A DNA stretch of 64,000 nucleotides. Source: Escherichia phage UE-S1. Below are positions 1 through 64,000 of this stretch, one piece after another (the stretch's first letter is position 1; the number at the start of each line of letters is the position of its first letter). The stretch is from the sequence record ON568341.1, one strand, 5' to 3'. The position numbers and the translations under genes were made by a program. The notes beneath the pieces are model-generated. The model saw only the letters and a program-made list of their open reading frames with translations, was not told where the DNA came from and made no database searches.

Positions 1-180
1 GTAATTAACACTGAAGAAGAGTTCTTCCAGTACAGTACTGTGTACCCAGAGAGGATTGTTTTCAGTTCAGTGATTTACACTACCCTTAAAAATGAACTAA
101 ATTCCGATAGTGATCATTTCTACTTGGACCTGAATAATATCGATTGTATTATTGAGTACATGGAGAAAAATGGTTTATGA
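1..180 (+). CDS. family-1 paralog, C-terminal fragment (5' end cut by window edge)
   Basis: Frame 1 open from nt 1 to TGA at 178-180; translation ...TEEEFFQYSTVYPE... carries the family-1 motif. Confidence 0.55.
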   Translation, partial: VINTEEEFFQYSTVYPERIVFSSVIYTTLKNELNSDSDHFYLDLNNIDCIIEYMEKNGL

Positions 181-680
181 TTACTACAGAATATGATTAC
201 AATAGTGTCCTTGAATTTGCAGAAAATATATATCGTATTGCAAAGGAGTTCAGAAGTCCTGAGCCGTTTGGTGGTATGTTCGAATACGATGAGTTTAGTT
301 CATCAAAAGGAAGACTTGCATTTACTAATGGTAGAGGTAATCAAATCTACACAGAGTACTTTGATGACAATGACTTTCATCACAAAGCCGAATACATTTC
401 ATATTGCCCTGGGTCTGATTTGAAGATTCATATTGAAAGAGATATAGAAAATGTATTTGTTCCATATACTGATTTAGTCTTCATGTCAGAGGAAATGTAC
501 TTTCAGGAATCATTGATTCATGATACAAAAGTACTTAATACTATATTATTATATGGTACACTACTTAATCATTACAAATACAATCAAAGATTCTTTTTAG
601 ATTTAGTAGTATACCATCAATGTGTGGATTATTTGAATGCAAAATCAGACAACAATTCAGTACATGACCGATGGTTCTGA
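177..680 (+). CDS. family-1 paralog (EExxFQxS-motif protein)
   Basis: 167 aa ORF; ATG overlaps upstream stop (ATGA); C-terminal SEEMYFQESLI motif. Confidence 0.7.
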   Translation: MITTEYDYNSVLEFAENIYRIAKEFRSPEPFGGMFEYDEFSSSKGRLAFTNGRGNQIYTEYFDDNDFHHKAEYISYCPGSDLKIHIERDIENVFVPYTDLVFMSEEMYFQESLIHDTKVLNTILLYGTLLNHYKYNQRFFLDLVVYHQCVDYLNAKSDNNSVHDRWF

Positions 681-999
681 ATACTTTGTTTCAAGATATG
701 TAATAAATCACAACCATTATGTAACCTATATTCCAGAGTACAATCAATTTTATATCCAGATTTATCAACATAATGGAAAGAGAAATGATATATATTCAGA
801 AATAAAAATCCCTGATTATAGTTCTTTATCAGAAGAGGAATTGTTTCAGGAGAGCACTATCAGTACTGAAGATGTGTACGAAATAATGGAGTACCAGAAG
901 GTACTTAAACATTTTCATGAAACAAATGATATACAAATAGATATTGTTAAACCGTGGTGTTACAATACATATGAGGTAAATTATGTTAGAAATGATTAA
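664..999 (+). CDS. family-1 paralog (short member)
   Basis: Track ORF 637..999; in-frame ATG at 664 overlaps upstream stop; SEEELFQESTI motif. Confidence 0.6.
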   Translation: MTDGSEYFVSRYVINHNHYVTYIPEYNQFYIQIYQHNGKRNDIYSEIKIPDYSSLSEEELFQESTISTEDVYEIMEYQKVLKHFHETNDIQIDIVKPWCYNTYEVNYVRND

Positions 1000-1396
1000 A
1001 ATTATGCAACGCTGTCTTATTGACAAATACGGGATATATGGATATCGTTTAAGTGCTCCTATTGACAAAAATAAAACAACCTATGTAAGCTATAATGCTG
1101 TACAAGGGTTTGATATATTCATTAGTACTAATTATCAAATCAAACAAGCTAAAGATGTGTCTATAATGACCCCTGATGAGTTATTTCAGTACAGCTTAGT
1201 TCTTCCTACATGTATCGATTTACAACGTCTAGGAGCGATACAGAAGGTTTTACGCGAACATAAAATACAACCCAATAAAGTTACACACATTCCAGAAACA
1301 ATCTTCAAAACAATAGAAGTAGAAACCCCTGATTATATGTTAAGTGATGATGAATTCTACGAGAAGCACTTCCCTGGTAAAGTTTGGAGAGACTAA
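983..1396 (+). CDS. family-1 paralog
   Basis: 137 aa ORF; TPDELFQYSLV motif. Confidence 0.65.
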   Translation: MLEMIKIMQRCLIDKYGIYGYRLSAPIDKNKTTYVSYNAVQGFDIFISTNYQIKQAKDVSIMTPDELFQYSLVLPTCIDLQRLGAIQKVLREHKIQPNKVTHIPETIFKTIEVETPDYMLSDDEFYEKHFPGKVWRD

Positions 1397-1878
1397 TGAA
1401 CCGAAAGTACAGAGAAACTATGAAGTTCGCTAAGGAGTGTTTAGAGACATTTGATTTCATTTTCGATAACAACGAATCACTAGGTCATTACTTCGTAATT
1501 ACAAAGGAAGAAGATAATAGATACAAGTGTCAAAGATTAGGATACAGTATTGAGTTATCCTTAATGAGTGATGGTTTGATAAACTCCGTCTATGAATCTG
1601 GTAAGACAGATTACATTTCATTTAGATCATGGAGTGATAATATAATGTTCTTGAGTCCTAATGGAAGTAAATATCCATTCATTAATGATTTATCAGAAGA
1701 AAGTTACTTTCAAAACAGTTTAATTTATACAGAAAAAGAACTCAAAATGTTATTCATAATGTCGTACTTTAAAAAGTACTGTAAATTTAAATCATTATCT
1801 TTTGAGATTTCTGCGATGAAAGTATTCATTAAAAATGTAAAAGAATTAAAGAGGGCTTTTAATGTACATAGAAAATGA
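1384..1878 (+). CDS. family-1 paralog
   Basis: 164 aa ORF; SEESYFQNSLI motif; start overlaps upstream stop. Confidence 0.7.
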   Translation: MERLMNRKYRETMKFAKECLETFDFIFDNNESLGHYFVITKEEDNRYKCQRLGYSIELSLMSDGLINSVYESGKTDYISFRSWSDNIMFLSPNGSKYPFINDLSEESYFQNSLIYTEKELKMLFIMSYFKKYCKFKSLSFEISAMKVFIKNVKELKRAFNVHRK

Positions 1879-2404
1879 GAATGTAAAATGCATCACTGAC
1901 ATTTGTATAAAATTAATGAAAATTTTCATTAACCCAAAATACAAGACTCGTTCTTTACGTCATAATATTGATGAGCATTGTACCATTAATATCCTAGGTA
2001 GTATTCTTGATGTAAAATATGATGGTAAACTGTTATTCGGTATAAGAGAAGAGAAAATGGATGATGCATTCTTTTCTTGTAAAGATAAATTTGAACCTTC
2101 TGATTATAAAGTAATTATTCGTGATGATAGCATCTATATTAGTAGTGATTATTCAAATTACTTCGATAAAATATACACTGAAAACGTTGATTACCATTAT
2201 GAAATGCTAGATTTACCAGTAACAGACATTGATATGGAGAGAATCAAATTTTCATTATCAGATAATGAGTACTTAGGTATACAAACATATTATTCACTAC
2301 AAGGAAAGATTCCACCTGCTATGTATATAAGGATTGAGATTGGTAATGTATTCAATGATAAGGTTATATCAATTGCTGATAAAATATTGAGGGTTGAATT
2401 ATGA
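1862..2404 (+). CDS. family-1 paralog (divergent, motif degenerate)
   Basis: 180 aa ORF in the same tandem array and size class; motif position reads SDNEYLGIQTY. Confidence 0.6.
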   Translation: MYIENENVKCITDICIKLMKIFINPKYKTRSLRHNIDEHCTINILGSILDVKYDGKLLFGIREEKMDDAFFSCKDKFEPSDYKVIIRDDSIYISSDYSNYFDKIYTENVDYHYEMLDLPVTDIDMERIKFSLSDNEYLGIQTYYSLQGKIPPAMYIRIEIGNVFNDKVISIADKILRVEL

Positions 2405-2964
2405 ATGGCCATGATTACCAATTCCATAGACTAGAATTTAGACACTGTGTTGCATATGCAAAAACATTAATGTGCATCATTGACACTCTTTCATCCGAAC
2501 AATTTCGTAAGGATAATGATTTATTGCTGAAAAAAGGTCGTATAACATCATCCGATATCGGTATTGAACTATTTGTTGAAATCAGTGTTGATACCGGAGA
2601 CAGTACAAGGGCTGGTTGTATAGGTCATATTGGTACACATTGTTTCACATGGAATCCAAATACAAGTCAAGTTAGAATTGATTATAGAAATTCACGTTGG
2701 GTTGATCTTAGTACTGAATCAGATTTAGAATCAGTTATGTTCCAGCTAAGTTTAATTCACGATCCTAATGAACTTCTTTATATTATTACTTTCAGTTATC
2801 TGTTACAAAACTACGATAGTCCATCAGGGTTTTTCATAGAATCAGATATAGATGAAATTATGGAAGAGATTCCTAGTTTAAAGAATATTCTGGAAAAAAA
2901 AGATTTCTATAATGACTTCAGAGATTTATACGACATGCACTTGGAGTTATTTAAGAATGGATAA
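2401..2964 (+). CDS. family-1 paralog
   Basis: 187 aa ORF; ATGA overlap with upstream; LESVMFQLSLI motif. Confidence 0.7.
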   Translation: MNGHDYQFHRLEFRHCVAYAKTLMCIIDTLSSEQFRKDNDLLLKKGRITSSDIGIELFVEISVDTGDSTRAGCIGHIGTHCFTWNPNTSQVRIDYRNSRWVDLSTESDLESVMFQLSLIHDPNELLYIITFSYLLQNYDSPSGFFIESDIDEIMEEIPSLKNILEKKDFYNDFRDLYDMHLELFKNG

Positions 2965-3475
2965 AGATGATATTCTAATTAGACTAGTTCAAAGTTTGAT
3001 AAAGTTCGCAAATAATGATATCAATACATACAAAGTAGGTGATATTGAATTCAAATCATTTGGTATGTACGGTGATGACGAAACATATTATGCTTCAATG
3101 AAATTTCAAGAATTTCACGAGATGTTAATATCGTTATCATACGAAGATGTTGACCCAAGATGGAGTTCCAGTATTTCACTATCGAGAATGGTAATTCGTA
3201 GTAAGCATCGTTACATTTCGTCAAAGAATACTCCTAACTTGATTAATATTGTGTTGAATGAAAATACAAACCCCCTATCTAAATATGATATCGTACCTTT
3301 AACCGATGAAGCAATTTTTCAATTGAGTACCATTTGTGATGAAGATGTGATATCATGTATGAAAATTTATGAGAAAGTTGGGGGTGATATTCCCATGAAC
3401 TATTACCTAACTATAGATGAAACGTATCTCCAAGATGATGTTCTGGCGTACATTGACAGTGTTTTACCAAAATAA
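2957..3475 (+). CDS. family-1 paralog
   Basis: Track ORF 2912..3475; likely start ATGGATAA at 2957 overlapping upstream stop; TDEAIFQLSTI motif. Confidence 0.65.
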   Translation: MDKDDILIRLVQSLIKFANNDINTYKVGDIEFKSFGMYGDDETYYASMKFQEFHEMLISLSYEDVDPRWSSSISLSRMVIRSKHRYISSKNTPNLINIVLNENTNPLSKYDIVPLTDEAIFQLSTICDEDVISCMKIYEKVGGDIPMNYYLTIDETYLQDDVLAYIDSVLPK

Positions 3476-3497
3476 AGACCCGTTATGGGTCTTTTTG
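3475..3497 (+). terminator. rho-independent terminator candidate
   Basis: Hairpin AGACCCGTTATGGGTCT followed by T-rich run directly after the stop codon. Confidence 0.55.
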
Positions 3498-3551
3498 TGT
3501 TTATGGCTTTACAAGAGCATTCAGGTGTGTTATACTTGATTTCAAATAGAG

Positions 3552-4130
3552 TTGGAGGAATCTATGAGTACTGAATTAATTAAAGAAGTTACCTTACTTC
3601 TGAAGCATTGTTTTAAGTTCATTCCTGATACTGGTTCACGCCAGTACATTAAAGTTAATGAGAAATATAACATCAATATCCTTGTATCTGAAACTGCGAG
3701 CAGCTATGCTAACATTGAGTTGGATTCTGAAGAAAAATATACAGTATTACAAATCATAGCAGATGTACAACGTAAACAAGATTATCGTTCTTCATTTGAC
3801 AACGATTATCTGTGTGTTTGCTCAAACTTCAGTGAGAATAAAATTGTGTATAAGAATTTATACACACATGAAGTGATTGATACATATAATTATAAAATTT
3901 CATCTGATGAATACAATGTGCTAATGTTCAACGCAAACCTTTTGTATGATGCCAGTACTGTACGCTGTTTAGAGTTAGCATATAAAATTCCAAAGATCAT
4001 GGAAAGAAAAGATTTGATTCACTTTAAAACTATTTTAAAATACAGTACAAAAGAATTAGAAGATTTAGTACAGGCTCTTAAGAATTTCATTAATGAACAT
4101 GTACCTGTTAAATTCGAGGATGCACAATGA
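3552..4130 (+). CDS. family-1 paralog (divergent)
   Basis: 192 aa ORF; RBS GGAGG upstream; same size class; degenerate motif EYNVLMFNANLL. Confidence 0.6.
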   Translation: MEESMSTELIKEVTLLLKHCFKFIPDTGSRQYIKVNEKYNINILVSETASSYANIELDSEEKYTVLQIIADVQRKQDYRSSFDNDYLCVCSNFSENKIVYKNLYTHEVIDTYNYKISSDEYNVLMFNANLLYDASTVRCLELAYKIPKIMERKDLIHFKTILKYSTKELEDLVQALKNFINEHVPVKFEDAQ

Positions 4131-4711
4131 ACCATATCAGAACTAAAATTTTGAGACTCATGCATGACATTTCAGAACTTTCAGAGATTCATGACATTAC
4201 AGAAATTGTTGAATTTGATGATTATCGACTGAAAATTGAAAACAAATCCAAACATCGTTTTGGTTCAGTTCAGTTGGATGTATATAAAACTTATGAATTT
4301 TCTAAAAAAATTAAAAGTTCATGGGATACGATTACTATGTACATTCGCACATCCAGAAATCGTGAACGTATTGGTTCTATTTCTTCTAATATGATATTTG
4401 CGAATGCATTACATGAAAAAATGAATAAAATTGTAGAATCTGATTTCAGTAAAGATGATGGTTTTATTGGTTTGGATGTTCCACCAGAATTAGATCAAAG
4501 TGAAGATATTCGAGATGCATTCATTTTCCAGAAATCATTGTTGGACAATTACAAAGAATTCGAGTACTTAATGCTTTGTTACGATACTGCAAAAATTCTT
4601 GATTGTGGTGAACTAGTTATGTACAATGATTTTATCAATTGCAAGACTGATGTTCTGAATACACTACTTCAAAATATAGAATCTGTTAAGGAAAAATATG
4701 AACGCTTATAG
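4127..4711 (+). CDS. family-1 paralog
   Basis: 194 aa; ATGA overlap; DAFIFQKSLL motif. Confidence 0.7.
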   Translation: MNHIRTKILRLMHDISELSEIHDITEIVEFDDYRLKIENKSKHRFGSVQLDVYKTYEFSKKIKSSWDTITMYIRTSRNRERIGSISSNMIFANALHEKMNKIVESDFSKDDGFIGLDVPPELDQSEDIRDAFIFQKSLLDNYKEFEYLMLCYDTAKILDCGELVMYNDFINCKTDVLNTLLQNIESVKEKYERL

Positions 4712-5276
4712 TTATATGACAGAACGTCATCAGATATTATATGATATCAGTGCTAAAATGTTATCAATTGTTAGTAGTACAAAAGAAATTGAAAAACAAT
4801 ACCTCATCCGTGATGTAGCAATTTCATCTAAATGTTGGTCCAATGAATATTACGATCACGGTATTCTTACTATTTCTGGGGCTAGAAATATTTGTATTGT
4901 AAAAAATAAGAAAAAATGCAATGAAGAGTGTGAAATTAGTTCTGATATCCAAATAAAGGATGATGGAAGCTTTTCTCATCATCCATTCCATATTAGTACT
5001 ATTGGTGTTTTATATAATATTAAAGTACTATTCGGTGATGAAGAGTATGTGTTAAAAGCTATCAATCCAGAATCAAGTACAGTTGAAGAAGAACTGTTCC
5101 AGATGAGCACGGTTATACCTGAAGAGGTTCTTAGTACTGTTATTTTTTGTAGTTTAATTTATCATGAATACAAAAAGAACCAGTTCGATTTCCACATGTT
5201 AGGAACGTACATCTTCAATAATTTGAGCGTAGATCGTTTAAAAGCATTAAATTCAGCGATGGATAAGGTTCTATAA
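4698..5276 (+). CDS. family-1 paralog
   Basis: 192 aa; VEEELFQMSTV motif. Confidence 0.7.
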   Translation: MNAYSYMTERHQILYDISAKMLSIVSSTKEIEKQYLIRDVAISSKCWSNEYYDHGILTISGARNICIVKNKKKCNEECEISSDIQIKDDGSFSHHPFHISTIGVLYNIKVLFGDEEYVLKAINPESSTVEEELFQMSTVIPEEVLSTVIFCSLIYHEYKKNQFDFHMLGTYIFNNLSVDRLKALNSAMDKVL

Positions 5277-5704
5277 TGACAAGAGATGATTGTTTGTACA
5301 TATGGGATGTAGTTGAAAATACACTTTCAAATCCAGAAAATTATAAAACACAAAAAAGACAGCGACACAAAACATGGATAGATTTGTTCGTTGAGGACAT
5401 ACATGCAGTGACTATTTGGGATTCACCGAGGGCATCAGCATCTACTCTATTGGACAATGAATGCATTGATTGCATTAATTCCACTTTTCATCTACACGGT
5501 TCTACAATTTTTGGTACATTTCTGGATATTGAAAATAAAGATGATATTGATTCACTTGCGTTACAATATCAAGTACTGTATAATACTAAATTAATTTACG
5601 ATTTAGTACTAGCTTCTTATGTGTATAAATTAATGATGAAATATAATCACATTTCTGTATCAGTTTATACCAAGGATATTCTTTCATTAAGAGACAAAAC
5701 ATGA
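5276..5704 (+). CDS. family-1 paralog (divergent)
   Basis: 142 aa ORF in array; degenerate motif LALQYQVLYN. Confidence 0.55.
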   Translation: MTRDDCLYIWDVVENTLSNPENYKTQKRQRHKTWIDLFVEDIHAVTIWDSPRASASTLLDNECIDCINSTFHLHGSTIFGTFLDIENKDDIDSLALQYQVLYNTKLIYDLVLASYVYKLMMKYNHISVSVYTKDILSLRDKT

Positions 5705-6210
5705 GTTTATTAAATGCACGAGAATTAGTTGAGATGTATGAGATCTTATCTTCATATAAAAATTCCCCAAAAGATGTAATTCTCAACAAAAAGTTCCATG
5801 TCAATGTTGATCATATGAAAAATATAGATATGATTTCTTTAGTGGAAAGTAGTAAATCGGGTCTTGAGCGTGATATCATGCGTTTGATTTATATTACCAA
5901 ACCATCATATACTAATGATAGTTCAATTAGTAATGAGACGTTTTTGTACACTCCTTATACTGATTGTACTTTAGTTTCAGTGTCTAATCAGAAACAAGAT
6001 ACTATCCAATTCATCAATACCAGTACTGATAACATTGAAGAAAATGAATTCCAAAACAATACATTAAGTTCATGTAGTAGTGTTATAACCTTTATGTCAT
6101 ATCTGTGGTCAATAAAATCAAATGCAATTGTATATAGTTCTAATTACACACAAGATAGTATTGTTGAATCATATAAAGCTCTGAAGGAATACTATGAAAA
6201 TAACAAATGA
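5701..6210 (+). CDS. family-1 paralog
   Basis: 169 aa; IEENEFQNNTL motif; ATGA overlap. Confidence 0.65.
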   Translation: MSLLNARELVEMYEILSSYKNSPKDVILNKKFHVNVDHMKNIDMISLVESSKSGLERDIMRLIYITKPSYTNDSSISNETFLYTPYTDCTLVSVSNQKQDTIQFINTSTDNIEENEFQNNTLSSCSSVITFMSYLWSIKSNAIVYSSNYTQDSIVESYKALKEYYENNK

Positions 6211-6775
6211 TTTTTTTAAATGTTTAGTACACCCTATGCTGAGTGTTATGAAAAAATTACAGAATCTACCGGAAGACAACGATTACAAGTTTAATCGTTT
6301 TGATTCAGATGTATTTTGTATTGAAATTGAAATGAATAATAATCGTAATTTGCATTTAAAATTCAAAGAATCGTCAAGTCCGTATTACAACTTTGATATG
6401 AATTTTAAAATAGATACTGACATTGAAGAAAACGTAATATCAAATCATACTAGCAAAAATGGTTTTAAGCATAGAACTACTATGTACAATAATAAAAATA
6501 GTATTATATCTAAATGGTTTCACCAATTCACAAAAATTGGTGAAATTGAATATAGTGATTTTGGTGAAGAGCAATACTTTCAGTTGAGTACAATTCATGA
6601 ACTTCCACCATATGATTATGTTAAAACATGGTTTGATATTCATAATATAATTGATGATGCAATCAAACTTCCATTTGGGGTATCAATATCATATACTGCT
6701 CCTAAAACATTTGTTTTTACTGAAGATATGATTATGAAAAAGATATGGGCAATTATCCCACTTATGATGGATTAA
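6194..6775 (+). CDS. family-1 paralog
   Basis: 193 aa; GEEQYFQLSTI motif. Confidence 0.7.
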   Translation: MKITNDFFKCLVHPMLSVMKKLQNLPEDNDYKFNRFDSDVFCIEIEMNNNRNLHLKFKESSSPYYNFDMNFKIDTDIEENVISNHTSKNGFKHRTTMYNNKNSIISKWFHQFTKIGEIEYSDFGEEQYFQLSTIHELPPYDYVKTWFDIHNIIDDAIKLPFGVSISYTAPKTFVFTEDMIMKKIWAIIPLMMD

Positions 6776-6781
6776 ATTTAT

Positions 6782-6806
6782 ACCAGGGGTTGACTCTGGT
6801 ATTTTT
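6782..6806 (+). terminator. rho-independent terminator candidate
   Basis: Hairpin ACCAGGGGTTGACTCTGGT followed by TTTTT. Confidence 0.45.
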
Positions 6807-6836
6807 GTATGATACATTATCCTAAAGGAGAATTTT

Positions 6837-7388
6837 ATGAACTACAATCATGATCTTTTTACATTATGTGCATCAAAATGTGTTGATGGTTGGGCAGATA
6901 AAATCAATACCATAATTCATCGATATCTCGTCTTTAGTTCCCGTGCACGAAGTGAGGGGGCTATGGATTTCAAATATACACTATCTATTGATGGTGTAAC
7001 TATCCATGCAGACGAAGAACGTCTGAGCATTAATTTGTATGATTCCTGTGTATTTGCTATTCACCAAAAGATGGGGACAGGATGGGGTTGTAATAACATT
7101 AACTCCAAAGCTATCTTTTGGGTTGGTCACCATCAGACAGTACTTGATCCTTCAATTAAATCTAATCTTTTATCCGATAATATGGTTTATGATTTATTGT
7201 ACTCCGAAGAACAACATTTTCAATTAAGTACATTGCATGATCTGGCACAGTACGAGGATTGTTACAAAACATTAGAACTATGCCATTCCCTTGAACTCAA
7301 AGATAAATTGATACAAGTTTACCCTTCATTCTTTCATGAAGAAGTACAATGCACACTAGAACATATTTTATATGGGTACGACAAATGA
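6837..7388 (+). CDS. family-1 paralog
   Basis: 183 aa; RBS AAAGGAG upstream; SEEQHFQLSTL motif. Confidence 0.7.
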   Translation: MNYNHDLFTLCASKCVDGWADKINTIIHRYLVFSSRARSEGAMDFKYTLSIDGVTIHADEERLSINLYDSCVFAIHQKMGTGWGCNNINSKAIFWVGHHQTVLDPSIKSNLLSDNMVYDLLYSEEQHFQLSTLHDLAQYEDCYKTLELCHSLELKDKLIQVYPSFFHEEVQCTLEHILYGYDK

Positions 7389-7987
7389 GAAAAAGTTATC
7401 AAGAAACTATTGACCTAATTAGAGAAGTTATTAAAGTGGCCCCTGGTGCGATAGCATTCAAGAAGTCCCTATATAAAAAGTATGGCTCCATGTCAAATAT
7501 GTGTTGTCAAAAGAAACGTAGTAAATTCACTACGCAGTACTGGCATGATTCTATTATCCTTAGTAATGAACATCAGCGTATTTTAACAATCGAATCAGTA
7601 GATAATCAATATGGTGAAGGAATGATTTGTGTACCTGATTATGATGAAATTAACTTCAACTGCGGTGATTTTGAAACAACATTATTACTTCACGAGGGTT
7701 ATCCAGAAGGTGATGTATTAGCTGAGTACAATCCAAAAACTAAAATTCTCAAAAGAGGAATCCAGTTCACTATTAATAACAAAGATGATGTTGAAGCAGC
7801 ACTAATGCAACTGAGTACAAGTGAACCTATTACTATTAGTGTAGAAGAGTTATGGGGAATTATTTCAGTCCTCAATGAATGCTACAAAGTAAAATCATTG
7901 CGTAATCACACCCTTATATTGCATACTAATATGGCAAATATAAAATGTAAGCACATTCAAGAAATGGCGGTTCCAGATGGACTTTAA
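7385..7987 (+). CDS. family-1 paralog
   Basis: Track ORF 7349..7987; likely ATG at 7385 overlapping upstream stop (ATGA); EAALMQLSTS motif. Confidence 0.65.
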   Translation: MRKSYQETIDLIREVIKVAPGAIAFKKSLYKKYGSMSNMCCQKKRSKFTTQYWHDSIILSNEHQRILTIESVDNQYGEGMICVPDYDEINFNCGDFETTLLLHEGYPEGDVLAEYNPKTKILKRGIQFTINNKDDVEAALMQLSTSEPITISVEELWGIISVLNECYKVKSLRNHTLILHTNMANIKCKHIQEMAVPDGL

Positions 7988-8561
7988 AGAAATTGAAAGT
8001 AAATTAAAGTACTTCAAAGATATCAAACTTCTTTGGGAAAAGTATAAAATTGATTACAAATTCAGTGATGATGAGACAATAAAATCCATTGATATTAATA
8101 TCAAAATCAAGTTCAAGAATAATAATTATGGTGAAGTAAGCTTAAATCATACTGGTGTATCACTCAGGGACTATGATGGTTCAACACTCGCATATTTCGA
8201 CTTCATTCCAGAACCAGGTGAAACACTACTTAGTGAGATAAATTCCTATGATATGGAAATATTCGGCGGGAATCCGTTACTGTTCCGACTGTCTGAAGAG
8301 TGGAGTGAAGAATACTACACTTACAAAGATGGTGTAGTACTTGACATTAATGGAGAAGTTGTGAATGACTTGGAAGAACGTTTGTTCCAAGAATTGTGTG
8401 TTTCAAATACTTCATATGCATACAATCATATCCTTGACATGTTTGATTTATATAGTAAAATAGATGCTGAAATGAATGCACATGGTATTCATTACCTTAC
8501 AATTAACGACTATGCTCAACTCGAAACCGCTGTGAAAGCATTGACTAAAGTACTGAAATAG
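7977..8561 (+). CDS. family-1 paralog
   Basis: 194 aa; LEERLFQELCV motif. Confidence 0.65.
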   Translation: MDFKEIESKLKYFKDIKLLWEKYKIDYKFSDDETIKSIDINIKIKFKNNNYGEVSLNHTGVSLRDYDGSTLAYFDFIPEPGETLLSEINSYDMEIFGGNPLLFRLSEEWSEEYYTYKDGVVLDINGEVVNDLEERLFQELCVSNTSYAYNHILDMFDLYSKIDAEMNAHGIHYLTINDYAQLETAVKALTKVLK

Positions 8562-8570
8562 GAATGAAAT

Positions 8571-8984
8571 ATGAAACTGTATCATGCGAGTACTGTAAAA
8601 ATTGATAACTTTTATATCCCGTATGGTGGTCTTCATATGGGAGGTAAACACAGTGCTTTGGAAGCTGCATTACGCAAGCTGAGAAGCCCACTGAACGTAG
8701 TAGACGCATGTACAGTATACTTGCATACCTTAGAAGTTGATGTTGATAACGTGCTTCTGTGTGAAGATTTAGGCAGTGATGATGAGTGGCGTTCACTTAT
8801 TGAGAATTGCACTGCTCAAGGTTATGATGCTGTTCAGTACAAAAATGATTACGAGCCAGACAATGTTCCTAGCTTTATGATTTGGGATGCATCTAAAGTT
8901 CGCATCATTGAAGTTGATGCTATGCATATGGATGAAGCTGAAATGATTATCGAAGATTTTCTTGATGAATATGAAGGTGTATAA
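8571..8984 (+). CDS. hypothetical protein interrupting the family-1 array
   Basis: 137 aa ORF with RBS; lacks the family motif; N-terminal LYHAS...GLHMGG and acidic C-terminus. Confidence 0.6.
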   Translation: MKLYHASTVKIDNFYIPYGGLHMGGKHSALEAALRKLRSPLNVVDACTVYLHTLEVDVDNVLLCEDLGSDDEWRSLIENCTAQGYDAVQYKNDYEPDNVPSFMIWDASKVRIIEVDAMHMDEAEMIIEDFLDEYEGV

Positions 8985-9520
8985 TGACTGACCCGATGGT
9001 AGCACTGGCACGTACTAAGTTACTATTAAAGATTGGTGAGATTTTTACGGTTCTTCTGTCCAATAATATTGATATTACTGAGCTAGATATTAAGCAACCG
9101 TGGGAAGTGACTATGTTCTCGGCGTTCCACCGATTGTCATATAAAGGTGAAAGTGTTCTTGATTTTAACCCTAAAGCAAAATTCATAGATTATGCTGCGT
9201 TGTACAGAGAGTTGCACCGAAATATTTATTCCGGTTGTATAACCAATAACTTCAAAGAAATTAAAGTTCAAACTGCATCACATGAGTTCAATGATTTACT
9301 CTATCCAGAATTTAATCTAACTGAAGAATTACTTTTTCAGTACTCGTTAATTCTCACAAATCTAGAATCACTCGAGTACTACACAAAGTTAGTAGATATT
9401 TTTATGAATACACGACTTTCAAAAGATATTGTGATATTCTGGTATACAGAGCATGTTACGGAGGAATTGCTTACTGAATTTCTTCTAAATATGACAGCTA
9501 TAAAGGAGAAGTTATGTTAG
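8984..9520 (+). CDS. family-1 paralog
   Basis: 178 aa; TEELLFQYSLI motif; ATGA overlap. Confidence 0.7.
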   Translation: MTDPMVALARTKLLLKIGEIFTVLLSNNIDITELDIKQPWEVTMFSAFHRLSYKGESVLDFNPKAKFIDYAALYRELHRNIYSGCITNNFKEIKVQTASHEFNDLLYPEFNLTEELLFQYSLILTNLESLEYYTKLVDIFMNTRLSKDIVIFWYTEHVTEELLTEFLLNMTAIKEKLC

Positions 9521-9987
9521 ATATTTTAGGAAACATCGATACTGCAAATTATTTTATCCAAGACGCACTGTTTAATACACTACAAAAAGGTTTAGAAGTT
9601 CGTTACAACGTATATCAAGGTGATGGATATTTTGTTGATATTCTAGAAACACGTAAAAATACATTTAATGTTAACATTACGACGTTTGGAAGACAGAACA
9701 TTGCACGAATTTTAGTAAGTAAAGATGAAATAGTACTGAGATACAGTGCTAAGTTTATGTTGACGTACAAGAAAAAAACAGACATGTTCAGTACTAATTT
9801 ATTTGATGAACCATTTGACCTTGTAGATATTGAAGCTACTTTCTTTACTCAAAGTACTATGGTAAAATACACTGATGTTCAATTTTCATCAGACGTTATG
9901 TCTGAAACATTACAAATGATCAAGGTATTATTTTATGCATTTGAGCAATTCAGAGAAGAAAGAAACAAGGTTAACAACCACAGATGA
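9514..9987 (+). CDS. family-1 paralog (divergent)
   Basis: 157 aa; EATFFTQSTMV motif variant. Confidence 0.6.
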   Translation: MLDILGNIDTANYFIQDALFNTLQKGLEVRYNVYQGDGYFVDILETRKNTFNVNITTFGRQNIARILVSKDEIVLRYSAKFMLTYKKKTDMFSTNLFDEPFDLVDIEATFFTQSTMVKYTDVQFSSDVMSETLQMIKVLFYAFEQFREERNKVNNHR

Positions 9988-10348
9988 ACTAATAGAGGCG
10001 ATCACTAAGGAGTCAAAATACCACAAAGGGATTCGTCTATATTTTATAGATCTTGGTTCGATGGAAGGTACATACATTTATGGTTCACAATCATTGTCTT
10101 ATGATGCAATGCCAGATAAACATGTTAAAATCTTTCTAGGTTCAAGTAATAAAACTTTCTTGACAATTAATGATAACAGTGTTATTATGAATTCCCTGGG
10201 TCATGACAAAGTAGAAATTGACCTAAACACATTAGAAGAAATGGATTTTTTTCAATACGAGTGTTTAGGCGTTGACTTACATGGTATCAGTAGTGATATG
10301 ATAAAATCATTAATTAAATATTTCGAAGGTGTTTATAAATGTATCTAA
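9935..10348 (+). CDS. family-1 paralog (short member)
   Basis: 137 aa; LEEMDFFQYECL motif; start uncertain. Confidence 0.55.
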   Translation: MHLSNSEKKETRLTTTDELIEAITKESKYHKGIRLYFIDLGSMEGTYIYGSQSLSYDAMPDKHVKIFLGSSNKTFLTINDNSVIMNSLGHDKVEIDLNTLEEMDFFQYECLGVDLHGISSDMIKSLIKYFEGVYKCI

Positions 10349-10845
10349 CTAAATCGATGAAAAATTCATTAGATAATATAAAGAGTGTAATTAGTGGTGA
10401 GTATATTGCTAGTGTAACACAAACTGCTGACCAGATACAAAGTAGTTCTAGTGATTGTACTGTGATTCTCGGTTTACACAGTCTACGTTTATCAATAGTA
10501 AATAATATTGACAACACTGCTATTGTAATCACACCATGTCATATTCAAAATGAGAATGGTGTATATCTTCATCACATGGGAACAGTATTTTACATTTTCA
10601 ATACAAACAATACACTCGAAACAATTGTCAAAGAATATAATACACTTAACATTGATCCGGGTGAATTATTTCAGATGAGTACGTTGTATTCATGTGATTT
10701 TACAGATACCTCACATATTTTACCATTTTTCTTGGAAATTCTAAAGAAAATGGAAAAATTAAATCGTGAATACAATAAAAAAATGGTTCCAGAAGCTATA
10801 TTAAATATTACTGATGCTATGAAAAAATATAAAGCAGTGCCTTAA
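10339..10845 (+). CDS. family-1 paralog
   Basis: 168 aa; PGELFQMSTL motif. Confidence 0.65.
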   Translation: MYLTKSMKNSLDNIKSVISGEYIASVTQTADQIQSSSSDCTVILGLHSLRLSIVNNIDNTAIVITPCHIQNENGVYLHHMGTVFYIFNTNNTLETIVKEYNTLNIDPGELFQMSTLYSCDFTDTSHILPFFLEILKKMEKLNREYNKKMVPEAILNITDAMKKYKAVP

Positions 10846-10890
10846 TAAAAAAAACGCACATGGAGTGCATATGAAGATCAAGGATAGATC

Positions 10891-11364
10891 ATGGAGATTA
10901 AAACTGTTGAAAATGGGAAAATTGATGACATTTTAGACTTGGACGCATTCAAAGTTCATGATATAATGTTTAATGTGAAGGACATTATTCAATGTCTGTT
11001 TTTATGCAGCAAGACTATGCATGATTTTTTTCACAACCCGAATACTAATGTTTTTATACTTACAATCAGTACTGAAAACTCGTTTATCATGGGTATGCCC
11101 ATGAGTACAAATGAACAGTATATTGATTGTGTTATTCGCAATAATGATTGTATTACCCCACAATCTGAAGTTCGCAAAAAGAAAAACACTTACACAATCA
11201 AAGATGATAAAATCATGATGTGTTGCAGTAAAGGATTTATATTGGACAATTTCATCGTCAAAGATAGTTATCATGACTTTAAAATTTCCGAAAATCAATC
11301 CAATGTAGTTCTTTATGCTAGTGATATCGAAAGTTTAACAGTCAAAGATCCTAGTTTGGAGTAA
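10891..11364 (+). CDS. hypothetical protein
   Basis: 157 aa ORF, no family motif. Confidence 0.55.
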   Translation: MEIKTVENGKIDDILDLDAFKVHDIMFNVKDIIQCLFLCSKTMHDFFHNPNTNVFILTISTENSFIMGMPMSTNEQYIDCVIRNNDCITPQSEVRKKKNTYTIKDDKIMMCCSKGFILDNFIVKDSYHDFKISENQSNVVLYASDIESLTVKDPSLE

Positions 11365-11366
11365 GT

Positions 11367-11498
11367 ATGGCTAAGAAAGTAAACAATTTCGTACAGAAAC
11401 ACATGAATGAGTTTAACAAGCCTCAGACACATGTGGATCGTAAAAAAGAAATGAAAAATGGTAAAGTAAAACACAAGTCGAGATTTATTCTCGACTAA
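11367..11498 (+). CDS. small Lys-rich protein (43 aa), candidate
   Basis: ATG 3 nt after upstream stop; MAKKVNNFVQKH... basic peptide; below ORF-track size cutoff. Confidence 0.3.
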   Translation: MAKKVNNFVQKHMNEFNKPQTHVDRKKEMKNGKVKHKSRFILD

Positions 11499-11527
11499 TT
11501 TTTTGTCTAAATTTTTGAGGATTGTAT

Positions 11528-12376
11528 ATGTTGGACATTTCAGATTTTCTTAATTTTAAAAAGTATTCAGTACTTGAACATATCAACGAATTTCTGAATT
11601 CCCCAACACCATTTGGTATCAGTACATCAGATTCATACGATGGATATAGAATCTTCCCATGCAATGACTTTCAAATTTCTGTCAAAAAAGGTTTTACAAA
11701 AGAAGTTGCAATTCGTGATGTAGTAATGTATAGCGATTCTTCTATTTCTTACTGTCATGATGTGAACAATTTTGAATCTCTTTCAACACCTAATTGTTCA
11801 TACTACAAATCCCATGACACGATGATGTATAAAGAACAACATATCAATGGTGTTTCGTTCTACAAAACTAGCAGTGATAAATCATATACATCTAGAGATG
11901 ATTTTGGAAAATACACATGTACTATGCACACGGATAATGAAAAAACAAATTACACTCATTCATTCGAGTCCAAATTCCAAGAGAGTGAAGTTTCAAATAT
12001 CACTATACAAGAACAGGTTTCAGAAGGCATTGTATATCGTAGTACTGCATTCTTTCGCATGAAAGATGTTGCCACAGGCAGACCAATGATGTACAATATT
12101 GACATATACATGAAAGGTGATATATCAGAAGTAGTGATTAGTACTGGTTATCGTGAAAAATATACAGTTACAATGGAATCACCAGATGCATCGTTAGTTC
12201 ACCTCTTTAACAATTTATATACATTCCAATTCGAACTTAGTTTAGACTACAATGAATATCAAATATTCGATATATTAAAAAGTAATATTATTAATAAGTT
12301 AGAATATTACTACAAGTTAGGTGGTAAGATGTGCATAGTTAATACTATGTTACATAACATAAAAGAAACATTATAA
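11528..12376 (+). CDS. hypothetical protein
   Basis: Track ORF 11522..12376 (TTG); first ATG at 11528 with GAGG RBS. Confidence 0.6.
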   Translation: MLDISDFLNFKKYSVLEHINEFLNSPTPFGISTSDSYDGYRIFPCNDFQISVKKGFTKEVAIRDVVMYSDSSISYCHDVNNFESLSTPNCSYYKSHDTMMYKEQHINGVSFYKTSSDKSYTSRDDFGKYTCTMHTDNEKTNYTHSFESKFQESEVSNITIQEQVSEGIVYRSTAFFRMKDVATGRPMMYNIDIYMKGDISEVVISTGYREKYTVTMESPDASLVHLFNNLYTFQFELSLDYNEYQIFDILKSNIINKLEYYYKLGGKMCIVNTMLHNIKETL

Positions 12377-12392
12377 ATCTGGAGGATTTGGT

Positions 12393-12686
12393 ATGGATAC
12401 TAAATTCAAAATTATTTTTAAAACTAAGCCGTATATTCCACATACAGCAGAACGTTTTATACCACATGATGCAGAGGAAATTATTCATCAAGATGGTACA
12501 AAGTTATATCTAGTGCCATGTTCATATGAACGTGCAGTAGAAATGTTACTCATGAATTCTAAATTATGTACAAACAAGTACATTAGTTACTTATATAATG
12601 AACATATTTTAGATTTTAATGATGAAAATATGTTTATTCTGGCAATTGAAGATTTTAATAATTGGTACAACATTATTAAAATCTGA
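12393..12686 (+). CDS. hypothetical protein
   Basis: 97 aa ORF with GGAGG RBS. Confidence 0.55.
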   Translation: MDTKFKIIFKTKPYIPHTAERFIPHDAEEIIHQDGTKLYLVPCSYERAVEMLLMNSKLCTNKYISYLYNEHILDFNDENMFILAIEDFNNWYNIIKI

Positions 12687-12694
12687 TAAAATAT

Positions 12695-12740
12695 TGTGAA
12701 CATATTAAATCTTTATGATATAATGTTCACATCTTTTTTT
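12695..12740 (+). promoter_or_regulatory. hairpin plus T-run with embedded TGATATAAT extended -10 element
   Basis: TGTGAACAT...ATGTTCACA inverted repeat, TGATATAAT in the loop, T7 run downstream; terminator/promoter composite. Confidence 0.4.
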
Positions 12741-12756
12741 GATAATGGAGATATAG

Positions 12757-13143
12757 ATGAATACAAGTTCAATCCTAAAAGCAATTGGTGGTGTTTTACT
12801 TATTGAAGTGAAAGGTGAACCAAAACTGTGCTGTTTGGAAGATATGAAGAATACAAAACACTTCAGTACTGGTCAGATTTTTAATGCCATTCGTGTTCTA
12901 AATGATAAATCAATCGCTGATTATGGTAAAGTTTGGCCTGTATATCAAAACGCAGATGGTGATATCAGTTCTGACTGGAAAACCATTGAAGCAGTCCGAC
13001 AAAGTTGTGATAGCGACTGGGACTTCATTGTAGAAGTATGTGACCAACTTCAAGAAGATGTACCAGAAATTGTGGAACGAAAGGAAGTTCTGGCAAATCT
13101 AGAAAAGTTCCGTCATGGAACACTACCATATGATACAATCTAA
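12757..13143 (+). CDS. hypothetical protein
   Basis: 128 aa ORF, GGAG RBS. Confidence 0.55.
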   Translation: MNTSSILKAIGGVLLIEVKGEPKLCCLEDMKNTKHFSTGQIFNAIRVLNDKSIADYGKVWPVYQNADGDISSDWKTIEAVRQSCDSDWDFIVEVCDQLQEDVPEIVERKEVLANLEKFRHGTLPYDTI

Positions 13144-13193
13144 TCTACTTATTAAAAAATAGCTAGTTAACATTATATAAAAAGGAATTTAAA

Positions 13194-13499
13194 ATGGAAG
13201 ATAATGGAATGAAATTTGATATGTTTGAGGGTGTACCTGAGTTTGATTTTAACAAACTAGAAAATGGTGAAGAGTCAGAACTCGTTAGTGTTACACTTAA
13301 AGCAGATTCTAAAAAGAAATATTCATCAACGGTACGTTCACGTTCACAAGAAGAATATGAATCTTTCATTGAGAGTATTCATTATGAAACATTATATCAT
13401 AAAGATGGAACTCCATATGAAGTACGTGTAACAGTACTGAAGCCTGAAGTGAATCCAATGGAAAATCTACGTCCTGTTTACTGCTGGGCAAGTCACTAA
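13194..13499 (+). CDS. hypothetical protein
   Basis: 101 aa ORF, AAGGA RBS. Confidence 0.55.
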   Translation: MEDNGMKFDMFEGVPEFDFNKLENGEESELVSVTLKADSKKKYSSTVRSRSQEEYESFIESIHYETLYHKDGTPYEVRVTVLKPEVNPMENLRPVYCWASH

Positions 13500-13507
13500 T
13501 AAACCAA

Positions 13508-13536
13508 TGGACGGGATTTCATATCTCGTCCTTTTT
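13508..13536 (+). terminator. rho-independent terminator candidate
   Basis: Hairpin GGACGGGATTTCATATCTCGTCC followed by TTTTTT. Confidence 0.5.
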
Positions 13537-13550
13537 TATATGGAGATTTT

Positions 13551-14405
13551 ATGAAACTTTATCTAATAGTTGACTATAATAAGGATTATGCTGGTAACTT
13601 CACCGAAGATTCGGATGGATATTGCACATCGACTAATGTCAATGTACGTAGCAGTAGTGCTCATGAACATGAATCTTGTAAAAATCTAAAAGATTTTATC
13701 ACATACCGAGCATTTGAAAAGAACTTCTGCCGCAGTAGATATTCTAAGTTTGAGTACCCATTAATTGATGTTCCTGATGAATTGATGTTCCAGCTAATGT
13801 TAACTGGAGTTCAAGATTATGATTATATTGCTTATAATCACATAACAAAGAAGATTTACATTGGAACATCAGTACACGATACTTCCATGTATGCATCATG
13901 CCCAGATGATCGAATGAAGCATAGAAATTCATACTATAGTGGATCAGTTGGTTCAAATAATTCATCAAATAAAAATTCATTCTTTGAGTACGTGTATGAT
14001 TACCATCACGAGAAAAAAGAACGTGAAGATTACTGTATAGAGATTGATAGTACTAATGGATATGAAGACGTAAAAGAAGCTCTTATGCCATACATTATAG
14101 AAAAATACTACAAAGATTTTCAGTACTGTAGTAATTTTCTAATCAGAAATTCTATTCAAATCGGTCGTCAATCCACTGCATACGCTATGTACTACAGTGA
14201 TTCTCCAGTTGTAGCAGGAAATGAAAGGGGTGATATCCTACCAATTCCACGTGAAGATATGACATTCATTTTTACATCTTTTATTGAGGATGATGAATTG
14301 TACGTTAAAAATAAGCATCGTTTCATGCCAAGTAAAATTGAGATTATTAGAAGCATCAGTGTTGATATATTAACCAATTTTACTGAAAAAACTGAATATA
14401 ACTGA
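13551..14405 (+). CDS. family-1-related protein with C-terminal extension
   Basis: 284 aa; GGAG RBS; VPDELMFQLML motif in N-terminal third. Confidence 0.6.
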   Translation: MKLYLIVDYNKDYAGNFTEDSDGYCTSTNVNVRSSSAHEHESCKNLKDFITYRAFEKNFCRSRYSKFEYPLIDVPDELMFQLMLTGVQDYDYIAYNHITKKIYIGTSVHDTSMYASCPDDRMKHRNSYYSGSVGSNNSSNKNSFFEYVYDYHHEKKEREDYCIEIDSTNGYEDVKEALMPYIIEKYYKDFQYCSNFLIRNSIQIGRQSTAYAMYYSDSPVVAGNERGDILPIPREDMTFIFTSFIEDDELYVKNKHRFMPSKIEIIRSISVDILTNFTEKTEYN

Positions 14406-14422
14406 GACAAAATAGAAGTTAA

Positions 14423-14463
14423 TGATATAATGTGAGGTGACAGTATATACTGTCACCTTTTTT
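14423..14463 (+). promoter_or_regulatory. TGATATAAT element followed by terminator hairpin
   Basis: TGATATAAT at 14423-14431; hairpin GGTGACAGTATATACTGTCACC plus T6. Confidence 0.45.
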
Positions 14464-14469
14464 AATCCT

Positions 14470-15136
14470 GAAAGGTTCCTATAAGGAAATGATTAAAAGC
14501 CTAATCCACTCGAAAATGTAGAGGGTAGATGAGTAGTCCTTTCAGTACGAACAGCAGAAGAAACCCGTCAGATGTGGGCATAGTTTGAACCCCTCACGGC
14601 AATGCGGCTCAGAAGAAACCCGTCAGATGTGGGCATAGTTTGAACCCCTCACGGCAATGCGGCTGTATAAAGAACTCCAATAGGATAAAGAGAGTTCCTC
14701 GATAGACATATAAGGATCGCACCTTACCAATTATCTAAGGGAGATTTCATAAGAAATATGCGGTCGGAATTATACAATATAGTTGCGTCCAAATTTTGTG
14801 AAATCAAATACAAGTACTGGTCATATGGTATTTGTATTATGTGTCGGGATGTTTAAGACCGACGACCGTTGCTACAAGAACCGCGATAGAGAGAAACAGA
14901 GCAACCCGCTTTCGTCTCGTAAGAGAATTCGTGATATGAACTATGTGAAGGCCACCAGCGTCAAACTTTTTTGTTCTTTCCCCTGCGGGGGGATGAAATA
15001 TGCTCAAGCAAACCTCGTCAATATTAATTAAAAGACTTTATAATACTTGTAGAATTGTACATGCACCGCATGGAGAATTCTACTGATGTTGATGTAATCA
15101 ACATCACGTATATTCATTGATGTTTCCATAGGAATA
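14470..15136. other. GC-elevated non-coding island, candidate structured RNA or cis element
   Basis: About 0.7 kb without a credible RBS-led ORF; visibly higher GC than flanks; several short hairpins (CCCCTGCGGGGGG; GATGTTGA..TCAACATC). Confidence 0.3.
14555..14664. repeat. perfect 55-bp direct tandem repeat, 2 copies
   Basis: CAGAAGAAACCCGTCAGATGTGGGCATAGTTTGAACCCCTCACGGCAATGCGGCT at 14555-14609 and again at 14610-14664. Confidence 0.9.
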
Positions 15137-15682
15137 ATGATGGCATTTATTAAAAAAGAAAAAACTATTACTTATAAAACTTTGAATTTTGATGATTGTA
15201 TTAATCAATCACAGGACGAAAATATTTTTACTGGATATGTGGTTATTAAAGAAAAAGGATGCATTTCTTATATAAAGGAATTGCAAAATGGCATTGAAGT
15301 CACTTCAGTTAAATTACTTCCTACACAAAAACCAACAATATCAAAAGCCCAGTACGGTAATTATTTCGAGGAAAGATACAGTAATAATTTAATAAGTGTT
15401 AAAGCTCATATTGTAAAAGGAGAACTAGAAGGAGAATATAGAAAATTCAACCCACAAGGAAAATGTGTTTGGGTTAAATACTACAATTCAGGTGTTGACA
15501 TAACATCTGAAATTATTGAGTTTTTAGGATTGACATGTACACCTGAAACTCTTCATGACTACAAATTTAATACTGAAGAAGAGTTTAATCTGATGATGCG
15601 TTATGGATCACATTTTAAATTTTTATATGAATATAACGTTGACAGTAGTATTTTTGATAAAATAGTACATAATTGTCTATAA
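15137..15682 (+). CDS. hypothetical protein
   Basis: 181 aa ORF. Confidence 0.55.
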   Translation: MMAFIKKEKTITYKTLNFDDCINQSQDENIFTGYVVIKEKGCISYIKELQNGIEVTSVKLLPTQKPTISKAQYGNYFEERYSNNLISVKAHIVKGELEGEYRKFNPQGKCVWVKYYNSGVDITSEIIEFLGLTCTPETLHDYKFNTEEEFNLMMRYGSHFKFLYEYNVDSSIFDKIVHNCL

Positions 15683-15698
15683 CAAAAGGATTTATATA

Positions 15699-16220
15699 AT
15701 GTCGAAGAAGGATACTTCGAATAAACATTCAGTACATTTCAGTACTGGAAAAGATAACTGGACAACCCCAAAAGATTTTTTTGAAGATTTAGATGAGTTA
15801 TGGGGATTTACACTTGATGCTGCTTGTGTAGATGAGACTGCATTGTGTGATAATTTTTTCACTCCAGAAGATGATTCACTGTCACAGGATTGGGGAAATA
15901 ATATAGTTTGGTTGAATCCACCATATAGTGACTTAAAAACATGGTTATCTAAAGCTGTAGATGCATATAATAACGGAGCAACTGTAGTTATTCTTGTACC
16001 CTCAAGAACCGATACAATTGCTTTTCAGGATTATGCTGCTAAAATATGTGATTGTATTTGTTTTATTAAGGGAAGATTGCGATTTGGTATACCAGAAGAA
16101 CCCGATAAGAAAACTGATTCAGCACCATTTCCTTCGTGTCTGATAGTTCTGGATAAGTACTTAACCACTGCTAAAATCAATTGTCTTAAATCTCTCGGAT
16201 TGGTGATGAAGAATTTATGA
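15699..16220 (+). CDS. DNA N6-adenine methyltransferase, phage Dam-like
   Basis: NPPY motif (VWLNPPYS) and N-terminal FTLDAACVD region, as recalled for the phage N6-adenine MTase family. Confidence 0.7.
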   Translation: MSKKDTSNKHSVHFSTGKDNWTTPKDFFEDLDELWGFTLDAACVDETALCDNFFTPEDDSLSQDWGNNIVWLNPPYSDLKTWLSKAVDAYNNGATVVILVPSRTDTIAFQDYAAKICDCICFIKGRLRFGIPEEPDKKTDSAPFPSCLIVLDKYLTTAKINCLKSLGLVMKNL

Positions 16221-16750
16221 AAGAAACATGTATATTATCATTTATGAGATGTAACCCAGTCCACAATGGACATGGTTTAGTTTTTGAAAAGGCCAAAACA
16301 TTACAAGAACAGTACAATGCTGATTTAAAAATTTATCTAAGCACTAGTACTGACAATATAAAAAACCCACTACCACCTGAACTAAAAATGTATTATACAG
16401 AGGGATTCTATCCTTCAGTGCAAGAGAACATCTACACAGAGGACAATCTATTTGATATAATGAGAGAACTGGATGGAAAGTACTTAGATGTTCTCTTCAT
16501 ATGTGGTTCTGACCGTATTGATTCTTTTCAGAAAACCCTTGACACTTACAATGGGAAGTTGTATAATTTTTGTAATATAAAAGTAATTCAAGCAGGTATT
16601 GACCGCCAATCAAGTCGATATAGCTCAACACAAATGCGTAAGTTTGCCAAAAATGAAGATTTTGATAGTTTTCGTGAGTTTTTGCCTGGAAATGACGAGA
16701 ACTTAAAAATTCAATTATTTGAAGATGTTATAAAATACATGAGGAAATAA
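16217..16750 (+). CDS. cytidylyltransferase-fold nucleotidyltransferase, NMNAT-like
   Basis: HxGH motif (NPVHNGH) near N-terminus and SSTQMRK (ISSTxxR-like) near C-terminus; ATGA overlap with upstream. Confidence 0.6.
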   Translation: MKETCILSFMRCNPVHNGHGLVFEKAKTLQEQYNADLKIYLSTSTDNIKNPLPPELKMYYTEGFYPSVQENIYTEDNLFDIMRELDGKYLDVLFICGSDRIDSFQKTLDTYNGKLYNFCNIKVIQAGIDRQSSRYSSTQMRKFAKNEDFDSFREFLPGNDENLKIQLFEDVIKYMRK

Positions 16751-16752
16751 TT

Positions 16753-17046
16753 ATGTCAGTACTGTTCAAAACTAATCCAGTACTTTGGGAACAAAATGAA
16801 CAATCAGGATTTCGTTCCATCCATGTTGAATACAAAGGTAATACAGTAGTTGCAATTATTGCTAACAAAACTCTAGGAAAATGGACCGCACAGGTTGTTC
16901 CTATGGGCTATTCTTATACATCTGATGAGGTTCAATTTTTAGCTGAACTTTATCGTCAAGTTCCTTTTATTATTAATGTGTTAGAAGGCAATGATACATT
17001 ATCACATGAAGATGTGATTGATTTTCTTGGAAACTTACATGTGTGA
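16753..17046 (+). CDS. hypothetical protein
   Basis: 97 aa ORF 2 nt after upstream stop. Confidence 0.5.
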   Translation: MSVLFKTNPVLWEQNEQSGFRSIHVEYKGNTVVAIIANKTLGKWTAQVVPMGYSYTSDEVQFLAELYRQVPFIINVLEGNDTLSHEDVIDFLGNLHV

Positions 17047-17326
17047 TGAAATAAATCTTACAGGATATTTTTTACAAGAATCTATGATTAAATTTAGTGA
17101 ACATTTCCCAGTACTGGATGGTATCGAAATGTGGCATGTCAAACCACTGTTCCACACTTTCAGTAAAGAGCACAAAATGTTATTGACTGAGGCGAGTAAA
17201 TCAAATAACATATGTGAAATCAAAATTGGTGTAAATGTCTATAAAGGGATGGTTATCTTTTTTGACAATAACAGCAACTACTTTTATATTGTTAAGGAGC
17301 ATTACGTTGACAAATACAAATACTAA
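17018..17326 (+). CDS. hypothetical protein
   Basis: 102 aa ORF. Confidence 0.5.
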   Translation: MIFLETYMCDEINLTGYFLQESMIKFSEHFPVLDGIEMWHVKPLFHTFSKEHKMLLTEASKSNNICEIKIGVNVYKGMVIFFDNNSNYFYIVKEHYVDKYKY

Positions 17327-17915
17327 TACATACTTCCGTTATCTTCGCTTAGGTCTTTCCCTGCGACCGATCCGTGGAAAGTGCGATTCACTCGCGGACC
17401 TTGACTATGCATATGCATTACATCATGAAGGTGTACAGTATGTATTGGGTGATTATGGTGAATTTGAAGAAACAAATGACAGTACTGGAATTAATGCTGG
17501 TGTAGATAATCTCAACAACATTGCAAACAGTTCTCGTCATGATATTGTATTACAAATCCAGAACTTTATTGAGCAACACACAGGAAAACGTGTTTGGTGC
17601 TATGTCGGAACTGATGCACAAATGTCTATTTCATTCGGTAATGATGATGGATATGTCGCACAGCTAATTATGGATTTTGAATCTGAAGAGAAGTTTTTAG
17701 AATTTAAAGAGAAAATCATCAAATCACTCGTTGATATGGGTGTCCCCGAAAATAAAATGCCAGAAGTTCAAAATATTGATGAATTTGTTTTGATTCCATC
17801 TGATGAGAAATATGATGCAATGTTTACTGCTCTTGATATTCCTGGAGTTATTGTGGAGTACTTTGATGATGGTGATGATAGTATCTATATAGATCTAGAT
17901 GACGACGATGAATAA
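17235..17915 (+). CDS. hypothetical acidic protein (poly-Asp/Glu C-terminal tail); start uncertain
   Basis: Track ORF; no in-frame ATG between 17238 and about 17620; C-terminus DDGDDSIYIDLDDDDE; GC-rich stretch 17340-17400 inside the 5' part. Confidence 0.45.
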   Translation: MSIKGWLSFLTITATTFILLRSITLTNTNTNTYFRYLRLGLSLRPIRGKCDSLADLDYAYALHHEGVQYVLGDYGEFEETNDSTGINAGVDNLNNIANSSRHDIVLQIQNFIEQHTGKRVWCYVGTDAQMSISFGNDDGYVAQLIMDFESEEKFLEFKEKIIKSLVDMGVPENKMPEVQNIDEFVLIPSDEKYDAMFTALDIPGVIVEYFDDGDDSIYIDLDDDDE

Positions 17916-17920
17916 TATAT

Positions 17921-17948
17921 AGCCCGACATAAGTTCGGGCTATTTTTG
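17921..17948 (+). terminator. rho-independent terminator candidate
   Basis: Hairpin AGCCCGA-CATAAGT-TCGGGCT followed by ATTTTTG. Confidence 0.55.
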
Positions 17949-17959
17949 TAAGGGGATAT

Positions 17960-18235
17960 ATGAATTATAAAGTTCTACAATATACATACAGTGTTTTGTT
18001 TGATTTACATCACAATGGAAGATATCTCAATACAATACGAGAAAACACATTTACTCATATGTTATGGATTGATTACTTAGAAACGATTCGTGCATATTTT
18101 GTTAATACTGAGATAATCATTCGTGGTAAAAAACAGAAGATTCAACATGTTAATAGTTATGGTGGTAAATTAACTCTAACATTTACCGATAATAATACTA
18201 ATGAAATGTGTTGTATCGAGTTGGTGAACATATGA
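17960..18235 (+). CDS. family-2 small paralog
   Basis: 91 aa; N-terminal MNYKVLQYTYSVLFDL pattern shared with downstream ORFs. Confidence 0.6.
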   Translation: MNYKVLQYTYSVLFDLHHNGRYLNTIRENTFTHMLWIDYLETIRAYFVNTEIIIRGKKQKIQHVNSYGGKLTLTFTDNNTNEMCCIELVNI

Positions 18236-18498
18236 ATTATAAAGATTTCCAATTAACATATAAGATTATTCGCAATCTAGCACACAACAATGATAGCCCT
18301 AGTCTAGAAGACACATGCACAGAAATGATCCATACGATTCGTGCAAAGATTGAAGAAAATTTCAGTACTGTTATTATTAATGATGACCATGCAGAATTTT
18401 CTGATATAATCATTAGACGTGATGGTAAAGTTGAGGTTCAGTACTACACTGATTTTGGATTTACAAGTGTACCGTTGGAGATATTCCCTTGGGATTAA
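18232..18498 (+). CDS. family-2 small paralog
   Basis: Track ORF 18208..18498; ATG at 18232 overlaps upstream stop; MNYKDFQLTYKII. Confidence 0.6.
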   Translation: MNYKDFQLTYKIIRNLAHNNDSPSLEDTCTEMIHTIRAKIEENFSTVIINDDHAEFSDIIIRRDGKVEVQYYTDFGFTSVPLEIFPWD

Positions 18499-18800
18499 AT
18501 TTAAATGATATACAATTCACTTATAAGGTACTATATGATTTGTATGATGCATACCTTGTTAGTAACAAAATAGGTTCACATAACCCAACCAAAGAACAAT
18601 CATTTATTGATTTATATATTGAGTACTTAGATTCTATTGAAAACTATCTCAAAAAGAATTACAGTACTTTTATCGATGGAAATGATACATTCGATTTCTA
18701 TGGTGTGCAATCATATGATGGTATAATCCATGTTCAATTTCAGGAAAGAACCGATAGGGAATTTATCGAAATTAAAGTTGTGAAGTTGGTGAATTTATAA
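18489..18800 (+). CDS. family-2 small paralog
   Basis: 103 aa, probable TTG start; LNDIQFTYKVLYDL. Confidence 0.55.
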   Translation: MGLNLNDIQFTYKVLYDLYDAYLVSNKIGSHNPTKEQSFIDLYIEYLDSIENYLKKNYSTFIDGNDTFDFYGVQSYDGIIHVQFQERTDREFIEIKVVKLVNL

Positions 18801-18810
18801 GAGGTTACAT

Positions 18811-19122
18811 ATGTTATTAAATGATATACAATTTACATACAAATTTTTGTATATCCAATTCGCAACGGTTGATGCTGGTCAATATATCTACAGTGAAGTT
18901 TATCGTTCGATATGGATAAAGTTTTTGGATGAATTACATGATTATTACCATGATTTGTGTATAGTTCGTGATAATAAAATATACAAATTCCGCGATATTG
19001 TTAGCCATAGCGGTAAGCTAAGATTGGAATTAAGTACTGATAAGGATGTTGATTGGATTGGTGTAAATTTACTGGAGTTGGAGAATGAAAAACAACTTAA
19101 AGGAAATACAAGTATTTTATAA
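18811..19122 (+). CDS. family-2 small paralog
   Basis: 103 aa; MLLNDIQFTYKFLY. Confidence 0.6.
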   Translation: MLLNDIQFTYKFLYIQFATVDAGQYIYSEVYRSIWIKFLDELHDYYHDLCIVRDNKIYKFRDIVSHSGKLRLELSTDKDVDWIGVNLLELENEKQLKGNTSIL

Positions 19123-19369
19123 ATTCTTATACTTATCATATGTAAAAGATGAGTATTATGAAAGTGTGTATTATTTTTTATGGCAACATTACCGTACTAT
19201 AGTAAGAGATTTATATATAGGAAAATCTATCATATCCAATGGTGAAAAATGTACCTGTACGGATGTAGTTAGTTTTAATGGTTCTTTAACACTGTGTTTC
19301 AGATGCGATAATAATAGTGGGTCATTTTCATTAAACGTATATCAGTTAGAAGGAATAAATTTTGAATAA
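19085..19369 (+). CDS. family-2 small paralog
   Basis: 94 aa; LKEIQVFYKFLYL. Confidence 0.55.
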   Translation: MKNNLKEIQVFYKFLYLSYVKDEYYESVYYFLWQHYRTIVRDLYIGKSIISNGEKCTCTDVVSFNGSLTLCFRCDNNSGSFSLNVYQLEGINFE

Positions 19370-19562
19370 ATGTCCATACTGTAACAGTACTCAATTAGCT
19401 CGTTTCCGTTTAGATTCAGACTGGGCGACTGGTGCTGGTGATTTCTTTCCTATTAATGATGATGCGGAATACACCGAAGAACAACTCAAAGATTTTGATA
19501 AATCATGGCGACCTGACATTGAGTGTATTTATTGCCTTAATTGTGAGCGTGTCCATGACTAA
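19362..19562 (+). CDS. small zinc-ribbon protein
   Basis: 66 aa; CPYCNS ... CIYCLNC paired CxxC motifs. Confidence 0.5.
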   Translation: MNKCPYCNSTQLARFRLDSDWATGAGDFFPINDDAEYTEEQLKDFDKSWRPDIECIYCLNCERVHD

Positions 19563-19818
19563 AGCTGAACTAATAGTTCATACATATAAAATGATATCAA
19601 GTACTGAGTCTTCGTATAGTGAAGATAATCCGGTACTGGATTATTTTGTTGAATTATTGAAAGAGCATTATATTGGTAAATCACTGATTCTCAATAATAT
19701 TAATTTCACGGTAAAGGATGTAGCACCTGGAAAAAACATACTAATAGTATGTGTTACTTCATCTGATAACCCAGTATACCCAATATCAATAATTTTTGAG
19801 ATATTAGGAGATTTATGA
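19555..19818 (+). CDS. family-2 small paralog
   Basis: Track ORF 19432..19818; ATG at 19555 overlaps upstream stop; HYIGKSLIL pattern. Confidence 0.55.
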   Translation: MTKAELIVHTYKMISSTESSYSEDNPVLDYFVELLKEHYIGKSLILNNINFTVKDVAPGKNILIVCVTSSDNPVYPISIIFEILGDL

Positions 19819-20105
19819 ATATCATTTTAATGCAGAAAACATATGCTATATTGGTGAAAGATTATTCCATTACTTTCGATTTACAAGAAAGTGCTCTGCA
19901 TAACCTATACAAAAACGTAACACAAGAATACAGAAATATGTTTTCTGACTTAGTAGTAGGAAGGTATTTCAGAACTAGAAAATACCCAAAACTTCAAATA
20001 GTTGATGTTTCTTTTTATTTCAATGGTCATATTACTATTCATAGTTTAGACCAAGATTCAACAACGTACTTAAACTTTTCATTTGATGAGGTAACATTTT
20101 TATGA
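19815..20105 (+). CDS. family-2 small paralog
   Basis: 96 aa; ATGA overlap. Confidence 0.55.
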   Translation: MNIILMQKTYAILVKDYSITFDLQESALHNLYKNVTQEYRNMFSDLVVGRYFRTRKYPKLQIVDVSFYFNGHITIHSLDQDSTTYLNFSFDEVTFL

Positions 20106-20278
20106 GAACAGTATTTTTTATCTGGAGTCTTTTTTCATTGGCAGTACTGACAGTATGTGGGATTTGTTTCCTTTCATCAATTAATACTTGGTATATCAAT
20201 TTACTATTTCCATTTGTCGGTGTTGGTTTAGGGTTTACTTTGCATAGTGTATGTAAGGATTACAATGAGAACAAATGA
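20102..20278 (+). CDS. small hydrophobic membrane peptide (58 aa), candidate
   Basis: ATGA overlap with upstream stop; MRTVFFIWSLFSLAVLTVCGICFL... two predicted TM segments; below track cutoff. Confidence 0.35.
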   Translation: MRTVFFIWSLFSLAVLTVCGICFLSSINTWYINLLFPFVGVGLGFTLHSVCKDYNENK

Positions 20279-20543
20279 AGTACTTATTGCTGAAACAATG
20301 AAGATGATTTACAATATCACGTCAGCACAGAATATGCCCTATCCAACTAAGTCTTTATTGAGGACTGTGTATCTGGGGATAGTACAGGAGTACTACAAAT
20401 CCAAGCACCTAAGCATTATTAGTGTTTATCGTGATTATGAAAGGATTCGTATTTTATTCTGGAACAAGAATCGAGTACGTTCTGAATGTGACCTAGTGGA
20501 CTTTAAATTAGAGAATCTTTATTGCTATAAACAGGGACAATAG
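20265..20543 (+). CDS. family-2-like small protein
   Basis: Track ORF 20247..20543 (GTG); ATG at 20265 with AAGGA RBS. Confidence 0.5.
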   Translation: MRTNEVLIAETMKMIYNITSAQNMPYPTKSLLRTVYLGIVQEYYKSKHLSIISVYRDYERIRILFWNKNRVRSECDLVDFKLENLYCYKQGQ

Positions 20544-20601
20544 TTTAATTCATGATATAATAATGGGTAAGGAACAATAATTAACACAAGGAGTGTGTGA
20601 A

Positions 20602-21330
20602 ATGCTTGACCGTATCCGTTTCGCTACAGAGATGGCGAATGAATTAAACATGGCAAATTTCCAAATGTTAACATCAGTAATGGCTGAACATGCATGTGCT
20701 TATTCTGTAAGTGGTGTGCAGTGTGGTCAGGAGAATATGTTAGCAGATGTTTATAGTGAAGTGCAAAGTAAGCAATATAGTGTAAAGACATATAAGGATA
20801 AGTTTGTTAGTCTTTATATGAACGAAGATATTGCCGAAGACCGTAAATTCACTGATTTTATTATTGAACGCCGAGTATCAGGTGTATCTAATCCTAATGC
20901 ATCAAGCGAGGAAGTTTTTGCAGAAGTACTGAAAGATATATACGAAAATGAATTAAAAAGTAAGAATCATTACAATGTACGTGAAACTAACACAGTGCTC
21001 TTGGGATATGATGAAGACGAAGAATACTATTATTTTCGTATGACTGAAGTTCCTTTTGAATACAAATCTCCATATACAACTACAGTGAAAGAATTTACTG
21101 AAAAAAGTAAAAACTTCATGAAGCATGAAGGAAATCGTTGTAGTATAAATGGTTATGACGAAAATGGCATTCACATTTATGAATGGGTTCACCCAAATTG
21201 TCAGACATACACTCGTTGCTTGAAAAAACGTTATAATTTAGAAGAGCATGAATCATTCTATTTTAAAGTTAAGAAGCAAGGTTATACTCGCCCCGCCGAT
21301 TCTGAATTGATGGGTATGATATATTTCTAA
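20602..21330 (+). CDS. hypothetical protein
   Basis: Track ORF 20593 (GTG); ATG at 20602 preceded by AAGGAG; 243 aa; TGATATAAT element upstream. Confidence 0.6.
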   Translation: MLDRIRFATEMANELNMANFQMLTSVMAEHACAYSVSGVQCGQENMLADVYSEVQSKQYSVKTYKDKFVSLYMNEDIAEDRKFTDFIIERRVSGVSNPNASSEEVFAEVLKDIYENELKSKNHYNVRETNTVLLGYDEDEEYYYFRMTEVPFEYKSPYTTTVKEFTEKSKNFMKHEGNRCSINGYDENGIHIYEWVHPNCQTYTRCLKKRYNLEEHESFYFKVKKQGYTRPADSELMGMIYF

Positions 21331-21340
21331 GGAAACTTCT

Positions 21341-21622
21341 ATGGATTTTTATCTACACACATGGACATACGAACAATATATTACATTATATCTTGAAATT
21401 ATTAACACAGAACCTAGGTGTGGTTGTTGGTTCGCAGATATCATAAAAGAGTATGCTGACGAGTTCGAGTTTGTGTATCTTGGGTCTGATATATTTGTAA
21501 AAAGTGTAGGTAAAACCGGACGAATCACTGATATAGATTACGACACTGTTAGTGTCAATTTCTATGTTGATTTTCCTGATGCTGGCGTTGATGGTGTATA
21601 TTGTCTTTATGAAATAATTTAA
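21341..21622 (+). CDS. hypothetical protein
   Basis: 93 aa ORF. Confidence 0.5.
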   Translation: MDFYLHTWTYEQYITLYLEIINTEPRCGCWFADIIKEYADEFEFVYLGSDIFVKSVGKTGRITDIDYDTVSVNFYVDFPDAGVDGVYCLYEII

Positions 21623-21630
21623 ATTCTTAG

Positions 21631-21654
21631 GCCAGCGTTTGCTGGTCTTTTTTC
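21631..21654 (+). terminator. rho-independent terminator candidate
   Basis: GCCAGCGTTTGCTGGT hairpin followed by T8. Confidence 0.5.
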
Positions 21655-21666
21655 GCAGGTACAAAG

Positions 21667-21969
21667 ATGTTCAGTATAGATTTAATTAACAGTACTATCA
21701 AAATGTTGGCTGATTTGGTGAGACAATCCAATGGAACTTTATATCCATCAATGTATAAAATGTTTGACCGATACATCAAGGATTGTAACATATCATTATA
21801 TGGACTTGCTGTTGATATAGACGATTACTATGGAATTAATACTTCATATGAAAGAGGAATTTTGATTGGTATTAATATAAAGATGGGATATTATCCTTAT
21901 TACTGTATAGGATTACCAGATAATACTTTTGTAGAATATCCAGCCAGTACTATTAAATTAAGAGGATAA
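21667..21969 (+). CDS. hypothetical protein
   Basis: 100 aa ORF. Confidence 0.5.
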   Translation: MFSIDLINSTIKMLADLVRQSNGTLYPSMYKMFDRYIKDCNISLYGLAVDIDDYYGINTSYERGILIGINIKMGYYPYYCIGLPDNTFVEYPASTIKLRG

Positions 21970-21976
21970 AACTAAA

Positions 21977-22555
21977 ATGAATGTATTAGAATTAAGTACT
22001 AAGCTGATTAGTATGCGTAATGAGTGGTACGATTGGTTTTATAATGGTACTGATATGGATTTTTCAAAATATCCATTTATGGAATCAGGATGTGATGCAA
22101 GATACCGCTGGTTGAGCAAAGATTGTTCTGGTTTACATATTCTAGTTGACGATAGTGGTCAGGGAATTATAAAAGATTTACTTCAAGTTGAACAACTCGT
22201 CCATGATAATTGGTGTGATAACGATCCATACCTTGGAAATATGATTTATGTAAGTGAAGATGATTGCATATTCGTTATCCAGCGTCATGGTAATTCTATG
22301 TTTTATGTAGCAGATAGCAGTACTCCAGAAGGTGCAGCAGCCGATGGACTTATGCCTAAGATTGATATATTGGAATTTGGATTACCTGAGCACTTCCAGA
22401 TTAGTACTTTATACGATATTCCACCACTTGAGTTCTTTGAAGAATTTAAATTGTACTACAATGATCTTCAAAAATTGAGTACTGATCGACGCATTGAAAT
22501 AACTGTTAAGTACATGGACGGAACGAAATTAACTGATACGGGGATAGAATTTTGA
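21977..22555 (+). CDS. family-1 paralog (dispersed copy)
   Basis: 192 aa; LPEHFQISTLY motif. Confidence 0.65.
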   Translation: MNVLELSTKLISMRNEWYDWFYNGTDMDFSKYPFMESGCDARYRWLSKDCSGLHILVDDSGQGIIKDLLQVEQLVHDNWCDNDPYLGNMIYVSEDDCIFVIQRHGNSMFYVADSSTPEGAAADGLMPKIDILEFGLPEHFQISTLYDIPPLEFFEEFKLYYNDLQKLSTDRRIEITVKYMDGTKLTDTGIEF

Positions 22556-23241
22556 TTAAAGATTTAGATAGAATTTTATATGTACTAAGGGGTGTAATTA
22601 CATTACATCCACAAATCAATCGAATTGAAAGTACATTTCAGTTGGAGTCAAGAGAAACTCCATATTCACATATATCAAATGTAGTTGGTTCACTCAGTAC
22701 TGAAGACTCGTCTTACGATATTTGTGTATGTGAAGTACAACCAAGTTCGGATCTTGGATTTGCTATTTTTGATAAAGATCAAAATCTCATTAGTATGTTT
22801 CAGTGCAATAATCCTTTTTGGAAAACATGCCTGTATCCAGAGTGGGCTATGCTTGATCCAACCAAGAGTACCATTAAAGTTTATGACTCTAAAAATGATG
22901 AAGTCGTTATTGATTTGGATGAGTCAATGTCAGAGGAAGAACACTTTCAGCTAATGATGATGCGTGCTATGCCGGAATACAATGCAATGATTAACACTGT
23001 GCAATACATTAAGGATACCATGCCAGCGTTGCGTACACATGAGTTTTGTCATCCGGTATTGTATGAACATCTAGATTTAGACTTCAGTACTATTAAATTT
23101 AAAGATAGTGTTAAAAAATATATTCAAGAGAATGTTAAATTTGATTTTATTAGTACTATGAACAATAATCCAAAAACTAATTTTAGGCATCAGTACAATG
23201 AATCTTTGTCTAATGGACGTGATACCAGTTGGTGGAAATAA
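22552..23241 (+). CDS. family-1 paralog (dispersed copy)
   Basis: 229 aa; SEEEHFQLMMM motif; ATGA overlap. Confidence 0.65.
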   Translation: MIKDLDRILYVLRGVITLHPQINRIESTFQLESRETPYSHISNVVGSLSTEDSSYDICVCEVQPSSDLGFAIFDKDQNLISMFQCNNPFWKTCLYPEWAMLDPTKSTIKVYDSKNDEVVIDLDESMSEEEHFQLMMMRAMPEYNAMINTVQYIKDTMPALRTHEFCHPVLYEHLDLDFSTIKFKDSVKKYIQENVKFDFISTMNNNPKTNFRHQYNESLSNGRDTSWWK

Positions 23242-23242
23242 T

Positions 23243-23506
23243 ATGAATATTCAAGATAGATTACAATTACTGTACACACTTGAACAGGCTGCTTATGATC
23301 TTGTTCGAAAAATCTCAGATGAACTACCTAAAGGAACTAAAGTTCGTGTACGTGAGATGAATTATTTTTCTGGAGTAATTGAAGAACAAGTACTAACAGT
23401 GAATAAAGTAACATACTATGAATCTGAGTTGTCTATTCAGTGTGAATCTGATGATGGATTAATATCATATTATGGAACTGATGTAGATATAGAGGTAATA
23501 AAATGA
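23243..23506 (+). CDS. family-2 small paralog
   Basis: Track ORF 23198..23506; ATG at 23243 just after upstream stop; LPKGTKVRV pattern. Confidence 0.55.
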   Translation: MNIQDRLQLLYTLEQAAYDLVRKISDELPKGTKVRVREMNYFSGVIEEQVLTVNKVTYYESELSIQCESDDGLISYYGTDVDIEVIK

Positions 23507-24645
23507 CCCTTTTGCAAATATATGAAGATTTAATGCACTTATGTAATACAAACGATGCATTCTTTTATGTGGATCATAAAAGTCCTGCTGGTGGCACGTA
23601 TCGTGTATTCAGTTATCGCCTAGCATCATACAATGATTTCATGCAACCAAATGCACTAGAAACCCGTGGCTCTATGTGGGAAATTGATGAAGAAGGTAAT
23701 ATGATTCGTTGTGCTGCTCGTACTATGAAAAAGTTCTTCAATGCTTACGAGAATCCTGCTACAATGTTCCCTGCTAACACCACATGCGATGACATTGCGG
23801 TAGTGATGCCTAAATTAGATGGTTCAGTGATCAGTACTTACCGTGATAATGATGGTGAGATTCGTTGTAAATCACATACTGCATTGTATTCTGACCATGC
23901 GATTAACAGTACTCGACTTATTAACGAAAACCAGAATTTGTATCAGTACATCGACGAAGCTGAACGTTTAGGTTACACAGTTAATATGGAGTATACAAGC
24001 CCAGAGTACCGAATTGTATTACCATATCAGGTAGAACAACTGTTTGTATTGAACGTTCGTCATCGTGTGAGTGGTGAGTTGCTATGTGGTAAAGCACTAC
24101 GTGATAAGTTTCCATGTCTTGCACAGTACAGCACTAACATGACAGGCCAAGATATTCATCACACTTTTCCTGTACGAAATACATTCCGTGAAAGTGTTGA
24201 TGAAGTTCATAAAATGCTTGATATTGAGGGGTTTGTGTGCATCTTAAATAATGGGACAATGTGTAAAATAAAGACTGACTGGTACAGTTCATTACATCTT
24301 ACAAAAGATAGTATTATTATTGATTCTCATTTATATGAAGCTGTATTAAATGGTTCAAGTGATGATTTAAAACAATTGTTCAGTACTGATGAATATGCTA
24401 TGCAAAAGATATTAAGAATGGAACAGTTGGTTTTTTCGTGCTATAATGCATTACAAGATGAAGTAGAAAGCTTCGTCAATGAACACAAGCACTTAGAGCG
24501 AAAGGAATTCGCATTGAAGGTTCAGTCGTGTTTATCTAGTGAACTGAATCGTCAGGGCTTGGCATTTGCAATGTATAATAATAAGAAAGTTGATTATAAA
24601 GATACTCTTATCAAATACATGAAAATTATACTAAAAGATTTTTAG
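23503..24645 (+). CDS. rnlA: RNA ligase 1 (T4 RnlA-like)
   Basis: 380 aa; N-terminal region and KLDG adenylation motif align by eye with recalled T4 Rnl1 (FFY.D..S..G.TYR.FSY..ASY.D...P.ALE.RG.MF). Confidence 0.85.
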   Translation: MTLLQIYEDLMHLCNTNDAFFYVDHKSPAGGTYRVFSYRLASYNDFMQPNALETRGSMWEIDEEGNMIRCAARTMKKFFNAYENPATMFPANTTCDDIAVVMPKLDGSVISTYRDNDGEIRCKSHTALYSDHAINSTRLINENQNLYQYIDEAERLGYTVNMEYTSPEYRIVLPYQVEQLFVLNVRHRVSGELLCGKALRDKFPCLAQYSTNMTGQDIHHTFPVRNTFRESVDEVHKMLDIEGFVCILNNGTMCKIKTDWYSSLHLTKDSIIIDSHLYEAVLNGSSDDLKQLFSTDEYAMQKILRMEQLVFSCYNALQDEVESFVNEHKHLERKEFALKVQSCLSSELNRQGLAFAMYNNKKVDYKDTLIKYMKIILKDF

Positions 24646-24675
24646 TACTAACTAGCCTAAGCACAAGGAGAAGTG

Positions 24676-24930
24676 ATGGCTAAACCTAAGTATAAAAATG
24701 ACGGTTCCCTTTCTCCAACTGAGTTCAGGAAAATACAACAAGAAATCGATGAATTACAGCACAAACGCTCAATGAAAGGTGTGAAGATAAGTAAGAAGAG
24801 AATCGAGAATACTTTCGGATGTAGTAGTACTGAATATAAGAAGAAAAGGAAACCGAAGGGTGTTAAGCCGAGAATACATGATGTAACTCGCTATACATCA
24901 AAACGTGAAAATAAATTTGATCCACTATAA
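24676..24930 (+). CDS. small Lys/Arg-rich protein
   Basis: Track ORF 24673 (GTG); ATG at 24676 after AAGGAG; MAKPKYKND... highly basic. Confidence 0.5.
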   Translation: MAKPKYKNDGSLSPTEFRKIQQEIDELQHKRSMKGVKISKKRIENTFGCSSTEYKKKRKPKGVKPRIHDVTRYTSKRENKFDPL

Positions 24931-24939
24931 GGAGTTCAT

Positions 24940-25170
24940 ATGAAAGTTGAAGTTCAGCATAGTATTGTTCAAGATATGTCTGTAGTTAAATTTCTTTCAT
25001 TAAAAGATTACTTTAGATGTATCAAGTTCCTAGAAGAATCTCATTTAAAATGGACTCCATTAAAGTACAGTTCATCCAAAGACACTGCTAGTATTCGTTG
25101 TGATGAAGCTGTACTCGTAAAAATCTCTAAAAGATTTGGGATAGGTAAAGTGAATGAGCACAGTAAATGA
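24940..25170 (+). CDS. hypothetical small protein
   Basis: 76 aa ORF with GGAG RBS. Confidence 0.5.
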   Translation: MKVEVQHSIVQDMSVVKFLSLKDYFRCIKFLEESHLKWTPLKYSSSKDTASIRCDEAVLVKISKRFGIGKVNEHSK

Positions 25171-25408
25171 ACTAAAATACTACAACAAAATTGCGGATAC
25201 GTTTATTACTCATTTATATGAAGAATTCAGTAGTATCCGCAAGGAATATACAGGTAAATGTATTTTATATAGTTCTTATCTTAGTGGAAGAATTGAACGT
25301 GCTTACATTACTAAAGTGAAGTTTTCTGATGATTATCAATTACTATTTGAATTGGATGATTGTTTAGTCATTGAAGCTGATTTAATAGTAGATGTGCTGA
25401 ACAATTGA
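25154..25408 (+). CDS. family-2 small paralog
   Basis: 84 aa; IRKEYTGKCILY pattern. Confidence 0.55.
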   Translation: MSTVNELKYYNKIADTFITHLYEEFSSIRKEYTGKCILYSSYLSGRIERAYITKVKFSDDYQLLFELDDCLVIEADLIVDVLNN

Positions 25409-25414
25409 GGACAT

Positions 25415-25729
25415 ATGAATAAAGAACTTGCATATAAGGGTATCGAAAAGCTAAAGTTCGTTGAAAAGGAACTAATAGAATCAGTTGAAACAATGGTTGA
25501 AGATTACGTTTTTGATTTTAAGAAAACATTAATTGGATGTAAAGTCAAATGCTGGGATCATACCATTAGAGAATGGTTCAGTGCTATAATTCTTGATGTT
25601 AAAGTATCTCGAACTGGTATTGGTAACTTAGTAAATGGTGAATGCTTTGTATACACTGAATACAATAACGGTACAAGACACCTTTCAAAAGGATGGCACA
25701 ATCTCGAAGATGTAGAATTCATTGAGTAA
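25415..25729 (+). CDS. family-2-like small protein
   Basis: 104 aa; KTLIGCKVKCW pattern. Confidence 0.5.
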   Translation: MNKELAYKGIEKLKFVEKELIESVETMVEDYVFDFKKTLIGCKVKCWDHTIREWFSAIILDVKVSRTGIGNLVNGECFVYTEYNNGTRHLSKGWHNLEDVEFIE

Positions 25730-25741
25730 CAAGGAGTAATA

Positions 25742-26674
25742 ATGCCAACTATCACCTTAACAATTGGGTTGCCTGGGTGTGGTAAAACTACATGGGCAGT
25801 GCAAGAGATTAAAAACGCCAAATCTAAGACTATCAACATCAACCGTGATGATATTCGTGAATCTATGGCGGGGTCACATGATGCTTACAAATTCAACGAT
25901 GCTAATGAGCAGTACGTAACTACTTTACAGTTCAGTGCAGCAAATTTAGCAGCAGAGAATGGTTGGAACATCATCATATCCGATACGAACCTTAAACAAC
26001 ATTTCCGTGATCTCTGGAAAGTATGGGCTAAAGATAATGATTATGATTACAAAGAAAAGAACTTCTATGATGATTTTGTACCTAATGAAGACCGTGGTGC
26101 AGATGTTCATGAATTCTTTAAGATTAAAGAGTTCGTAAAACTTTGTAAGAAATATAACCGCCAGCGTGAGCGTTCAGTACAAGATAATATCATTGATACG
26201 ATGGCAGATACTTACTATTATAGTAAAGCAATGCACATTGGTTACTATGGTAATTCAAGAGAAGCCTCTGTTATCGTTGATATCGACGGAACTCTTGCTC
26301 ATAAATGGGGTCGTAATCCTTACGATGAAAGTACTGTACTACAAGATACACCAGATGAAGAAGTTATTTTGTCTATTATCGCTGAAGCAGTTTTCCATAA
26401 ACGTAAGATTATTGTAATGAGTGGGCGTACTGAAGGGTGTCGTGCAGACACAGAACAGTGGCTTAAGAATTGGGGTGTTCCTTACGATGCATTGTTTATG
26501 CGAGGCATCGATGATAAACGACCCGATGATGTGGTAAAATATGAGTTGTATATGAATAACGTCGTGCATCATTACGATGTTAAAAAAGTATACGATGACA
26601 GATCACAAGTCGTATTCATGTGGCGTAAACTACTTGGATTAAAAGTGATGCAAGTTGCAGAAGGAAATTTCTGA
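25742..26674 (+). CDS. pseT: polynucleotide 5'-kinase / 3'-phosphatase (T4 PseT-like)
   Basis: 310 aa; N-terminal P-loop ITLTIGLPGCGKTTWA; HAD phosphatase motif VDIDGTLA; C-terminal DDR.QVV.MWR as in recalled T4 Pnk. Confidence 0.9.
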   Translation: MPTITLTIGLPGCGKTTWAVQEIKNAKSKTININRDDIRESMAGSHDAYKFNDANEQYVTTLQFSAANLAAENGWNIIISDTNLKQHFRDLWKVWAKDNDYDYKEKNFYDDFVPNEDRGADVHEFFKIKEFVKLCKKYNRQRERSVQDNIIDTMADTYYYSKAMHIGYYGNSREASVIVDIDGTLAHKWGRNPYDESTVLQDTPDEEVILSIIAEAVFHKRKIIVMSGRTEGCRADTEQWLKNWGVPYDALFMRGIDDKRPDDVVKYELYMNNVVHHYDVKKVYDDRSQVVFMWRKLLGLKVMQVAEGNF

Positions 26675-26681
26675 CACAAAA

Positions 26682-26706
26682 GGGATCAATGTATGATCCC
26701 TTTTTC
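26682..26706 (+). terminator. rho-independent terminator
   Basis: GGGATCAATGTATGATCCC hairpin followed by TTTTTC. Confidence 0.6.
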
Positions 26707-26723
26707 TTTTAAGGTATATTATA

Positions 26724-26900
26724 ATGAATGTAAAAACACAGATGTTATTACAAAAAGAATACTTAGAAAATATAGAAATGTTCTATAGATTGTCTTTATA
26801 CGAAAATAAACATAAAAAATATAACTTTTCTAAACAACTAACCACAAGTACTAATGATTATCTATTTTCATCAATGTTTTATGTGAGAGGTTTATTATAA
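26724..26900 (+). CDS. small hypothetical protein (58 aa), candidate
   Basis: ATG-led ORF whose TAA overlaps next ATG (TAATG); below track cutoff. Confidence 0.3.
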   Translation: MNVKTQMLLQKEYLENIEMFYRLSLYENKHKKYNFSKQLTTSTNDYLFSSMFYVRGLL

Positions 26901-27157
26901 TGGATAAATTTCACACAGATATAACACAGATAGGTAATCTTATCAATAGTCTAATTACTGATTTAGAAGAAAAGTACTTAGGTCGAAATGTATACGTTGA
27001 AATGTATGAAACATATGGTGTTATTGATATGATTTATTACAGTGCATTGAAGTGTGAAATACGTTTAACAGTATGTTTGTTTGAAAAAGATACATTCAAC
27101 AGAAGTACTGCAATTCGTCAGGTTGGTGTAGATGACATTGAATTATATGAGGAATAA
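26900..27157 (+). CDS. family-2 small paralog
   Basis: 85 aa; LEEKYLGRNVYV pattern. Confidence 0.55.
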   Translation: MDKFHTDITQIGNLINSLITDLEEKYLGRNVYVEMYETYGVIDMIYYSALKCEIRLTVCLFEKDTFNRSTAIRQVGVDDIELYEE

Positions 27158-27411
27158 TGATGTTTGAACAGGACGTAGAGCTATTCAAAAGACATATTGA
27201 ATATTTGACTGTTTTAGAGAATGATTTAACCACAAAATACAAAGGAATTAGAGTCCAGTGTTGGTATGATGACTGGGATTATAAAAGGGAACTTACTATT
27301 GACCGAATTTATTTCAGTGATGGTGTACTGAATGTACATGGTGTAAATGATTTTGGTCATTCATATACATATTCTAATAATGCTAAATTTAAAAGGATCT
27401 GCAATGAATGA
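27157..27411 (+). CDS. family-2 small paralog
   Basis: 84 aa; LTTKYKGIRVQ pattern. Confidence 0.55.
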   Translation: MMFEQDVELFKRHIEYLTVLENDLTTKYKGIRVQCWYDDWDYKRELTIDRIYFSDGVLNVHGVNDFGHSYTYSNNAKFKRICNE

Positions 27412-27706
27412 ATATTATCATAATTTATTCGATTACATAAAACTAATAGATGATCTTTCTTTTGAATTTCTCAGTACTGAAAAAGTTGATGAACCTCTCT
27501 ATTATGATTGTATTAGTTCACTGTGTTTAGATGAAAAAGAGATATTAGCAAATAACTTACCATCCACGGTCTGTGTAATCAATGGTTCCAAGGCTGTGGT
27601 GTCTGAGGTTAATTTTCATAAATCACTTAATACAATTGTTTACAAGTTCGATAACACTTGGTTTAATCACGTAACTAGTAATATTAAATCTGTGAGATTT
27701 TTATGA
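27404..27706 (+). CDS. hypothetical small protein
   Basis: Track ORF 27347..27706; ATG at 27404 after AAAGGA, overlapping upstream stop. Confidence 0.5.
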   Translation: MNEYYHNLFDYIKLIDDLSFEFLSTEKVDEPLYYDCISSLCLDEKEILANNLPSTVCVINGSKAVVSEVNFHKSLNTIVYKFDNTWFNHVTSNIKSVRFL

Positions 27707-27999
27707 ATATAAAAAAATTATTTGAACAAGTAAATTTATTGTACTTGTGTTCAGACGGCTCAGATAAGGAATATAGTGAAGTTTATTTAGAACTATTTAG
27801 AACTGAAATACATCTAATTCGAAGATACCTAATTGATAACAAAACTGAAGTAAAAGTTAGATACCATAATGGTACTTTAAAGAATGGTATAATTATTGGA
27901 TTGATAGTTACAAGAATGTCCAGTAATATTAAAGTTGCAGTAAGATTAATGACTGATGATGGTGTCTACACAATAGAAGCTAATGAGATTATATATTAA
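27703..27999 (+). CDS. family-2 small paralog
   Basis: 98 aa; ATGA overlap. Confidence 0.55.
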   Translation: MNIKKLFEQVNLLYLCSDGSDKEYSEVYLELFRTEIHLIRRYLIDNKTEVKVRYHNGTLKNGIIIGLIVTRMSSNIKVAVRLMTDDGVYTIEANEIIY

Positions 28000-28305
28000 A
28001 TGGATATACAAACATTCAATAAACTAAAGTACTATGATAATGGTTTTGTATTAATAATTAACGAACTTGATAGTATACCATACGAATATCATAATCAAGT
28101 AATGAATATAGTAAAAAATATATGTGAAGAACTAAAAAGTATATTTAAAAATGAATATGTTTATGATTTAGGTAATAATAGAACAAAACTATACATAAAG
28201 AAATTCTGGGGAACACATTGTGGTTTGATGGTCGATTTGGGTTTAAGTTTAGACAATAATTTCGAATCATGTTCATTATATTTGGACGAAATGAGAATCT
28301 CATGA
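28000..28305 (+). CDS. family-2-like small protein
   Basis: 101 aa ORF immediately after upstream stop. Confidence 0.5.
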   Translation: MDIQTFNKLKYYDNGFVLIINELDSIPYEYHNQVMNIVKNICEELKSIFKNEYVYDLGNNRTKLYIKKFWGTHCGLMVDLGLSLDNNFESCSLYLDEMRIS

Positions 28306-28362
28306 GACATAAGGACATTCGGTGATATAATTTGATTATATCATTAATAAGGAGAGGTTGAA

Positions 28363-28689
28363 GTGAATGGGTCGTTTTTAGAAATACTAGAAAAGACAAC
28401 TGGGATGCTTTCAAGTTCACTAATGCACATTTTCAGTACTAGTAATTTTTACGATTCGCGTGTGTTAGATGTAATTTGTAATAGCTATGTTGAATGTGTG
28501 TCTAATACAATATGTCCATTTAACGCTTATTCAAATGATGGTGTTGAAAAGTTTATTATATCCAAGATTCAATGTGGTTTTGGTGATTGGATAGTTCTAT
28601 GTGAACGTAGTGGTGTGTCTTTATACATCGAAGAAATTGGAAAATTTATATACAAAGGAGTAGAATATGTTAGTCCCAATTATTATTAG
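28363..28689 (+). CDS. hypothetical protein
   Basis: 108 aa; GTG start after AAGGAGAGG; TGATATAAT palindrome upstream. Confidence 0.5.
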   Translation: MNGSFLEILEKTTGMLSSSLMHIFSTSNFYDSRVLDVICNSYVECVSNTICPFNAYSNDGVEKFIISKIQCGFGDWIVLCERSGVSLYIEEIGKFIYKGVEYVSPNYY

Positions 28690-29314
28690 TAGTGCATATG
28701 TCATCGGTATTATTATTTCTGGTATGCTTGCATATAACTATAACAGAAGTATTCTAGGTTATGCAGTACTTGGTGCAGTTCTAAGCCCAGTAATTGCAAT
28801 TGGTGTTCTTATCATCTTAGGTGAGAAAAACACAAAATATTTTATTACTGAAGAACTTGATAAAATCACTCCAGCACCGGAGACGGTTATTCCAGAAGTT
28901 GAAGAAGAAGTAAAAGAAGTTGAAGTTCAAATGCAAGTTAAAGTACATAATACACTCGAAGAAACTGATCCTAAAGTTGTGGTGAATGTAGTTCCTGTCG
29001 TTGAAGATGTAAAACCAAAAGCCCAAAGATCCAAAAAAACCACTAAAACACAGAAAAATACTAAAACTGCAAAAAAATCACGTAACACTAAAGGTAAGAA
29101 TAAAGGGAAATCGACGGATGAACAACAACTAGGTGTTCATAACCATACTGCACAAATTACATCGGCAGCGGCAGCGGGGGCAATCGTAACATCACCAATC
29201 TACAACAATGATGATTACAGTGATTATAGTCGTCACAGTAGTTCCCCTTCTGATTCTTGTTCTTATGATAGTTCTAGCTCTGATTCAAGTTCATCTTCTG
29301 GAAGTTGTGATTAA
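28667..29314 (+). CDS. membrane protein with Lys-rich linker and Ser/Asp low-complexity tail
   Basis: 215 aa; two N-terminal hydrophobic helices; KKTTKTQKNTKTAKKSRNTKGKNKGK; C-terminal SSSDSSSSSGSCD. Confidence 0.6.
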   Translation: MLVPIIISSAYVIGIIISGMLAYNYNRSILGYAVLGAVLSPVIAIGVLIILGEKNTKYFITEELDKITPAPETVIPEVEEEVKEVEVQMQVKVHNTLEETDPKVVVNVVPVVEDVKPKAQRSKKTTKTQKNTKTAKKSRNTKGKNKGKSTDEQQLGVHNHTAQITSAAAAGAIVTSPIYNNDDYSDYSRHSSSPSDSCSYDSSSSDSSSSSGSCD

Positions 29315-29643
29315 TGTCAATGAAACCACTAATTCAACATAATATTTTTTATAGTTCATTATTCAAAATACAAGATGATTTTTATCAGACGTTGAGTAAT
29401 GATCTTATAGGTAAAACTGTACGATATTCAGACCAATACATCAAACGTATGACAAGTCAGTATATTGACCCTGAATACGAATACGACATTGAACACATTA
29501 ATCCCAATACTAGAATGAAAATCATTGAGATATTTAAGAATGGGAGAACTATAGGTGCTGAAATTGAGTACTTGAATTGTGATTGTTACATAGATACTGA
29601 GTTGAGTTTAGATTATCTTGTTTTAGTGGATGATGAGGAATAA
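29314..29643 (+). CDS. family-2 small paralog
   Basis: 109 aa; DLIGKTVRY pattern. Confidence 0.55.
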   Translation: MSMKPLIQHNIFYSSLFKIQDDFYQTLSNDLIGKTVRYSDQYIKRMTSQYIDPEYEYDIEHINPNTRMKIIEIFKNGRTIGAEIEYLNCDCYIDTELSLDYLVLVDDEE

Positions 29644-29645
29644 TT

Positions 29646-29861
29646 ATGATAACATTTTTCGCAATATATGGATTTGTAACATTTGTTACATTTATAACCA
29701 ACTTTTTAGTACTTAATTGGGGTTGTTTTAAAGATGAAATCATGATTGCCATGAATCTCCAAACAGCAGCACTAATGGCTATTATTTGGCCTGTAACGTT
29801 AGTATACCTTTTTATTTCACTTACTCAAGATATTATTAACAAATATAAGAGAAAGAACTAA
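29646..29861 (+). CDS. small membrane protein
   Basis: 71 aa, two hydrophobic segments. Confidence 0.5.
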   Translation: MITFFAIYGFVTFVTFITNFLVLNWGCFKDEIMIAMNLQTAALMAIIWPVTLVYLFISLTQDIINKYKRKN

Positions 29862-30118
29862 TGTTCAAAACCGACTTATCACATTTTCGATATCTTAGGT
29901 CTTTGGCTGATGATTTTATAAATGATCTTAAGCCAAAATATATTGGTCAAGAAGTACGATTAATAAACTCCAGAGGGTATGGAAAGTATATTATAACGGA
30001 TATGTATATTAGTGCTGGTGAGTGGTGTTTTAAAATTAACACTTATCTTAAAGATGGTTCTTTTGCTGGAACACAAGTTACTAAACATACTAATATTATA
30101 TGGTTGGAGCAACAATGA
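29861..30118 (+). CDS. family-2 small paralog
   Basis: 85 aa; LKPKYIGQEVRL pattern. Confidence 0.55.
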   Translation: MFKTDLSHFRYLRSLADDFINDLKPKYIGQEVRLINSRGYGKYIITDMYISAGEWCFKINTYLKDGSFAGTQVTKHTNIIWLEQQ

Positions 30119-30858
30119 AACACTTTTTAGAAGTAACCGTGCCTGATGATAAAGATTTATATATTGTAGGTGATTTGCATGGTAATGGTAAACTATGGGA
30201 TGCTACAGTAAAAGAATTTGGTATTACACACAATGATTATGTTTTCAGTGTAGGTGATGTTATCGACCGTGGAGAACAAAATTCAAAGCTCCTTTTTGAA
30301 TTTTTGTTCGGTGAAAATCGTTACATGATTGCTGGTAATCATGAGATGATGTGTGTTGATTCTGAAACACTTCGAGATTGGTATCATTGTTGGATAAGTA
30401 ATGGTGGTGATAAATTCCTTGATGAAGTTGGAGGGACAGGTATTCAATTCTTTCGTCAGTACTTGAAAGATTTACCTATGATTATCCAAATCAACCATAG
30501 AGGCTTGAAGATCGGGTTAGTTCATGCTGGAGTTCCTTTGGAATATACAACATGGGAACGATTTGTTAATGGGACAAAATCACTTAGTGCTGATATAGTT
30601 GATAAGTGCTTGTGGGATAGGAAAACATTCGATTATTGTAGGACAAATAATACTTATTATGCACCTAAGTTAGATGGAGTGCATTGTGTCTTTAGTGGAC
30701 ATACAGCAGTTACTGAACCACTCATTTATGGCAATCGCATTTGGATTGATAGTCAGTTCTTGACGGGTGACTTAACTCTCGCTACTCCACAAAGTGGTGG
30801 GATGAGATACTTACGTAAAGAAAAAGATGAGTACTCATTCAGTCGTTTCAAAAGGTAA
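30115..30858 (+). CDS. Ser/Thr protein phosphatase, PPP / calcineurin-like metallophosphatase
   Basis: Track ORF 30100; ATG at 30115; GDLHGN, GDVIDRG and GNHE motifs. Confidence 0.8.
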   Translation: MKHFLEVTVPDDKDLYIVGDLHGNGKLWDATVKEFGITHNDYVFSVGDVIDRGEQNSKLLFEFLFGENRYMIAGNHEMMCVDSETLRDWYHCWISNGGDKFLDEVGGTGIQFFRQYLKDLPMIIQINHRGLKIGLVHAGVPLEYTTWERFVNGTKSLSADIVDKCLWDRKTFDYCRTNNTYYAPKLDGVHCVFSGHTAVTEPLIYGNRIWIDSQFLTGDLTLATPQSGGMRYLRKEKDEYSFSRFKR

Positions 30859-30863
30859 TAATT

Positions 30864-31133
30864 ATGCATGATGTAGTTAAAAAATATTTGAATGATAGAT
30901 ATATCATGGAAAAATCTATTAATTCTATCCTAAAAGATCATGATAATCAAATACGTGAGATTCTATCAAATAAACTTATTGGTTGTTCAGTTGAGTTCAA
31001 CTACAAAAAGAATGTAGTGAAGATTGGAGTTATTAAACGTGTAGTTGCTGTTTATGACCAAAATGTATATGTTGAAATTGAATATGATGGTAAATTATCA
31101 CAATTAAGTACTGAAGATTTAACATTTTTATAA
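30864..31133 (+). CDS. family-2 small paralog
   Basis: 89 aa; SNKLIGCSVEF pattern. Confidence 0.55.
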   Translation: MHDVVKKYLNDRYIMEKSINSILKDHDNQIREILSNKLIGCSVEFNYKKNVVKIGVIKRVVAVYDQNVYVEIEYDGKLSQLSTEDLTFL

Positions 31134-31143
31134 GGAAATAGAA

Positions 31144-31371
31144 ATGAAAGTAATTCAAGTTATGGTAGAAAAATACCAAACTGAAGATGGTCGTATTTTT
31201 GATTCAGCTAAACAAGCTGAACATCATGAACGTATTATTTCGGGTACACGTAAAGTGTGTCCTACATGTAATGGAACACAACAAGTGCCGTCAGAAGATT
31301 ACCGCAGCTTTTATGCTTGTCCATACTGTGATGGGAAAGGCTATGTAGAAAAACAAGAGGTATGGAAATGA
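31144..31371 (+). CDS. small zinc-ribbon protein
   Basis: 75 aa; CPTCNG ... CPYCDGKG. Confidence 0.5.
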   Translation: MKVIQVMVEKYQTEDGRIFDSAKQAEHHERIISGTRKVCPTCNGTQQVPSEDYRSFYACPYCDGKGYVEKQEVWK

Positions 31372-31781
31372 AATTGTATTGCTTAACTAATATGTACTGT
31401 CAAGGTGTCCAAGCTGGTATTCAAGCATTTCATGCTGGTGTTAAACTAATCAAAGAATATGAAGGTACTGCTTTCAGTACTATGATTGATGAATGGTATA
31501 ATGAGCACGAAACTATTGTAGTACTAAATGCGGGTGGACATGATAAATTAAATTCTTATTATAAAGACCTTAACAAACAGGGAACAGTTCCGTTTGCCAA
31601 ATTCAATGAAGCTGGATTGAATGATGCTATTACATGTATCGCAGTACTGTGTACATCTGAAATGATTGAAGACATGGCTGTTATGCGTATGAATCTTCCT
31701 GCTGGTGATCAGCTAATGCAAGTGAAATATGGTGCATTGTTTGACACACTTAAAGCAATCAGTACGATGAGGACAATTTGA
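31362..31781 (+). CDS. hypothetical protein
   Basis: 139 aa ORF. Confidence 0.55.
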   Translation: MEMKLYCLTNMYCQGVQAGIQAFHAGVKLIKEYEGTAFSTMIDEWYNEHETIVVLNAGGHDKLNSYYKDLNKQGTVPFAKFNEAGLNDAITCIAVLCTSEMIEDMAVMRMNLPAGDQLMQVKYGALFDTLKAISTMRTI

Positions 31782-32980
31782 TGGATTTTCCAGAGAAGTT
31801 ATTTGTTGCACGTTCCTATGTAAACCACAACCAAGTTGATGGTTTTATCATTGATGCAACCAAATCACACACAAAAGCATTTGAAACAAAGAAAGAAAGA
31901 GCAGAGTATTGGGCAAAGAAGAACAATCTTCCATCGTTGTTTATTGACAACGTTCCAACCACTGGATTTTGTGTAGTTGATAAATTAACAATTCATGCAC
32001 GAGAAACATATTTCACAATCCGTCACCCAGAAGGATTTGAATTTATGATTAGTGCAAAAAACATGAATGATTTAATTATCAATAATGATATCATTAAAGG
32101 TGTTTTTGTAGACCCAATGTTTTTTAACAATAACTTAGAATTGATTAATGGTAAAACAAAAACATTTGCTAAGTTAGTTGAAAAACAAAATAAAAAAGAA
32201 CAACAAAAAGAAACTGTGGCAAGTCTTAAAGTTGGTGATGGTTTCACTTATCTTAAAGAAGATTACTATTACTGCGGTAAAGTACATGCAATTTGTATCA
32301 AGAAAACTAAAGAATTTGCATATCCAGATAAAAGTTCAATATATCATTTAGTTTTTAATAGTACTCGTGGAACTTATGCATTGAATCAACGTTTGGATAA
32401 TTACAATCTGGAACCTCGTGCACTCTTGAATAAGAAGACTACGACAGATGAAGAAATTAAACTTGCTAATGAATTTTGGCAAAGCTATAGAATAAACAGA
32501 CATAACCCATTAGGTGAATCTAACATTCCAGTACTGGTACACAATAAATCATTTAAAGCAAAAGACCTTAAAATTAAATACGAAGAAATAAATGTTGATG
32601 ATCTTATGAACAATGGACGTTTCAACGAAAACGTACCATTCATGACTAAAGATAATGAACAATCTTATCGCGTATTTTTTGGTGTAAGTGATAATACGAC
32701 ACGTAGTTATTATGGACGTAGCGGGGATTATACTATTCATTATATTGATAAATTTGAACGCTTTAGTGCATACCCAGTTCAAATTGATGATAATGGAATT
32801 ATGTCAATGGATGTTGATATTAATGAGCACACATCATTTAGTACATGGAATGGTTATCGTTCTCCATTCTTTCCACCAAATGAACGCAAAACATCAAGTA
32901 CTCGTTACTATCAGGATAAACCATGTCACGTCCAATTATCAATTAGCAATCCACTTTTTATTGGAAAGTATTATCTATAA
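31778..32980 (+). CDS. hypothetical protein
   Basis: 400 aa ORF; ATGA overlap upstream. Confidence 0.6.
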   Translation: MMDFPEKLFVARSYVNHNQVDGFIIDATKSHTKAFETKKERAEYWAKKNNLPSLFIDNVPTTGFCVVDKLTIHARETYFTIRHPEGFEFMISAKNMNDLIINNDIIKGVFVDPMFFNNNLELINGKTKTFAKLVEKQNKKEQQKETVASLKVGDGFTYLKEDYYYCGKVHAICIKKTKEFAYPDKSSIYHLVFNSTRGTYALNQRLDNYNLEPRALLNKKTTTDEEIKLANEFWQSYRINRHNPLGESNIPVLVHNKSFKAKDLKIKYEEINVDDLMNNGRFNENVPFMTKDNEQSYRVFFGVSDNTTRSYYGRSGDYTIHYIDKFERFSAYPVQIDDNGIMSMDVDINEHTSFSTWNGYRSPFFPPNERKTSSTRYYQDKPCHVQLSISNPLFIGKYYL

Positions 32981-32991
32981 AGGAATATACA

Positions 32992-34413
32992 ATGAGCATT
33001 TTAGCAATTCTTGAAAGCATTAAAAATACTAGCAGTACTCTGGGTAAAAAAGCTATCCTTGAACAAAACAAAGATAACCAAACATTACAAAAAGTACTGA
33101 AATATACACTAGACCCTTCAATTGTAAGTGGGTATAAAAAGCTACCACAAGCTGATGATGTCTACCAACATATGACATTAGATGAAGCAATTGATAAGCT
33201 AGAATGCATTTACAAACGTGGTGTAACCGGAAATGCTGGACGTGACTTTATTGCTTCAGTACTGGGTTCTGTATCTGAAGATGATCAGGAAGTTCTACGA
33301 AGAATGCTCACTAAGAACCTTGATTGTGGTATTCAAGAAAAGAACTGCAATGATGTGTTCGGGAAAGGTTTTATCAAAGACGAACCATACATGCGTTGTT
33401 CTTTGATTGACAAAAAGACTGCAAAGAACATTAACTTCAAAGATTATGGTTATGCTATATCAGAAGTGAAAATGGATGGTCAGTACTTGAACCACGTTGT
33501 CATTAATGGTTCATTAACTTCTACATCCCGTAATGGTAAACTATACGACTTCCTGGGTTGTCGTGATGGTGAGATGGCAGGTCTTGCTCACATCATCCAA
33601 AGTAAAGATGAACGTTTTAGTAGTGGTGTAGTCTTTATGGGTGAAGGTGTAGTACTGGACAATGATGGAGAAACCATTCTCCCACGCACTACTGGCAATG
33701 GTATAATTCAGAAAGCTGGAAAAGATAGTATCAGTCAGAATGAAGCAATGCGTACTGTATTTGTTCTATGGGATGTTGTTCCATATGATGCATTTTGTGA
33801 AGGTGTATGGGATGTAAAACGTAAAGAACGTCGCGAGATCTTAGTAGATGCAATTAACGAACTCAGTAGTGATTTTGTTCGTATGGTTGGATTCCGTAAA
33901 GTTCTAAACATCAAAGAAGCATTTGAGTACAATAGTGAACTAATGAACGAAGGTGAAGAGGGTTCAGTACTGAAATGTGAAGATGGTATCTGGAAATCTC
34001 ACACTTCTCCTAAGCAATTGAAAATGAAACTTAAAATGCAATTGGACTTGCGTATTGTTGGTTTCAATGAAGGTGAAGGTAAGCGTAAAGGTAGCCTTGG
34101 TTCTTTACAACTGGAAAGTGCTTGTGGTACATTGAAAGTTAATGTAGGTACTGGAATTAAAGAGAAAGACGCAGAATGGACGTTTAAAACCATTTGGGAA
34201 AGAATGCAAGAACTCATTGGTCAAGTAGTAACCGTGCAGTGCAATGATATAGTGTATGATCAGCGTACTGGCGAACCATCACTATTTTTACCTGTGTTTA
34301 TTGAATTTAGATTTGACAAAAACACTTGTGACGACTATACTCGTATCTTAGAAATTCGTGATAGTGCTGTTGAAGTTTTTAGTAATGCTATCATAAAATC
34401 GTTAACTAACTAA
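32992..34413 (+). CDS. ATP-dependent DNA ligase (T4 gp30-like)
   Basis: 473 aa; N-terminus ILAILESIKNTSSTLGKKAILEQNKDN matches recalled T4 ligase; adenylation motif KMDGQ. Confidence 0.85.
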   Translation: MSILAILESIKNTSSTLGKKAILEQNKDNQTLQKVLKYTLDPSIVSGYKKLPQADDVYQHMTLDEAIDKLECIYKRGVTGNAGRDFIASVLGSVSEDDQEVLRRMLTKNLDCGIQEKNCNDVFGKGFIKDEPYMRCSLIDKKTAKNINFKDYGYAISEVKMDGQYLNHVVINGSLTSTSRNGKLYDFLGCRDGEMAGLAHIIQSKDERFSSGVVFMGEGVVLDNDGETILPRTTGNGIIQKAGKDSISQNEAMRTVFVLWDVVPYDAFCEGVWDVKRKERREILVDAINELSSDFVRMVGFRKVLNIKEAFEYNSELMNEGEEGSVLKCEDGIWKSHTSPKQLKMKLKMQLDLRIVGFNEGEGKRKGSLGSLQLESACGTLKVNVGTGIKEKDAEWTFKTIWERMQELIGQVVTVQCNDIVYDQRTGEPSLFLPVFIEFRFDKNTCDDYTRILEIRDSAVEVFSNAIIKSLTN

Positions 34414-34424
34414 AAAAGAATAAT

Positions 34425-35495
34425 ATGTATACTATTGATGATGAAATAATTAATAATAAATTTATTTCTGATACATACAATGCATATGATATATCTAAAA
34501 TAATTCTCAAGGAAAAGTATCCTCAATTTGATTGGGATACTATTGACCTTGAGAATTTAAAAACTGATGATTATTGTAAAAATGACATTATTGGATATAT
34601 ACAAGATAAAAAAAATATAAAATTGTATGGCATTAAATGTGAAAAATGCTCCCAAAATTACAAACTAAATGGTCTAGGGATATATTTTTCATATAAAGGA
34701 AATTTAGTTAAGGGTAAGTGTCCATGTAATTGTAGTAAGCATAAATTCTACACAAAATATCAAAATATTTTTTTGATTAATGAAAAAGCAAAAACGTTAA
34801 ATTATATTTTTTGTGGTTTTGTTGATGAGTATAAAGGTAAAAATAAAACAAAAATAAAATTATATTGTCCAAATAACAAACATGGTATATGGGATACAAC
34901 ATTAATATATAGTTTTATAGAATCAAACAATGGATGTATTAAATGTGCACATGAATCAGTCGGGTTAAGTAATAGTATAACTTTCGCAGATCATATAAAA
35001 GATTTTTTATCAACTGGTAAGTATAATAAAAATACAAAATTTTGGAAATCTAATAAGATTGACAGTAGAGGATATAATAATTATTGGTTTTGCCAATGTC
35101 CAATATGTAAAACTACAGTTGAGGCATCTACTACAAATCTTAAAAGTGGGAAAGTATCATGTTTATGTAACGGGAACACCCAGCAACAGGGATATATAAA
35201 TTTAGTACTTGACAATGATATACCAATTGCATTAAAATATGGAATAACATCTAATACAGAAGTCAGAGAAAAAACACAAAATCGCAATTCAATCTATGAT
35301 ATTGTAAACTGTGGTGTCTGGGAGTTTGAATCTTCTTTGTTATGTAAATCAGCAGAAGCGGAATGTAAAAGAACTTTCTCACCAGTACTTGAAGCTCGTG
35401 AAATGAAAGATGGATATACTGAAACTACATCACCATTAGATATTGACAAAATCATTGAAATATATGAAAATTGGGGTGGTGTGCGAATAAAATAA
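34425..35495 (+). CDS. Cys-rich zinc-ribbon protein with possible GIY-YIG-like C-terminal domain
   Basis: 356 aa; repeated CxxC / CxC pairs; C-terminal GYINLV...KYGITSN resembles GIY...YIG spacing. Confidence 0.4.
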   Translation: MYTIDDEIINNKFISDTYNAYDISKIILKEKYPQFDWDTIDLENLKTDDYCKNDIIGYIQDKKNIKLYGIKCEKCSQNYKLNGLGIYFSYKGNLVKGKCPCNCSKHKFYTKYQNIFLINEKAKTLNYIFCGFVDEYKGKNKTKIKLYCPNNKHGIWDTTLIYSFIESNNGCIKCAHESVGLSNSITFADHIKDFLSTGKYNKNTKFWKSNKIDSRGYNNYWFCQCPICKTTVEASTTNLKSGKVSCLCNGNTQQQGYINLVLDNDIPIALKYGITSNTEVREKTQNRNSIYDIVNCGVWEFESSLLCKSAEAECKRTFSPVLEAREMKDGYTETTSPLDIDKIIEIYENWGGVRIK

Positions 35496-35507
35496 CCGGA
35501 GGTAATT

Positions 35508-36299
35508 ATGAAATTTGTTGTAACGTCAGACGTACACGGTGGCACTGATTACCTCCATAGTGGTGATTACAGTGATACAGTACTGTTCATTGCTGGAGAC
35601 TTCGATGAAGTTAAACGCAGTCGTTACCGTACTGGTATCGAATCACTATGTAAGCAGTTCAAAAATGTAGTGCTGGTTCCTGGCAATCACGAATACTATG
35701 GTTCTAATATCCACAAAACGCATAAAGTTCTATCTGACATGCAAGATGAGATTCCCAATTTCATCTTTTTGCAAAACAAATTTGTATGGCTGGATGGGGT
35801 ACTTCTTGTTGGTAGTACTCTGTGGACAGACTTCGATAAAGGTAACTCTTTGACTAAGTTTGATGCTCGTCAAAAGATGAATGATTATAAACATATCCGT
35901 CATGGAACAACATCCGAGCCTTGGCGTAAGAAGTTGACACCAGATGATACGGAGTTCATGCATTATAAAGATAAACAATTTATTAAAAATTCTATTGACA
36001 CGGCTCGCTTTATGCATGATAATGATTTCAAGGTAATTGTGATTACACATCACGCACCAAGTTATCAAAGTGTTTCACCAAAATATAAAAATGATTCCCT
36101 GAATGGCTGTTACTGTTCAGATATGGATCAGTACATTGAAGATTTGGGTGCTGATATTTGGATTCATGGTCATGTTCATAGTAGCTTTGACTACCACATT
36201 GGTAAGACACGTATCATTTGTAATCCACGAGGCTATGAATCGTACAGTGGTGCTTGTGAGAATTTTGATTACAATCCTAAATTAGTATTTGAAATTTAA
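35508..36299 (+). CDS. metallophosphoesterase (calcineurin-like)
   Basis: 263 aa; SDVHGG, GDFDE, GNHEYY, HHAP, GHVH motifs. Confidence 0.7.
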   Translation: MKFVVTSDVHGGTDYLHSGDYSDTVLFIAGDFDEVKRSRYRTGIESLCKQFKNVVLVPGNHEYYGSNIHKTHKVLSDMQDEIPNFIFLQNKFVWLDGVLLVGSTLWTDFDKGNSLTKFDARQKMNDYKHIRHGTTSEPWRKKLTPDDTEFMHYKDKQFIKNSIDTARFMHDNDFKVIVITHHAPSYQSVSPKYKNDSLNGCYCSDMDQYIEDLGADIWIHGHVHSSFDYHIGKTRIICNPRGYESYSGACENFDYNPKLVFEI

Positions 36300-36311
36300 T
36301 AAGAGGATATT

Positions 36312-36695
36312 GTGTCATTAATTTATTTTGAACTACCCGAATATACCAATTATCCAAGCCGAGTTATTTGCTCAATATATAGTAATGCATACCATCACTT
36401 GTTAGTGAATAGTAATAAAGCTGTGCATTATTATCGAGATAAAGAACCAATTATATTAAAGAATCGTTATGGATTTAACTCAACTGATCCTGAAGTTAAA
36501 CTCTGTGATTTATCAGGGGAAGTGTTGGTTGTAATGAAATGTGATACTAATCTTTTCCATACATACAAACTTAATCAGTACTTTATGGAAACACTTTCTA
36601 TACGTTCCCATGCTCCGATGATTAAAGTTGATTTGAATTATGTTGATGATAAATTAAAATACGATCTCATAAATTCACTTGTTTATTTGGAGTAA
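36312..36695 (+). CDS. hypothetical protein
   Basis: 127 aa; GTG start after AAGAGGA. Confidence 0.5.
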   Translation: MSLIYFELPEYTNYPSRVICSIYSNAYHHLLVNSNKAVHYYRDKEPIILKNRYGFNSTDPEVKLCDLSGEVLVVMKCDTNLFHTYKLNQYFMETLSIRSHAPMIKVDLNYVDDKLKYDLINSLVYLE

Positions 36696-36696
36696 T

Positions 36697-37101
36697 ATGA
36701 ATATACGTTCAGTACGAATATTTTCATTTGTTGATAAGAATGAAAAACACTCTTATGTGTTTGAAAATGTCAATAAGTTAAATCCTCATACAGCAAAAAT
36801 GATTGAAACAATGAAAATCTTTAGCTGGAAGATAGAAGTGTTCCATCTTAATGACGATTCTGTTTTTATATATGATGATGGATGGTATGACGGTGTGTTT
36901 TATGAGGACATTAGCACAACCTCAGATTACTACTTTCTAGTGAGTAATCCACTTTTCAGTACTAACACGTTGTTTGACATTACCATTTCAAACGCGTATG
37001 AAACAAGTCATGTTGAGTTACTTAAGTTTGATCCCGTATTATTCAATAAAGAAACAGCTTACTGGATGACTGATTTCTTTTCAAATATTCCAGTAAAATA
37101 G
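36697..37101 (+). CDS. hypothetical protein
   Basis: Track ORF 36679 (TTG); ATG at 36697 after GGAG. Confidence 0.5.
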   Translation: MNIRSVRIFSFVDKNEKHSYVFENVNKLNPHTAKMIETMKIFSWKIEVFHLNDDSVFIYDDGWYDGVFYEDISTTSDYYFLVSNPLFSTNTLFDITISNAYETSHVELLKFDPVLFNKETAYWMTDFFSNIPVK

Positions 37102-37102
37102 T

Positions 37103-37131
37103 TTGGACATTTTAAATCTTAGTGATATAAT
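37103..37131 (+). promoter_or_regulatory. sigma70-like promoter candidate
   Basis: TTGGAC, 17-nt spacer, TATAAT with TG extension (TGATATAAT); 35 nt upstream of the ClpP-like gene. Confidence 0.45.
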
Positions 37132-37165
37132 ACTCACAACAACGAAATAATAGAGGAAATTAATA

Positions 37166-37861
37166 ATGGTTGAACAATTCAATTTTGGTGGTTATGCTAA
37201 TGGTGAAGTAAGTAACATTTCTATTCCGTATGTAGTTGAAAAAGTTAATGGTTCAGAGCGTACATATGATCTAGCATCTCGTATGATGCAAGACCGTATC
37301 ATTTTCCTTGATACTGATTTCAATGACCAGATGGCACATATCATCAAACAACAATTGGTGTGGTTAGACTCACAAGGTGATTCCCCTATTACATTCTATA
37401 TTAGTTCACCAGGTGGTTCAGTACATGCAGGTTTGGGCATCGCTGATATTGCTAAATCTTGTGTATCACCAATCCGTACTGTAGTAATGGGTTATGCAGC
37501 ATCAATGGGGTGTTATACACAATCTGTTATTGGGACTAAAGGCTTCCGTTTGGGTGGTAAACGTTCCTACTTCATGTGTCACCAAGTAAGTTCTGGTACG
37601 AAAGGTCTAATTACTGACCAGAAAATTTCACTTAAACATTCTGATGAACTGAACACGTTGCTGACGAAAGAAATCGCTGAAGCTGTTGGTGTTTCTCATG
37701 AACAACTACTGAAAGATGCAGACCGTGATTTGTGGTTGAATGCTGAAGAAGCACTCGAATATGGTGAAAAAGGATTTATCGATGGTATTATCCTTGGACC
37801 ACGCAACGAGAAAGGTCAATACCTAGTCAAGCGTCGTGGTGGTGTTGAAGAGTGGGTGTGA
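37166..37861 (+). CDS. ClpP-like serine peptidase
   Basis: 231 aa; SSPGGSV, catalytic-Ser box GYAASMG, His box MCHQ, Asp region DADRDLW..AEEALEYG. Confidence 0.85.
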   Translation: MVEQFNFGGYANGEVSNISIPYVVEKVNGSERTYDLASRMMQDRIIFLDTDFNDQMAHIIKQQLVWLDSQGDSPITFYISSPGGSVHAGLGIADIAKSCVSPIRTVVMGYAASMGCYTQSVIGTKGFRLGGKRSYFMCHQVSSGTKGLITDQKISLKHSDELNTLLTKEIAEAVGVSHEQLLKDADRDLWLNAEEALEYGEKGFIDGIILGPRNEKGQYLVKRRGGVEEWV

Positions 37862-37916
37862 TTTAGTGATGATTACACTTTATACCCACATTGTGTGGTA
37901 TTTCTAAGGAGCAAAA

Positions 37917-38213
37917 ATGACAAAAACTTTAGTTCGTAATAATTCAGCACAAGAGGCTGATGTTCTTGAAGATTCAGAATTCATCACTGTTGCCCTGGAA
38001 CAAATTAGTACTCAAGCATTGGCACTAAAAGATACTACACAGTCAGAAGACCTATTGGTAGGGATGGCTAATATCCTTGAACTAATGCAGGAAGTTCTAG
38101 TAAAGAACAATATTACACCAATTGATGCAGTACAATATGCTGCAAATCTACGAGCAGAATTCGGTTCATTCTGTGATAAGAAATATATCAGTACTGAAGA
38201 GGAAAAAGAATAA
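37917..38213 (+). CDS. hypothetical protein
   Basis: 98 aa; GGAG RBS. Confidence 0.55.
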   Translation: MTKTLVRNNSAQEADVLEDSEFITVALEQISTQALALKDTTQSEDLLVGMANILELMQEVLVKNNITPIDAVQYAANLRAEFGSFCDKKYISTEEEKE

Positions 38214-38214
38214 T

Positions 38215-38661
38215 ATGTCTAATGCACAACACAAAGAAGGTTATGACGCGTTTAAAAACAAAGTAGTTTTTAACAATGAACAGCTAAAATCACAGCACCC
38301 ACTATTCCGTCAAGGTTATCGTGCTGCACAAGCTGAAGCTATGAAGAAAAACAACGTAACATTCCCAACAACTCTGTATGATATTCCTAAACGTCCATCA
38401 GTGTTTAAAGCAGAATGGACTGACATTATGGCAGCAACTAAACGTCCTCGTTTTGCTAAACTTCACACTGATGAAGGTCGCTGGATGTTGATGGGTATTA
38501 TGAAAGCAGTCGAAAATCAATCACATAAGATTACTCGATATAAAGATGTTATTGCTATGGTTGATAAAGCATTTGATCTTGTTCTACAATATGGTTATGA
38601 CGAAGGTGTTCTAACTATTGCTGATTGTGAGCAATATCAGTACACCCCATATCAAAAATAA
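38215..38661 (+). CDS. hypothetical protein
   Basis: Track ORF 38122..38661; in-frame ATG near 38215 immediately after upstream stop. Confidence 0.55.
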   Translation: MSNAQHKEGYDAFKNKVVFNNEQLKSQHPLFRQGYRAAQAEAMKKNNVTFPTTLYDIPKRPSVFKAEWTDIMAATKRPRFAKLHTDEGRWMLMGIMKAVENQSHKITRYKDVIAMVDKAFDLVLQYGYDEGVLTIADCEQYQYTPYQK

Positions 38662-38670
38662 TATAACAAA

Positions 38671-38700
38671 TAGGAATCCTAGTATGGGATTCCTATTTTT
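38671..38700 (+). terminator. rho-independent terminator
   Basis: TAGGAATCC-TAGTATG-GGATTCCTA hairpin followed by TTTTT. Confidence 0.6.
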
Positions 38701-38765
38701 ATTACTGCACGTCATCTTTTGATATAAATTTGAATACATTGTTGTTTATAATCTAGAGGGACATA

Positions 38766-39290
38766 ATGAAATACACACACCTAAGTATAGATGATACTAA
38801 TATCTGGTTAGATAACATAATCAAGACATTAGAATTAATTAAACTTACATTACAGAAATCAATTGATATTGAAACTAATATTAAACACGAAATATTAAAT
38901 TATTATCACAGAAACAAATATTGTACGTTTTTCTCTAAATTAATTTATGGATTATATGATAGTGAAGATATTTGTATCGGTTACAGTACTGGTATTTGCT
39001 TTACAATTAATGGTTTTATGAATGATTTAAATTTCCGTCTTTCAGAAGAACAGCAAAAGTTTCGTATATTTTGTGAGAATATTATCGATAAAGATGAAAT
39101 ATCATTTGTTATTGAATTAAATAGAACATGGTCTACATATGCAGATAAACCATTTGAAATTAATGAAACAGATGTGTTAAACTATATTCGAGTCATGAAA
39201 ATTCATGATTTGTGTAAAAATGCATTGTTAAGTATTGGAGCTTATAATGAAACATACGACTTGGTTGAAGATAGCAGAAGTAGTTGCTGA
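38766..39290 (+). CDS. hypothetical protein
   Basis: 174 aa; GAGGG RBS. Confidence 0.55.
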   Translation: MKYTHLSIDDTNIWLDNIIKTLELIKLTLQKSIDIETNIKHEILNYYHRNKYCTFFSKLIYGLYDSEDICIGYSTGICFTINGFMNDLNFRLSEEQQKFRIFCENIIDKDEISFVIELNRTWSTYADKPFEINETDVLNYIRVMKIHDLCKNALLSIGAYNETYDLVEDSRSSC

Positions 39291-39726
39291 GGAAAGTAAA
39301 TGTATTTCACAAAAAGTTGGTTGTGTTATTGTTAAAAATAATCGAGTATTGAGTACTGGATATAACGGTACACCATCAAAGCAACCTAACTGTTGTGATG
39401 TTAATAAACATCTCGTAAACAATGGTCAATTTCAAAATTGGATTGATGAAGATGCAAAACACTTACATCACGAGTGGAGCAACATTCATGAGATTCATGC
39501 GGAAATGAATGCATTACTATATAGTTCACCACTAGAACGTCAGGGTGCAACACTTTACACCACACTTCAACCGTGCTATACTTGTTCTAAGTTAATCGCT
39601 GGTAGTGGTATTTCTCGTGTAATTTACGAAAAATCTTATCCTCGCACTCCACCAGAAGCTATTAAAGTACTGGAAGATGCTGGGATTATTGTTAATTGCA
39701 TTTATGATAAGGGTCTTGATAAATGA
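39247..39726 (+). CDS. cd: dCMP deaminase (T4 Cd-like)
   Basis: Track ORF 39235; ATG at 39247; ESKC.S.KVG.VI.KN.R..STGYNG, HAE and PCxxC zinc motifs align with recalled T4 Cd. Confidence 0.9.
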   Translation: MKHTTWLKIAEVVAEESKCISQKVGCVIVKNNRVLSTGYNGTPSKQPNCCDVNKHLVNNGQFQNWIDEDAKHLHHEWSNIHEIHAEMNALLYSSPLERQGATLYTTLQPCYTCSKLIAGSGISRVIYEKSYPRTPPEAIKVLEDAGIIVNCIYDKGLDK

Positions 39727-39980
39727 CAGTAATGGTGATTATTGGTTTTTTAGTAATATTGTTATTCATTTTTATTTTATCAATGGTTGTCATTGATGAA
39801 CCTAATAGTTCTGTTAGAAATTATGAAGTTCGTTTTTCGGCACAAAACAATAAGTACTATATTGTAAACTGTGTGCATCGTAGTGAGAAAAAGGTAACTG
39901 GTAGGTTTGGATTTACAATTTATTATAAAGATCGAGTAGAAGCTGATATGATTTGTCAGAAACTTAATACAGTAGAATAA
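39723..39980 (+). CDS. small membrane protein
   Basis: 85 aa; N-terminal TM helix; ATGA overlap. Confidence 0.5.
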   Translation: MTVMVIIGFLVILLFIFILSMVVIDEPNSSVRNYEVRFSAQNNKYYIVNCVHRSEKKVTGRFGFTIYYKDRVEADMICQKLNTVE

Positions 39981-39985
39981 AAAAA

Positions 39986-40007
39986 GGAGCCACATGGCTC
40001 CTTTTTT
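39986..40007. terminator. bidirectional rho-independent terminator
   Basis: A-run, GGAGCCACATGGCTCC hairpin, T-run; lies between convergent + operon and the - strand gene. Confidence 0.65.
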
Positions 40008-40281
40008 ATGTTTTTACGTAATATGTATAGACAATTATGTAGTTTGATTTTGCGAATCATATACATAGTACAAAAACCTTCAACACTTGCTTCTTCATCT
40101 TTCAATTTAATGAAGAACGTATCATCTCTTAGATTATTAAAATATATAGTTTACAGAAAATAACTTCTCACTATTAATTTTAGCACCTGTAATTTCGATA
40201 CCATCAATAGAAAAAGGTTAATGCAATTATACTTCACGAAGGAAAGTGCATGAAAATTATCATGCACTATATTATTAAAAT

Positions 40282-42183
40282 TTACGCACTGATTGTTACA
40301 GTTGCAGTATCTGTTTTATTACCATCAGCAGTAGCCACTGTAATGACTACAGAACCTTCTTCTAGAGCAGTTACTAATCCCTCATCACTAATAGATACTT
40401 TAGTAGGTTCATCTGCACTATAAGTTACTGATTTGTTAGTTGCGTTAGATGGAAGAACTTCTGGAACTAGTTGAACTGTTTTAGTACCTGATAGTGAAAG
40501 TTCAGTAGTTTTAGGTGTTAAACTAACACTGGATACAGGAACTGGAATATTAACAGTAATAACACCTTGACCTGTTTTACCACTTCCATCAGCAGCAGTT
40601 GCGATAATGTTTGCAGTACCATTAGTTAGTGCAGTTACAATACCAGTACTAGCATCAACTTTTGCTACAGCAGGTTCACTAGAAGACCATGTTACAGATT
40701 TATTAGTTGCGTTAGATGGAAGAACTTCAGCAGCCATTGCTTGAGTTGCTTTAACAGCAGTCAATGTTTTAGTTGCTGGAGTAACATTAATAGATGCTAC
40801 AGGAACTGGAATATTAACAGTTACCACGCAAACTTTAGTAAATCCACCATCAGATGTGGTTGCTGTAATATTTGCAGTACCGTTTGCAACAGCAGTGATT
40901 AACCCAGTTGGACTTACCGTTGCGACACCCTCAGCAGAAGTAGTGTATGAAATATCTTTACGACGAGCGTTATCTGGAATAACAGATGCAGTTAATTGTT
41001 GAGTAGCACCTACCGAAGTTAGGGTTGCGGTCAACGGAGTCATATTAATACCAGTTACTGGGATCGTTACATCAATCACTGATTCAGCAGTTTTAGCACC
41101 ATCATCAGTGGTAACAGTAATAGTTGTAGTACCGTTATCAACCGAAGTTACTAGACCAGTATTACTAACTTTTGCTACGTCTGGATATGAAGAAACATAT
41201 GAAACTGCTTTATTGGATGCAGTTGCAGGAGCAACGGTTGTTTCTAATTGTTTAGTATCACCTAATGTTGAGAATGTATAAGTACTAGGAGTCATAGTGA
41301 CACCAGATACCGGTGTTTTCACAGTGATAGTAGTAGTATCAGTTTTAGCACCATCTTCGGTTGTTGCTGTAATCACCACTGTACCGTTAGCAACACCAGT
41401 TACTAGACCAGAAGTAGGGTTAACGGTTGCTACATCAGGTGTTGCTGAAGACCATGTAACGTTTTTATTAGTTGCATCATCAGGAGATACTGTAGCCGTT
41501 AATTGTTGAGTACCGCCAACGTTAATTGTTGCAGTTTTAGGAGAAACAATAACACCACTAACTGGAGTTGTTACGGTAAATGCACAAACATCGGTGAAAC
41601 CACCATCATGAGTAGTAACTGTTACATTTGCATTACCATTAGCACGGGCAATTGCTAAACCAGTTTCAGCATCAACTTCAACTATTGTTGGAGCAGAGGA
41701 ACTATAACTTACTGTTTTATCATTTGCATAATCTGGATCAATTGTAGCTGATAGCTGTTGTGTACTACCAACTTTAAGTGCTACAACTTTAGGTGAAATA
41801 ATAACACCATCAACTGGAGTAGTATAATCACGTTTAACCACACGACCATTGTTCAATTTAATAATACGACCCATATAAAGAGTAGTATATCCCTTACTAA
41901 TCCCATCATCTACATAAATCATGAATGAATTGTCTTGAACCATATTAATTGCGTCTACTGGTTTAACGGAATTTGGAATGTCGATACCACGGGTATCATA
42001 CCAACACATGGAAACTTTGTAATAGATATCACCATTATCATTTATGAGATCATAAACGTTACTGGAACGTTGACGGTTAATATATAAAGTTTCGGTTAAC
42101 ACCTTACCATCGATTTTAGCGACAGAAACTTTAATACCACCAATACCAAATGGCAATTTACCTTCACTAGATATTGCTTTCAT
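40282..42183 (-). CDS. Ig-like (Big_2) repeat protein, putative virion decoration or adhesin
   Basis: 633 aa on minus strand; about 120 aa N-terminal domain followed by about six tandem repeats (VSPKTATINVGGTQQLTATVSPDDATNK..W.S....VATV); TATAAATA motif upstream. Confidence 0.65.
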   Translation of the reverse strand: MKAISSEGKLPFGIGGIKVSVAKIDGKVLTETLYINRQRSSNVYDLINDNGDIYYKVSMCWYDTRGIDIPNSVKPVDAINMVQDNSFMIYVDDGISKGYTTLYMGRIIKLNNGRVVKRDYTTPVDGVIISPKVVALKVGSTQQLSATIDPDYANDKTVSYSSSAPTIVEVDAETGLAIARANGNANVTVTTHDGGFTDVCAFTVTTPVSGVIVSPKTATINVGGTQQLTATVSPDDATNKNVTWSSATPDVATVNPTSGLVTGVANGTVVITATTEDGAKTDTTTITVKTPVSGVTMTPSTYTFSTLGDTKQLETTVAPATASNKAVSYVSSYPDVAKVSNTGLVTSVDNGTTTITVTTDDGAKTAESVIDVTIPVTGINMTPLTATLTSVGATQQLTASVIPDNARRKDISYTTSAEGVATVSPTGLITAVANGTANITATTSDGGFTKVCVVTVNIPVPVASINVTPATKTLTAVKATQAMAAEVLPSNATNKSVTWSSSEPAVAKVDASTGIVTALTNGTANIIATAADGSGKTGQGVITVNIPVPVSSVSLTPKTTELSLSGTKTVQLVPEVLPSNATNKSVTYSADEPTKVSISDEGLVTALEEGSVVITVATADGNKTDTATVTISA

Positions 42184-42219
42184 ATACTTTCCTTTATAAA
42201 TTGTATTGTATTGTTATAT

Positions 42220-42227
42220 TATTTATA
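42220..42227 (-). promoter_or_regulatory. T4-type late promoter motif TATAAATA (minus strand)
   Basis: Reverse complement reads TATAAATA about 40 nt upstream of the minus-strand ATG at 42183. Confidence 0.45.
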
Positions 42228-42493
42228 TTATAACAAAATTATTTTAGTATTAAAAAAGGAGTTCTAATGCTCCTTTAAAATATAAAGGAACATACTGTGT
42301 AAATCTGGTTTGGTCAGGTTAATCTTTCAGAGAGAAGGAAGTAGTGAATGACATTTTATCATTAAAATCATCTCCTTATCTTTAAAATGGAATTGTAAAC
42401 TGCCTCTTAATATGATACCATAGTTCAAATGGTAAATCAATGAACTTAACAAAAAAAACTTGATACTACAGTCATAATTGTTCAGTTTTGTGC

Positions 42494-42522
42494 TTGACAT
42501 AATTAATCAATTATTGTACTAT
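42494..42522 (+). promoter_or_regulatory. sigma70-like promoter candidate
   Basis: TTGACA, 17-nt spacer, TACTAT; 36 nt upstream of the 42558 start. Confidence 0.45.
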
Positions 42523-42557
42523 TAATAATGTTCCTTAACTCAAATCCGAGGTAATTA

Positions 42558-43163
42558 ATGAAACGATTATTGAAAGAGATTATACAAACCGTTGTTATAA
42601 TTGCTGCATTAAACTTTCCTGCGGCGGCAGAAGTTTCAAAAAAAGCATCTGTTTTTCTATTAAATGATCATGTTGGGTCAATTGATGGTGAACTAAATGA
42701 TAAAACTGTACAAGATGTGGAGCAGTTGTGGAAAGAAAAAAAATTTAAAATTTTAACAATTACATCACCTGGTGGTGATTTTGATGCTGGTATTAAAATG
42801 GGAAATTTTGTTAGAGACAATGGTATAAATTTAATTGTTTCTAGATATTGCAATTCAGCATGTACTGTGGTATTCTTTAGTGTGCCCCCTGAAAAGCGAT
42901 ATATGACAAATCAATCAGTACTGGGATTACATAACATTTCGATCAAAAGTAACGTTAGAGATAGGGATAATACCTTTGTATCTGTTAGACAATTATCAAC
43001 ATTTACTGAAGAAATGGCAACAAAAGTAGGATTTTTATTTACACTATATTCAGCTAATGGAATTCCACCTAGCGTTCTATATAGAGTTAGTCGTGCACGT
43101 GGTGAAGATGTTGTTATCTTAACAAAAAAAGACCTAATTCATTACGGTTCGGTAAATCCATAA
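42558..43163 (+). CDS. secreted ClpP-fold (S14/S49-like) protein with N-terminal signal peptide
   Basis: 201 aa; hydrophobic N-terminus ending AAAE; TSPGGDFDAG resembles ClpP NSPGG box; RYCNSACTV at the Ser-box position. Confidence 0.45.
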   Translation: MKRLLKEIIQTVVIIAALNFPAAAEVSKKASVFLLNDHVGSIDGELNDKTVQDVEQLWKEKKFKILTITSPGGDFDAGIKMGNFVRDNGINLIVSRYCNSACTVVFFSVPPEKRYMTNQSVLGLHNISIKSNVRDRDNTFVSVRQLSTFTEEMATKVGFLFTLYSANGIPPSVLYRVSRARGEDVVILTKKDLIHYGSVNP

Positions 43164-43231
43164 AAATAATTATAATAACAGGATGATTATGTTGTTCTTC
43201 CTTTGTTATTAACTATATCGGAAATATAACT

Positions 43232-43492
43232 ATGACAAACATCCAGAATTTGACGTCTATTATTTTTTATGCTACAGTGGTGATGTATACTATTGTACTT
43301 ATTTTAACAGTTTTTATTTACAAAGATTACAAAAAAGGCTTTATTAATAGCTCAACAATGAAGTTCAATTCTAAATTTGAAGCAATTATATTTTATGTTT
43401 TGACAACATCATATTTGTTGTGTATAATGTTATTAGGGTCATTGATTTATATTTTATATACAACATTATTTGCAATTGGAGCTATTTTATGA
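43232..43492 (+). CDS. small membrane protein
   Basis: 86 aa, three hydrophobic segments. Confidence 0.5.
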   Translation: MTNIQNLTSIIFYATVVMYTIVLILTVFIYKDYKKGFINSSTMKFNSKFEAIIFYVLTTSYLLCIMLLGSLIYILYTTLFAIGAIL

Positions 43493-44085
43493 CATGTATT
43501 ATTGCACACACTGATGGTGTAACTTCATTTATTGCAGGGGACAAGATGGGGAGTGATGGTTTTACGAAATCAATCCAAACAGAGCCTAAAGTGTTTGAGA
43601 AAGAATTTGTAAAGATTAGTGGTGATGACGGCTTGACTCGTACAAAAGATGTTATGACAATTGGATTCACTACATCATTTCGTATGGGTCAACTGCTAAC
43701 TTATAATTTAAATTTACCAGACCAAAATTCAAATGAGACGTTTCTACAGTATTTAGTACTGAAAGTTATTCCTATTATTCGTCAAATGTTTAAAGACGAA
43801 TGGGGTGCACGTGATACAACACAAGATGTTGGTGGTGGTCAATTTATTATTTTGCACAATCATAAGATTTATGAAATTCAGGAAGATTTTTCAGTTCTCC
43901 AGGCAAAATCAAGAGTTGCATCAGTTGGTAGTGGTACATATCATGCAATTGCAGCGATGCAAGCATACATTGATCTTGAGAAAGAAACTAACGTACAACT
44001 ACATGAACGTATCAAATCCATTTTCAAAATTGTCAGTGATAATGTGTCGAGTGTAAGCGAAGAGTTTGATGTATTAAAATATTAA
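43489..44085 (+). CDS. HslV-like Ntn-hydrolase peptidase (proteasome beta-type)
   Basis: Track ORF 43420; ATG at 43489 overlaps upstream stop; N-terminus MTCIIAHTDGVTSFIAGDKMGSDG matches HslV MTTIVSV..G...IAGDGQ; SVGSGTYHAIAA matches GSGG.YALAAA. Confidence 0.6.
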   Translation: MTCIIAHTDGVTSFIAGDKMGSDGFTKSIQTEPKVFEKEFVKISGDDGLTRTKDVMTIGFTTSFRMGQLLTYNLNLPDQNSNETFLQYLVLKVIPIIRQMFKDEWGARDTTQDVGGGQFIILHNHKIYEIQEDFSVLQAKSRVASVGSGTYHAIAAMQAYIDLEKETNVQLHERIKSIFKIVSDNVSSVSEEFDVLKY

Positions 44086-44100
44086 AATTATAAGAGAGAA

Positions 44101-44295
44101 ATGATGGCATACACAATTTATGAATGGATTTTGAGTTTTATTATAGTATTTTTTATGGTTGTAATTTACAATAATGCTACATGCTTATATAGAGATTTAA
44201 AATCCAATGGTTATCATGCAAACAATAATTTAATGTATGCCTATCATATTGGAATCATTCTATTATTATCAATATATTTAATTGGTTTTATATAA
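44101..44295 (+). CDS. small membrane protein
   Basis: 64 aa, two hydrophobic segments. Confidence 0.5.
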   Translation: MMAYTIYEWILSFIIVFFMVVIYNNATCLYRDLKSNGYHANNNLMYAYHIGIILLLSIYLIGFI

Positions 44296-44304
44296 GGATT
44301 GCGT

Positions 44305-45057
44305 ATGATATCAGAAAAATTTATAAGTAATGAAGGAAACAAGAGATTACTTATCATCTCAGGAGCAGGTCTTTCCGTTGAAAGTGGGATGGAGCCATTT
44401 CGATTTGATGATGGCTTATGGGATACATTTAAAATTAATGACGTATGTAATATTGCAAATTTAGATACAAAATATCATGTTGTTCATTCGTTTTATAACA
44501 CACTGCGTGTTAAACTGGGTCAATGTGAACCAAATGCAATGCATTATTTTATCAAATCCTTAGAGGATCAATATGGTGATTGTTTCCTTCATATGACCTC
44601 CAACATGGATGATCTTTATACACGTATTGGTGGTAAAGAACTCAAACTTCATGGTAATTTGTGTGAAGTGATAGAAAATTATAGTATTAATGGTGATGAT
44701 TATAACATTGTTAACTGTGGTTATGAGCCATATATACCAAAACATGATGTTTTTGCTAAACCAAATGTAGTGATGATTGGTGAATATCACCGTTACGTTG
44801 ATGGTGTTCGTTTGCCAATATACGAAGAAAGAAATAATGTTTTAAAAACACTTACCGAAAACGATACTGTGATTGTTATTGGAAGTAGCGATACAGTGCT
44901 TGTGTGGTCCAGATTAGCTGCGGCATTGCCCTGTTATAGCGTTAATGTTAACATTCGCAAAAATGATAATGATTTTCTGTTCAATGAAAAAATTATCAAA
45001 CCAGCTACCAAAGCAATACATCAATTAGAGACTATAATTAAGGAACGTATGAAATGA
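44305..45057 (+). CDS. Sir2-family NAD-dependent deacylase / ADP-ribosyltransferase
   Basis: Track ORF 44299 (TTG); ATG at 44305; ISGAGLSVESGMEPFR (GAGIS..SGIP.FR), TSNMDDL (TQNID.L), KLHGNL, VIGSS motifs. Confidence 0.75.
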   Translation: MISEKFISNEGNKRLLIISGAGLSVESGMEPFRFDDGLWDTFKINDVCNIANLDTKYHVVHSFYNTLRVKLGQCEPNAMHYFIKSLEDQYGDCFLHMTSNMDDLYTRIGGKELKLHGNLCEVIENYSINGDDYNIVNCGYEPYIPKHDVFAKPNVVMIGEYHRYVDGVRLPIYEERNNVLKTLTENDTVIVIGSSDTVLVWSRLAAALPCYSVNVNIRKNDNDFLFNEKIIKPATKAIHQLETIIKERMK

Positions 45058-45605
45058 GTGTTAAAGAAGTTCCTTTTGGTGAATATGGTTCACGTGCCAA
45101 TTTTGTATTTTGCTATTTCTTTGCAAGAAAATGTAACCCTTACGAAAATTACGAATTGAATGATATACCAGAAGTAAATTTAGTATTACTCCAATTACGA
45201 TGGGATGGCCTTCTAGGGGGATGTGGTGGGACAGTTGAAAGTACTGATATCTCACTAGAAGATGCGTTACGTCGTGAAATTCAAGAAGAGATGGATTACA
45301 ATATTTTTGTTTCCCATCTTCGACCACTTAAAACTTTTGAAATTTATCCAGGTGCAAACAGTCATAGTTTTAGCTATGAAGTAACCTATGATGAGTTGAA
45401 ACACATTAGAGATGGATACACTAATGCTAAACATGCGAGTGCTGAAGTGGCTGGTGTAAATTTATGTCATATTTCTCGTTATTCTAAGGGACAAAATCGA
45501 GAAGCGGGATATAATAATCTTATGACTCAGAACTTCATTGGTACAGCAAAACAAGAATTGGAGTATCTGGTTCAAAAAGAAAACTTACTAATTAGTTATC
45601 TATAG
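45054..45605 (+). CDS. Nudix hydrolase
   Basis: 183 aa; ATGA overlap with Sir2 gene; Nudix box GGCGGTVESTDISLEDALRREIQEEMDY. Confidence 0.7.
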   Translation: MSVKEVPFGEYGSRANFVFCYFFARKCNPYENYELNDIPEVNLVLLQLRWDGLLGGCGGTVESTDISLEDALRREIQEEMDYNIFVSHLRPLKTFEIYPGANSHSFSYEVTYDELKHIRDGYTNAKHASAEVAGVNLCHISRYSKGQNREAGYNNLMTQNFIGTAKQELEYLVQKENLLISYL

Positions 45606-45614
45606 GAGTTTAAC

Positions 45615-45935
45615 ATGTCTTACTCAATGTTTTTGGATGATATCCGTGATGCAAATCTATATTATCCAAACCAAGATATGGTGGTATGTCGTGACTTTAA
45701 AAGTGCATGTGAATATGTTATTGAAAATGGAATTCCAGCATTTGTATCATTTGACCATGACTTGGGTGATGTGAGCGAAGACGAAAAGACTGGATATTCT
45801 TTTGCTAAGTTTCTTATTGATTATATGTTTGATAATAATATTAAAGAACCGTTTGAGTACTTTGTTCACAGTAGTAATCCTGTTGGTAAAATTAATATTG
45901 AAACATACTTAAACAATGGGTTTAACGCATTATGA
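45615..45935 (+). CDS. hypothetical protein
   Basis: 106 aa; FLDD.R ... VSFDHDLGD pattern, function unknown. Confidence 0.55.
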   Translation: MSYSMFLDDIRDANLYYPNQDMVVCRDFKSACEYVIENGIPAFVSFDHDLGDVSEDEKTGYSFAKFLIDYMFDNNIKEPFEYFVHSSNPVGKINIETYLNNGFNAL

Positions 45936-46234
45936 TTCAAACACACATCAAAAGTCTTATTTGTACTATTCTGTTGGGCACGGGAGTGTTTTTGTTCGGA
46001 CAATATCACGAGAATACTAAGCGTACCAACATTCACTACAATACCGCAGAAGTTGTTAGTTTAGGGCAATGTAGTGAGTCAAAATGTTCGTTTATGTACA
46101 AAACCAGCAATGGTGAAGTACGTAATGGACTATCAAGAGAACCAGTTTCAATTGGTCAACTTGTTTACCAGGAGTGCTGGGAAGAAAAGGTTCGAGGTTC
46201 CCGTTGCTATGTTGAATACGAACCAAATATGTAA
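45932..46234 (+). CDS. hypothetical protein with N-terminal hydrophobic segment
   Basis: 100 aa; ATGA overlap. Confidence 0.5.
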   Translation: MIQTHIKSLICTILLGTGVFLFGQYHENTKRTNIHYNTAEVVSLGQCSESKCSFMYKTSNGEVRNGLSREPVSIGQLVYQECWEEKVRGSRCYVEYEPNM

Positions 46235-46294
46235 TAATCCGAGTCAATAACATTAGTCGAGTACAAGGATGTACTCATAACTCAAGGATGTTTT

Positions 46295-47734
46295 ATGAAA
46301 AAATATACAATTGACACAAACGTACTTCTATCTGACCCTAATGCATCTATTGCGTTTGATGGTGCTGCAATCATTCTACCATTTACTGTTCTAGAAGAAT
46401 TGGATTCAATTAAGAGTCGTAGTGTGGATGTTTCACGAGATGCTCGCGTTGCTATTCGTAACATTGAAGCAATTATTGCAAATGCATCTCATGATGAAAT
46501 TAGTAGTTCTGGTGTTAATATTGCTGATGTTCATACCAATATGAATCCTGACAGCAAATTGTTTGTTATTACAAACGAAGAAGCTGAAGCACTAATTCGT
46601 ACTAAAGGTTCAAACGACAAAGTTCAAACCCTTCTCAAAAGCACTGTACCTGATGATAAAATTATTCTGGTAGCTTTAGCAACCGAATCAGTACTGGTAA
46701 CTCGTGATATCAACATGCGTATCAAAGCACTAAGTTATGGTGTCGAGGTACAAGACTATCGTCATGATATTGTTATTGGTGATAGTGATTTGATTCACAT
46801 TGGTCAACATCATATGGAAATTAATTTTTGGGATGTATATAGCAATTTAACAAATACAAATATTAAAACTGAACAAATCGGTCGTCGATTGTATCATTAC
46901 ATCCCTAAAAGCTTGATTGAGCATTTGCTTCCACAAAATCTATGTATTGGTGATTATCTATATGATGATGCTGATGTATTATTTGTATACGAAGGTCAAT
47001 CAGCCATTGAGGAAGATGATGGTACACTAACACCAGAAGATATTTTGGTATTCCAAGATATTGGTCAATCAGTAGCGTTGCGTACTAAAGTATGGGATAT
47101 TAAAGCAAAGAATATTCAGCAAGCACTTGCCATCAACAGTATTCTCGATCCTGATGTACATCTAACAGTACTACTAGGTTCGGCTGGAACTGGCAAAACA
47201 TTAGTGACGATTGCTACTGCACTAGAGTTAGTACTGGAAAAACGCAAATATGACCGTGTTGTGTTCTCAAAACCACAAGATTCACAATGGGCTGAAATTG
47301 GTTTCTTACCAGGTTCCGAAATGGAAAAAATGCTACCACATTGTGGCCCTGCACTGGATGCATTAGAATTTTTACACAAAGATGATGCCTCACCACAAGG
47401 TAGTATCGAAGAGATTCTTAAACGTAACGTGATGCAATTTAAAGCACTAAACTTTGTGCGTGGACGCTCATTCACTAATACGATTCTTGTAGTTGATGAA
47501 TTCCAAAACATTACACCTGCACAAGCAAAAACTATCTTGACACGAGCAGGATTAAACTGTAAAGTAGTGATTATGGGAAACTTAGCACAGATTGATAGCA
47601 AATTTATCAGTCCAGTAAACAGTGGTTTGACATATGTAACTGAAAAATTCAAAGATTGGAGTGGTTGCCGTATCATTGAATTAGAAGGTGTTGTTCGTTC
47701 ACCACTTGCTGAATTTGCTGAAGAAAATATGTAA
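46295..47734 (+). CDS. phoH: PIN-domain / PhoH-like ATPase
   Basis: 479 aa; N-terminal PIN-like region (IDTNVLL...LEELD); P-loop GSAGTGKT; Walker B VVDEFQN. Confidence 0.85.
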   Translation: MKKYTIDTNVLLSDPNASIAFDGAAIILPFTVLEELDSIKSRSVDVSRDARVAIRNIEAIIANASHDEISSSGVNIADVHTNMNPDSKLFVITNEEAEALIRTKGSNDKVQTLLKSTVPDDKIILVALATESVLVTRDINMRIKALSYGVEVQDYRHDIVIGDSDLIHIGQHHMEINFWDVYSNLTNTNIKTEQIGRRLYHYIPKSLIEHLLPQNLCIGDYLYDDADVLFVYEGQSAIEEDDGTLTPEDILVFQDIGQSVALRTKVWDIKAKNIQQALAINSILDPDVHLTVLLGSAGTGKTLVTIATALELVLEKRKYDRVVFSKPQDSQWAEIGFLPGSEMEKMLPHCGPALDALEFLHKDDASPQGSIEEILKRNVMQFKALNFVRGRSFTNTILVVDEFQNITPAQAKTILTRAGLNCKVVIMGNLAQIDSKFISPVNSGLTYVTEKFKDWSGCRIIELEGVVRSPLAEFAEENM

Positions 47735-47739
47735 TATAG

Positions 47740-47771
47740 TATGGGACGTACTGTCCCATACATGATATAAT
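47740..47771 (+). promoter_or_regulatory. hairpin plus TGATATAAT extended -10 element
   Basis: TATGGGACGTACTGTCCCATA hairpin directly followed by TGATATAAT; upstream of the 47803 gene. Confidence 0.4.
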
Positions 47772-47802
47772 GTTGATATCATAATACAAAAGGAGATATA
47801 AA

Positions 47803-47991
47803 ATGGCTAAACAACCTAAGAAAAAAGAACCAGTAGCTAAAGTTAAAAAAGAAAAAGTTATTCAATCCAAAGAACAACGTCTGTACGAACAACGTAAGAG
47901 TGAAACACTATCTGGACTACAAGCTCTACGTAAACAAGGTATTCTAACTCGTGCACAATATCGTGAACTAGTATCTATGAAAGGCTTTTGA
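47803..47991 (+). CDS. small Lys-rich protein
   Basis: 62 aa; AAGGAG RBS; MAKQPKKKEPVAKVKKEK... Confidence 0.55.
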   Translation: MAKQPKKKEPVAKVKKEKVIQSKEQRLYEQRKSETLSGLQALRKQGILTRAQYRELVSMKGF

Positions 47992-48084
47992 TTCATTTGA
48001 AGCAATATTATGGAGTTCTTAATAAATACTTTTATAAGAATAATAATACTTTTTATTAAATTAAAAAGAACTCCATGTGTTATT

Positions 48085-48112
48085 TCAGTTTTTTATCCCT
48101 GTCAATTGGCAG
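48085..48112 (+). terminator. rho-independent terminator
   Basis: ATCCCTG-TCAATTGG-CAGGGAT hairpin followed by TTTTTT. Confidence 0.6.
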
Positions 48113-48217
48113 GGATTTTTTCTATCTCTATCTTGACAAAAGGTTTAAAACATGAGAACATACATTAAAGGTAGAATGACATTCCATTAGGTTATTTTTA
48201 ACTTAAAGGAGATATAT

Positions 48218-48775
48218 ATGTTTTTTGACCAAACATTTACGTTGTATCACGATTCTGGTAAAGTTGAGATTATTGATAATCTGCTACTGTACATTTCTGA
48301 GCATGAAGGGATAGACCGTTTTCATAGTAAGATGAAATTCGATTTAGCTGAATTCAACAAAAAGAATCGTGAAACTTTTTGGAAGAACCGATTCTATTAT
48401 GAAATGTTCCCAGAAAGGTTTGTTGGTTATTATCTTTGTACTGAGAAAGGTTTATTAGTATCTCCAGATTTACTTATGGGTGAATACATGGTTCTCTATA
48501 ATGAGTACTGGAAAAATAAACGCAACGCTCGTGACATTGAATGGAGACACAAGCGTTCTTATATGTACAAACACAACCACTCCCGATACAAACGTCCTAA
48601 AACTCAACAAGAGCGTCGTATGGCGTGTGCGGTACTGAAGGATGAGGGAGAACCTGATATACGTGGAAGACGTAAGATGCGTTCACTACCATCGTATTGG
48701 GACGATACCAGAACAAGACACAGTACTGGCTGGAAATACAGTACTAAGCGTAAAAAACAATACAAAGGGAGCTAA
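48218..48775 (+). CDS. hypothetical protein with basic C-terminus
   Basis: 185 aa; GGAG RBS. Confidence 0.55.
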   Translation: MFFDQTFTLYHDSGKVEIIDNLLLYISEHEGIDRFHSKMKFDLAEFNKKNRETFWKNRFYYEMFPERFVGYYLCTEKGLLVSPDLLMGEYMVLYNEYWKNKRNARDIEWRHKRSYMYKHNHSRYKRPKTQQERRMACAVLKDEGEPDIRGRRKMRSLPSYWDDTRTRHSTGWKYSTKRKKQYKGS

Positions 48776-48790
48776 TGCTCCCTATTTTAT
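48767..48790 (+). terminator. terminator candidate overlapping stop codon
   Basis: GGGAGCTAATGCTCCC hairpin followed by TATTTTAT. Confidence 0.45.
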
Positions 48791-48802
48791 AGGTTAAACT
48801 TT

Positions 48803-49972
48803 ATGAGCAAAATTAATGTTGATGTAGTTATTGGTTATATTGAAATTGAACCGTGTAGTATTGATACAATGATTGACACTCTTAATAAGTATCGTTTAGA
48901 GTACAGGGGACATATTAGTATTTCGCCCGACGGTGGTTACGGTGGATTCCATGGATACAATGTAATTTGGACCAGAGAAGAAACTGACGAAGAATATAAT
49001 ACACGAATTGAAGCTGAATCTAAAAGACGTGAAGAAATTGATCGTCAAGAAATGAAACACTTAATGAACAAGAAAATCATTAAGTTCCGAAGAGAAAGAA
49101 AAACTTCTAACATACATCAAGGATTACATGTAATGAAAAATGTAACTCAAGAAAAGATTCTGTACCTTGCAAAGTACAATGGTGGTTTCAATATCATTAG
49201 CCGTGAGTATCGTGGTAATTTGGCTAAGTTGATTGACAGCTTGTTAGAATTCGATTTCATTAAATGGGAAACTAATGAACTTTGGTATGAATATGCTGGT
49301 CAGAAATGGGAAAGTGATTATGATAATGCAACACATACCTATACTATCACCAAAGCAGGTGAAGTTCGTCTATTGATTTATCGTCTAGCATATGCTTATA
49401 AGAATCATAAAGATACTGATAAGCACCAACGTAGGATTGATGAATTACAGCAAGCACTTCAACAATATGATTTAGATATTAATAATTTCAAAGATTGTTG
49501 TTCTAAGAATGAACTTAAAGCAATTAATGATTTCAATAGTAAGACCACAAATGTTGAATTAACTGATTCTGTTGACTTAGAACTTTCACCATACAATACC
49601 AATCCTACTTGGGGAAGAACTCTTACTAATATCAATGATATTGATTTCAGCCAACCAGCACTGAATAATATGTTCCAAATGAGTTCAATGCTGGGTGCTA
49701 AAGGTTTTGATGCGTCAAGAACTGATGATTATGTTCTTCGTAAAATAAATGAAGAACTTGGTGAAATGACACTTGAAATGAACATCCGTGATGGGTTATC
49801 ATATAAAGAAGCAGGTAAAGATGGTGTCAAAGGTGAAGCTGTAGATCTTTGCATTTGTGCACTTGACATGTTCGCTTTGCAATGCGATAATATGAGTCCA
49901 GAAGAGATGGAACGTGAGTTCCTTACTTACATGAATGTTAAACTAGCCAAATGGCGTAAATCAATTCAATAG
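48803..49972 (+). CDS. protein with C-terminal MazG-like NTP pyrophosphohydrolase domain
   Basis: 389 aa; C-terminal EELGEMTLE ... EAVDLCICALDM resembles MazG EE.GE...E..DLL motifs. Confidence 0.5.
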   Translation: MSKINVDVVIGYIEIEPCSIDTMIDTLNKYRLEYRGHISISPDGGYGGFHGYNVIWTREETDEEYNTRIEAESKRREEIDRQEMKHLMNKKIIKFRRERKTSNIHQGLHVMKNVTQEKILYLAKYNGGFNIISREYRGNLAKLIDSLLEFDFIKWETNELWYEYAGQKWESDYDNATHTYTITKAGEVRLLIYRLAYAYKNHKDTDKHQRRIDELQQALQQYDLDINNFKDCCSKNELKAINDFNSKTTNVELTDSVDLELSPYNTNPTWGRTLTNINDIDFSQPALNNMFQMSSMLGAKGFDASRTDDYVLRKINEELGEMTLEMNIRDGLSYKEAGKDGVKGEAVDLCICALDMFALQCDNMSPEEMEREFLTYMNVKLAKWRKSIQ

Positions 49973-49980
49973 GTTTTTTA

Positions 49981-50952
49981 ATGAAAACTAAAATTATTTC
50001 TGAACAAAAAATCGGCAATACTACAGTACTGAATATTGAAGTTCAAGATCTTAGTAATGTTCGTTCTCTTACTGTTTGTACTCAGAGAGATGATTTGACT
50101 GATTTTTATAACTCCGAATACATGTCAGAAGAACATTGGGATATGGGATGGTTAGACGGTAGTAGTTATATCAGTTCTCGTTATAGTTTTGGTTCTCATG
50201 AAAATATTGAACAAGTAAAAAATGAGTATATTAAACTCAGTGATACTATTGAAATGAAAGAAGAAGATTGTGTAGAACTTTTCATTTTTGAATTCGATGC
50301 AGGAAATGGTAATTCATTACTAGTAAGTAATATTGAAGAACATTTAATGTATCATGATATTGAAGATGTAGATTTTAAAAGTATTAAAAATGTTGTTCAT
50401 ATGGTTGGTGGTAGTATTACTGATGATTCAGATATCGGTCATAATATTTCACTGTGCTTAATTTCTCATCCAAAAACTCGTGGTTTTAAAGTTCCACAAG
50501 ATGAAACTTACGTGTTTGAAACTGCTGATGAAGGAATTTATCCTTGGAATGATTATGTAGAATACTATGGTCATTTCTGTTCTGATATAAAAGAACTGAA
50601 AAAAGGCGAACGATATTTTGATATGTTCCGTGCAGCACAGCGTTTAGTACTGAATAATACTGAACTATTTCCTGATCGCGGTGAAGAAAATATGATTGAT
50701 ATTATCTTCAAGAACTATGATTATGTGCAGAACATTCCTGATAATGTACATTTGGAATATGTTCACGGTTCTTCAAACAAATTCTATAATATTGAATTGA
50801 ATGTTTCAGTGTGTGAAGTAATCATTGAGTACGGTGCTATTGGTAAAACCAGTACTACCGATGGTGAAGAATTCGAAACTATTGAAGAAGCACGTAAGTT
50901 CTTCGAGAAGAAAGTAATTTCCAAAATTAAAAGTGGTTATATCCCAAAATGA
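49981..50952 (+). CDS. protein with C-terminal WGR-like domain
   Basis: 323 aa; C-terminus NKFYNIEL...EYGAIGK...EEFETIEEARKFFEKKVISKIKSGY resembles WGR domain. Confidence 0.45.
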   Translation: MKTKIISEQKIGNTTVLNIEVQDLSNVRSLTVCTQRDDLTDFYNSEYMSEEHWDMGWLDGSSYISSRYSFGSHENIEQVKNEYIKLSDTIEMKEEDCVELFIFEFDAGNGNSLLVSNIEEHLMYHDIEDVDFKSIKNVVHMVGGSITDDSDIGHNISLCLISHPKTRGFKVPQDETYVFETADEGIYPWNDYVEYYGHFCSDIKELKKGERYFDMFRAAQRLVLNNTELFPDRGEENMIDIIFKNYDYVQNIPDNVHLEYVHGSSNKFYNIELNVSVCEVIIEYGAIGKTSTTDGEEFETIEEARKFFEKKVISKIKSGYIPK

Positions 50953-50962
50953 GAAAAATATC

Positions 50963-51196
50963 ATGAAAAATATATTCATTACATTAACAATATTTGTATC
51001 CATTATTCTCTGTGGTTGTGCTCCTAAAGTTGATGAGATGGATGCTGAAATCATCCGTCAAGGTTTAACAAAACTAAATCACCAAGGAACACTATACGCA
51101 TGTCATACTATGCGTCATGGGCAAGATCTTAATCTCATGTGCAGGAAGATTGTGAACCGCAAACGTCTTAATACTATTCCGAAGGATGCACAATGA
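50963..51196 (+). CDS. small secreted or lipoprotein-like protein
   Basis: Track ORF 50933; ATG at 50963; MKNIFITLTIFVSIILCGC signal-like N-terminus. Confidence 0.45.
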   Translation: MKNIFITLTIFVSIILCGCAPKVDEMDAEIIRQGLTKLNHQGTLYACHTMRHGQDLNLMCRKIVNRKRLNTIPKDAQ

Positions 51197-51363
51197 AAGA
51201 AGTAATTGGCTACAAATGCAAAAATTGTGGCAAAGATATGGGTAAGCATTCAGTACAAGGTATGGCTTGTCCAAATCCAGGACGTGGTAATTTCAGAGGG
51301 TTCAGTACTGAAAAGTTTTATGAACCTGATTATTCAAAACCAGTAATGGGTTATAAATTATGA
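51193..51363 (+). CDS. small zinc-ribbon protein (56 aa), candidate
   Basis: ATGA overlaps on both ends; MKEVIGYKCKNCGK...CPNPG; below track cutoff. Confidence 0.35.
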   Translation: MKEVIGYKCKNCGKDMGKHSVQGMACPNPGRGNFRGFSTEKFYEPDYSKPVMGYKL

Positions 51364-51719
51364 GTGATTATGTGGCATTTCTTCATCGCTTTGGTGAAGC
51401 TAAAGAAAAACATATTATTCGTATGCCCGTATATGGTGAAAAAGACTGGTACAAAAGCACTATCAGTGTTGGTGCATTTCGTGACCGTGAAGCTGAATTC
51501 TTTCTGGGTAAGCAGCATGAACGAGAAGTACTTTGCTCACTTTGGCGTTTAGATGAGTGGGATAGTGAAAATTCCAGAACGGCTGAATCAATGATGGCTA
51601 TTGTTGGTATTGCGAACTATCAGCACCCATATAATCTATTACCTACATTTGAACATGCTTCTTTGTTTGACTTTTACAAAGCTGTAGGGTATGATTATAA
51701 AAAGAAACGTTACGTTTAA
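51360..51719 (+). CDS. hypothetical protein
   Basis: 119 aa ORF. Confidence 0.55.
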   Translation: MSDYVAFLHRFGEAKEKHIIRMPVYGEKDWYKSTISVGAFRDREAEFFLGKQHEREVLCSLWRLDEWDSENSRTAESMMAIVGIANYQHPYNLLPTFEHASLFDFYKAVGYDYKKKRYV

Positions 51720-51752
51720 CATCAGTAATGTTCTTTTAAATTGGAGATTATT

Positions 51753-52367
51753 ATGACTACATCGGAAAAGTACTGGTGGATTTTGGGTCATCCTAAATTC
51801 ATAAACAAAGATATGGTTCCAGCTAGGATTGAGATAGAACCCCATGATGTGTGTCCAATGACAAATCGAATTGAAGATTTCAAAGCATTAAATACAAAGA
51901 CTCAATTTTGGGTAGAATTTCTTTCACCAATGTATATTGAGCAAGACGATGAATGGGTACAAGCACATGATTACCAATTAGATTGTGGTGGTGATACGTA
52001 TGAAGAGGCCATTGATGAATTATACAAAAATGTGCTAAAAACATATGGTGATTATACCCAACAAGAAGCTGACGATAAATTTAATAAGACCCATGCATTC
52101 AAATCTACTCAATCAATTTTTAATCCCACTAAAACTGTTTGGGAGGAACGACATAGTTGGAGTTCATGTGTAATCGATGAAGAAACCAAAGAAACAATTA
52201 TCGATGACATAAAAAATGTAAAAAATACAATAGAAGCCTTGCGTGAATTCATAAAGTCTTGTACAATAGAACAACAGAAAGAGGCAAAGATACATTTGGA
52301 GAGTGAAGAATGTAAACTTTGGGTTCTAGAGAAATCGATTGAAAAGGGTATAGACTTAGACATATGA
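51753..52367 (+). CDS. hypothetical protein
   Basis: Track ORF 51741 (TTG); ATG at 51753 after GGAG. Confidence 0.55.
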   Translation: MTTSEKYWWILGHPKFINKDMVPARIEIEPHDVCPMTNRIEDFKALNTKTQFWVEFLSPMYIEQDDEWVQAHDYQLDCGGDTYEEAIDELYKNVLKTYGDYTQQEADDKFNKTHAFKSTQSIFNPTKTVWEERHSWSSCVIDEETKETIIDDIKNVKNTIEALREFIKSCTIEQQKEAKIHLESEECKLWVLEKSIEKGIDLDI

Positions 52368-52732
52368 ATAGTAAATTGGCGAAACTAATCGAAGATTTAC
52401 GCCAGATGCCGCCTATTGAACAAGTAGGAAATTACAAACGGTATCGTGTTATTGCTCGTGCACTTGATAAAAAAGGTCGAGTACTGGCAACTCGTACCAA
52501 TTCTTATACACAGACTCACCCAGTACAGAAGGGTTTCGCCATTCGTGCTGGGCGACCGCAAGGTGAGTTTCTTCATGCTGAAATTTCATGCTTACTGGCT
52601 GCTCGTGCTGATGTTCATACTTTACTGATTGCACGGATAAGTAAAGATGGAATTCCTGTTCCAGCCAAGCCTTGTGAGATTTGTACGTTGGCAATTATGG
52701 AATATGGGGTCAAAGAAATTATTCACACATGA
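52364..52732 (+). CDS. cytidine/deoxycytidylate deaminase-fold zinc protein
   Basis: 122 aa; HAE ... PCEIC zinc-binding motifs of the CDA fold. Confidence 0.6.
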   Translation: MNSKLAKLIEDLRQMPPIEQVGNYKRYRVIARALDKKGRVLATRTNSYTQTHPVQKGFAIRAGRPQGEFLHAEISCLLAARADVHTLLIARISKDGIPVPAKPCEICTLAIMEYGVKEIIHT

Positions 52733-52956
52733 AAAAAATTGAACGCTACAAAAACCATACAGTTGTGGCTGAAGATGATATATTTTATTATTATATTTTC
52801 AGACCCACACACTGTTTACAAATAACGACATTTGATAATGATAATAATTTCAAAGATGTCAACTTCCATATAACAGATTTAGCTAAATATTCCAGTACTG
52901 AACACTTTAGTAATCTAGTATTTGTGTACTGTATACCAAACCCAAATAATAAGTAG
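52729..52956 (+). CDS. hypothetical small protein
   Basis: Track ORF 52681; ATG at 52729 overlapping upstream stop. Confidence 0.45.
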   Translation: MKKIERYKNHTVVAEDDIFYYYIFRPTHCLQITTFDNDNNFKDVNFHITDLAKYSSTEHFSNLVFVYCIPNPNNK

Positions 52957-52965
52957 GAGATTCAA

Positions 52966-53325
52966 ATGGCTAAAACAATTTCTTTAAAAAATGAAAAGGT
53001 AGGACAACGAAAAGATGGTTTCTATGGTTTTTCTTGGACTACATTATTTTTTGGACCTTTCCCTGCATTGTTCCGTGGTGACTTTATTACGTTCATCGGT
53101 GCATTTGTAATTTACTTTATCCTAAACGCAGTGTCTTTTTGGATTGTAGGTTCTATTGCCATGATCGTATGGGCATTTCTTTATAATAAGTACTACACAG
53201 TGAATCTCATCAAGAATGGGTATAAATTCAATGGTACACATGAAGAAAATGCTGAAGCTGCAATGGCTTTGCAAATTGATTTGAATAAAAACAACACAGT
53301 TGATAAAAATAAAGATCCTGAATAA
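52966..53325 (+). CDS. membrane protein
   Basis: 119 aa; AGGAG RBS; two or three hydrophobic helices. Confidence 0.55.
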   Translation: MAKTISLKNEKVGQRKDGFYGFSWTTLFFGPFPALFRGDFITFIGAFVIYFILNAVSFWIVGSIAMIVWAFLYNKYYTVNLIKNGYKFNGTHEENAEAAMALQIDLNKNNTVDKNKDPE

Positions 53326-53544
53326 ATGGAAAAATACGATATAATTTACGATTATTATGGTAAGGCTTATATGAAGTGTGGGCGTTATGTTGAACTATCT
53401 AATAGAGATTCAATAGATCCTCACACTATTATAACAATTCACAACTCTTACTATAAAAAAGTTACAATAGCTAATTTTGCAACATACGTAAATAATCCTT
53501 TATTTCCTTACATTATTCAGTACTACTGTCGAGTTATAAAATAA
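53326..53544 (+). CDS. hypothetical small protein
   Basis: 72 aa ORF directly after upstream stop. Confidence 0.45.
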   Translation: MEKYDIIYDYYGKAYMKCGRYVELSNRDSIDPHTIITIHNSYYKKVTIANFATYVNNPLFPYIIQYYCRVIK

Positions 53545-53555
53545 GGTAAAAAGAC

Positions 53556-53966
53556 ATGTTAGCCGATGATTTTATGTCTCTAAGTACCAAAATATTTGAT
53601 ATATTAGGAGATGAAATCGATTTTCATCTAAATGATGCAACTATACCGTTAGAAGATGGTGGTTATTTTTTCGCAATTGGTTATAAGTACAATGTTGATT
53701 TTTCAATTCCGATTCCTGATGGAAGTGATTACACATCATCAACATATTTTGAATTTCAGTTCAGAGGACACAAAGAGCGTTTACTAACGTACAGACGTAA
53801 AGGTAATTTCAGTAGACCAGAGATTATATTAATGGATATTGAAAAACGCATAGAAATTGCAAAGAATAATCCATTCTTCAGTTCTTATGCATTAAACCAA
53901 CTTATTGAACTATTTGATGGCTATCCAGACAGAATACGAGGGTCGTTACGTATAAATGCAGAATGA
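53556..53966 (+). CDS. hypothetical protein
   Basis: 136 aa ORF. Confidence 0.5.
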   Translation: MLADDFMSLSTKIFDILGDEIDFHLNDATIPLEDGGYFFAIGYKYNVDFSIPIPDGSDYTSSTYFEFQFRGHKERLLTYRRKGNFSRPEIILMDIEKRIEIAKNNPFFSSYALNQLIELFDGYPDRIRGSLRINAE

Positions 53967-54141
53967 AATCTTCAAAAAAGAATACGATGGTGAAAGTCTC
54001 TATGATATTCAAAGAGACGTACATGAAGCCTTCGATTCAAGATTTAACCCATTAGCTGAACAAATCCCACAAGATGAATTTGGTTTTCAGGAAGGCACTT
54101 TCACAGTGACTATTACATGGAGTCCAGATGAGACTAGCTAA
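53956..54141 (+). CDS. hypothetical small protein
   Basis: 61 aa ORF. Confidence 0.4.
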   Translation: MQNEIFKKEYDGESLYDIQRDVHEAFDSRFNPLAEQIPQDEFGFQEGTFTVTITWSPDETS

Positions 54142-54245
54142 ACTTGTCATAGGGTGTAGTGCAATTGCTGCATATATGATTTTTTCACCTCCAACCAATG
54201 TATTACTGCTAATTTGGGCGGTTGTTATATTAGCAGTACTTTAAA

Positions 54246-54267
54246 AGCACCTTAGTGGTGCTTTTTA
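54246..54267 (+). terminator. rho-independent terminator
   Basis: AGCACC-TTAGT-GGTGCT hairpin followed by TTTTT. Confidence 0.6.
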
Positions 54268-54404
54268 TATTTGTGCAAATAAAAACCAATGTGACTTTTC
54301 CTTGATATATATCAAGAGAAATAGCCTGTTCTGACGCTATAATATTGTCTGGTGATATTAAATATCTTCACCCCCAGATGATTTCAAAATACAAGGAATG
54401 TACA

Positions 54405-56210
54405 ATGCAGCTAGATAAATTATATAATGACGTAACGAATTTCCTAAATCAGAGTAATACAGATCTCACAAATGAAAATGCGAACAAAGATGCGAAGTGC
54501 GTCAATACACACAGGGATTTACTTGCAGGTATCCTATCTAAACATTATTCACAAGATGTTATCCCAAATGAACTAATGCAGTGGCATAATGATGGTTATG
54601 GACATATTCATGATTTAGACTACTATATCAGTCCATTAACCAACTGTTGCTTAGTCAACTACCCAGATATGCTAAAAAATGGATTTACTATTGGCTGTGC
54701 TAAAATTGAAGAACCAAAAAGTTTTAGTGTTGCATGTACAGTACTAACACAGATTGTACAAGCTGTAGCTAGTTCACAATACGGAGGTCAATCGTTGGCT
54801 CACATTGATGTCGGGTTGGAACCTTACGTTAAAAAGTCATGGGATAAACTATTAGAAAAACAAAAGAAATATAATCTAAGTGATGAATACATTGAAGAAG
54901 AATTACGAAAAGAAGTATACGATGGATGTCAAACATTACTTTATCAAACTAATTCAATGATTAGTACTAATGGTCAAGCTGCATTTATTTCTCTTAGTTT
55001 AGGTTTGAATACTTCCAAATTTGGTAAATTAATCACCGAACAGTACTTAAAAGTTCATGAGAATGGTTTAGGTAAAGATAAGATTACTCCAGTGTTTCCT
55101 AAAGTGATTTTCTTTTTACAAGATGGTATAAACATGAATACCAATGATTGTAATTATGACCTTAAACAGTTAGCTATGCGTTGTGCATCAAAACGAATCT
55201 ACCCAGACTTTGTTTCAGTTCCATTAAATCACAAAGTGACGGGAAGTAGTGGCACTGCTGTAACACCGATGGGCTGTCGTTCATTCTTAGGAAAATGGGA
55301 AGATTCAAATGGAAATGAACAATATAACGGTCGCTTCAATTTAGGTGTAGTTTCTATCAATTTACCACTAATTGCTCTTGAAAGTGCTACAGATGGAGAG
55401 TTTTTTGATAAGATAGATGAGCATATGAATATTGCATATCGTGCTCAGATGAACCGCGTAGAGCGTTTAAAAGGTACAAAAGCGAAACAGAATCCAATTT
55501 TGTTTATGGAAGGTGCATTAGCACGTTTAGATGCAGAAGAGACTATTGACAAGCTATTTTACAATGGTTATGCTAGTATTAGTATTGGTTATGTTGGACT
55601 TGTTGAATGTTCGGAAATCCTCACTGGTTCTATCAGTAAGGAGTTTTGTATGTCAGTACTGAATTATATGAAAGTAAAATGCGATGAGTTTAAAAAAGAA
55701 AGTAATATTGCTTTTAGTTTATATGGAACTCCAGCAGAGTCACTTTGTTATAAATTTGCACGTTGCATTGAAGCAAAGTATCCGTCTGTTCTAAAACGTA
55801 ATTATATTACAAATTCATTCCATCAACCAGTATGGGTTGAAAGTTCTGCTTTTGAAAAGTGGGATTATGAGGAAAACTTTGCTTATCTAAGCAATGGTGG
55901 TAATATTAGCTATGTCGAAACACCAAACTTAACAAACAACATTCAAGCACTTGAAACATTAATCAATTATGCCTATAAAAAAATTCCATATTTTGGAATA
56001 AACCAGCCTATAGATCATTGTCATAAATGTAATTTTGAAGGTGAATTCAGCGTCGATAAAAACGGTTTCCACTGTCCAGTTTGTAATAATAGAGATGAAA
56101 AATCTATGTCAGTTATTCGAAGAGTTAGCGGATATCTTAGTGCACCAAATAGTCGCCCATTCAATAAAGGAAAGCAAGATGAAGTGATTCAGAGAATTCG
56201 CCATTTATAA
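54405..56210 (+). CDS. nrdD: anaerobic ribonucleoside-triphosphate reductase NrdD (class III RNR)
   Basis: Track ORF 54345 (TTG); ATG at 54405 after AAGGA; long collinear match to recalled T4 NrdD (NENANKD, NCCLV, VASSQYGGQ); C-terminal Zn ribbon CHKC..CPVC and glycyl-radical motif RRVSGYL. Confidence 0.9.
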   Translation: MQLDKLYNDVTNFLNQSNTDLTNENANKDAKCVNTHRDLLAGILSKHYSQDVIPNELMQWHNDGYGHIHDLDYYISPLTNCCLVNYPDMLKNGFTIGCAKIEEPKSFSVACTVLTQIVQAVASSQYGGQSLAHIDVGLEPYVKKSWDKLLEKQKKYNLSDEYIEEELRKEVYDGCQTLLYQTNSMISTNGQAAFISLSLGLNTSKFGKLITEQYLKVHENGLGKDKITPVFPKVIFFLQDGINMNTNDCNYDLKQLAMRCASKRIYPDFVSVPLNHKVTGSSGTAVTPMGCRSFLGKWEDSNGNEQYNGRFNLGVVSINLPLIALESATDGEFFDKIDEHMNIAYRAQMNRVERLKGTKAKQNPILFMEGALARLDAEETIDKLFYNGYASISIGYVGLVECSEILTGSISKEFCMSVLNYMKVKCDEFKKESNIAFSLYGTPAESLCYKFARCIEAKYPSVLKRNYITNSFHQPVWVESSAFEKWDYEENFAYLSNGGNISYVETPNLTNNIQALETLINYAYKKIPYFGINQPIDHCHKCNFEGEFSVDKNGFHCPVCNNRDEKSMSVIRRVSGYLSAPNSRPFNKGKQDEVIQRIRHL

Positions 56211-56384
56211 TATAGTATAACATGATTACCTCGATTTAACATAAATATTTAAAATTAAATCGAGTAAACTAATTATGAAATGAAAAATGAACAAAGAATC
56301 TAATTTTTTGTTCATTTGTTTATGAAATATCGTTTGATGATAGAATATTAAAAAAAACACTGAAATAAAATTAAGGAGAAATAT

Positions 56385-56744
56385 ATGTTAGAAGCTAAAC
56401 AGGTAATGTCAGGTGAACATCGTGGAACTATTTTTCTAAAAGAAGATGATGTTGTAAAAATTGTAGTATCTAAAACTTTTTCCGAAGATGATGAAGTACT
56501 ATTGAGTACTTTTGATGGTGAGGTTCTACGTGATGTACAGATCAAACATGAACCAGTAATTGAAGGTGGTCAGCATTTAAATGTAAATGTCTTATCTAAA
56601 GAACAACTCATTGATGCACAAAATAATCCAGAAAAATATCCGCAACTTACCATTCGTGTCAGTGGTTATGCTGTTCGTTTCAATTCACTAACAAAAGAAC
56701 AACAAGATGATGTAATTTCTCGTACCTTTACAAAGGAAATTTGA
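56385..56744 (+). CDS. grcA: GrcA/YfiD-like autonomous glycyl-radical cofactor (T4 Y06I-like)
   Basis: 119 aa; AAGGAG RBS; C-terminus [10 protein letters not shown]...[32 protein letters not shown] nearly identical in pattern to recalled E. coli GrcA. Confidence 0.85.
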
Positions 56745-57070
56745 TGGATTTAAAGCCAATTGTGGTTAACAAATACAAAGAACCGTATGATGTGTACATT
56801 GGTCGTGGGTCTAAATGGGGTAACCCATTTACCCATATCAATGATAAACAGACGAAAGCCGAGTTCATTGTTGCTACAAGGGAAGAATCAATCGAAAAGT
56901 TCAGAGAATACATAATTGAACGTATTTCTAATGGCGAAGTTAAAATTGATGATTTACTTGAATTAGCAGGGAAACGTCTTGGTTGTTTCTGTAAACCAAA
57001 ATCATGTCATGGTGATGTTCTCGTTGAAATAGTGAGTGCAATACTAGATGAATTACCAGACGATAATTAA
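56744..57070 (+). CDS. DUF4326-like protein
   Basis: Track ORF 56741; ATG overlaps upstream stop; KWGNPF ... CFCKP..CHGDVL pattern. Confidence 0.5.
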   Translation: MDLKPIVVNKYKEPYDVYIGRGSKWGNPFTHINDKQTKAEFIVATREESIEKFREYIIERISNGEVKIDDLLELAGKRLGCFCKPKSCHGDVLVEIVSAILDELPDDN

Positions 57071-57518
57071 AGATGACCTTATTAATGGTGAGGGGGTGAG
57101 ATGTTCCCTCTTTGTTAGTGGGTGCAGTCATGGGTGTCCTGGATGCTTTAACGAAGTTGCATGGGATTACCGAAGTGGACAAGAGTTCAGTACTGAAACA
57201 ATTGATATAATTTTAGCTGAACTCAGTAAACCGTACATTAGTGGGTTATCACTACTTGGTGGAGATCCACTAATGAAAAAGAACATCGAAACAATTTTAG
57301 AACTATGTAAAATTGTAAAAGATACTTATCCAAATAAAACTATTTGGTGCTGGAGTGGGTATACTTTACAAGAGATTATGGTCAATCATGCCTCTCCAAT
57401 ACTGGAGTACATAGATGTATTGGTTGATGGTAAATTCATAGAAGCAGAAAAGAATTTAAAATTACCTTTTCGTGGTTCTAACAACCAACGAATTTTATAT
57501 AAAAATAAAGATTTTTAG
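57048..57518 (+). CDS. nrdG: anaerobic RNR activating enzyme NrdG (radical SAM)
   Basis: 156 aa; CSHGCPGCFN cluster motif; collinear with recalled T4 NrdG (MNY...NG.G.R..LFV.GC.H.C.GC.N). Confidence 0.9.
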   Translation: MNYQTIIKDDLINGEGVRCSLFVSGCSHGCPGCFNEVAWDYRSGQEFSTETIDIILAELSKPYISGLSLLGGDPLMKKNIETILELCKIVKDTYPNKTIWCWSGYTLQEIMVNHASPILEYIDVLVDGKFIEAEKNLKLPFRGSNNQRILYKNKDF

Positions 57519-57523
57519 TACAA

Positions 57524-57546
57524 AAGCACCCGTCGGGTGCTTTTTT
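57524..57546 (+). terminator. rho-independent terminator
   Basis: GCACCC-GTC-GGGTGC hairpin followed by TTTTTT. Confidence 0.65.
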
Positions 57547-57554
57547 GTTATGTA

Positions 57555-57562
57555 TATAAATA
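57555..57562 (+). promoter_or_regulatory. T4-type late promoter motif TATAAATA
   Basis: Exact TATAAATA about 30 nt upstream of the 57594 start. Confidence 0.5.
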
Positions 57563-57593
57563 CATTAACTAATATCTAATTTATAAGGGATAT

Positions 57594-60293
57594 ATGATGT
57601 CAAAGAAAATATATGGTGGATTAGATGTCACACATAATGTGACAGTTAATGGAAAAAGAACAATACAAGGTATTAACAAACAAGTGTTTGACGAAAATGG
57701 TAATATGGTGTTGGATACATATTCAAAAAATGAAATGAATGATATCATTGGTATGTTACCAATTTCACATTATGGTTCCATGAACTATCTACCTGCTGGG
57801 GTCGGTGGGGATTTCAATGGTGCATCAGAAAATCAGGCATATCGCAGGAATAAGGTATTATTGGAAAATGATGGAACACTCGTTCTTTTGCGTAGTGGTA
57901 CAAACGGTAGTGTTGAAGGTTTATATTATTCTTATTTGTCTAATGCATTAGCAGTTACTGATATGAGTCGTACAATTAACACAAGTCGTCAATACAAACC
58001 AGGATTCTTCGGTCCAAATCGTGTTGCACTTGGTTTATTTAACACTGATCAAAATATTATAATGGGGAGATATAAAGATATTTCAAACAACACAATTGGT
58101 ACATTCATTTCTATTACTAATGGTACACTTAATGATACATTACACACAGGTTTTTTTGTAAATCAAACTGATATATCACCTGAAGGTGGTGTTGAATATG
58201 CTATGATGGCAGAAGACGGTTCAATATATGTTTTTAATGTAATTAATGAAAATAATAAATTTGAAATAGCCATTGTTAAAGTTGTATTTAATGTGGATAA
58301 TGGTTCTTACACAGCAACCCGCATCACAGGGTGGACTACAAAAACATTTTATAATACTACTTATTCTGGGCAAAATAATATTGTGATAACTAATGCAATG
58401 ACGTCAACTAATATTGCGGATAAGCCTTATGTATTTGTTCCTCCGAATTTGTATGGTATGGGGATTTATATGACATCTATTGATTTATATGTTGCACAAC
58501 AACCAGGAACACAAAATTTTCGTTTCAGGATGAATGGTGACGCTTATTTCGCCATGCCAACATATAGTTCGCGTCCACAACACAATTATAGTTTCACGTT
58601 CGATATGAACTCAAAGCAATGTACATTAGATGCAGGTAACGATATTGGCTCCTTCCAAGCACCGTTGGTTATAACAAATACAGGTTCTGACTTAGTTGCA
58701 TCTGGTAATGTGTTGAATTTAGACCCACTATATGACCACAATGGATATAGAAACATTTATAGTTCATATTTTTATTTAAATTCTGGTGACGTGTTTTGTA
58801 CTGCATGTCCAAACTTAGCAGAGCCACTCGCTATGCAAAAAGCAAAGTTTCCTGTGCAAATAGTATATAACATGTTAAATGTTCGTGCTGTTATATCATC
58901 AAACTTCATAGGTGGTATCGTCCGACCATCATTTGGTTCAGCGGTTGGTTCATATATTAATGGCGTTGAACTACTTCCAGATAACAGTACTAAACAATAT
59001 TCACGAGCATCTGGTTCAGGTGGTTTTAGTCCGTCATATGCAGTTCATAAAAGTACTCCGAATTTTACATTTCAATCGTTATCATTGGGAACAATTCAAG
59101 GTTATGAACCCACCACTGAGCGTAAAAATGTAAGTGAAAATAACAACAATAGAATTTTCATTAGTACTGTGTCTGGGTCAACAGTTACAACTAATGGTGG
59201 TATTTTTATGGTCGGACAACGTTATTCACAATCACTGTCTTTTGATAAAAACTTAAATGGTACAGGTAGTATTAGTGTTTCGCAATCAGTTCTTGATGGG
59301 TTCAGAGACTCTGAATATGCTAAAGTTTTAAGTGATTGGAATTTATCTCCGCAAGCGGGTAAAGATATGACATTGTTTGTACCGCAACAAGCGGATATTC
59401 CAGCATTTGTCATGCTCAGTACAATAACTAATGATTTTAAAAACTACATTAGAATTGCTGAAGTTAATGTAAACACCAGAGTAGGTGAAATCAAATCGAT
59501 AACATTCAAGCGTTTAGTTCTTGAAAATAGATATGGTGATAGTTTCACACCGAATGTTGGCGGTTATATTGCACCATCATCTGTTGGTTTAACAATTTAT
59601 GATGGTGGTTCTTTTTATTTCATTGGCGGTTCAGATCCATTAACACATCCAACAATTGGTAATACAGCAACACACATATTTCGTGCATACGTAAACAAAT
59701 CATCTGCACAATTTGAGAGTTTTATTATTGATGGTATCCATGCGTACTATAATCAAGGCCGTCAATTCACTGCATTACCTGATATTGGATTTGGATATTT
59801 TGATACAATAGACTATGATAACAAAATGATTTTCCGCAAATGTGGAACTACTATTGAAGAATATAATAACTGGAAAGAACAAGGTAATCCAATCAACGTT
59901 GTTTCACAAGATGTTGCACAAGGATTTGTTGTTTATTTTACAGAAGAAACTCCAGTTATTCTTTCTGGTAAATCATTTACCTTACCAGTGTCAAATATTG
60001 ATTTAAGAACAATAAAGCCAAACCCAGCCAATACAACATTTCATGTATATGTTAAGTTAAAACAAGGATTAGTAACTTATCATATAACTACCGATGTTAT
60101 TTCAGAAACTGGGACAATTGCATATAATATATTGTGGATAGGAACAATTAGAACTAACGATATTCAAATTGTATCAATTGATATACAAAAACGTTCACGA
60201 TTGGATATTTTTGGTGCTTCACTTGAAGCGGCAGGGGTTTCGTTCCCAGTCAGCTACGGTCTACCATCACAAACAGGAACCATAAACTGGTAA
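57594..60293 (+). CDS. tail fibre-like protein A (paralog of 60911..63643)
   Basis: 899 aa; late-promoter motif upstream; Ser/Thr/Asn/Gly-rich; N-terminal, internal (VSQDVAQGF.VYFT) and C-terminal modules shared with the two downstream ORFs. Confidence 0.55.
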   Translation: MMSKKIYGGLDVTHNVTVNGKRTIQGINKQVFDENGNMVLDTYSKNEMNDIIGMLPISHYGSMNYLPAGVGGDFNGASENQAYRRNKVLLENDGTLVLLRSGTNGSVEGLYYSYLSNALAVTDMSRTINTSRQYKPGFFGPNRVALGLFNTDQNIIMGRYKDISNNTIGTFISITNGTLNDTLHTGFFVNQTDISPEGGVEYAMMAEDGSIYVFNVINENNKFEIAIVKVVFNVDNGSYTATRITGWTTKTFYNTTYSGQNNIVITNAMTSTNIADKPYVFVPPNLYGMGIYMTSIDLYVAQQPGTQNFRFRMNGDAYFAMPTYSSRPQHNYSFTFDMNSKQCTLDAGNDIGSFQAPLVITNTGSDLVASGNVLNLDPLYDHNGYRNIYSSYFYLNSGDVFCTACPNLAEPLAMQKAKFPVQIVYNMLNVRAVISSNFIGGIVRPSFGSAVGSYINGVELLPDNSTKQYSRASGSGGFSPSYAVHKSTPNFTFQSLSLGTIQGYEPTTERKNVSENNNNRIFISTVSGSTVTTNGGIFMVGQRYSQSLSFDKNLNGTGSISVSQSVLDGFRDSEYAKVLSDWNLSPQAGKDMTLFVPQQADIPAFVMLSTITNDFKNYIRIAEVNVNTRVGEIKSITFKRLVLENRYGDSFTPNVGGYIAPSSVGLTIYDGGSFYFIGGSDPLTHPTIGNTATHIFRAYVNKSSAQFESFIIDGIHAYYNQGRQFTALPDIGFGYFDTIDYDNKMIFRKCGTTIEEYNNWKEQGNPINVVSQDVAQGFVVYFTEETPVILSGKSFTLPVSNIDLRTIKPNPANTTFHVYVKLKQGLVTYHITTDVISETGTIAYNILWIGTIRTNDIQIVSIDIQKRSRLDIFGASLEAAGVSFPVSYGLPSQTGTINW

Positions 60294-60304
60294 AGGATTA
60301 TACA

Positions 60305-60892
60305 ATGGCATATAAAATAAGAGCAGATCTTAAAGCAATGGAACAGGTTACAGTACAAGGTAAAAGAACTGGACTTGGTGTGTTAGGTAATAATATGACG
60401 TATTATCCAACAAATTCAGATGGGGAATGTACTTTCCCATCTATTACAAAAGATGATATTGATTTTATTGTAAATGGTTTTCCCATTACACAATATGGTG
60501 AATTATATGATAATGAAAATCTAAATATTACATCATCTGGTAACAAACTTACATTTAATAGAGAGATACCATCATTTATTGGTGGTTATCTATACAAGTT
60601 TCCGGCAGTTTCTGTTTTTGCATCACCAGTTACATCGGGAACACAGACTCAATATGTATATGCAACATTGGTTCTAGGTGAACCAATTTATAAAGTATCT
60701 CCGATACAAATGCAAGAATCTGAAATTATAATGTTTATTGGTACTATTATTGTTGGAACAAGTGGTATTACAAATATAAACATCGATAAGGTGTCAAGAT
60801 TTAGTACGTTTAGACCTAACGTTACACAAAAAGGTTCGTCATTCCCAGTTAGTTCTGGAAAACCATCCGAAACCGGTTCGATTAGTTGGTAA
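60305..60892 (+). CDS. short tail fibre-like protein B (shares C-terminal module)
   Basis: 195 aa; C-terminus KVSRFSTFRPNVTQKGSSFPVSSGKPSETGSISW parallels the C-termini of both flanking large ORFs. Confidence 0.5.
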   Translation: MAYKIRADLKAMEQVTVQGKRTGLGVLGNNMTYYPTNSDGECTFPSITKDDIDFIVNGFPITQYGELYDNENLNITSSGNKLTFNREIPSFIGGYLYKFPAVSVFASPVTSGTQTQYVYATLVLGEPIYKVSPIQMQESEIIMFIGTIIVGTSGITNINIDKVSRFSTFRPNVTQKGSSFPVSSGKPSETGSISW

Positions 60893-60910
60893 ATTAAGGA
60901 AAAGAAAAAA

Positions 60911-63643
60911 ATGTCATCAAAACGAATTATAGGAAGTGCTGAGATCCTTGGAAACTTAGCGATTGGTGGAAAATATGCAATGCGTACATTTAACGGAACT
61001 TCCCCCGATGCAAACACTGGAATAGTTAATTATCCAATATATAATAGGTCGGAAGTACAACGTATTTTAGACATGCTACCAATATCACGTATAGGAGAAA
61101 TGGATTATCTTCCATTAAACGTGAATGGCTCATATGAAGGGGCAACATCAAATTCAGATATATATCGCGTTCAACCGACTATCATTGAAGATGATGGAAC
61201 TGGTGTGGTATTACGTGCAGGTACTAATGGTAGTGAAAAAGGTTTCTATTATTCTTTCATACGAGATTTAAGAAATGTTTCTTCTTTAACTCAAGATATG
61301 GTCATTTCAACCACAAGTAAATATAAACCATCCATTCTCAGTGCTGGGGAAAGTGTTACTAGATTTATTGGTTCTAATGGGTATGAGCTTTTAGTTTCAT
61401 ATACATCGAACTTAAATTATATTTTTACGTTAACAAATGGTACATTCAATGAAACATCCCATATCCATGCTAAATTGGTTGGTACACAATTTAATACGGA
61501 TAAACCATTATATGCACATATAGTTGGGGCAAATATATTCATTTGGTGTAAAGATACAACAGTAACTAATGGTGGCATGGCATATACATTATACACCGTA
61601 TCAAAAAGTGATGTGATTAATGGCACGATGACATCTTTTGCTAAAGTTACAGGATTTTCTGGACAAACAGTTAGAAATACAAGCTATAGTTCATCAAACA
61701 ACATTCGTGTATTTGATAGTTATTTTTCCACAAATTCTGACTCGGACTCTCTATTTGTTATTAACAGTCCCGTGAATAGTGTAGAGTATATTGATTATAA
61801 TGACTATAATATCCAAGCGAATGCCAGTTCTGATAACTCTAGAATACGAGTTACTTTATATATAACACCACGTTTCAGTACACCATTGATTGTATCTCCT
61901 GTATTCGCAACAGGTATAAGTTTTGTTTATACTATTAGCTCAAAATCTATGTCATTGGACGGTAGTGCCAGAGCACCAGTTACAGTATCGTATACTAATA
62001 ATAAGTTTGTGGTTTCTAACCAGTTTGAAATTTCAATGAGTAATTTTACTGGTTCAAAGAACAGTTTATCTTCATTAGGTGATTGTGGCTCAATATGTCA
62101 AACAACAGATGGTCTAGTTTTCACTTCAAAATCCAGATGGGTTTCTGATGAGACATATGGCTTACAACTATATAAAGTTCAAGGTACACCATACGATAGT
62201 TGGGTTGCTAGTTCCCGTAAAGCAAGTGATTTAATAAACGTAAATGTTAAACCAACATACGGTTCGGCTGTAGGTGAAAACTTACTTGGTGTTAGATTCA
62301 TTGATACCAGAAAGATACTTCTTGCATGTTCAAGTACTAGCAATGGTGTAACTTATGGTTATGATAGTACTGTGTATTCTCAAATTGGGGAAAATCCAAC
62401 ACATACATATAATAGTGTTACTACTGGAAAATCTATAGAAGGGTTTGCACCTGAATCAGAACGTAAATATCTAGGTAATAGTTATGATTACAGTGCTATG
62501 ATTTCGTTAATCGCAGAAGACGGTACAGTAAGGTCTTATGGTTCATCATTTATTGAAGGAATTACCAAAGATGCAACTGGGTTACTAGATCCAGTTACAA
62601 TGACATTCTCTGGAAAATATACAATATCTGATGCTACTTTAATGGAGTTAAAACAATCTATCATTACTAGCTCTAAAATTTCTGGTACTAGTACTTCTAG
62701 AATATGCTTTTATTATGTACCTGACACTACATTCTCAAGATCTATGGCAGTCGTTTGTACATACAGCCCAACTAATAACCAAGGGTATGCTATTTTTGCT
62801 GAAGTTGATGTTGTACTTAGTGGTTCTGAAATCACAAGTGCATCAGTATATTCAACTAGATACGAAGTTGAAGATAATGTTTCTGGTATACAAAGCAATG
62901 CAATATTAAAGCGTTGCACGGGAATGACAGTTGCGAAATACACAGGGTTCAATTATCTTGGAATTGATACAATTCACCAGTTCACTGTACCTGGCGATGT
63001 TCATCAAAAAATGATGATAGCTAAAGTTAAAAATGGAGATATTAGTAGTAATCGTTATTTCACAACTTATCATGTTAATGCTAATAATAGCTTTGCTTTC
63101 CAACATGGTGCAATTCCCAATGTTGGGTTTGGGTATTATAACTTCAACATTTCAGATTTACAGACAAAAGCAGTTTTTTCTGTATTTGGTACAACTGAAG
63201 CACAAATGGATGGTTTGATTGCGGGGACTGGAGCAGTGCTGAATAATTATGTCATTGTGTCACAGGACGTTGCACAGGGTTTTAACGTATACTTCACTCG
63301 TGATGTACCAGTGTTTTTGGGTGGAATGTTTGACAGACTACCAGTTCAAAGTATAGATTTGAAAACTATTAAAACTAATCCTGCTAACAGTACTTTTTAT
63401 ATTTACATTCAAATGGATCGCAACACTGGAAAAGCGGCATACGTTATTAGTACTACCCTTCTCGATGAGACATTGACAAATGTTTATATTGGTAATATCA
63501 TCACTGGAAGTACAAGTATCACGTCGATTGATACTGAAAAGGTAACTCGCTTCTTGACCTACCGACCTAGTACCACAAAACGTGGGTCCGCAATACCTGC
63601 CAGTACTGGTGTACCATCTGGGCCTGGCTCCCGTTGGAAATAA
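60911..63643 (+). CDS. tail fibre-like protein C (paralog of 57594..60293)
   Basis: 910 aa; N-terminal MLPIS..G.M.YLP and internal VSQDVAQGFNVYFT..P..L......P.QSIDLKTIK.NPAN.TF segments shared with protein A. Confidence 0.55.
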   Translation: MSSKRIIGSAEILGNLAIGGKYAMRTFNGTSPDANTGIVNYPIYNRSEVQRILDMLPISRIGEMDYLPLNVNGSYEGATSNSDIYRVQPTIIEDDGTGVVLRAGTNGSEKGFYYSFIRDLRNVSSLTQDMVISTTSKYKPSILSAGESVTRFIGSNGYELLVSYTSNLNYIFTLTNGTFNETSHIHAKLVGTQFNTDKPLYAHIVGANIFIWCKDTTVTNGGMAYTLYTVSKSDVINGTMTSFAKVTGFSGQTVRNTSYSSSNNIRVFDSYFSTNSDSDSLFVINSPVNSVEYIDYNDYNIQANASSDNSRIRVTLYITPRFSTPLIVSPVFATGISFVYTISSKSMSLDGSARAPVTVSYTNNKFVVSNQFEISMSNFTGSKNSLSSLGDCGSICQTTDGLVFTSKSRWVSDETYGLQLYKVQGTPYDSWVASSRKASDLINVNVKPTYGSAVGENLLGVRFIDTRKILLACSSTSNGVTYGYDSTVYSQIGENPTHTYNSVTTGKSIEGFAPESERKYLGNSYDYSAMISLIAEDGTVRSYGSSFIEGITKDATGLLDPVTMTFSGKYTISDATLMELKQSIITSSKISGTSTSRICFYYVPDTTFSRSMAVVCTYSPTNNQGYAIFAEVDVVLSGSEITSASVYSTRYEVEDNVSGIQSNAILKRCTGMTVAKYTGFNYLGIDTIHQFTVPGDVHQKMMIAKVKNGDISSNRYFTTYHVNANNSFAFQHGAIPNVGFGYYNFNISDLQTKAVFSVFGTTEAQMDGLIAGTGAVLNNYVIVSQDVAQGFNVYFTRDVPVFLGGMFDRLPVQSIDLKTIKTNPANSTFYIYIQMDRNTGKAAYVISTTLLDETLTNVYIGNIITGSTSITSIDTEKVTRFLTYRPSTTKRGSAIPASTGVPSGPGSRWK

Positions 63644-63659
63644 TTTTAAAGCTCGTCTA

Positions 63660-63688
63660 TTGACGGGCTTTTCTTTTGTGTGTATAAT
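63660..63688 (+). promoter_or_regulatory. sigma70-like promoter candidate overlapping terminator hairpin
   Basis: TTGACG, 17-nt spacer, TATAAT; preceded by GCTCGTC..GACGGGC hairpin with T-run; 24 nt upstream of the AGGAGG-led ATG at 63712. Confidence 0.5.
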
Positions 63689-63711
63689 ACAAAGAAATAT
63701 AGGAGGAAATT

Positions 63712-64000
63712 ATGGTCAAATCATTACTACCACCACCAAAACGACATAAAATCAAAGAAATGAAAGAACAACGCACATTAAAGATGTACAACAACTTAGT
63801 TAAGTTACTTTGCAAAAGCCCATCACTCAAAGAAGTATTCACAACAGATGATGATCGTAATGCACTTATTGAGATGAAATATATGCTCAGTAAAATGTCC
63901 TTTTACAAATTTGTCAAAGAATACTCAACTGAACCATTCAGTCCTCGTTGGCGAGTCAAACCAAGAGAGTATTTTTTCGGTGGTTCATATACTGATATCA
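63712..64000 (+). CDS. hypothetical protein, 3'-truncated by window edge
   Basis: ATG at 63712 after AGGAGG; open to the end of the window (MVKSLLPPPKRHKIKEMKEQ...). Confidence 0.55.
   Translation, partial: MVKSLLPPPKRHKIKEMKEQRTLKMYNNLVKLLCKSPSLKEVFTTDDDRNALIEMKYMLSKMSFYKFVKEYSTEPFSPRWRVKPREYFFGGSYTDI

Follow-up and report, generated by a model that had tools for sequence, protein, structure and literature searches.

We found that the beginning of the window, by which we mean the whole 64,000-nucleotide stretch of Escherichia phage UE-S1 analysed here (ON568341.1), carries the last part of an array that comprises some 50 very diverged copies of one small-protein gene. We regard it as virtually certain that this family exists and has the properties described. 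Its ORFs are genuine paralogs, and with tens of clustered paralogs per genome in one viral clade they constitute a lineage-specific multigene family.

A sequence-only reading had proposed that the ORFs in this region are paralogs sharing an FQ motif, and the six peptides it gave as examples were all located at the ORFs named for them. The pattern FQxS[TL][ILVM] occurred 13 times in the plus-strand ORFs of the window; 500 shuffles that preserved composition gave an expectation of 0.048 and never more than 2. When an acidic prefix was required, 8 matches were observed and none in the shuffles. Starting from 5 ORFs, an iterated HMM recovered 42 proteins at E<1e-3 (14 in the window and 28 upstream in 121Q), and none of the reversed and shuffled decoys used as control passed at this threshold. 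Conservation extended over the full length of the proteins, beyond the motif, so that the proposal of paralogy was upheld.

We also considered that homology might be mimicked by AT-rich or low-complexity sequence, by a DNA element present in several copies, or by ORFs that do not code for protein; an artefact of the first two kinds had been named in advance as what would overturn the family. The mean column identity of the members is indeed very low (8-13%), and an all-vs-all phmmer comparison connected only a few pairs of them. However, the shuffles and decoys speak for homology, and 0 of the 73 minus-strand ORFs of the window matched the family HMM. The invariant F, Q and S were encoded by varying synonymous codons (Ser by both codon families), which together with omega values below 1 establishes selection at the protein level. 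In addition, the family alignment gave a high-confidence fold, and similar arrays were present in genomes spanning 28-38% GC. These observations refute the artefact, to which we assign a practically negligible chance.

Positions 1-10845 contain 21 complete ORFs, of which 12 were firm, 6 probable and 2 possible members, and one was not a member. The non-member is embedded in the array at 8571..8984. Measured as longest ORFs, the genes encode 120-212 aa (140-195 aa in the sequence-only reading). Before these ORFs, the window edge cuts a further gene, whose C-terminal end is read in frame 1 at 1..177 (+, EEEFFQYSTV); it is the ortholog of 121Q gp387, the full-length form of which (L001:18702-19178) is a firm HMM member. 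The firm members, all on the plus strand, begin with 177..680 (167 aa, SEEMYFQESLI; HMM E<1e-3 with no decoys, deep HMM E=1.4e-26), the subject of our first AF2 model. This is followed by 637..999 (E=1.6e-13), a short form of 111-120 aa, possibly starting at ATG 664, that is without most of the N-terminal part, and by 983..1396 (137 aa, TPDELFQYSLV, E=2.8e-9). The next gene, 1384..1878 (likely start ATG 1396, 160 aa; E=3.1e-24), was the target of the high-confidence AF2 model and shares just 64% identity with its 121Q ortholog. Further along are 2401..2964 (187 aa, FQLSLI, E=9.3e-15, with ortholog pairs in RaK2 and the metagenome contig L002) and 2912..3475 (likely start ATG 2957, E=9.4e-12). 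The HMM also recovered 4698..5276 (192 aa, VEEELFQMSTV), 6194..6775 (193 aa, GEEQYFQLSTI), 6837..7388 (183 aa, SEEQHFQLSTL; reciprocal best hit in L002, 1.2e-22), 7977..8561 (194 aa, LEERLFQELCV, E=4.3e-6), 8984..9520 (178 aa, TEELLFQYSLI, with a RaK2 ortholog) and 10339..10845 (168 aa, PGELFQMSTL; RaK2 ortholog, 2.5e-11), the final gene of the contiguous array.

The probable members are likewise on the plus strand. Two of them lack the canonical motif: 1862..2404 (180 aa), which the family HMMs did not recover but which had reciprocal best hits to HMM-positive syntenic members (L002, 6.9e-6; RaK2, 6.1e-8), and 3552..4130 (likely start ATG 3564), which scored above all decoys with the deep HMM (E=0.0066 against the decoy database, 7.9e-4 within the window) and only at decoy level in hhalign. 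The ORF 4127..4711 (194 aa, FIFQKSLL) was detected with the deep HMM (1.1e-3 / 1.3e-4) and by phmmer to a syntenic firm L002 member (1.8e-11). The diverged 5276..5704 (142 aa) had the top hhalign score among ORFs outside the recruited family (16, decoy maximum 1.7) and matched a firm L002 member at 4.4e-7. Above all decoys with the deep HMM were also 5701..6210 (169 aa, EFQNNTL, 0.027 / 0.0032; syntenic reciprocal best hits in RaK2 at 3.6e-11 and L002 at 1.8e-8) and 9935..10348 (137 aa, MDFFQYECL, 0.0046 / 5.5e-4; hhalign over decoys). Two plus-strand ORFs may be diverged members. One is 7349..7987 (likely start ATG 7385, containing ALMQLSTS), undetected by HMMs and hhalign and linked to the family by a single pairwise match (1.8e-4) to the distant member P0060; the other is 9514..9987 (157 aa, ATFFTQSTM), undetected by HMMs and slightly over decoys in hhalign, in register at the motif.

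Further copies had been suggested downstream of the array. A detached plus-strand pair was confirmed as firm by the HMM, namely 21977..22555 (192 aa) and 22552..23241 (229 aa, EEEHFQLMMM, E=1.3e-12). The third candidate, 13551-14405, was not supported as a member, with a motif match only (HMM E=2.7, hhalign at decoy level).

Most junctions in the array overlap by 1-17 nt. The sequence-only reading had described the genes as chained by ATGA overlaps; tight overlaps are common, but a literal ATGA was found at only 4 junctions (2401, 4127, 5701 and 7385), and at three places the array is broken by a gap (45-88 nt). At 3474..3536 (+), a terminator-like hairpin (3474-3494) is followed by a sigma-70-like promoter (TTTACA-17-TGtTATACT, 3508-3536), which suggests that the array is divided into transcription blocks. 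Another terminator-like hairpin (6780-6802), with a possible extended -10 promoter, precedes the next block (6780..6836, +). The tightly packed genes are probably co-transcribed in operon-like blocks.

Strict promoter-like sites numbered 24 on the plus strand and 2 on the minus strand, and were about 3 times as dense in intergenic DNA as elsewhere, while a general promoter scan showed no overall enrichment (89 found, 93.5 expected). The array is flanked by a field of tiny genes of about 30 kb on one side and by Dam methylase, RNA ligase and polynucleotide kinase genes on the other. No toxin domain was recognised in or beside it. The related phage PA5oct relies on host RNA polymerase (PMC7318152). 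From the terminator and sigma-70 promoter pairs in the gaps, the strand bias of the sites, these surroundings and the PA5oct precedent, that is, solely from promoter-like sequences and genomic position, we infer that the genes are expressed early.

The array reaches far beyond the window: 121Q has 44 or more firm members, and the family is encoded head-to-tail in jumbo phages belonging to the RaK2/121Q group. Using a model trained on coliphage members only, we recovered arrays in RaK2 (29-32 members), in Hallingskeid (27 of 38 ORFs) and on metagenome contigs (34 of 47 and 24-25 of 42 ORFs). Family matches among 1.84 billion proteins fell into only 177 representative clusters, and the named sources were Escherichia, Salmonella, Klebsiella and Erwinia jumbo phages. 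The order of the array is kept between E. coli and Klebsiella jumbo phages, and an Erwinia phage also has an array. Collinearity was seen with RaK2 (16 reciprocal-best pairs, rho 0.88, p=8e-6) and with L002 (19 reciprocal-best pairs, rho 0.80), and the nearest relative of most members sits in another genome. An expansion of this size had been called unusual for a phage, and rightly so, as a jumbo-phage survey termed the roughly 35-copy expansion of phage G 'unprecedented' (PMC7824862). The phage G family is likewise a very large set of small paralogs in one jumbo-phage genome with function unproven. However, it consists of zinc-ribbon proteins, whereas the family described here has an alpha/beta domain with no zinc ligands and no PDB match; its copy number is higher, and it is collinear across phage genera where the phage G expansion is limited to one phage.

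The description of the family as diversifying was not borne out between close relatives. Omega was below 1 in every member (median 0.21; 0.07-0.58 in firm members), and did not differ from that of neighbouring genes (p=0.11). Nor did we see any sign of accordion-like gain or loss between close relatives. Since the array is of ancient origin and keeps its order between Escherichia and Klebsiella phages, it consists of stably retained distinct genes rather than a fast-turnover expansion; the family is an ancient, non-redundant set.

The members are small (about 105-230 aa), soluble, acidic proteins, with a median pI of 4.76, a net charge of -10 and a pI below 5.5 in 81%; only two had TM-like hydropathy. 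Their orthologs in phAPEC6 (gp378c/379c and gp404c-466c) were absent from the 62 virion proteins identified by MS (PMC7247149 Table 1). The AF2 model of 1384..1878, built on a 149-sequence alignment (pLDDT 92.8, pTM 0.88), predicts a single alpha/beta domain common to all members. It opens with a long N-terminal helix, continues with a sheet of some seven beta-strands and a short helix bearing the near-invariant [ST]-E-E-x-[YL]-F-Q-x-S-[LT]-[VI]-[YH]-[DN], and closes with a helix-strand-helix C-terminus. The motif occupies helix 101-107 and the next turn (pLDDT about 94-97). Its F is present in 149 of 149 sequences and its Q in 148 of 149, while the acidic residues and the Ser are substituted in 15-20% of members. 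The motif region averages 2.07 bits of information with 0.1 inserted residues per sequence, in comparison to 0.56 bits and 21 inserted residues in the beta-sheet region. The motif segment and the helices are therefore a conserved scaffold nearly without indels, and the sheet is hypervariable in sequence and length.

From these protein properties and the genomic context, a role in host takeover or anti-defence is a reasonable inference. We tentatively favour, at somewhat less than even chances, a scheme in which host sigma-70 RNA polymerase would transcribe the genes early, and the variable sheet of each paralog would bind its own target, most likely a host protein; by analogy, the sheet may be a binding surface. 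The array would then be a collection of specific binders or inhibitors serving host takeover or counter-defence, with the FQ segment as a structural keystone of the fold or a common docking surface. Long-term one-to-one conservation under purifying selection across host genera makes counter-defence a weaker candidate than binding to host or phage targets that are themselves conserved, and argues against fast-evolving targets, which most defence systems are.

The extreme conservation of a polar-rich motif beside a hypervariable region could also mean that the FQ segment docks one common partner and that the sheet picks about 50 substrates, which would be delivered to this hub (for example a phage ClpP-like or HslV-like protease, host RNA polymerase or the ribosome) and not simply inhibited. 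ClpP-like and HslV-family peptidases are annotated in 121Q on the same strand, 25-30 kb downstream, but these genes do not adjoin the array. Moreover, the motif lies at a helix-loop junction whose fold is predicted with confidence (pLDDT above 94), and its capping-box-like start (S/T-x-x-E) fits a structural role, so we regard such delivery as rather unlikely. A related reading, to which we give a small chance, is a modular adaptor system of unseen fold, in which the EExYFQxS helix would join all members to one hub, such as a ClpP/HslV-like protease of the phage or the machinery for host transcription or translation, and each of some 50 sheet faces would take a different host protein. If true, it would parallel, in a bacterial virus, the F-box/BTB/ankyrin expansions known from giant eukaryotic viruses, and would amount to programmable host-proteome remodelling by these jumbo phages. 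It is just as conceivable that this 13-residue segment (E, E, Q, S, D/N) constitutes an active site or binds a ligand. The members might then be enzymes with a catalytic or metal/nucleotide-binding site there, and their substrates would differ by paralog. The grouping of invariant polar residues in one segment and the purifying selection on each gene agree with this, while a strictly invariant F and Q are unusual for catalysis, the replaceable acidic residues and Ser fit it poorly, no sequence or fold likeness to any enzyme family was found, and some 50 paralogous enzymes per phage would be without precedent; we consider it improbable.

Absence from virions, combined with one-to-one conservation in genera that have a complex virion in common, would suit non-virion chaperones or scaffolds, one per structural, fibre or whisker protein. 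However, fibre chaperone genes normally adjoin their client genes, whereas the array is distant from the structural modules, amid early-type genes with sigma-70-like promoters, which leaves this decidedly improbable. The motif also superficially resembles the TEV/3C site (ENLYFQ|S), as if the members were protease substrates carrying a processing site or degron. Yet the residue after Q varies (E, L, Y, N, M, Q, K and others), with Ser at +2, the segment is a helix of a confidently folded domain and not a linker, and the approximately 150 kb of 121Q inspected have no annotated 3C-like protease. As the members are not virion components, the prohead protease is irrelevant here. A TEV/3C-type cleavage site is thus largely refuted, and processing of any such kind is very improbable.

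Several known families resemble the one described here in organization. The ASFV MGF360/505 and the poxvirus ankyrin and BTB-kelch families are tandem, diverged, non-structural paralogs that are usually linked to host range and to evasion of immunity, and share with it a conserved scaffold with variable surfaces; they belong to eukaryotic viruses, have no sequence or fold kinship to the phage family, and lack its stable order and copy number. The SUKH/Imm immunity proteins of polymorphic toxin systems, thought to bind differing partners, are single-domain alpha+beta proteins of about 150 aa that also occur in tandem runs of diverged paralogs, as observed here, but the family had no Pfam match to a SUKH (SMI1_KNR4 and related) or Imm profile and no SUKH-like fold. 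Ocr and ArdA are small, strongly acidic, early, non-structural anti-restriction DNA mimics of phages, and the acidity of the family matches theirs; however, they are single genes rather than a 50-member family, and no similarity was found in Pfam or PDB by sequence or fold.

The motif had not been recognised as a characterised domain, and database comparisons agreed. None of 26 ORFs had a Pfam match at E<=0.01, and among the non-canonical ORFs no match at E<=1 attained the gathering score. NCBIfam gave two matches, both at chance level, as did the defence-system profiles of PADLOC for the 26 ORFs (two isolated matches, E=0.004-0.007). PDB contained neither a sequence nor a fold match, and homologs in a 5.8-billion-protein set carried no Pfam domains. 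Matches in PHROGs were all annotated 'unknown function'; the window orthologs are held in phrog_12674, 13866, 34017, 9317, 38467 and about 20 others, roughly one group per ortholog with few cross-hits, so the unity, size and motif of the family are absent from the PHROGs records.

Window nt 1-11000 matched 33 phage records, the best being Escherichia phage BF17 (94.3% identity), and 121Q (a related Escherichia jumbo phage), PBECO4, phAPEC6, SP27 and others matched at 93-94%. On the basis of these matches, we assign the window to Asteriusvirus, a jumbo myovirus (~350 kb) that infects E. coli and Salmonella. The window has a GC content of 30-36%, with genes nearly all on the + strand, and all the genes under the nt 1-11000 match are annotated 'hypothetical protein'.

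The region 1-10845 contained 21 complete + strand ORFs (120-212 aa), and one truncated at the window edge. The six peptides quoted in the sequence-only reading as examples of a shared C-terminal EExxFQxS(T/L)I motif were all found in window ORFs. The strict pattern FQxS[TL][ILVM] was seen 13 times in the window's + strand ORFs, where shuffled sequences gave an expectation of 0.048, and 8 times against 0 when the acidic prefix was included. We refer to these small paralogous proteins as the FQ family. The similarity between members was very weak (mean column identity 8-13%), and all-vs-all phmmer gave few significant pairs, in two small groups only. The divergence between members exceeds what pairwise methods can follow; phmmer was therefore dropped as the sole route for finding the family, and profile iteration was needed. 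An HMM was seeded with five ORFs and searched against a database carrying one reversed and five shuffled decoys per ORF, every recruited protein being scored by a model built without that protein. On the window alone the iteration halted at 13 members; with the upstream region of 121Q added, it reached 42 proteins at E<1e-3, a threshold that no decoy passed. The window's 73 minus-strand ORFs gave no match to the model. Of the all-vs-all alignment and HMM building that had been proposed as a check, the pairwise part mostly failed and the HMM united the paralogs.

The sequence-only reading had named as its refutation a motif that is a low-complexity or compositional artefact, with no significant homology between the members; the profile search found homology, and no decoys. 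The codons at the invariant residues varied freely (F: TTT 25, TTC 17; Q: CAG 25, CAA 17), as did those at the motif serine (AGY 24, TCN 10), so the conservation lies at the protein level and a repeated DNA element is ruled out as the source of the similarity. That the family arises from composition, low complexity, a DNA repeat or non-coding ORFs has, in our estimate, a negligible probability.

The firm members in the window start at 177, 637, 983, 1384, 2401, 2912, 4698, 6194, 6837, 7977, 8984, 10339, 21977 and 22552, with the fragment 1-177 in addition. The last two (21977-22555 and 22552-23241) had been proposed as further copies outside the array, and the HMM bore this out. A deeper HMM (the family model with 150 distant homologs added) ranked ORFs 4127, 9935, 3552 and 5701 over all decoys (in-window E 1e-4 to 3e-3), and with hhalign, ORFs 5276, 4127, 9935, 5701 and 9514 exceeded the decoy ceiling, each in register at the motif. 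ORFs 1862, 4127, 5276 and 5701 were reciprocal best hits to HMM-positive members at syntenic positions in other phages, and were added as members on this transitive evidence. ORFs 7349 and 9514 are possible members, judged from sequence. The third proposed copy, ORF 13551-14405, did not hold up: it has a motif-like DELMFQLMLT near its N-terminus, its homology was not detectable, and HMM, hhalign and pairwise searches led us to reject it as a demonstrable member. ORF 8571-8984 was rejected by the deeper HMM and hhalign, and ORFs 10891-11364 and 11522-12376 showed no relationship to the family by the deeper HMM, hhalign or pairwise searches.

The first nucleotides of the window lie within a member, and in 121Q the family runs 18 kb further upstream (gp342-gp387), adding 28 firm members. 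A scan of 121Q 109-258 kb found two more dispersed copies, gp505 and gp534. By these sequence searches 121Q carries at least 44 firm members, and about 50 likely ones, of roughly 611-618 genes, a count that covers 109-258 kb of its genome. Most of them share one 28-kb locus. Searched with a profile, 1.84 billion representative proteins yielded only 177 clusters at E<=1e-3; 134 of the 150 clusters listed had an FQxS-type motif, and all 150 were 65-229 aa. Fusions, informative names and Pfam domains were sought among these listed homologs, and none were found. Using an HMM trained on coliphage members alone, we found 29-32 members in Klebsiella phage RaK2, followed by dam and cytidyltransferase genes in the order seen in the window. 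The same model detected members in 27/38 ORFs across 21 kb of Erwinia phage Hallingskeid (38% GC), and in 34/47 and 24-25/42 ORFs of two ~100-kb metagenomic contigs. Structure-based matches in BFVD came from the same phage group only. Many family proteins among the cluster members listed are on 350-360 kb contigs deposited as 'Escherichia coli', and so complete jumbo-phage genomes appear to be present in E. coli isolate assemblies, as a carrier state, pseudolysogeny or contamination.

When the window was compared with 121Q, omega was below 1 in all firm members (0.07-0.58, median 0.21), and did not differ from that of neighbouring genes (p=0.11), so these estimates place each gene under purifying selection. 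The coliphage and RaK2 arrays shared 16 reciprocal-best pairs in conserved order (rho=0.88, p=8e-6), and the coliphage array and a metagenome contig (L002) shared 19 (rho=0.80). For most members the closest relative was in another genome and was not a paralog of their own. The collinear order and these cross-genome relatives point to an expansion largely older than the split of these phage genera, with copies retained individually since then. As the members were retained singly and in order, it is probable that the copies differ in function, one for each. The array had been read as diversifying; as a rapid ongoing process, this is contradicted by the omega values, the collinearity and the cross-genome relatives. 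Some younger local duplications were seen (e.g. 121Q gp370-374). Between adjacent genes dS swung sharply, from 0.03 to 0.80, and member 1384-1878 (+) had only 64% protein identity to its 121Q ortholog (dS 0.80), as compared to ~92% for its neighbours. The uneven dS and this low identity suggest that recombination has now and then replaced alleles within the array. A 98%-identical allele of 1384-1878 was present in public reads (P0176).

An AlphaFold2 model of window 1396-1875 (149-sequence alignment) had a pLDDT of 92.8 and a pTM of 0.88. The predicted elements were a helix (residues 3-24), seven strands within residues 34-94, a helix carrying the motif (101-107), and at the C-terminus a helix (113-128), a strand (133-137) and a further helix (138-159). 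A PDB sequence search with the family was empty, and the modelled fold is one with no solved relative. SUKH/immunity proteins, considered for their tandem-array layout, were rejected (no Pfam match, no fold match). The motif, [ST]-E-E-x-[YL]-F-Q-x-S-[LT]-[VI]-[YH]-[DN], contained F in 149/149 sequences and Q in 148/149, and was essentially free of indels. Conservation was moderate at hydrophobic and aromatic residues in the N-terminal helix, in two central strands (Y-I-x-Y) and in the C-terminal strand (F-Y-x-D); the remaining sheet was poorly conserved and took up, on average, 21 inserted residues in each sequence. The family is acidic, with a median pI of 4.76 and a net charge of -10, and TM-like hydropathy was reached in just two members. 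Short forms of ~110 aa are without the N-terminal part. Seven successive short members (108-119 aa) lie at the extreme end of the linear Hallingskeid record (L010 47-2424), which indicates that the form without the N-terminal helix is able to multiply into a sub-array by itself.

Adjacent array genes share overlaps of 1-17 nt, and Shine-Dalgarno-like sequences are present. In the few gaps (window 3476-3563 and 6776-6836, with several more in 121Q), a terminator-like hairpin is followed by a good predicted promoter of the sigma-70 type, in many cases one that has an extended -10 element. These gaps would divide the window's part of the array into three transcription blocks (up to 3475, 3552-6775 and 6837-10845). 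Strict promoter-like sites were strongly biased by strand, with 24 on the + strand versus 2 on the - strand, and were ~3 times denser in intergenic DNA. In 121Q the array is downstream of ~90 tiny genes, and the genes for Dam methylase, RNA ligase and polynucleotide kinase come after it. As judged from sequence, the arrangement is like that of an early region under transcription by the host RNA polymerase; literature searches found no Asteriusvirus or Alcyoneusvirus transcriptome. The tiny + strand genes (45-110 aa) span ~30 kb (121Q 131.3-160.8 kb; L008 22014-50000 and L001 1-1437 in the 121Q pieces used for comparison), directly upstream of the family, with many 60-100-nt gaps between them; the field starts at a strand switch facing an array of RCC1-like 'DNA condensation' genes. 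Mass spectrometry of the phAPEC6 virion identified 62 proteins (PMC7247149), and none of them was an ortholog of the FQ family.

Together, these studies establish that the FQ family is real, that it is very large, ancient and restricted to one clade, and that its proteins are acidic, non-virion and built of a single domain, with, on the predicted structure, a common conserved core and a hypervariable sheet. The reading that we favour, tentatively and as something just short of probable, is that the array genes would be expressed early, that the paralogs would each bind another target, fairly conserved and belonging to the host (or the phage), and that the FQ segment would act as a fold keystone or a common docking site. 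A counter-defence role in particular, which the sequence-only reading had raised, is weakened by the long-term 1:1 conservation. The conserved motif and variable sheet could also be those of hub-adaptors, with a shared FQ docking site and a sheet that picks substrates; we think this unlikely. It is rather improbable that the EE, Q and S residues of the motif form a catalytic or ligand site, as in an enzyme, and a shade more improbable that these non-virion proteins are chaperones or scaffolds helping assembly. The motif also resembles a TEV/3C-like cleavage site, and might be a processing site or a degron; the residue positions and the structural context rule against the cleavage-site resemblance, and we give this explanation very little credence.

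Orthologs of the FQ family are present in PHROGs, spread over >20 'unknown function' groups; as one family it is recognised in no database, and we found no description of it in literature searches. The only comment in the RaK2 paper is that ~10% of RaK2 proteins are paralogs. A jumbo-phage survey called a ~35-copy expansion in phage G 'unprecedented' (PMC7824862), and the FQ family goes unmentioned there. The family ranks with the largest expansions of paralogs observed in phages, and makes up about 8% of the genes in 121Q, PBECO4, phAPEC6, RaK2, K64-1 and their relatives, which are widely isolated jumbo phages and therapeutic candidates. Large multigene families of big viruses are already known; this one is new in its sequence, fold, size and stability. 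About 50 'hypothetical proteins' are thus reduced to one testable question, namely what ~50 variants of one scaffold bind, and the profile and motif can now be used for annotating members. If the members do bind host targets, the family would offer a wealth of new inhibitors directed at conserved enterobacterial proteins.

We also noted other loci in the window. The sole non-family gene within the array, 8571-8984 (+), encodes 137 aa (beginning MKLYHASTVKIDNF); it had no match in a Pfam search and falls in PHROG 11632 (unknown function). Its nucleotides are 100% identical to the 121Q ortholog (dN=dS=0) amid flanking genes with dS of 0.05-0.43, which suggests a recent exchange or an unusually strong constraint. 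A 'putative ADP-ribosyl transferase' label occurs in the annotation of phage ph0011, and we could match it to no specific ORF. The 731 nt at 14406-15136 are without a convincing gene. At their start are a promoter-like site of the extended -10 kind (TGATATAAT) and, at 14434-14459, a strong hairpin resembling a terminator; they also include a perfect tandem duplication of ~55 nt (CAGAAGAAACCCGTCAGATGTGGGCATAGTTTGAACCCCTCACGGCAATGCGGCT, twice). Rfam and tRNA scans of this 14.4-15.1 kb gap gave no match, so the stretch may encode an uncharacterised small RNA. At 17960-19818 (+) lies a second tandem family of paralogs, unrelated to the first, with six successive ORFs of 91-128 aa and significant pairwise matches; some had a relatively high omega against 121Q (0.77 and 0.85). 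Two 85-aa ORFs ~3 kb apart, 26900-27157 and 29861-30118 (+), were significantly similar in the all-vs-all search. A third family, at 57594-63643 (+), consists of three adjacent paralogous ORFs of 899, 195 and 910 aa, whose counterparts in 121Q are gp499-501, annotated as hypothetical.

Follow-up and report, generated by a model that had tools for sequence, protein, structure and literature searches.

The intergenic TGATATAAT motifs in the window, the whole 64,000 nt stretch of Escherichia phage UE-S1 (ON568341.1) that was analysed, are with a probability of roughly 0.7 the extended -10 elements of a real promoter class. This class, which we have designated class B, would consist of a GGRACA-type box, 13 nt and TG(A/C/G)TATAAT, would extend across the Rak2-like phages and be used before late transcription, with host sigma70 as its likely reader. 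The promoter at 14404-14431 and its counterparts probably each precede a large structured RNA of approximately 0.5-0.6 kb, and these RNAs would form a family not described before. All of the promoter and RNA evidence is computational and comes from sequence; no Asteriusvirus transcription-start or expression data were found in the literature searched.

Sequences analysed

The phage belongs to Asteriusvirus and is a jumbo phage of E. coli similar to 121Q/PBECO4/G17, within the Rak2-like group. Gene models in the window were greedy ORF calls, which left 5.6% of it intergenic. The sites in the window were compared with phages G17, EC22.5-2, TH47 and Turkey5, and the ClpP promoter additionally with EJP2. 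Genome-wide tests were run in EC22.5-2, a complete relative of 352 kb with 7% intergenic DNA. The position weight matrix (PWM) was trained solely on sites outside the region homologous to the window.

Promoter sites in intergenic spacers

Exact TGATATAAT occurred 12 times on the two strands of the window compared to 3.51 ± 1.98 times in dinucleotide shuffles, none of 100 of which reached 12. The coding (+) strand carried ten of the copies, six of which were intergenic, where 0.19 were expected from a first-order Markov model of intergenic DNA (maximum of 3 in 5000 simulations). The motif enrichment analysis proposed by the preliminary description, as run on the window, thus gave an intergenic excess over chance, and all six spacers in which that description had placed the motif were recovered (Table 1). 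It had not included four + strand copies, all within ORFs (10959, 16453, 18402 and 57203), or two - strand copies, one within an ORF (13391-13399) and one at 28335-28343, which arises because the sequence there is palindromic and is the mirror arm of that palindrome. The exact copies inside coding DNA are probably not promoters, with the possible exception of that at 10959.

Each of the six intergenic copies consisted of TATAAT, the -10 hexamer, with TG one base ahead of it, and a -35-position box (GGGACA, GAGACA or TGGACA) was present at a fixed distance upstream. The hexamers 16 bp upstream at the six sites (TGGACA, GGGACA, GAGACA and TGAACA) matched TTGACA at 4-5 of 6 positions, with GACA kept and TT systematically replaced. 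All six sites were on the coding strand, as were all box-plus-extended -10 matches in the window, and in four of them a start codon followed 32-35 nt past the -10. The PWM scan identified six sites in the window, all on the + strand, and gave no matches in shuffles; the promoters at 12716 and 47763 fell below its cut-off, their box or spacing being off consensus. The candidate at 24420-24447 scored 14.9 bits, with no matches in shuffles.

Alignment with G17, EC22.5-2, TH47 and Turkey5 revealed that the box and the -10 remained constant while the spacers drifted. At the 12697-12724 promoter, 33 nt upstream of ORF 12757-13143 (counted from the -10), the -10 was invariant and the spacer variable in five phages, and the box was TGGACA in TH47 and Turkey5. 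The 14404-14431 promoter was kept in G17, EC22.5-2 and TH47, and at 28304-28331 the box and -10 were conserved around a variable spacer in four phages. The position of the ClpP promoter was occupied by TAGACA-N13-TGATATAAT in Turkey5 and by TTGACA-N13-TGGTATAAT in EJP2. The intragenic block at 10940-10967 was near-invariant in five phages while its flanking codons varied; G17 annotates a gene spanning this block.

Table 1. Positions of promoters, hairpins, late motifs and RNA features in the window
Feature	Position	Strand	Details
Class B promoter	12697-12724	+	Box TGAACA, 16-nt spacer, extended -10 TGATATAAT at 12716-12724
Class B promoter heading putative non-coding RNA	14404-14431	+	GAGACA-N13-TGATATAAT (14423-14431); top PWM score in window, 31 bits
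Class B promoter	20534-20561	+	GGGACA-N13-TGATATAAT (20553-20561); no hairpin; ORF 20593-21330 begins 32 nt past -10
Class B promoter	28304-28331	+	GAGACA-N13-TGATATAAT (28323-28331); ORF 28363-28689 begins 32 nt past -10
Class B promoter	37104-37131	+	TGGACA-N13-TGATATAAT (37123-37131); no hairpin; ClpP gene 37166-37861 begins 35 nt past -10
Class B-like promoter	47742-47771	+	TGGGAC, spacing one base longer, then TGATATAAT (47763-47771); ORF 47803-47991 begins 32 nt past -10
Candidate intragenic class B promoter	10940-10967	+	TGGACG-N13-TGATATAAT within ORF 10891-11364; PWM 21 bits
Candidate class B promoter	24420-24447	+	GGAACA-N13-TGCTATAAT within 3' end of RNA ligase gene; no exact motif
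Exact TGATATAAT in coding DNA	16453-16461, 18402-18410, 57203-57211	+	No -35-position box
Exact TGATATAAT in coding DNA	13391-13399	-	No -35-position box
Terminator-like hairpin around promoter	12695-12740	+	9-bp stem TGTGAACAT (12695-12703)/ATGTTCACA (12723-12731), 19-nt loop, T-run 12732-12740
Hairpin	14434-14465	+	11-12 bp plus T6 run; begins 3 nt past -10 of 14404-14431 promoter
Palindrome	28323-28343		TGATATAAT-ttg-ATTATATCA; 3' arm not conserved in relatives
Hairpin	47740-47760	+	8 bp, TATGGGAC/GTCCCATA; 5' arm holds -35-position box; no T-run after
Composite without exact motif	6780-6818	+	Stem ATACCAG/CTGGTAT, TTGACT in loop, T-run as spacer, extended -10 TGATACATT
Terminator and following motif	3476-3536	+	AGACCC..GGGTCT and T-run, then TTTACA-N14-TGTTATACT
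T4-type late-promoter motif	57555-57562	+	TATAAATA directly after terminator, 31 nt before ORF 57594-60293 (899 aa)
T4-type late-promoter motif	42220-42227	-	TATAAATA 36 nt before Big_2 gene (40282-42183, -)
Putative structured non-coding RNA	14438-15021	+	About 0.58 kb, both ends inferred; conservation, multi-copy clade-wide family, covariation
RNA landmarks	14887-14914, 14967-14973, 14980-14992, 15016-15021	+	Core motif; T-run; CCCCTGCGGGGGG hairpin; final CGTCAA
Perfect 55-nt tandem duplication inside RNA copy	14555-14664	+	Single-copy in G17, EC22.5-2 and TH47

Hairpins at the promoter sites

The motif had been described as embedded in or abutting stem-loops, and at four of the six sites (12716, 14423, 28323 and 47763) a hairpin does overlap or abut it; none was found at 20553 or 37123. 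The further proposal of terminator-promoter composites fits 12716 and 14423 but neither these two hairpin-free sites nor 28323, where the palindrome is not conserved, nor 47763; the T-run of an intrinsic terminator was absent from both 28323 and 47740-47760. Since its 3' arm varies among relatives, the palindrome is probably incidental.

At 12695-12740 there is a G+C-containing stem-loop with an immediate T-run, as in an intrinsic terminator, yet the 19-nt loop is unusually long. In relatives, G.U wobble changes preserved the stem, and the T-run was likewise conserved. The 14434-14465 hairpin likewise combines a stem-loop with a T-run; its stem was kept with altered upper-stem bases in G17, EC22.5-2 and TH47, and the G17 annotation places an ARNOLD terminator at this position. 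It would either terminate the upstream gene (13551-14405) or form the 5' stem of the non-coding RNA. The 47740-47760 stem was kept with different loops in EC22.5-2 and TH47, whereas the equivalent position in Turkey5 had a hairpin around the -10 instead, together with a TTGACA box. Terminators are also annotated in G17 at the positions of 6780-6818 and 3476-3536.

The intergenic spacers are just 50-70 nt long, so that the terminator of one unit is interleaved with the promoter of the next. The 12716 promoter sits within the terminator loop, and at 14423 the putative terminator begins 3 nt past the -10. Transcripts begun at such composite promoters would lack the whole or part of the 5' arm of the terminator. 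Were transcription at 14423 to start 6-8 nt past this element, the transcript would retain the U-run and most of the hairpin, and with them the terminator, and escape from termination would fail there.

Class B promoters in EC22.5-2

In EC22.5-2, TGATATAAT was present 47 times, 21 of them in intergenic DNA. The pattern GGAC-N14-TGnTAnAAT was found 15 times, always on the + strand, compared to two, one, three and zero occurrences with N12, N13, N15 and N16 respectively. The class B form in this genome, GRGACA-N13-TGMTATAAT, is thus specific in both spacing and strand. A second class (class A), TTGACA-N17-TATAAT without TG, clustered in another region of the genome, at 30-51 and 318-349 kb, with class B located at 86-343 kb. 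Classifying intergenic sites by the -34 base showed that a purine accompanied TG in 15 and occurred without it in 5, whereas T was found with TG once and without it 16 times (Fisher p = 3e-5). Class B was placed before DNA/RNA-metabolism genes. In the relative it also preceded the late sigma gene (gp55-like; phrog_12791, E = 2.7e-154), whose start is 58 nt past a GGGACA-N13-TGCTATAAT site. The fixed-distance box, the start codons 32-35 nt on in four cases, conservation exceeding that of the spacers and separation from the TTGACA class in the relative all bear out the view of the preliminary description that these sites form a distinct promoter class.

Late-promoter motif

TATAAATA was present in exactly two copies in the 64 kb, both intergenic and correctly oriented, and in the relative, which encodes a gp55-like protein, 10 of 14 such sites were intergenic. 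The two sites in the window have the features expected of T4-type late promoters, namely the -10 motif, no -35 element and a gp55-type sigma, and are predicted to be such. The motif had been said to occur only upstream of fibre genes and the Big_2 gene; its restriction to two places, before the 899-aa ORF and Big_2, was upheld and the label 'fibre' was not confirmed, as the 899- and 910-aa proteins matched phrog_3573 (function unknown) and no Pfam family.

Recognition and timing of class B

Each class B site would fire rightward into the unit directly downstream. Because the phages encode no RNA polymerase and the -10 with its TG matches the E. coli sigma70 element perfectly, we infer that the host sigma70 holoenzyme is the most likely reader. 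The box retains GACA and loses the consensus TT, and so would represent a region-4 contact in weakened form or else a putative phage-factor site; a clade-wide GGRAC box in place of TT looks like selection for something besides the best sigma70 binding. The position of class B directly before the gp55-like late sigma gene in the relative suggests that it acts before late transcription. In this close relative, class B would drive nucleic-acid-metabolism genes and the gp55-like gene, class A the small-ORF region that includes the phage sigma70-like gene, and TATAAATA would mark late genes. Either of the classes suggested earlier, early or middle, would be compatible with this pre-late placement.

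Jumbo phages of group 2 have no RNA polymerase and encode sigma factors (PMC7824862), and Iyer et al. proposed that these recruit the host core polymerase. It is conceivable, though unlikely, that class B is read by a phage-encoded sigma70-family factor with host core polymerase, the factor being made early from a TTGACA-type promoter and reading GGRACA through a divergent region 4, which would make class B a true middle class. The relative does encode a 321-aa protein with sigma70 regions 2, 3 and 4 (332205-333170), its gene is part of an operon preceded by a perfect TTGACA-N17-TATAAT at 327402, and the -35-position box is conserved clade-wide and unlike TTGACA. However, TGnTATAAT is the exact optimum of E. 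coli sigma70, and in a pairwise alignment with an E. coli RpoD sequence the phage protein had YASSS where sigma70 has YATWW, and Y and V in place of the TG contacts H455 and E458, so that it would be without the sigma70 residues for -10 melting (WW to SS) and TG contact. The TTGACA box of EJP2 at the orthologous ClpP promoter also makes the boxes look interchangeable.

Appropriation of sigma70 in the style of T4 middle transcription, in which host sigma70 would read the -10 and TG, a phage activator would bind GGRACA and an anti-sigma factor would remodel region 4, is improbable. It would account for the combination of a very good -10 carrying TG with a box at -35/-30 that is not of sigma70 type, and for a location before DNA-metabolism and late sigma genes, but GGRACA does not resemble the sequence of the MotA box, which is (a/t)(a/t)(a/t)TGCTTtA and centred at -30, and phmmer with T4 AsiA and MotA sequences against all ORFs of the relative, a weak test of low sensitivity, gave best E values of 0.4-1. 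A functionless motif, recurring by chance in AT-rich DNA or through duplicated intergenic modules, can practically be dismissed despite a G+C content of 31-36% in the window, a generic sigma70 consensus scan at expectation (126 vs 120.8 and 105 vs 104.5) and four exact copies in coding DNA without a box, since the shuffles and Markov model reject chance, the spacers and flanks are unrelated between sites, which excludes duplication, and the sites obey strict rules of strand, spacing and position with conservation limited to box and -10.

A putative structured RNA behind the 14404-14431 promoter

The 14404-14431 promoter would drive a structured RNA instead of a protein gene. The non-coding stretch of about 0.58 kb that it heads was approximately 99% identical to relatives compared to 87-94% for the flanking genes, and its covariation was strong. 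Two Asteriusvirus genomes each have four confirmed copies; for most other genera, BLAST matched 4-5 places in each record. Copies were present across most Rak2-like genera, including Asteriusvirus, Mimasvirus, Eneladusvirus and Alcyoneusvirus, as well as in relatives infecting Salmonella, Erwinia, Serratia and Xanthomonas, and all confirmed copies lay on the strand of the surrounding genes. One TG(A/G/C)TATAAT was carried by 18 of 19 sampled copies, which therefore bear a class B-type promoter of their own: in 17 of these, a GGGACA, GAGACA, GGAACA, GGAACG, GAAACA, GGGATG or GGATCG box stood 13 nt upstream of TG, or 14 nt in a single copy; in the 18th (L024), the box was GGGACA and the gap 14 nt. 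In copies from Yersinia, Serratia and Cronobacter phages and from metagenomes, GGAACA, GGAACG or GAAACA preceded TGGTATAAT by 13 nt, the same register as GGGACA/GAGACA in Asteriusvirus.

The 14438-15021 sequence had no Rfam 15 match at the gathering score and no tRNA match; at E ≤ 1, Rfam returned noise alone for this copy and five others, including that of RaK2. The family carried no annotation and no mention of it was found in the papers searched. Speculatively, the RNA could be an origin primer like ColE1 RNA II or the T4 oriF/oriG transcripts, a reading prompted by the pre-late promoter, the structured RNA, the conserved G-run/C-run hairpin and CGTCA motif just past the terminator, and the several dispersed copies per genome. 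At the T4 origins oriF and oriG, the transcript made from a middle promoter serves as the replication primer.

Comparison with known promoters and RNAs

Class B resembles the extended -10 promoters of E. coli sigma70 in its exact TG-n-TATAAT, the 16-nt spacer to a GACA-keeping hexamer and its location upstream of same-strand genes. It differs from them in that G/T and then a purine systematically stand in place of the TT of TTGACA, at about 20 sites in each genome and in several genera, a pattern that drift from the host consensus would not produce. The middle promoters of T4 have a sigma70 -10, often with TG, and a different box replacing the -35, and precede replication and late sigma genes. 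Class B shares with them the sigma70 -10 with TG, the non-sigma70 box and a position before DNA-metabolism and late sigma genes; its GGRACA sequence bears no relation to the MotA box.

The available text of PMC5259590 gives, from MEME prediction only, 'divergent RpoD-like' promoters with a 'TGAAACG' box for Pectobacterium phage CBB and Cronobacter phage GAP32, alongside two further classes, one RpoD-like with an UP element and one late with ATAAATA. Class B is an ordinary kind of element that matches these already predicted promoters: as far as that text goes, they belong to the same clade, pair a canonical -10 with a box other than TTGACA at -35, and are found upstream of DNA-metabolism genes and the gp55-like gene, away from the RpoD-like early cluster. 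Unlike the box in that text, that of Asteriusvirus is GGGACA, GAGACA or TGGACA, and the same text does not describe the fixed 13-nt gap and TG extension or report a link of the promoter to a structured RNA for CBB and GAP32.

Among phage RNAs, four lncRNAs were found by RNA-seq in the jumbo phage PA5oct, two of them abundant in infection at 1-5% of phage reads (PMC7318152). The putative RNA behind the 14404-14431 promoter is, like these and like GOLLD and ROOL, phage-borne and several hundred nt long, and GOLLD and ROOL are also heavily structured. It matched no Rfam family, GOLLD and ROOL included, and its core motifs did not occur in PA5oct ncRNA001, 002 or 004. In contrast to all three, it forms a multi-copy family with its own promoter in 18 of the 19 copies sampled.

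Enrichment and anatomy of the extended -10 motif

The exact extended -10 motif TGATATAAT was present 12 times in the window compared with 3.5 ± 2.0 times in shuffled sequence, and none of 100 shuffles reached 12. Ten copies were on the + strand and six of these were intergenic. With gene models taken from a greedy ORF set, intergenic DNA made up 5.6% of the window. A first-order Markov model of intergenic DNA gave an expectation of 0.19 such copies, with a maximum of 3 in 5000 simulations. The six coordinates of the preliminary description were all right to within a few bases (the copies start at 12716, 14423, 20553, 28323, 37123 and 47763); it did not list six others, four on the + strand within ORFs and two on the - strand, of which one was the mirror arm of a palindrome.

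The intergenic copies were preceded by a box ending in GAC, with the variant GTGAAC at 12716, where two relatives, TH47 and Turkey5, have GTGGAC. At the other five sites the boxes were TGAGAC-A, AGGGAC-A, TGAGAC-A, TTGGAC-A and TGGGAC. Box and TG were 14 nt apart except at 47763, where the distance was 15 nt; read in the sigma70 register, the sites have TGGACA/GGGACA/GAGACA, then a spacer of 16 nt and a TG-extended TATAAT. All matches to the box plus extended -10 in the window were on the + strand, and at 4/6 sites a ribosome-binding site and then a start codon followed, 32-35 nt past the -10. A generic sigma70 scan showed no enrichment over shuffles and was thus useless as a promoter detector in DNA this AT-rich; discrimination required the specific box together with the extended -10. 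Two perfect 12/12 matches to the sigma70 consensus (TTGACA-N17-TATAAT), both lacking the TG, were found at 16539-16567, within an ORF, and at 43400-43428, at the edge of a poorly resolved gap (43164-43419).

Two promoter classes in EC22.5-2

By Megablast the window belongs to Asteriusvirus, the genus of the E. coli jumbo phages 121Q, PBECO4 and G17, with identities to Asteriusvirus records of ~94% over 12-22 kb and ~90% over 40-50 kb. Nearly all window genes were on the + strand and the G+C content was 31-36%. G17 was collinear with the window, and the matching region of the unannotated EC22.5-2 (OR845138.1) was 75.5-137.6 kb.

The genome-wide enrichment check proposed in the preliminary description was run on the 352-kb EC22.5-2. 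This revealed 47 copies of TGATATAAT, 21 of them in the 7% of the genome that is intergenic. GGAC-N14-TGnTAnAAT was found 15 times, always on the + strand, and GGAC-to-TG gaps of 12, 13, 15 and 16 nt were found 2, 1, 3 and 0 times respectively. From a list of every nnGAC-N17-TAnAAT in EC22.5-2, two classes were separated: class A, which is TTGACA-N17-TATAAT without TG, and class B, with a box at the -35 position, a fixed gap and a TG-extended -10 (see table). Intergenic sites with a purine at -34 had the TG in 15 cases and lacked it in 5, whereas those with T at -34 had it in 1 and lacked it in 16 (Fisher p = 3e-5). A class B position weight matrix, trained on sites outside the window-homologous region, matched six + strand positions in the window (10940, 14404, 20534, 24420, 28304 and 37104), and gave zero class B matches on its - strand and in shuffles. 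The match at 24420-24447 (GGAACA-N13-TGCTATAAT; 14.9 bits) lies in the 3′-end of an RNA ligase gene, and the next gene starts 226 nt beyond it.

By the shuffle, Markov, intergenic, EC22.5-2 and matrix counts, the motif was thus enriched over base composition. The proposal that TGATATAAT marks a distinct promoter class was borne out, as class B separates from the TTGACA class in both sequence and location.

The class A promoters at 30-51 and 318-349 kb of EC22.5-2 formed a near-identical module with ~15 repeats, in the order A-tract, TTGACA, N8, AGTACTGTATAAT, AGTTTACATCAAGG and GGGGAGAA..TTCTCCC hairpin. This suggests that whole promoter and 5′-UTR cassettes were duplicated before small early ORFs.

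Features of the window and of the two promoter classes
Feature	Position	Strand	Description
Late motif TATAAATA	57555	+	just past a terminator, 31 nt before 899-aa ORF
Late motif TATAAATA	42220-42227	-	36 nt before Big_2 gene
Site 12716	12695-12703 with 12723-12731		9-bp stem enclosing box, spacer and -10; T7 run after
Site 14423	14423		11-12-bp stem + T6, beginning 3 nt past -10; terminator by G17 annotation
Site 28323	28323		perfect 9-bp palindrome with TGATATAAT as one arm
Site 47763	47763		8-bp stem, box in 5′ arm; no T-run after
Composite	6780-6818		no exact TGATATAAT; TTGACT box inside terminator loop
Composite	3476-3536		no exact TGATATAAT; terminator, then promoter
Structured non-coding RNA	14438-15021		~0.58 kb; conservation above the genes beside it, strong covariation
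Class A	EC22.5-2, clusters at 30-51 and 318-349 kb		A-rich upstream tract, TTGACA, spacer ending AGTACTG, TATAAT, then TTTACATCAAGG + hairpin
Class B	EC22.5-2, 86-343 kb, including all window-homologous sites		often A-rich tract, G(G/A)GACA, 13 nt unrelated between sites, TG(A/C)TATAAT

Late motif

The T4-type late-promoter motif TATAAATA was found at two places in the window, and in EC22.5-2 10/14 copies were in the 7% intergenic DNA. It had been described as lying only before the fibre genes and the Big_2 gene. One of the two window copies does precede Big_2; the 'fibre' label could not be verified because the proteins in question (899 and 910 aa), which are paralogues, have no assigned function. 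The Big_2 gene, whose 633-aa product contains six Big_2 repeats, is in a - strand island (40007-42756) that has its own TATAAATA motif. The island has no counterpart in EC22.5-2 (a mapping gap) and among the listed relatives is covered by ph0011 alone; from this distribution it looks like variable cargo.

Hairpins and terminator-promoter composites

Hairpins, which the preliminary description had often seen fused to the motif, were present at 12716, 14423, 28323 and 47763, and there was no hairpin at 20553 or 37123. In relatives, the 12716 stem was kept via wobble changes and its T-run was also kept; the promoter at this site lies within a terminator. The bases of the upper stem at 14423 differed in G17, EC22 and TH47 with pairing preserved. 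The 47763 stem was kept in two relatives with different loops, and in Turkey5 a stem sits around the -10 instead. The palindrome at 28323 was ruled out as an operator or bidirectional promoter, and is treated as incidental, because its 3′ arm was not conserved.

Between 177 and 10845 of the window there are ~20 back-to-back ORFs on the same strand, with products of similar length (120-212 aa), all of them hypothetical in G17; the only breaks are terminator/promoter composites, at 3476-3551 and 6776-6836. The simplest account of the composites would be that a terminator and a promoter are both packed into 50-70-nt spacers. Transcripts from an embedded promoter may escape termination, which is doubtful at 14423.

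Conservation of the sites

The sites were aligned with G17, EC22.5-2, TH47 (~87% identity) and Turkey5 (~82%). At 12716, 14423, 28323 and 47763 the box and -10 were invariant in the aligned relatives and the spacers and flanks changed. For 20553 and 37123 the alignment was limited to the two closest relatives, and as they were identical across the region they were uninformative on spacer drift. The ClpP promoter was TAGACA-N13-TGATATAAT in Turkey5 and TTGACA-N13-TGGTATAAT in EJP2. It was absent upstream of ClpP in RaK2, CBB, GAP32, 7t3 and Yen9-04, where the genes abut with no spacer, so its position is conserved only within Asteriusvirus and conservation in distant genera was ruled out.

Candidate readers of class B

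Group 2 jumbo phages encode sigma factors and lack an RNA polymerase (PMC7824862). In EC22.5-2, a 321-aa protein of the sigma70 family, containing regions 2, 3 and 4, is encoded at 332205-333170 in an operon behind a perfect TTGACA-N17-TATAAT. The gp55-like late sigma gene of EC22.5-2, which was borderline by phmmer (E = 0.16) and confirmed by PHROGs, has its start codon 58 nt past a class B site. From this position directly behind class B, class B is predicted to act before late transcription.

TGnTATAAT is the exact optimum of host sigma70, in which H455 and E458 contact the TG. The phage sigma70-family factor could instead be the reader of TGnTATAAT. This is weakened by an approximate pairwise comparison with E. 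coli RpoD, in which the phage protein had YASSS for YATWW, lacked equivalents of W433/W434 and had Y and V at the H455 and E458 positions. Because of these differences and the match to the sigma70 optimum, host sigma70 holoenzyme is favoured as the putative reader of the class B -10 and TG. The GGRAC box seen across the clade may represent a region-4 contact that was deliberately weakened, or may serve as a site for a phage factor. A phmmer search, a weak test, returned nothing significant for homologues of T4 AsiA, MotA and gp33.

A structured RNA behind promoter 14404-14431

The ~700 nt past promoter 14404-14431 contained no credible gene. Instead there was a structured non-coding stretch, ~99% identical to G17, EC22.5-2 and TH47, compared with 87-94% for the adjoining genes. 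Downstream of an internal terminator hairpin the conservation went on, covering CCCCTGCGGGGGG and a CGTCA motif. Distant blastn found the RNA in 70 records, from Escherichia, Salmonella, Erwinia, Yersinia, Serratia, Pectobacterium, Cronobacter and Xanthomonas phages, with weak matches in Klebsiella phages; each non-Klebsiella record had 4-5 matching places, almost always unannotated. Four copies were confirmed in each of two Asteriusvirus genomes, with further copies across the Rak2-like clade. Those of EC22.5-2 were all on the + strand (~90, 143.4, 223.2 and 333.3 kb), each with TG(A/C)TATAAT and a GGGAC-like box upstream. One copy begins ~60 nt past the stop codon of the EC22.5-2 sigma70-family gene. 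A scan of IMG/VR with the core motif gave 19 copies, and 18 of the 19 had exactly one TG(A/G/C)TATAAT, 295-414 nt upstream, with a box 13-14 nt ahead of the TG in each.

RNAalifold of 18 distinct copies predicted 88 pairs in 17 helices, and 52 of the pairs had compensatory changes. Pairing was possible in 95.4% of alignment cells, compared with 40-45% when the 3′ partners were slid by 1-3 columns, and the covariation score was 0.446 compared with 0.05-0.085 in controls; 0/500 shuffles reached the observed values. Invariant G.U pairs place the RNA on the promoter's strand. In the diverged RaK2 copy the invariant helix GAGAG/CUUUC becomes AGGGG/CCUCU. A long-range helix of GAUG (columns 113-116) with CGUC (columns 660-663) was unsupported, as it never varied in the 18 copies and was mismatched in RaK2. 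The window RNA had a perfect 55-nt tandem duplication (14555-14664); G17, EC22.5-2 and TH47 each have the unit once. Within the repeated unit there is a hairpin that shows a compensatory change from relatives (GGG..CCC against UGG..CCA).

Rfam 15 and ARAGORN tRNA/tmRNA searches gave no match. The RNA was rejected as a homologue of the PA5oct lncRNAs known from RNA-seq, with which it had no motifs in common. No description of it was found in the literature searched, in which the wider search for Rak2-like ncRNAs was too unspecific to count. A class B-type promoter drives a structured, multi-copy RNA that is apparently undescribed. A role as origin primer is speculation.

Significance and relation to published promoter classes

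The three classes (TTGACA-type, GGRACA with extended -10, and TATAAATA) give a promoter map for a genus without published transcription data. The map offers concrete sites for asking whether host polymerase specificity is switched by a phage sigma or by a co-factor, and sharpens annotation, both of gene starts and of operon boundaries and terminators. The RNA, if real and undescribed, would be one of the few large, ornate RNAs of bacteria and phages without assigned function. It has a defined promoter and a tractable host, E. coli, and structure work could draw on dozens of natural variants.

No promoter mapping, promoter analysis or ncRNAs for Asteriusvirus were found in the literature searched; on promoters, a 2025 paper by Sharanji mentions only the phage RpoD-like sigma. 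In the related phage CBB, three promoter types have been predicted with MEME (PMC5259590). Eighteen RpoD-like promoters with an UP element lie where the small early ORFs are. Another 18, termed 'divergent RpoD-like', have TGAAACG at -35 and precede DNA-synthesis genes and the gp55-like gene; this class was also seen in GAP32. The third type comprises ATAAATA late promoters. The GGAACA, GGAACG and GAAACA boxes of other genera are in the register of the Asteriusvirus GGGACA and GAGACA, and on the basis of this shared register class B is regarded as the Asteriusvirus form of the predicted 'divergent RpoD-like' class. The preliminary reading of the motif was essentially right and the observation real. 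As a kind, class B is already predicted in sister genera; new on promoters are a defined architecture (GGRACA-N13-TGNTATAAT), statistics that set it apart from the TTGACA class, and the hairpin-by-hairpin assessment.

Follow-up and report, generated by a model that had tools for sequence, protein, structure and literature searches.

Known large RNAs of bacteria and their phages

Few RNAs are both large and intricately folded, and the majority of those with a known function (rRNA, RNase P, group I and II introns and tmRNA) belong to central machinery. The orphan large RNAs OLE, GOLLD, ROOL and raiA are under active study; found by comparative means and often borne by phages or prophages, they are non-coding, several hundred nucleotides in length, rich in helices, pseudoknots and long invariant stretches, and of unknown function (PMC12286853, PMC7567579). 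GOLLD and ROOL offer a precedent for homo-oligomers. The R-loop RNAs of the T4 origins oriF, oriG and oriE and the ColE1 RNA II are likewise non-coding and have their own promoters; T4-type genomes have several such origins, and plasmids bearing an origin are replicated by the infecting phage (PMC3016281). ColE1 RNA II is about 550 nt long and has to fold correctly. The group I introns of T4-like phages (td, nrdB and nrdD) are structured, pseudoknotted RNAs of about 0.25-1 kb with raised GC in AT-rich T4-type genomes. PhiTE pseudo-ToxI, an instance of type III toxin-antitoxin mimicry, is a tandem duplication of a phage non-coding RNA unit that has been seen in single isolates. Finally, phage transcriptomes contain abundant transcripts without ORFs: the ~800-nt RNA of ICP1 and ncRNA001-004 of PA5oct, a distant relative of the RaK2 group, occupy ORF-less intergenic stretches of large lytic phages.

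The locus described here lies in a 64,000-nt stretch of the genome of Escherichia phage UE-S1 (ON568341.1; hereafter the window) and resembles each of these systems in some of the features just listed. It differs from GOLLD, ROOL, OLE and raiA in having no sequence or structure match in Rfam 15, in its four to five gene copies per genome, in a spread that is narrow as far as seen and in the absence of a tRNA gene anywhere in the window. Whereas the T4 origins span about 100 bp and have no common motif, the jumbo-phage copies are homologous 500-nt pseudoknotted RNAs, and no hybrid formation, unwinding element or RNase H site has been demonstrated for them. Unlike the T4-like introns, the RNA lies outside genes, has its own promoter, lacks an Intron_gpI match and seems to have a different helix order. 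Its tandemly duplicated unit, in contrast to pseudo-ToxI, is an internal hairpin of a larger RNA, is present in two copies, has no ToxN-type partner and shows no evidence of selection. The RNA-seq-supported ncRNA001 and ncRNA002 of PA5oct have no similarity to it detectable with nhmmer.

A GC-rich interval without a protein gene

The interval 14470-15136 is a non-coding RNA gene of about 0.5 kb on the + strand, neither a protein gene nor junk, though there are no expression data for any member of its family. It is bordered by ORFs at 13551-14405 (284 aa) and 15137-15682 (181 aa), both of them complete genes and each conserved separately; searches of Pfam, PHROGs, NCBIfam and PADLOC assigned a function to neither protein. 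The longest ORF in the gap is an 82-aa frame with a TTG start (14783-15031). The GC fraction is 0.408 across 14470-15136 and 0.423 across 14476-15031. The window as a whole averages 0.330, with an sd of 0.032 among 556-nt windows, and the segment 14476-15031 ranks first among 1269 windows of that size. Hairpins are located at 14434-14459 (followed by a T-run), 15049-15083 and 15084-15106. The initial annotation, made from sequence alone, had given these flanking coordinates, the lack of a credible ORF between them (borne out by the ORF list), the raised GC content and several hairpins, and on all these points it held. The conserved element, at about 14476-15031, is somewhat narrower than the interval it had marked, with a promoter just upstream (14404-14431).

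No ORF is conserved among 41 homologues, in which the longest stop-free stretches are 45-103 aa and vary in strand and frame. The RNA alignment contains indels of 1, 2 and 4 nt, which are not multiples of three. A small peptide encoded by the frame GGGGGGAUGAAA...UAA was considered and rejected, as indels of 1-4 nt break it among the copies.

A conserved pseudoknotted fold

Covariation shows that the interval folds as a compact, conserved RNA, with a 5' hairpin domain, a helix P4 enclosing hairpin P5, about ten further helices and four pseudoknots:

14476-14488, + strand: 5' hairpin H0, UUCC-UAUAA-GGAA.
14497-15031, + strand: conserved core of the RNA gene; its length is about 480 nt once the extra 55-mer is discounted.
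14502-14527, + strand: hairpin Ha, seven pairs with loop GAAAAUGUA; double changes at 7/7 pairs.
14530-14532 with 15018-15020, + strand: possible closing helix P1, UGA with UCA (RNAalifold).
14533-14548, + strand: hairpin Hb; UA, AU or CG at the second pair.
14551-14555 with 14662-14666, + strand: helix P4, ACAGC with GCUGU; double changes at 3/5 pairs; encloses both 55-mers.
14672-14697, + strand: hairpin He (covariation, mutual information).
14683-14685 with 14734-14736, + strand: pseudoknot B, GGA of the He loop with UCU.
14707-14709, + strand: 3' strand of pseudoknot A, CAU; partner AUG at 14602-14604 or 14657-14659.
14711-14726, + strand: hairpin Hf, UAAG...CUUA, followed by invariant UAAGGGA at 14736-14742.
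14743-14745 with 14803-14805, + strand: helix Hg, enclosing a variable module with UACAAUAUAGUUGCGUCCAAAUUUUG.
14807-14838, + strand: hairpin Hh, 13 bp (covariation).
14820-14825 with 14935-14940, + strand: pseudoknot C, from the Hh loop; double changes at 6/6 pairs.
14842-14864, + strand: hairpin Hi (covariation).
14868-14940, + strand: 3' domain with pseudoknot D, Hj, Hk, Hl and the 3' strand of pseudoknot C.
14868-14872 with 14901-14905, + strand: pseudoknot D, GUUGC with GCAAC.
14882-14886 with 14929-14933, + strand: helix Hj.
14889-14893 with 14909-14913, + strand: helix Hk.
14916-14918 with 14923-14925, + strand: helix Hl.
14979-14992, + strand: hairpin UCCCC-UGCG-GGGGG, followed by conserved GAUGAAA and a tail with CAAACCUCGUCA.

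The 88-pair model comprises 19 helices, of which four are pseudoknotted. Across 38 non-redundant copies, 97.4% of its cells form pairs, a share that falls to 37-43% in controls with a slid partner, and double compensatory changes occur at 59 of the 88 pairs (579 cells), a level reached by none of 500 shuffles. In 18 independent metagenomic copies 94.5% of the pairs are kept, as are 247 of 251 pseudoknot cells. RNAalifold predicted 70 pairs, 41 of them with compensatory changes, and the four pseudoknots were revealed by mutual information; the covarying pair of pseudoknot A is GC in 28 copies and AU in 10. Long invariant runs of nucleotides occupy the junctions and loops. G-U cells are abundant in the alignment (e.g., UG 28/CG 10, GU 36 and GU 29); read from the opposite strand they would become A-C mismatches, so that the + strand is the RNA strand; the hairpin at 14979-14992, varying only between C-G and U-G, fits this. 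For the single sequence, the z-score of the folding energy is -0.75 (+ strand) or +0.94 (- strand), values that are unremarkable and uninformative. nhmmer matches within the core cover 14489-14610 and 14610-15029.

Some parts of the fold are more labile or less certain. At the position of H0 most of the 38 copies have a hairpin of 4-6 bp with unrelated stem sequences, and in some paralogues the variable module of Hg is placed in another helix. The closing helix P1 is invariant, and hence covariation neither supports nor refutes it. About half of the paralogues have a terminator-like hairpin and U-run ahead of the last conserved 70 nt; if this ends transcription, the proposed P1 is wrong. Near its 3' end the RNA has a conserved G-run that comes after a U-rich stretch. 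A terminal helix between the 5' leader and a conserved motif beyond the 3' end was rejected, its duplex energy being -5.46 kcal/mol against -5.43 kcal/mol in shuffled controls.

Promoters and terminators

The signals flanking the RNA are the following:

14404-14431, + strand: sigma-70-type promoter, 10/12 consensus matches plus TG (promoter scan).
14404-14409 and 14423-14431, + strand: its -35-like GAGACA and, after a 16-nt spacer, its extended -10 TGaTATAAT.
14434-14465, + strand: 11-bp hairpin and T-run, the terminator of the upstream gene at 13551-14405 (terminator scan, inverted repeat).
15015-15044, + strand: second promoter-like site, TCGTCA-18-TATAAT (consensus match only), overlapping the RNA 3' end.

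Transcription is predicted to start near 14438-14440, and the sequence TGnTATAAT also precedes orthologues, paralogues and the copy in island L117. The hairpin of the upstream terminator begins 3 nt past the -10 element, so that transcripts of the RNA would begin within its 5' arm, and this overlap of promoter and terminator is repeated with unrelated stems in 121Q, CBB, BF, 7t3, Kaldavass and Yen9-04. From such a start the terminator may be inferred to stop incoming transcription rather than the RNA transcript itself. The expected + strand species, predicted without expression data, would start about 7 nt after TGnTATAAT and end near CGUCAGUA or, in paralogues B-D, at the internal hairpin and U-run. 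The terminator scan found no terminator after the RNA in the window, which leaves the 3' end undefined and makes read-through into the gene at 15137 possible. The site at 15015-15044 probably serves the gene 15137-15682, an inference from the sequence alone. The downstream motif GTRTTNAACRTA was discarded as a general phage promoter, having a single, chance-level match in the window. In the literature searched we found no transcriptome of a RaK2-like enterobacterial phage; that of PA5oct is the only one from a relative.

The 55-bp tandem duplication

The exact 2 x 55 bp repeat reported at 14555-14664 by the initial annotation is real but secondary to the RNA gene. Two repeat searches, one of them with Tandem Repeats Finder, gave a 55-nt unit in 2.0 copies, 100% identical (score 220), and direct string comparison confirmed the identity of the two. 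An exact tandem repeat of 110 nt cannot arise by chance. Its parts are as follows:

14555-14609, + strand: copy 1, with junction AGAAGAAAC and then hairpin P5.
14565-14568 with 14596-14599, + strand: P5 in copy 1, CCGU with ACGG, then CA.
14602-14604, + strand: pseudoknot strand AUG of copy 1, which is completed by CG and the first part of the 3' strand of P4.
14610-14664, + strand: copy 2 (extra), absent from every relative.
14620-14623 with 14651-14654, + strand: P5 in copy 2, with AUG at 14657-14659.

P5, both of its conserved junction strands and the 5' strand of pseudoknot A are thus present twice, and the extra unit is inserted inside P4, which is kept in the minimum-free-energy fold of 14549-14670 despite the duplication. 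A check of relatives for one or two units, as the initial annotation had proposed, showed a single 55-mer in all of them: the second copy was not found in more than 100 other copies of the family, including relatives 95-96% identical here, and the duplication junction had no match in IMG/VR. A conserved array of repeat units of the ToxI or CRISPR kind is not met, with two units here and one in each relative. The duplication, a one-off found in no other genome searched, is either recent or an artefact of assembly, and incidental to the RNA gene. The perfect exactness of the copies and the uniqueness of the duplicate among more than 100 family copies would speak for a sequencing or assembly artefact. 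We nevertheless consider this unlikely: no assembler behaviour is known to us that yields so short an exact tandem duplication (a judgement made without reads), and its endpoints let P4 close, as expected for a tolerated variant.

Homologues and paralogues in jumbo phages

In blastn searches, 14497-15031 matches 61-70 phage records at 68-96% identity, from phages of Escherichia, Salmonella, Klebsiella, Erwinia, Yersinia, Serratia, Pectobacterium, Cronobacter and Xanthomonas; in these records the RNA region is unannotated or sporadically filled with tiny ORFs. RaK2-like jumbo phages from at least four genera have a full-length homologue in the corresponding place. As far as seen, the family is confined to RaK2-like jumbo phages of Enterobacterales, one Xanthomonas phage and enterobacterial islands. 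In a 17-base pattern search, most of the 120 genome-contig matches and 18 IMG/VR matches were due to chance.

Each RaK2-like jumbo phage genome examined has four to five full-length, co-oriented paralogues, and the downstream genes differ from one to the next. The member in the window is the copy upstream of the Dam methylase cluster, whose synteny with its downstream genes extends from genus to genus; neither blastn (word size 7) nor nhmmer found a further copy within the 64,000 nt. Another paralogue adjoins gp46/gp47/EndoVII, recombination genes at a strand-switch region, and in 121Q and GAP32 this copy precedes genes on the opposite strand. One paralogue sits among minus-strand genes and is therefore an independent transcription unit. 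The cumulative GC skew has no inflection at 14.5 kb.

Copies in enterobacterial islands

Among Enterobacteriaceae, E. coli and Buttiauxella included, defence islands with an integrase also contain full-length copies of the RNA; E. coli LR-29-1 (NZ_AP027515) is one strain with such an island. These islands are small, integrative and chromosomal, and the RNA element adjoins the integrase. Inspection of 8-14 kb revealed no genes for replication or capsids. The RNA and a repressor gene are convergent in islands L117 and L186, and in L202 the RNA is co-directional with a downstream gene for a membrane protein, to which Pfam, PHROGs, NCBIfam and PADLOC gave no function. No protein common to islands and phages was found beside the RNA; matches to ADP-ribosylglycohydrolase and DUF4326 were set aside, not being linked to the RNA in both island and phage.

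The distribution of the family, with its four to five dispersed co-oriented copies, one of them by gp46/gp47/EndoVII, and its islands without replication genes seen, would fit an origin element equally well.

Comparison with known RNA classes

A cmscan search with all 4227 families of Rfam 15 under permissive filters, a set that included Intron_gpI, RNase P, tmRNA, GOLLD, ROOL, OLE, HEARO and 6S, gave nothing credible in the window, at 11 phage loci or at two island loci; the best match in the element was to the snoRNA sn2417, at 15.3 bits against a gathering threshold of 80. ARAGORN found no tRNA or tmRNA gene in the whole window, in keeping with the earlier failure to find a canonical tRNA T-arm, and by covariation the string UUCAAUC of Hb lies outside any 5-bp T-stem. 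Insertion in a gene, as of a group I intron, is rejected: the element lies between complete genes, and its paralogues are between unrelated genes, one set of which is on the opposite strand. The four pseudoknots found are loop-to-strand pairings, in a strand order that appears to differ from the P3/P7 topology of such introns. Strings resembling a hammerhead (CAGAUGAG...CGAA), the CR-V of RNase P (ACAGAGCAACCCGCUU) and a T-loop were also discarded for want of support from Rfam; each departs from the consensus at positions believed to be conserved. No description of the family was found in the literature searched. By these searches (Rfam 15, ARAGORN and the literature) the family matches no catalogued RNA family and is likely new.

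The structured-RNA reading of the initial annotation, which had an origin-type cis element as its alternative, is thus supported by the absence of a conserved ORF, the covariation and the four pseudoknots. The candidates it had named, a tRNA, an intron remnant or an sRNA, failed with the negative ARAGORN and Rfam results, the gene's own promoter and its location outside any gene. It would have been refuted by negative Rfam and tRNA scans together with the lack of a transcription signal and a conserved protein gene at the locus in homologous phages. Only the negative scans were obtained; a promoter is present, and the homologous phages have no conserved protein gene there.

A proposed trans-acting RNA and its rivals

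That the family consists of structured-RNA genes is very likely, its transcription being inferred from promoter-like sequences. Our preferred explanation, favoured by a modest margin and with no function shown, is of a structured-RNA gene that is expressed early and acts in trans. The host sigma-70 RNA polymerase would initiate at the extended -10 (14423-14431) without phage factors, from which we infer that synthesis of the RNA would begin in the earliest minutes of infection. Its three-dimensional fold would then act in trans, as a protein-binding scaffold, a decoy or a ribozyme-like RNA, with the several gene copies supplying dosage. Cis regulation of a neighbor is disfavored because the neighbors differ at each locus and are sometimes antisense. 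Action in trans, taken by itself, could as well be wrong as right: it rests on exclusion, and no partner or activity has been identified.

The main rival, which remains possible, holds that the copies are early replication origins of the T4 or ColE1 RNA II type, at which the structured transcript forms a persistent R-loop near its 3' end and primes leading-strand synthesis; the one-copy islands would be replicated, and packaged as concatemers, by an infecting jumbo phage. In its favor, these phages are distant relatives of T4 with gp46/47, EndoVII, UvsW-type functions and RNase H. T4 itself has at least five early origins whose transcripts serve as primers, and one of these transcripts comes from an early promoter; during infection, plasmids that have a T4 origin, or nothing more than homology to T4, are replicated (PMC3016281). 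The four to five copies per genome are dispersed, singly oriented and furnished with their own host-type promoters; one paralogue lies beside recombination genes at a strand-switch region; and in the islands the element is next to the integrase, and the 8-14 kb inspected showed neither replication nor capsid genes. The G-run after the U-rich stretch at the 3' end also recalls the G-run of ColE1 RNA II. Against this, T4 origins are about 100 bp long, consist of a promoter and an AT-rich unwinding element and have no common sequence motif (PMC3016281); constrained over 500 nt by four pseudoknots and by many unpaired yet invariant nucleotides, the RNA far exceeds the known needs of an R-loop primer; and the GC skew lacks an inflection at 14.5 kb.

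It is very unlikely that the RNA is the cis-acting leader of an early transcript, an antiterminator or a translational or processing control of downstream genes (15137 onward, Dam methylase and cytidylyltransferase). The lack of a terminator between the RNA and gene 15137-15682 in the window, the synteny of the same downstream genes across genera and the co-directional membrane-protein gene of L202 would favor it. However, the EndoVII-adjacent paralogue is followed by opposite-strand genes in 121Q and GAP32, the RNA converges on the repressor gene in L117 and L186, and each paralogue has different downstream genes. Known cis antiterminator RNAs are also several-fold smaller.

A DNA-level element without RNA function (a packaging, recombination or single-strand initiation site with its hairpins in DNA) is highly improbable. 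The copies are co-oriented, dispersed and non-coding, with one beside recombination genes, and stems in single-stranded DNA can tolerate G-T pairs; but the compensated pseudoknots, loop-strand pairings and invariant junctions denote a folded single strand with tertiary structure, and a promoter points into every copy examined for one. There is likewise almost no room left for a member or remnant of a known class (group I intron, tRNA/tmRNA, RNase P or GOLLD/ROOL type) or a decayed protein gene: an RNA of this size, GC content and pseudoknotting in a T4-like phage is reminiscent of group I introns, and the short string GAUAGAC...AUAUA resembles the T4 td intron, but Rfam 15 and ARAGORN are negative, the element is not inside a gene, the pairing order appears not to be that of P3/P7 and no ORF is conserved.

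Implications for jumbo phages and their islands

With 19 helices and four pseudoknots, the family is on a par in complexity with OLE, GOLLD, ROOL and raiA. Since members occur both in E. coli phages that can be cultured (121Q, PBECO4, phAPEC6 and others) and in an E. coli strain with a sequenced genome, genetics, probing and cryo-EM are feasible at once, and gaps of about 0.6 kb that are blank or filled with spurious ORFs of 30-70 aa in dozens of GenBank records can now be annotated. A bolder reading, which we put forward tentatively and consider less likely than not, is that this is an unrecognised class of large pseudoknotted RNA, retained in four to five copies for its part in the infection machinery, with the islands as the first satellites or hitchhikers of jumbo phages, or as an RNA-decoy defence; as part of the same conjecture, the RNA would be a ribozyme or the core of an RNP, or else a structured primer RNA specifying replication origins. 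If so, the islands would exploit or jam the machinery of jumbo phages through the RNA. The multi-copy, co-oriented layout, together with the finding that integrative defence islands have captured the RNA, suggests that it takes part either in conflict between phage and host or phage and satellite, or in replication; either would be new biology for the jumbo phages, whose genomes are more than 80% unannotated.

A GC-elevated, ORF-less gap conserved across jumbo phages

The gap at 14470-15136 lies between ORFs of 284 aa (13551-14405) and 181 aa (15137-15682), and the longest ORF within it is an 82-aa frame with a TTG start. Its GC content is 0.408, rising to 0.423 for 14476-15031, against 0.330 for the whole window; the latter stretch ranks first in GC among 1269 tested 556-nt stretches of the window. 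Tandem Repeats Finder and a second repeat finder agree on two exact 55-nt units. With repeats, GC and ORFs thus rechecked, the description in the initial annotation of an ORF-less, GC-elevated gap with a perfect 55-bp tandem duplication held, and its general interpretation as a structured RNA is supported. The tRNA and Rfam scans that it had proposed were both negative: ARAGORN predicted neither tRNA nor tmRNA anywhere in the window, and Rfam 15 with permissive filters gave no credible match there. The 11 phage and 2 island loci scanned likewise match no Rfam family. ncRNA001 and ncRNA002 of phage PA5oct, considered as a possible identity, show no nhmmer similarity to the RNA family, and no description of the RNA was found in the PubMed Central and bioRxiv literature searched or in the CBB genome paper. 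A catalogue of viral structured-RNA candidates holds motifs of 151 nt or less and might include fragments of it.

Features of the RNA locus in the window
14423-14431 (+), predicted promoter: extended -10 TGaTATAAT, with GAGACA at -35 (10/12 matches)
14476-14488, small 5' hairpin H0
14497-15031 (+), core of the conserved structured-RNA gene
14551-14555 with 14662-14666, helix P4
14555-14609 and 14610-14664, the two exact 55-nt units
14746-14802, stretch enclosed by helix Hg, with the conserved ~27-nt module

The 6 kb around the gap is ~93% identical to the Asteriusvirus jumbo coliphages (121Q, phAPEC6, PBECO4). For the intergenic stretch alone, matches occur in 61-70 phage records, with 84-96% identity in E. 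coli and Salmonella relatives; ten additional Klebsiella phage records also match. Over the core, identity is 68-77% in Mimasvirus (GAP32, CBB), in Eneladusvirus (Serratia BF, Yersinia fHe-Yen9-04, Erwinia pEa_SNUABM) and in Salmonella 7t3/Munch, Klebsiella fENko-Kae01, Erwinia Kaldavass and Xanthomonas XbC2. The interval carries no annotation in the 121Q, CBB and BF records, and scattered ORFs of 30-70 aa on either strand in other records. In no homologue does an ORF span the RNA element, the longest stop-free stretches varying in frame and strand.

Covariation supports a pseudoknotted fold

RNAalifold predicted 70 pairs from 27 copies, and 41 of these show compensatory double changes. Its helices were recovered by APC-corrected mutual information from 40 non-redundant copies, which additionally pointed to four pairings crossing them: the loop of a 13-bp hairpin with a strand ~110 nt downstream (6/6 pairs covary); GUUGC with GCAAC, the latter in the loop of a GAGAG/CUUUC hairpin; the AUG of the internal junction of P4 with CAU in GAUAGACAUAU (pseudoknot A); and a hairpin loop with the strand immediately 5' of an invariant UAAGGGA. 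We wrote an 88-pair, 19-helix model and scored it against a newly built MAFFT alignment of 38 non-redundant copies, in which column identity averages 58%. Standard pairs occupy 97.4% of 3319 cells, as against 37-43% in controls with the 3' partner slid by 1-3 columns; both-sided changes are seen at 59 pairs (579 cells), and none of 500 shuffles reached any of five measures of the model. In an independent set of 18 copies from metagenome scans, all <95% identical to any training sequence and some only 64-78%, 94.5% of all pairs are kept (37-44% in slid controls), as are 247 of 251 cells across three of the four pseudoknotted helices. At many pairs, G-U is what most sequences have (pair 381-388 is GU in 36/38; 379-390 is UG in 28 and CG in 10); hence, the folded strand is the plus strand. 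The single-sequence folding energy (z = -0.75) is uninformative, and the structured-RNA case rests on covariation instead. H0, ahead of the core in most copies, also has covarying stems.

A conserved module of ~27 nt (UACAAUAUAGAUCCGUCCAAAAUUUG or GUACAAUGAAGUUGUAUCUAAAAUUCA) lies inside Hg in some paralogues and in the loop of hairpin Hl in others (phage or metagenome loci L068, L050, L061, L008 and L059), with L059 having it in both. This mobility is reminiscent of the swapping of peripheral tertiary-contact elements in large ribozymes.

A paralogous family with its own predicted promoters

By blastn, the intergenic stretch matches 4-5 places per phage genome, the top GAP32 match being non-syntenic. 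Two IMG/VR pattern scans followed by an nhmmer profile recovered full-length copies of about 470-570 nt, which within each genome all share one strand; the 64-kb window holds a single one.

Full-length copies per genome
121Q, 4
CBB, 4
GAP32, at least 4
Serratia BF, 5
fHe-Yen9-04, 5
Uncultivated 355-371-kb genomes, 4-5 in most; one yielded only 2

The window holds copy A, which has the 181-aa gene, a Dam methylase gene and a cytidylyltransferase gene downstream of it. Copy B comes after gp47-gp46-EndoVII, and copy C has a small plus-strand gene on either side. In 121Q and GAP32, copy B is flanked on both sides by opposite-strand genes and must therefore form its own transcription unit. In Eneladusvirus-type genomes, an ADP-ribosylglycohydrolase gene is directly downstream of one paralogue (L068:6897-7730, L050, L061).

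A TGnTATAAT extended -10 precedes each RNA copy examined for one. At copy A, whatever the genus, the terminator hairpin belonging to the upstream gene starts 3-6 nt past the -10, with unrelated stem sequences; transcripts from this promoter would therefore start in or at the 5' arm of the hairpin. The -10, hairpin and T-run span 14423-14465 in the window and recur at the same position in loci L001 and L003-L007. We infer that this overlap may insulate the RNA gene against read-through. No terminator was found 3' of the core in the window, where the 3' end of the RNA is overlapped by another promoter-like site. A hairpin resembling an intrinsic terminator, with a U7 run, occurs inside the element in about half of the paralogues, namely classes B-D and the E. 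coli island copy, ~70 nt short of the conserved 3' end (columns ~570-605 of alignment A3; L002:1930-1965, L069:6340-6375). The window copy is without it, 14960-14978 being merely U-rich. Should this hairpin terminate, the conserved tail (CCCCUGCGGGGGGAUGAAA...CUCGUCA) would fall outside the same RNA.

In many paralogues, the stretch 20-45 nt past the RNA 3' end has the conserved motif GTRTTNAACRTA, with TGAATTGAG ~11 nt on (L002:2010-2050, L028, L068, L008), as do islands in part (L117:3395-3425). GTRTTNAACRTA is similar to TGAAACG, reported as a '-35' in CBB and GAP32. It is missing after the window copy and is not general in the window.

The 55-bp duplication is incidental to the family

The repeat highlighted by the initial annotation is real but incidental. 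The 55-nt unit starts with the final base of the 5' strand of P4 and continues through junction AGAAGAAAC, which is conserved, into hairpin P5. CA-AUG-CG, whose AUG supplies the 5' strand of pseudoknot A, comes next, and three bases that begin the 3' strand of P4 complete the unit. By these boundaries, the extra copy is a second P5 module inserted within P4, and the duplicated domain still keeps P4 in its minimum-free-energy fold. Every relative has a single 55-mer: matches are ~55 nt shorter than the query, with a clean 55-column alignment gap, and a 70-nt junction-spanning query aligns to them only in two overlapping parts that fall within 57 nt. The metagenomic contigs nearest the window (L212 and L216) also have one copy each, and none of 2.9 million IMG/VR contigs matches a 25-nt string across the junction. 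Hence, the duplication is private to the window genome—a recent event or an assembly artefact rather than a defining feature of the RNA family.

At one pair, the window 55-mer reads G-C and the 121Q orthologue U-A, so that the window unit looks closest to paralogue B of 121Q-type phages: in a comparison of 14555-14609 with 121Q 326737-326793, it (GUGGG...CCCC) is 97-98.6% identical to this EndoVII-adjacent paralogue, and less similar to the syntenic 121Q copy (GAUGG...CCAC). This likeness could reflect compensatory change and need not imply gene conversion between paralogues.

The distal face of Hfq binds (ARN)3 strings. The junction AGAAGAAAC (14556-14564 and 14611-14619) is such a string, doubled by the duplication; a role for Hfq is pure speculation.

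Copies in chromosomal islands

Among 5426 complete E. coli genomes, two chromosomes have a full-length RNA copy (distant blastn; nhmmer 396 bits). That of strain LR-29-1 is in an island adjoining ffs (L069:1-12426), which has an integrase disrupted by an IS and, as candidate defence genes, PDC-M45A/C. About ten more chromosomal copies came from scanning GTDB genomes and JGI metagenomes (island loci overall: L069, L117, L186, L199, L202, L210, L214, L218, L220, L241, L248).

Layout of the islands
Integrase, tyrosine type; large serine recombinase in L202
RNA gene
Divergent CI-like S24 repressor and winged-helix protein, one subtype
Membrane protein, 260-330 aa
LprI-family protein
Resolvase
Variable candidate defence cargo: PDC-M45, PDC-S73, Cap4-like nuclease with SMC-like ATPase

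No capsid, terminase or replication genes were seen in the 8-14 kb available per island. The RNA of a Buttiauxella island is nearest to paralogue B of the uncultivated jumbo phage L017, which points to fairly recent phage-island transfer. The islands might be satellites or hitchhikers of jumbo phages, or defence islands using the RNA as a decoy aimed at the phage. It is also conceivable that the island does not need the RNA itself, and that recombination-dependent replication takes no more than 500 bp homologous to a phage sequence present in several copies. The origin, homology-only and decoy readings cannot be separated computationally.

Away from the RNA, window 56786-57049 resembles a DUF4326/mSLOG protein of the E. 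coli island (L069:8883-9476) in two short tblastx segments (42 and 15 aa; 45-67% amino-acid identity).

Possible functions

The data establish a conserved, multi-copy, promoter-equipped gene for an intricate, pseudoknotted RNA; its function is a matter of inference. The chief rival to a trans-acting role, considerably less likely, takes every copy to be a T4-type origin, with replication primed from its transcript. T4 itself uses at least 5 transcript-primed origins, and replicates plasmids with a T4 origin, or mere homology, as concatemers (PMC3016281). Such an origin would neatly account for the one RNA copy in minimal islands. However, T4 origins are ~100 bp without a common motif, and the structural constraint on the RNA is far heavier. 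A group I intron is very unlikely, as the element lies outside any gene, has its own promoter and appears to differ in pairing topology.

For the RNA product, we favor a trans-acting role, as scaffold, decoy or catalytic RNA, because the neighbors of the copies differ and are sometimes antisense, though we would put this inference at about an even chance. We also infer that unmodified host polymerase makes the RNA early, that the quantity required explains the 4-5 genes, and that the RNA works through its tertiary structure. The family is a new one of large structured RNAs, outside all catalogued RNA classes and with good experimental access.
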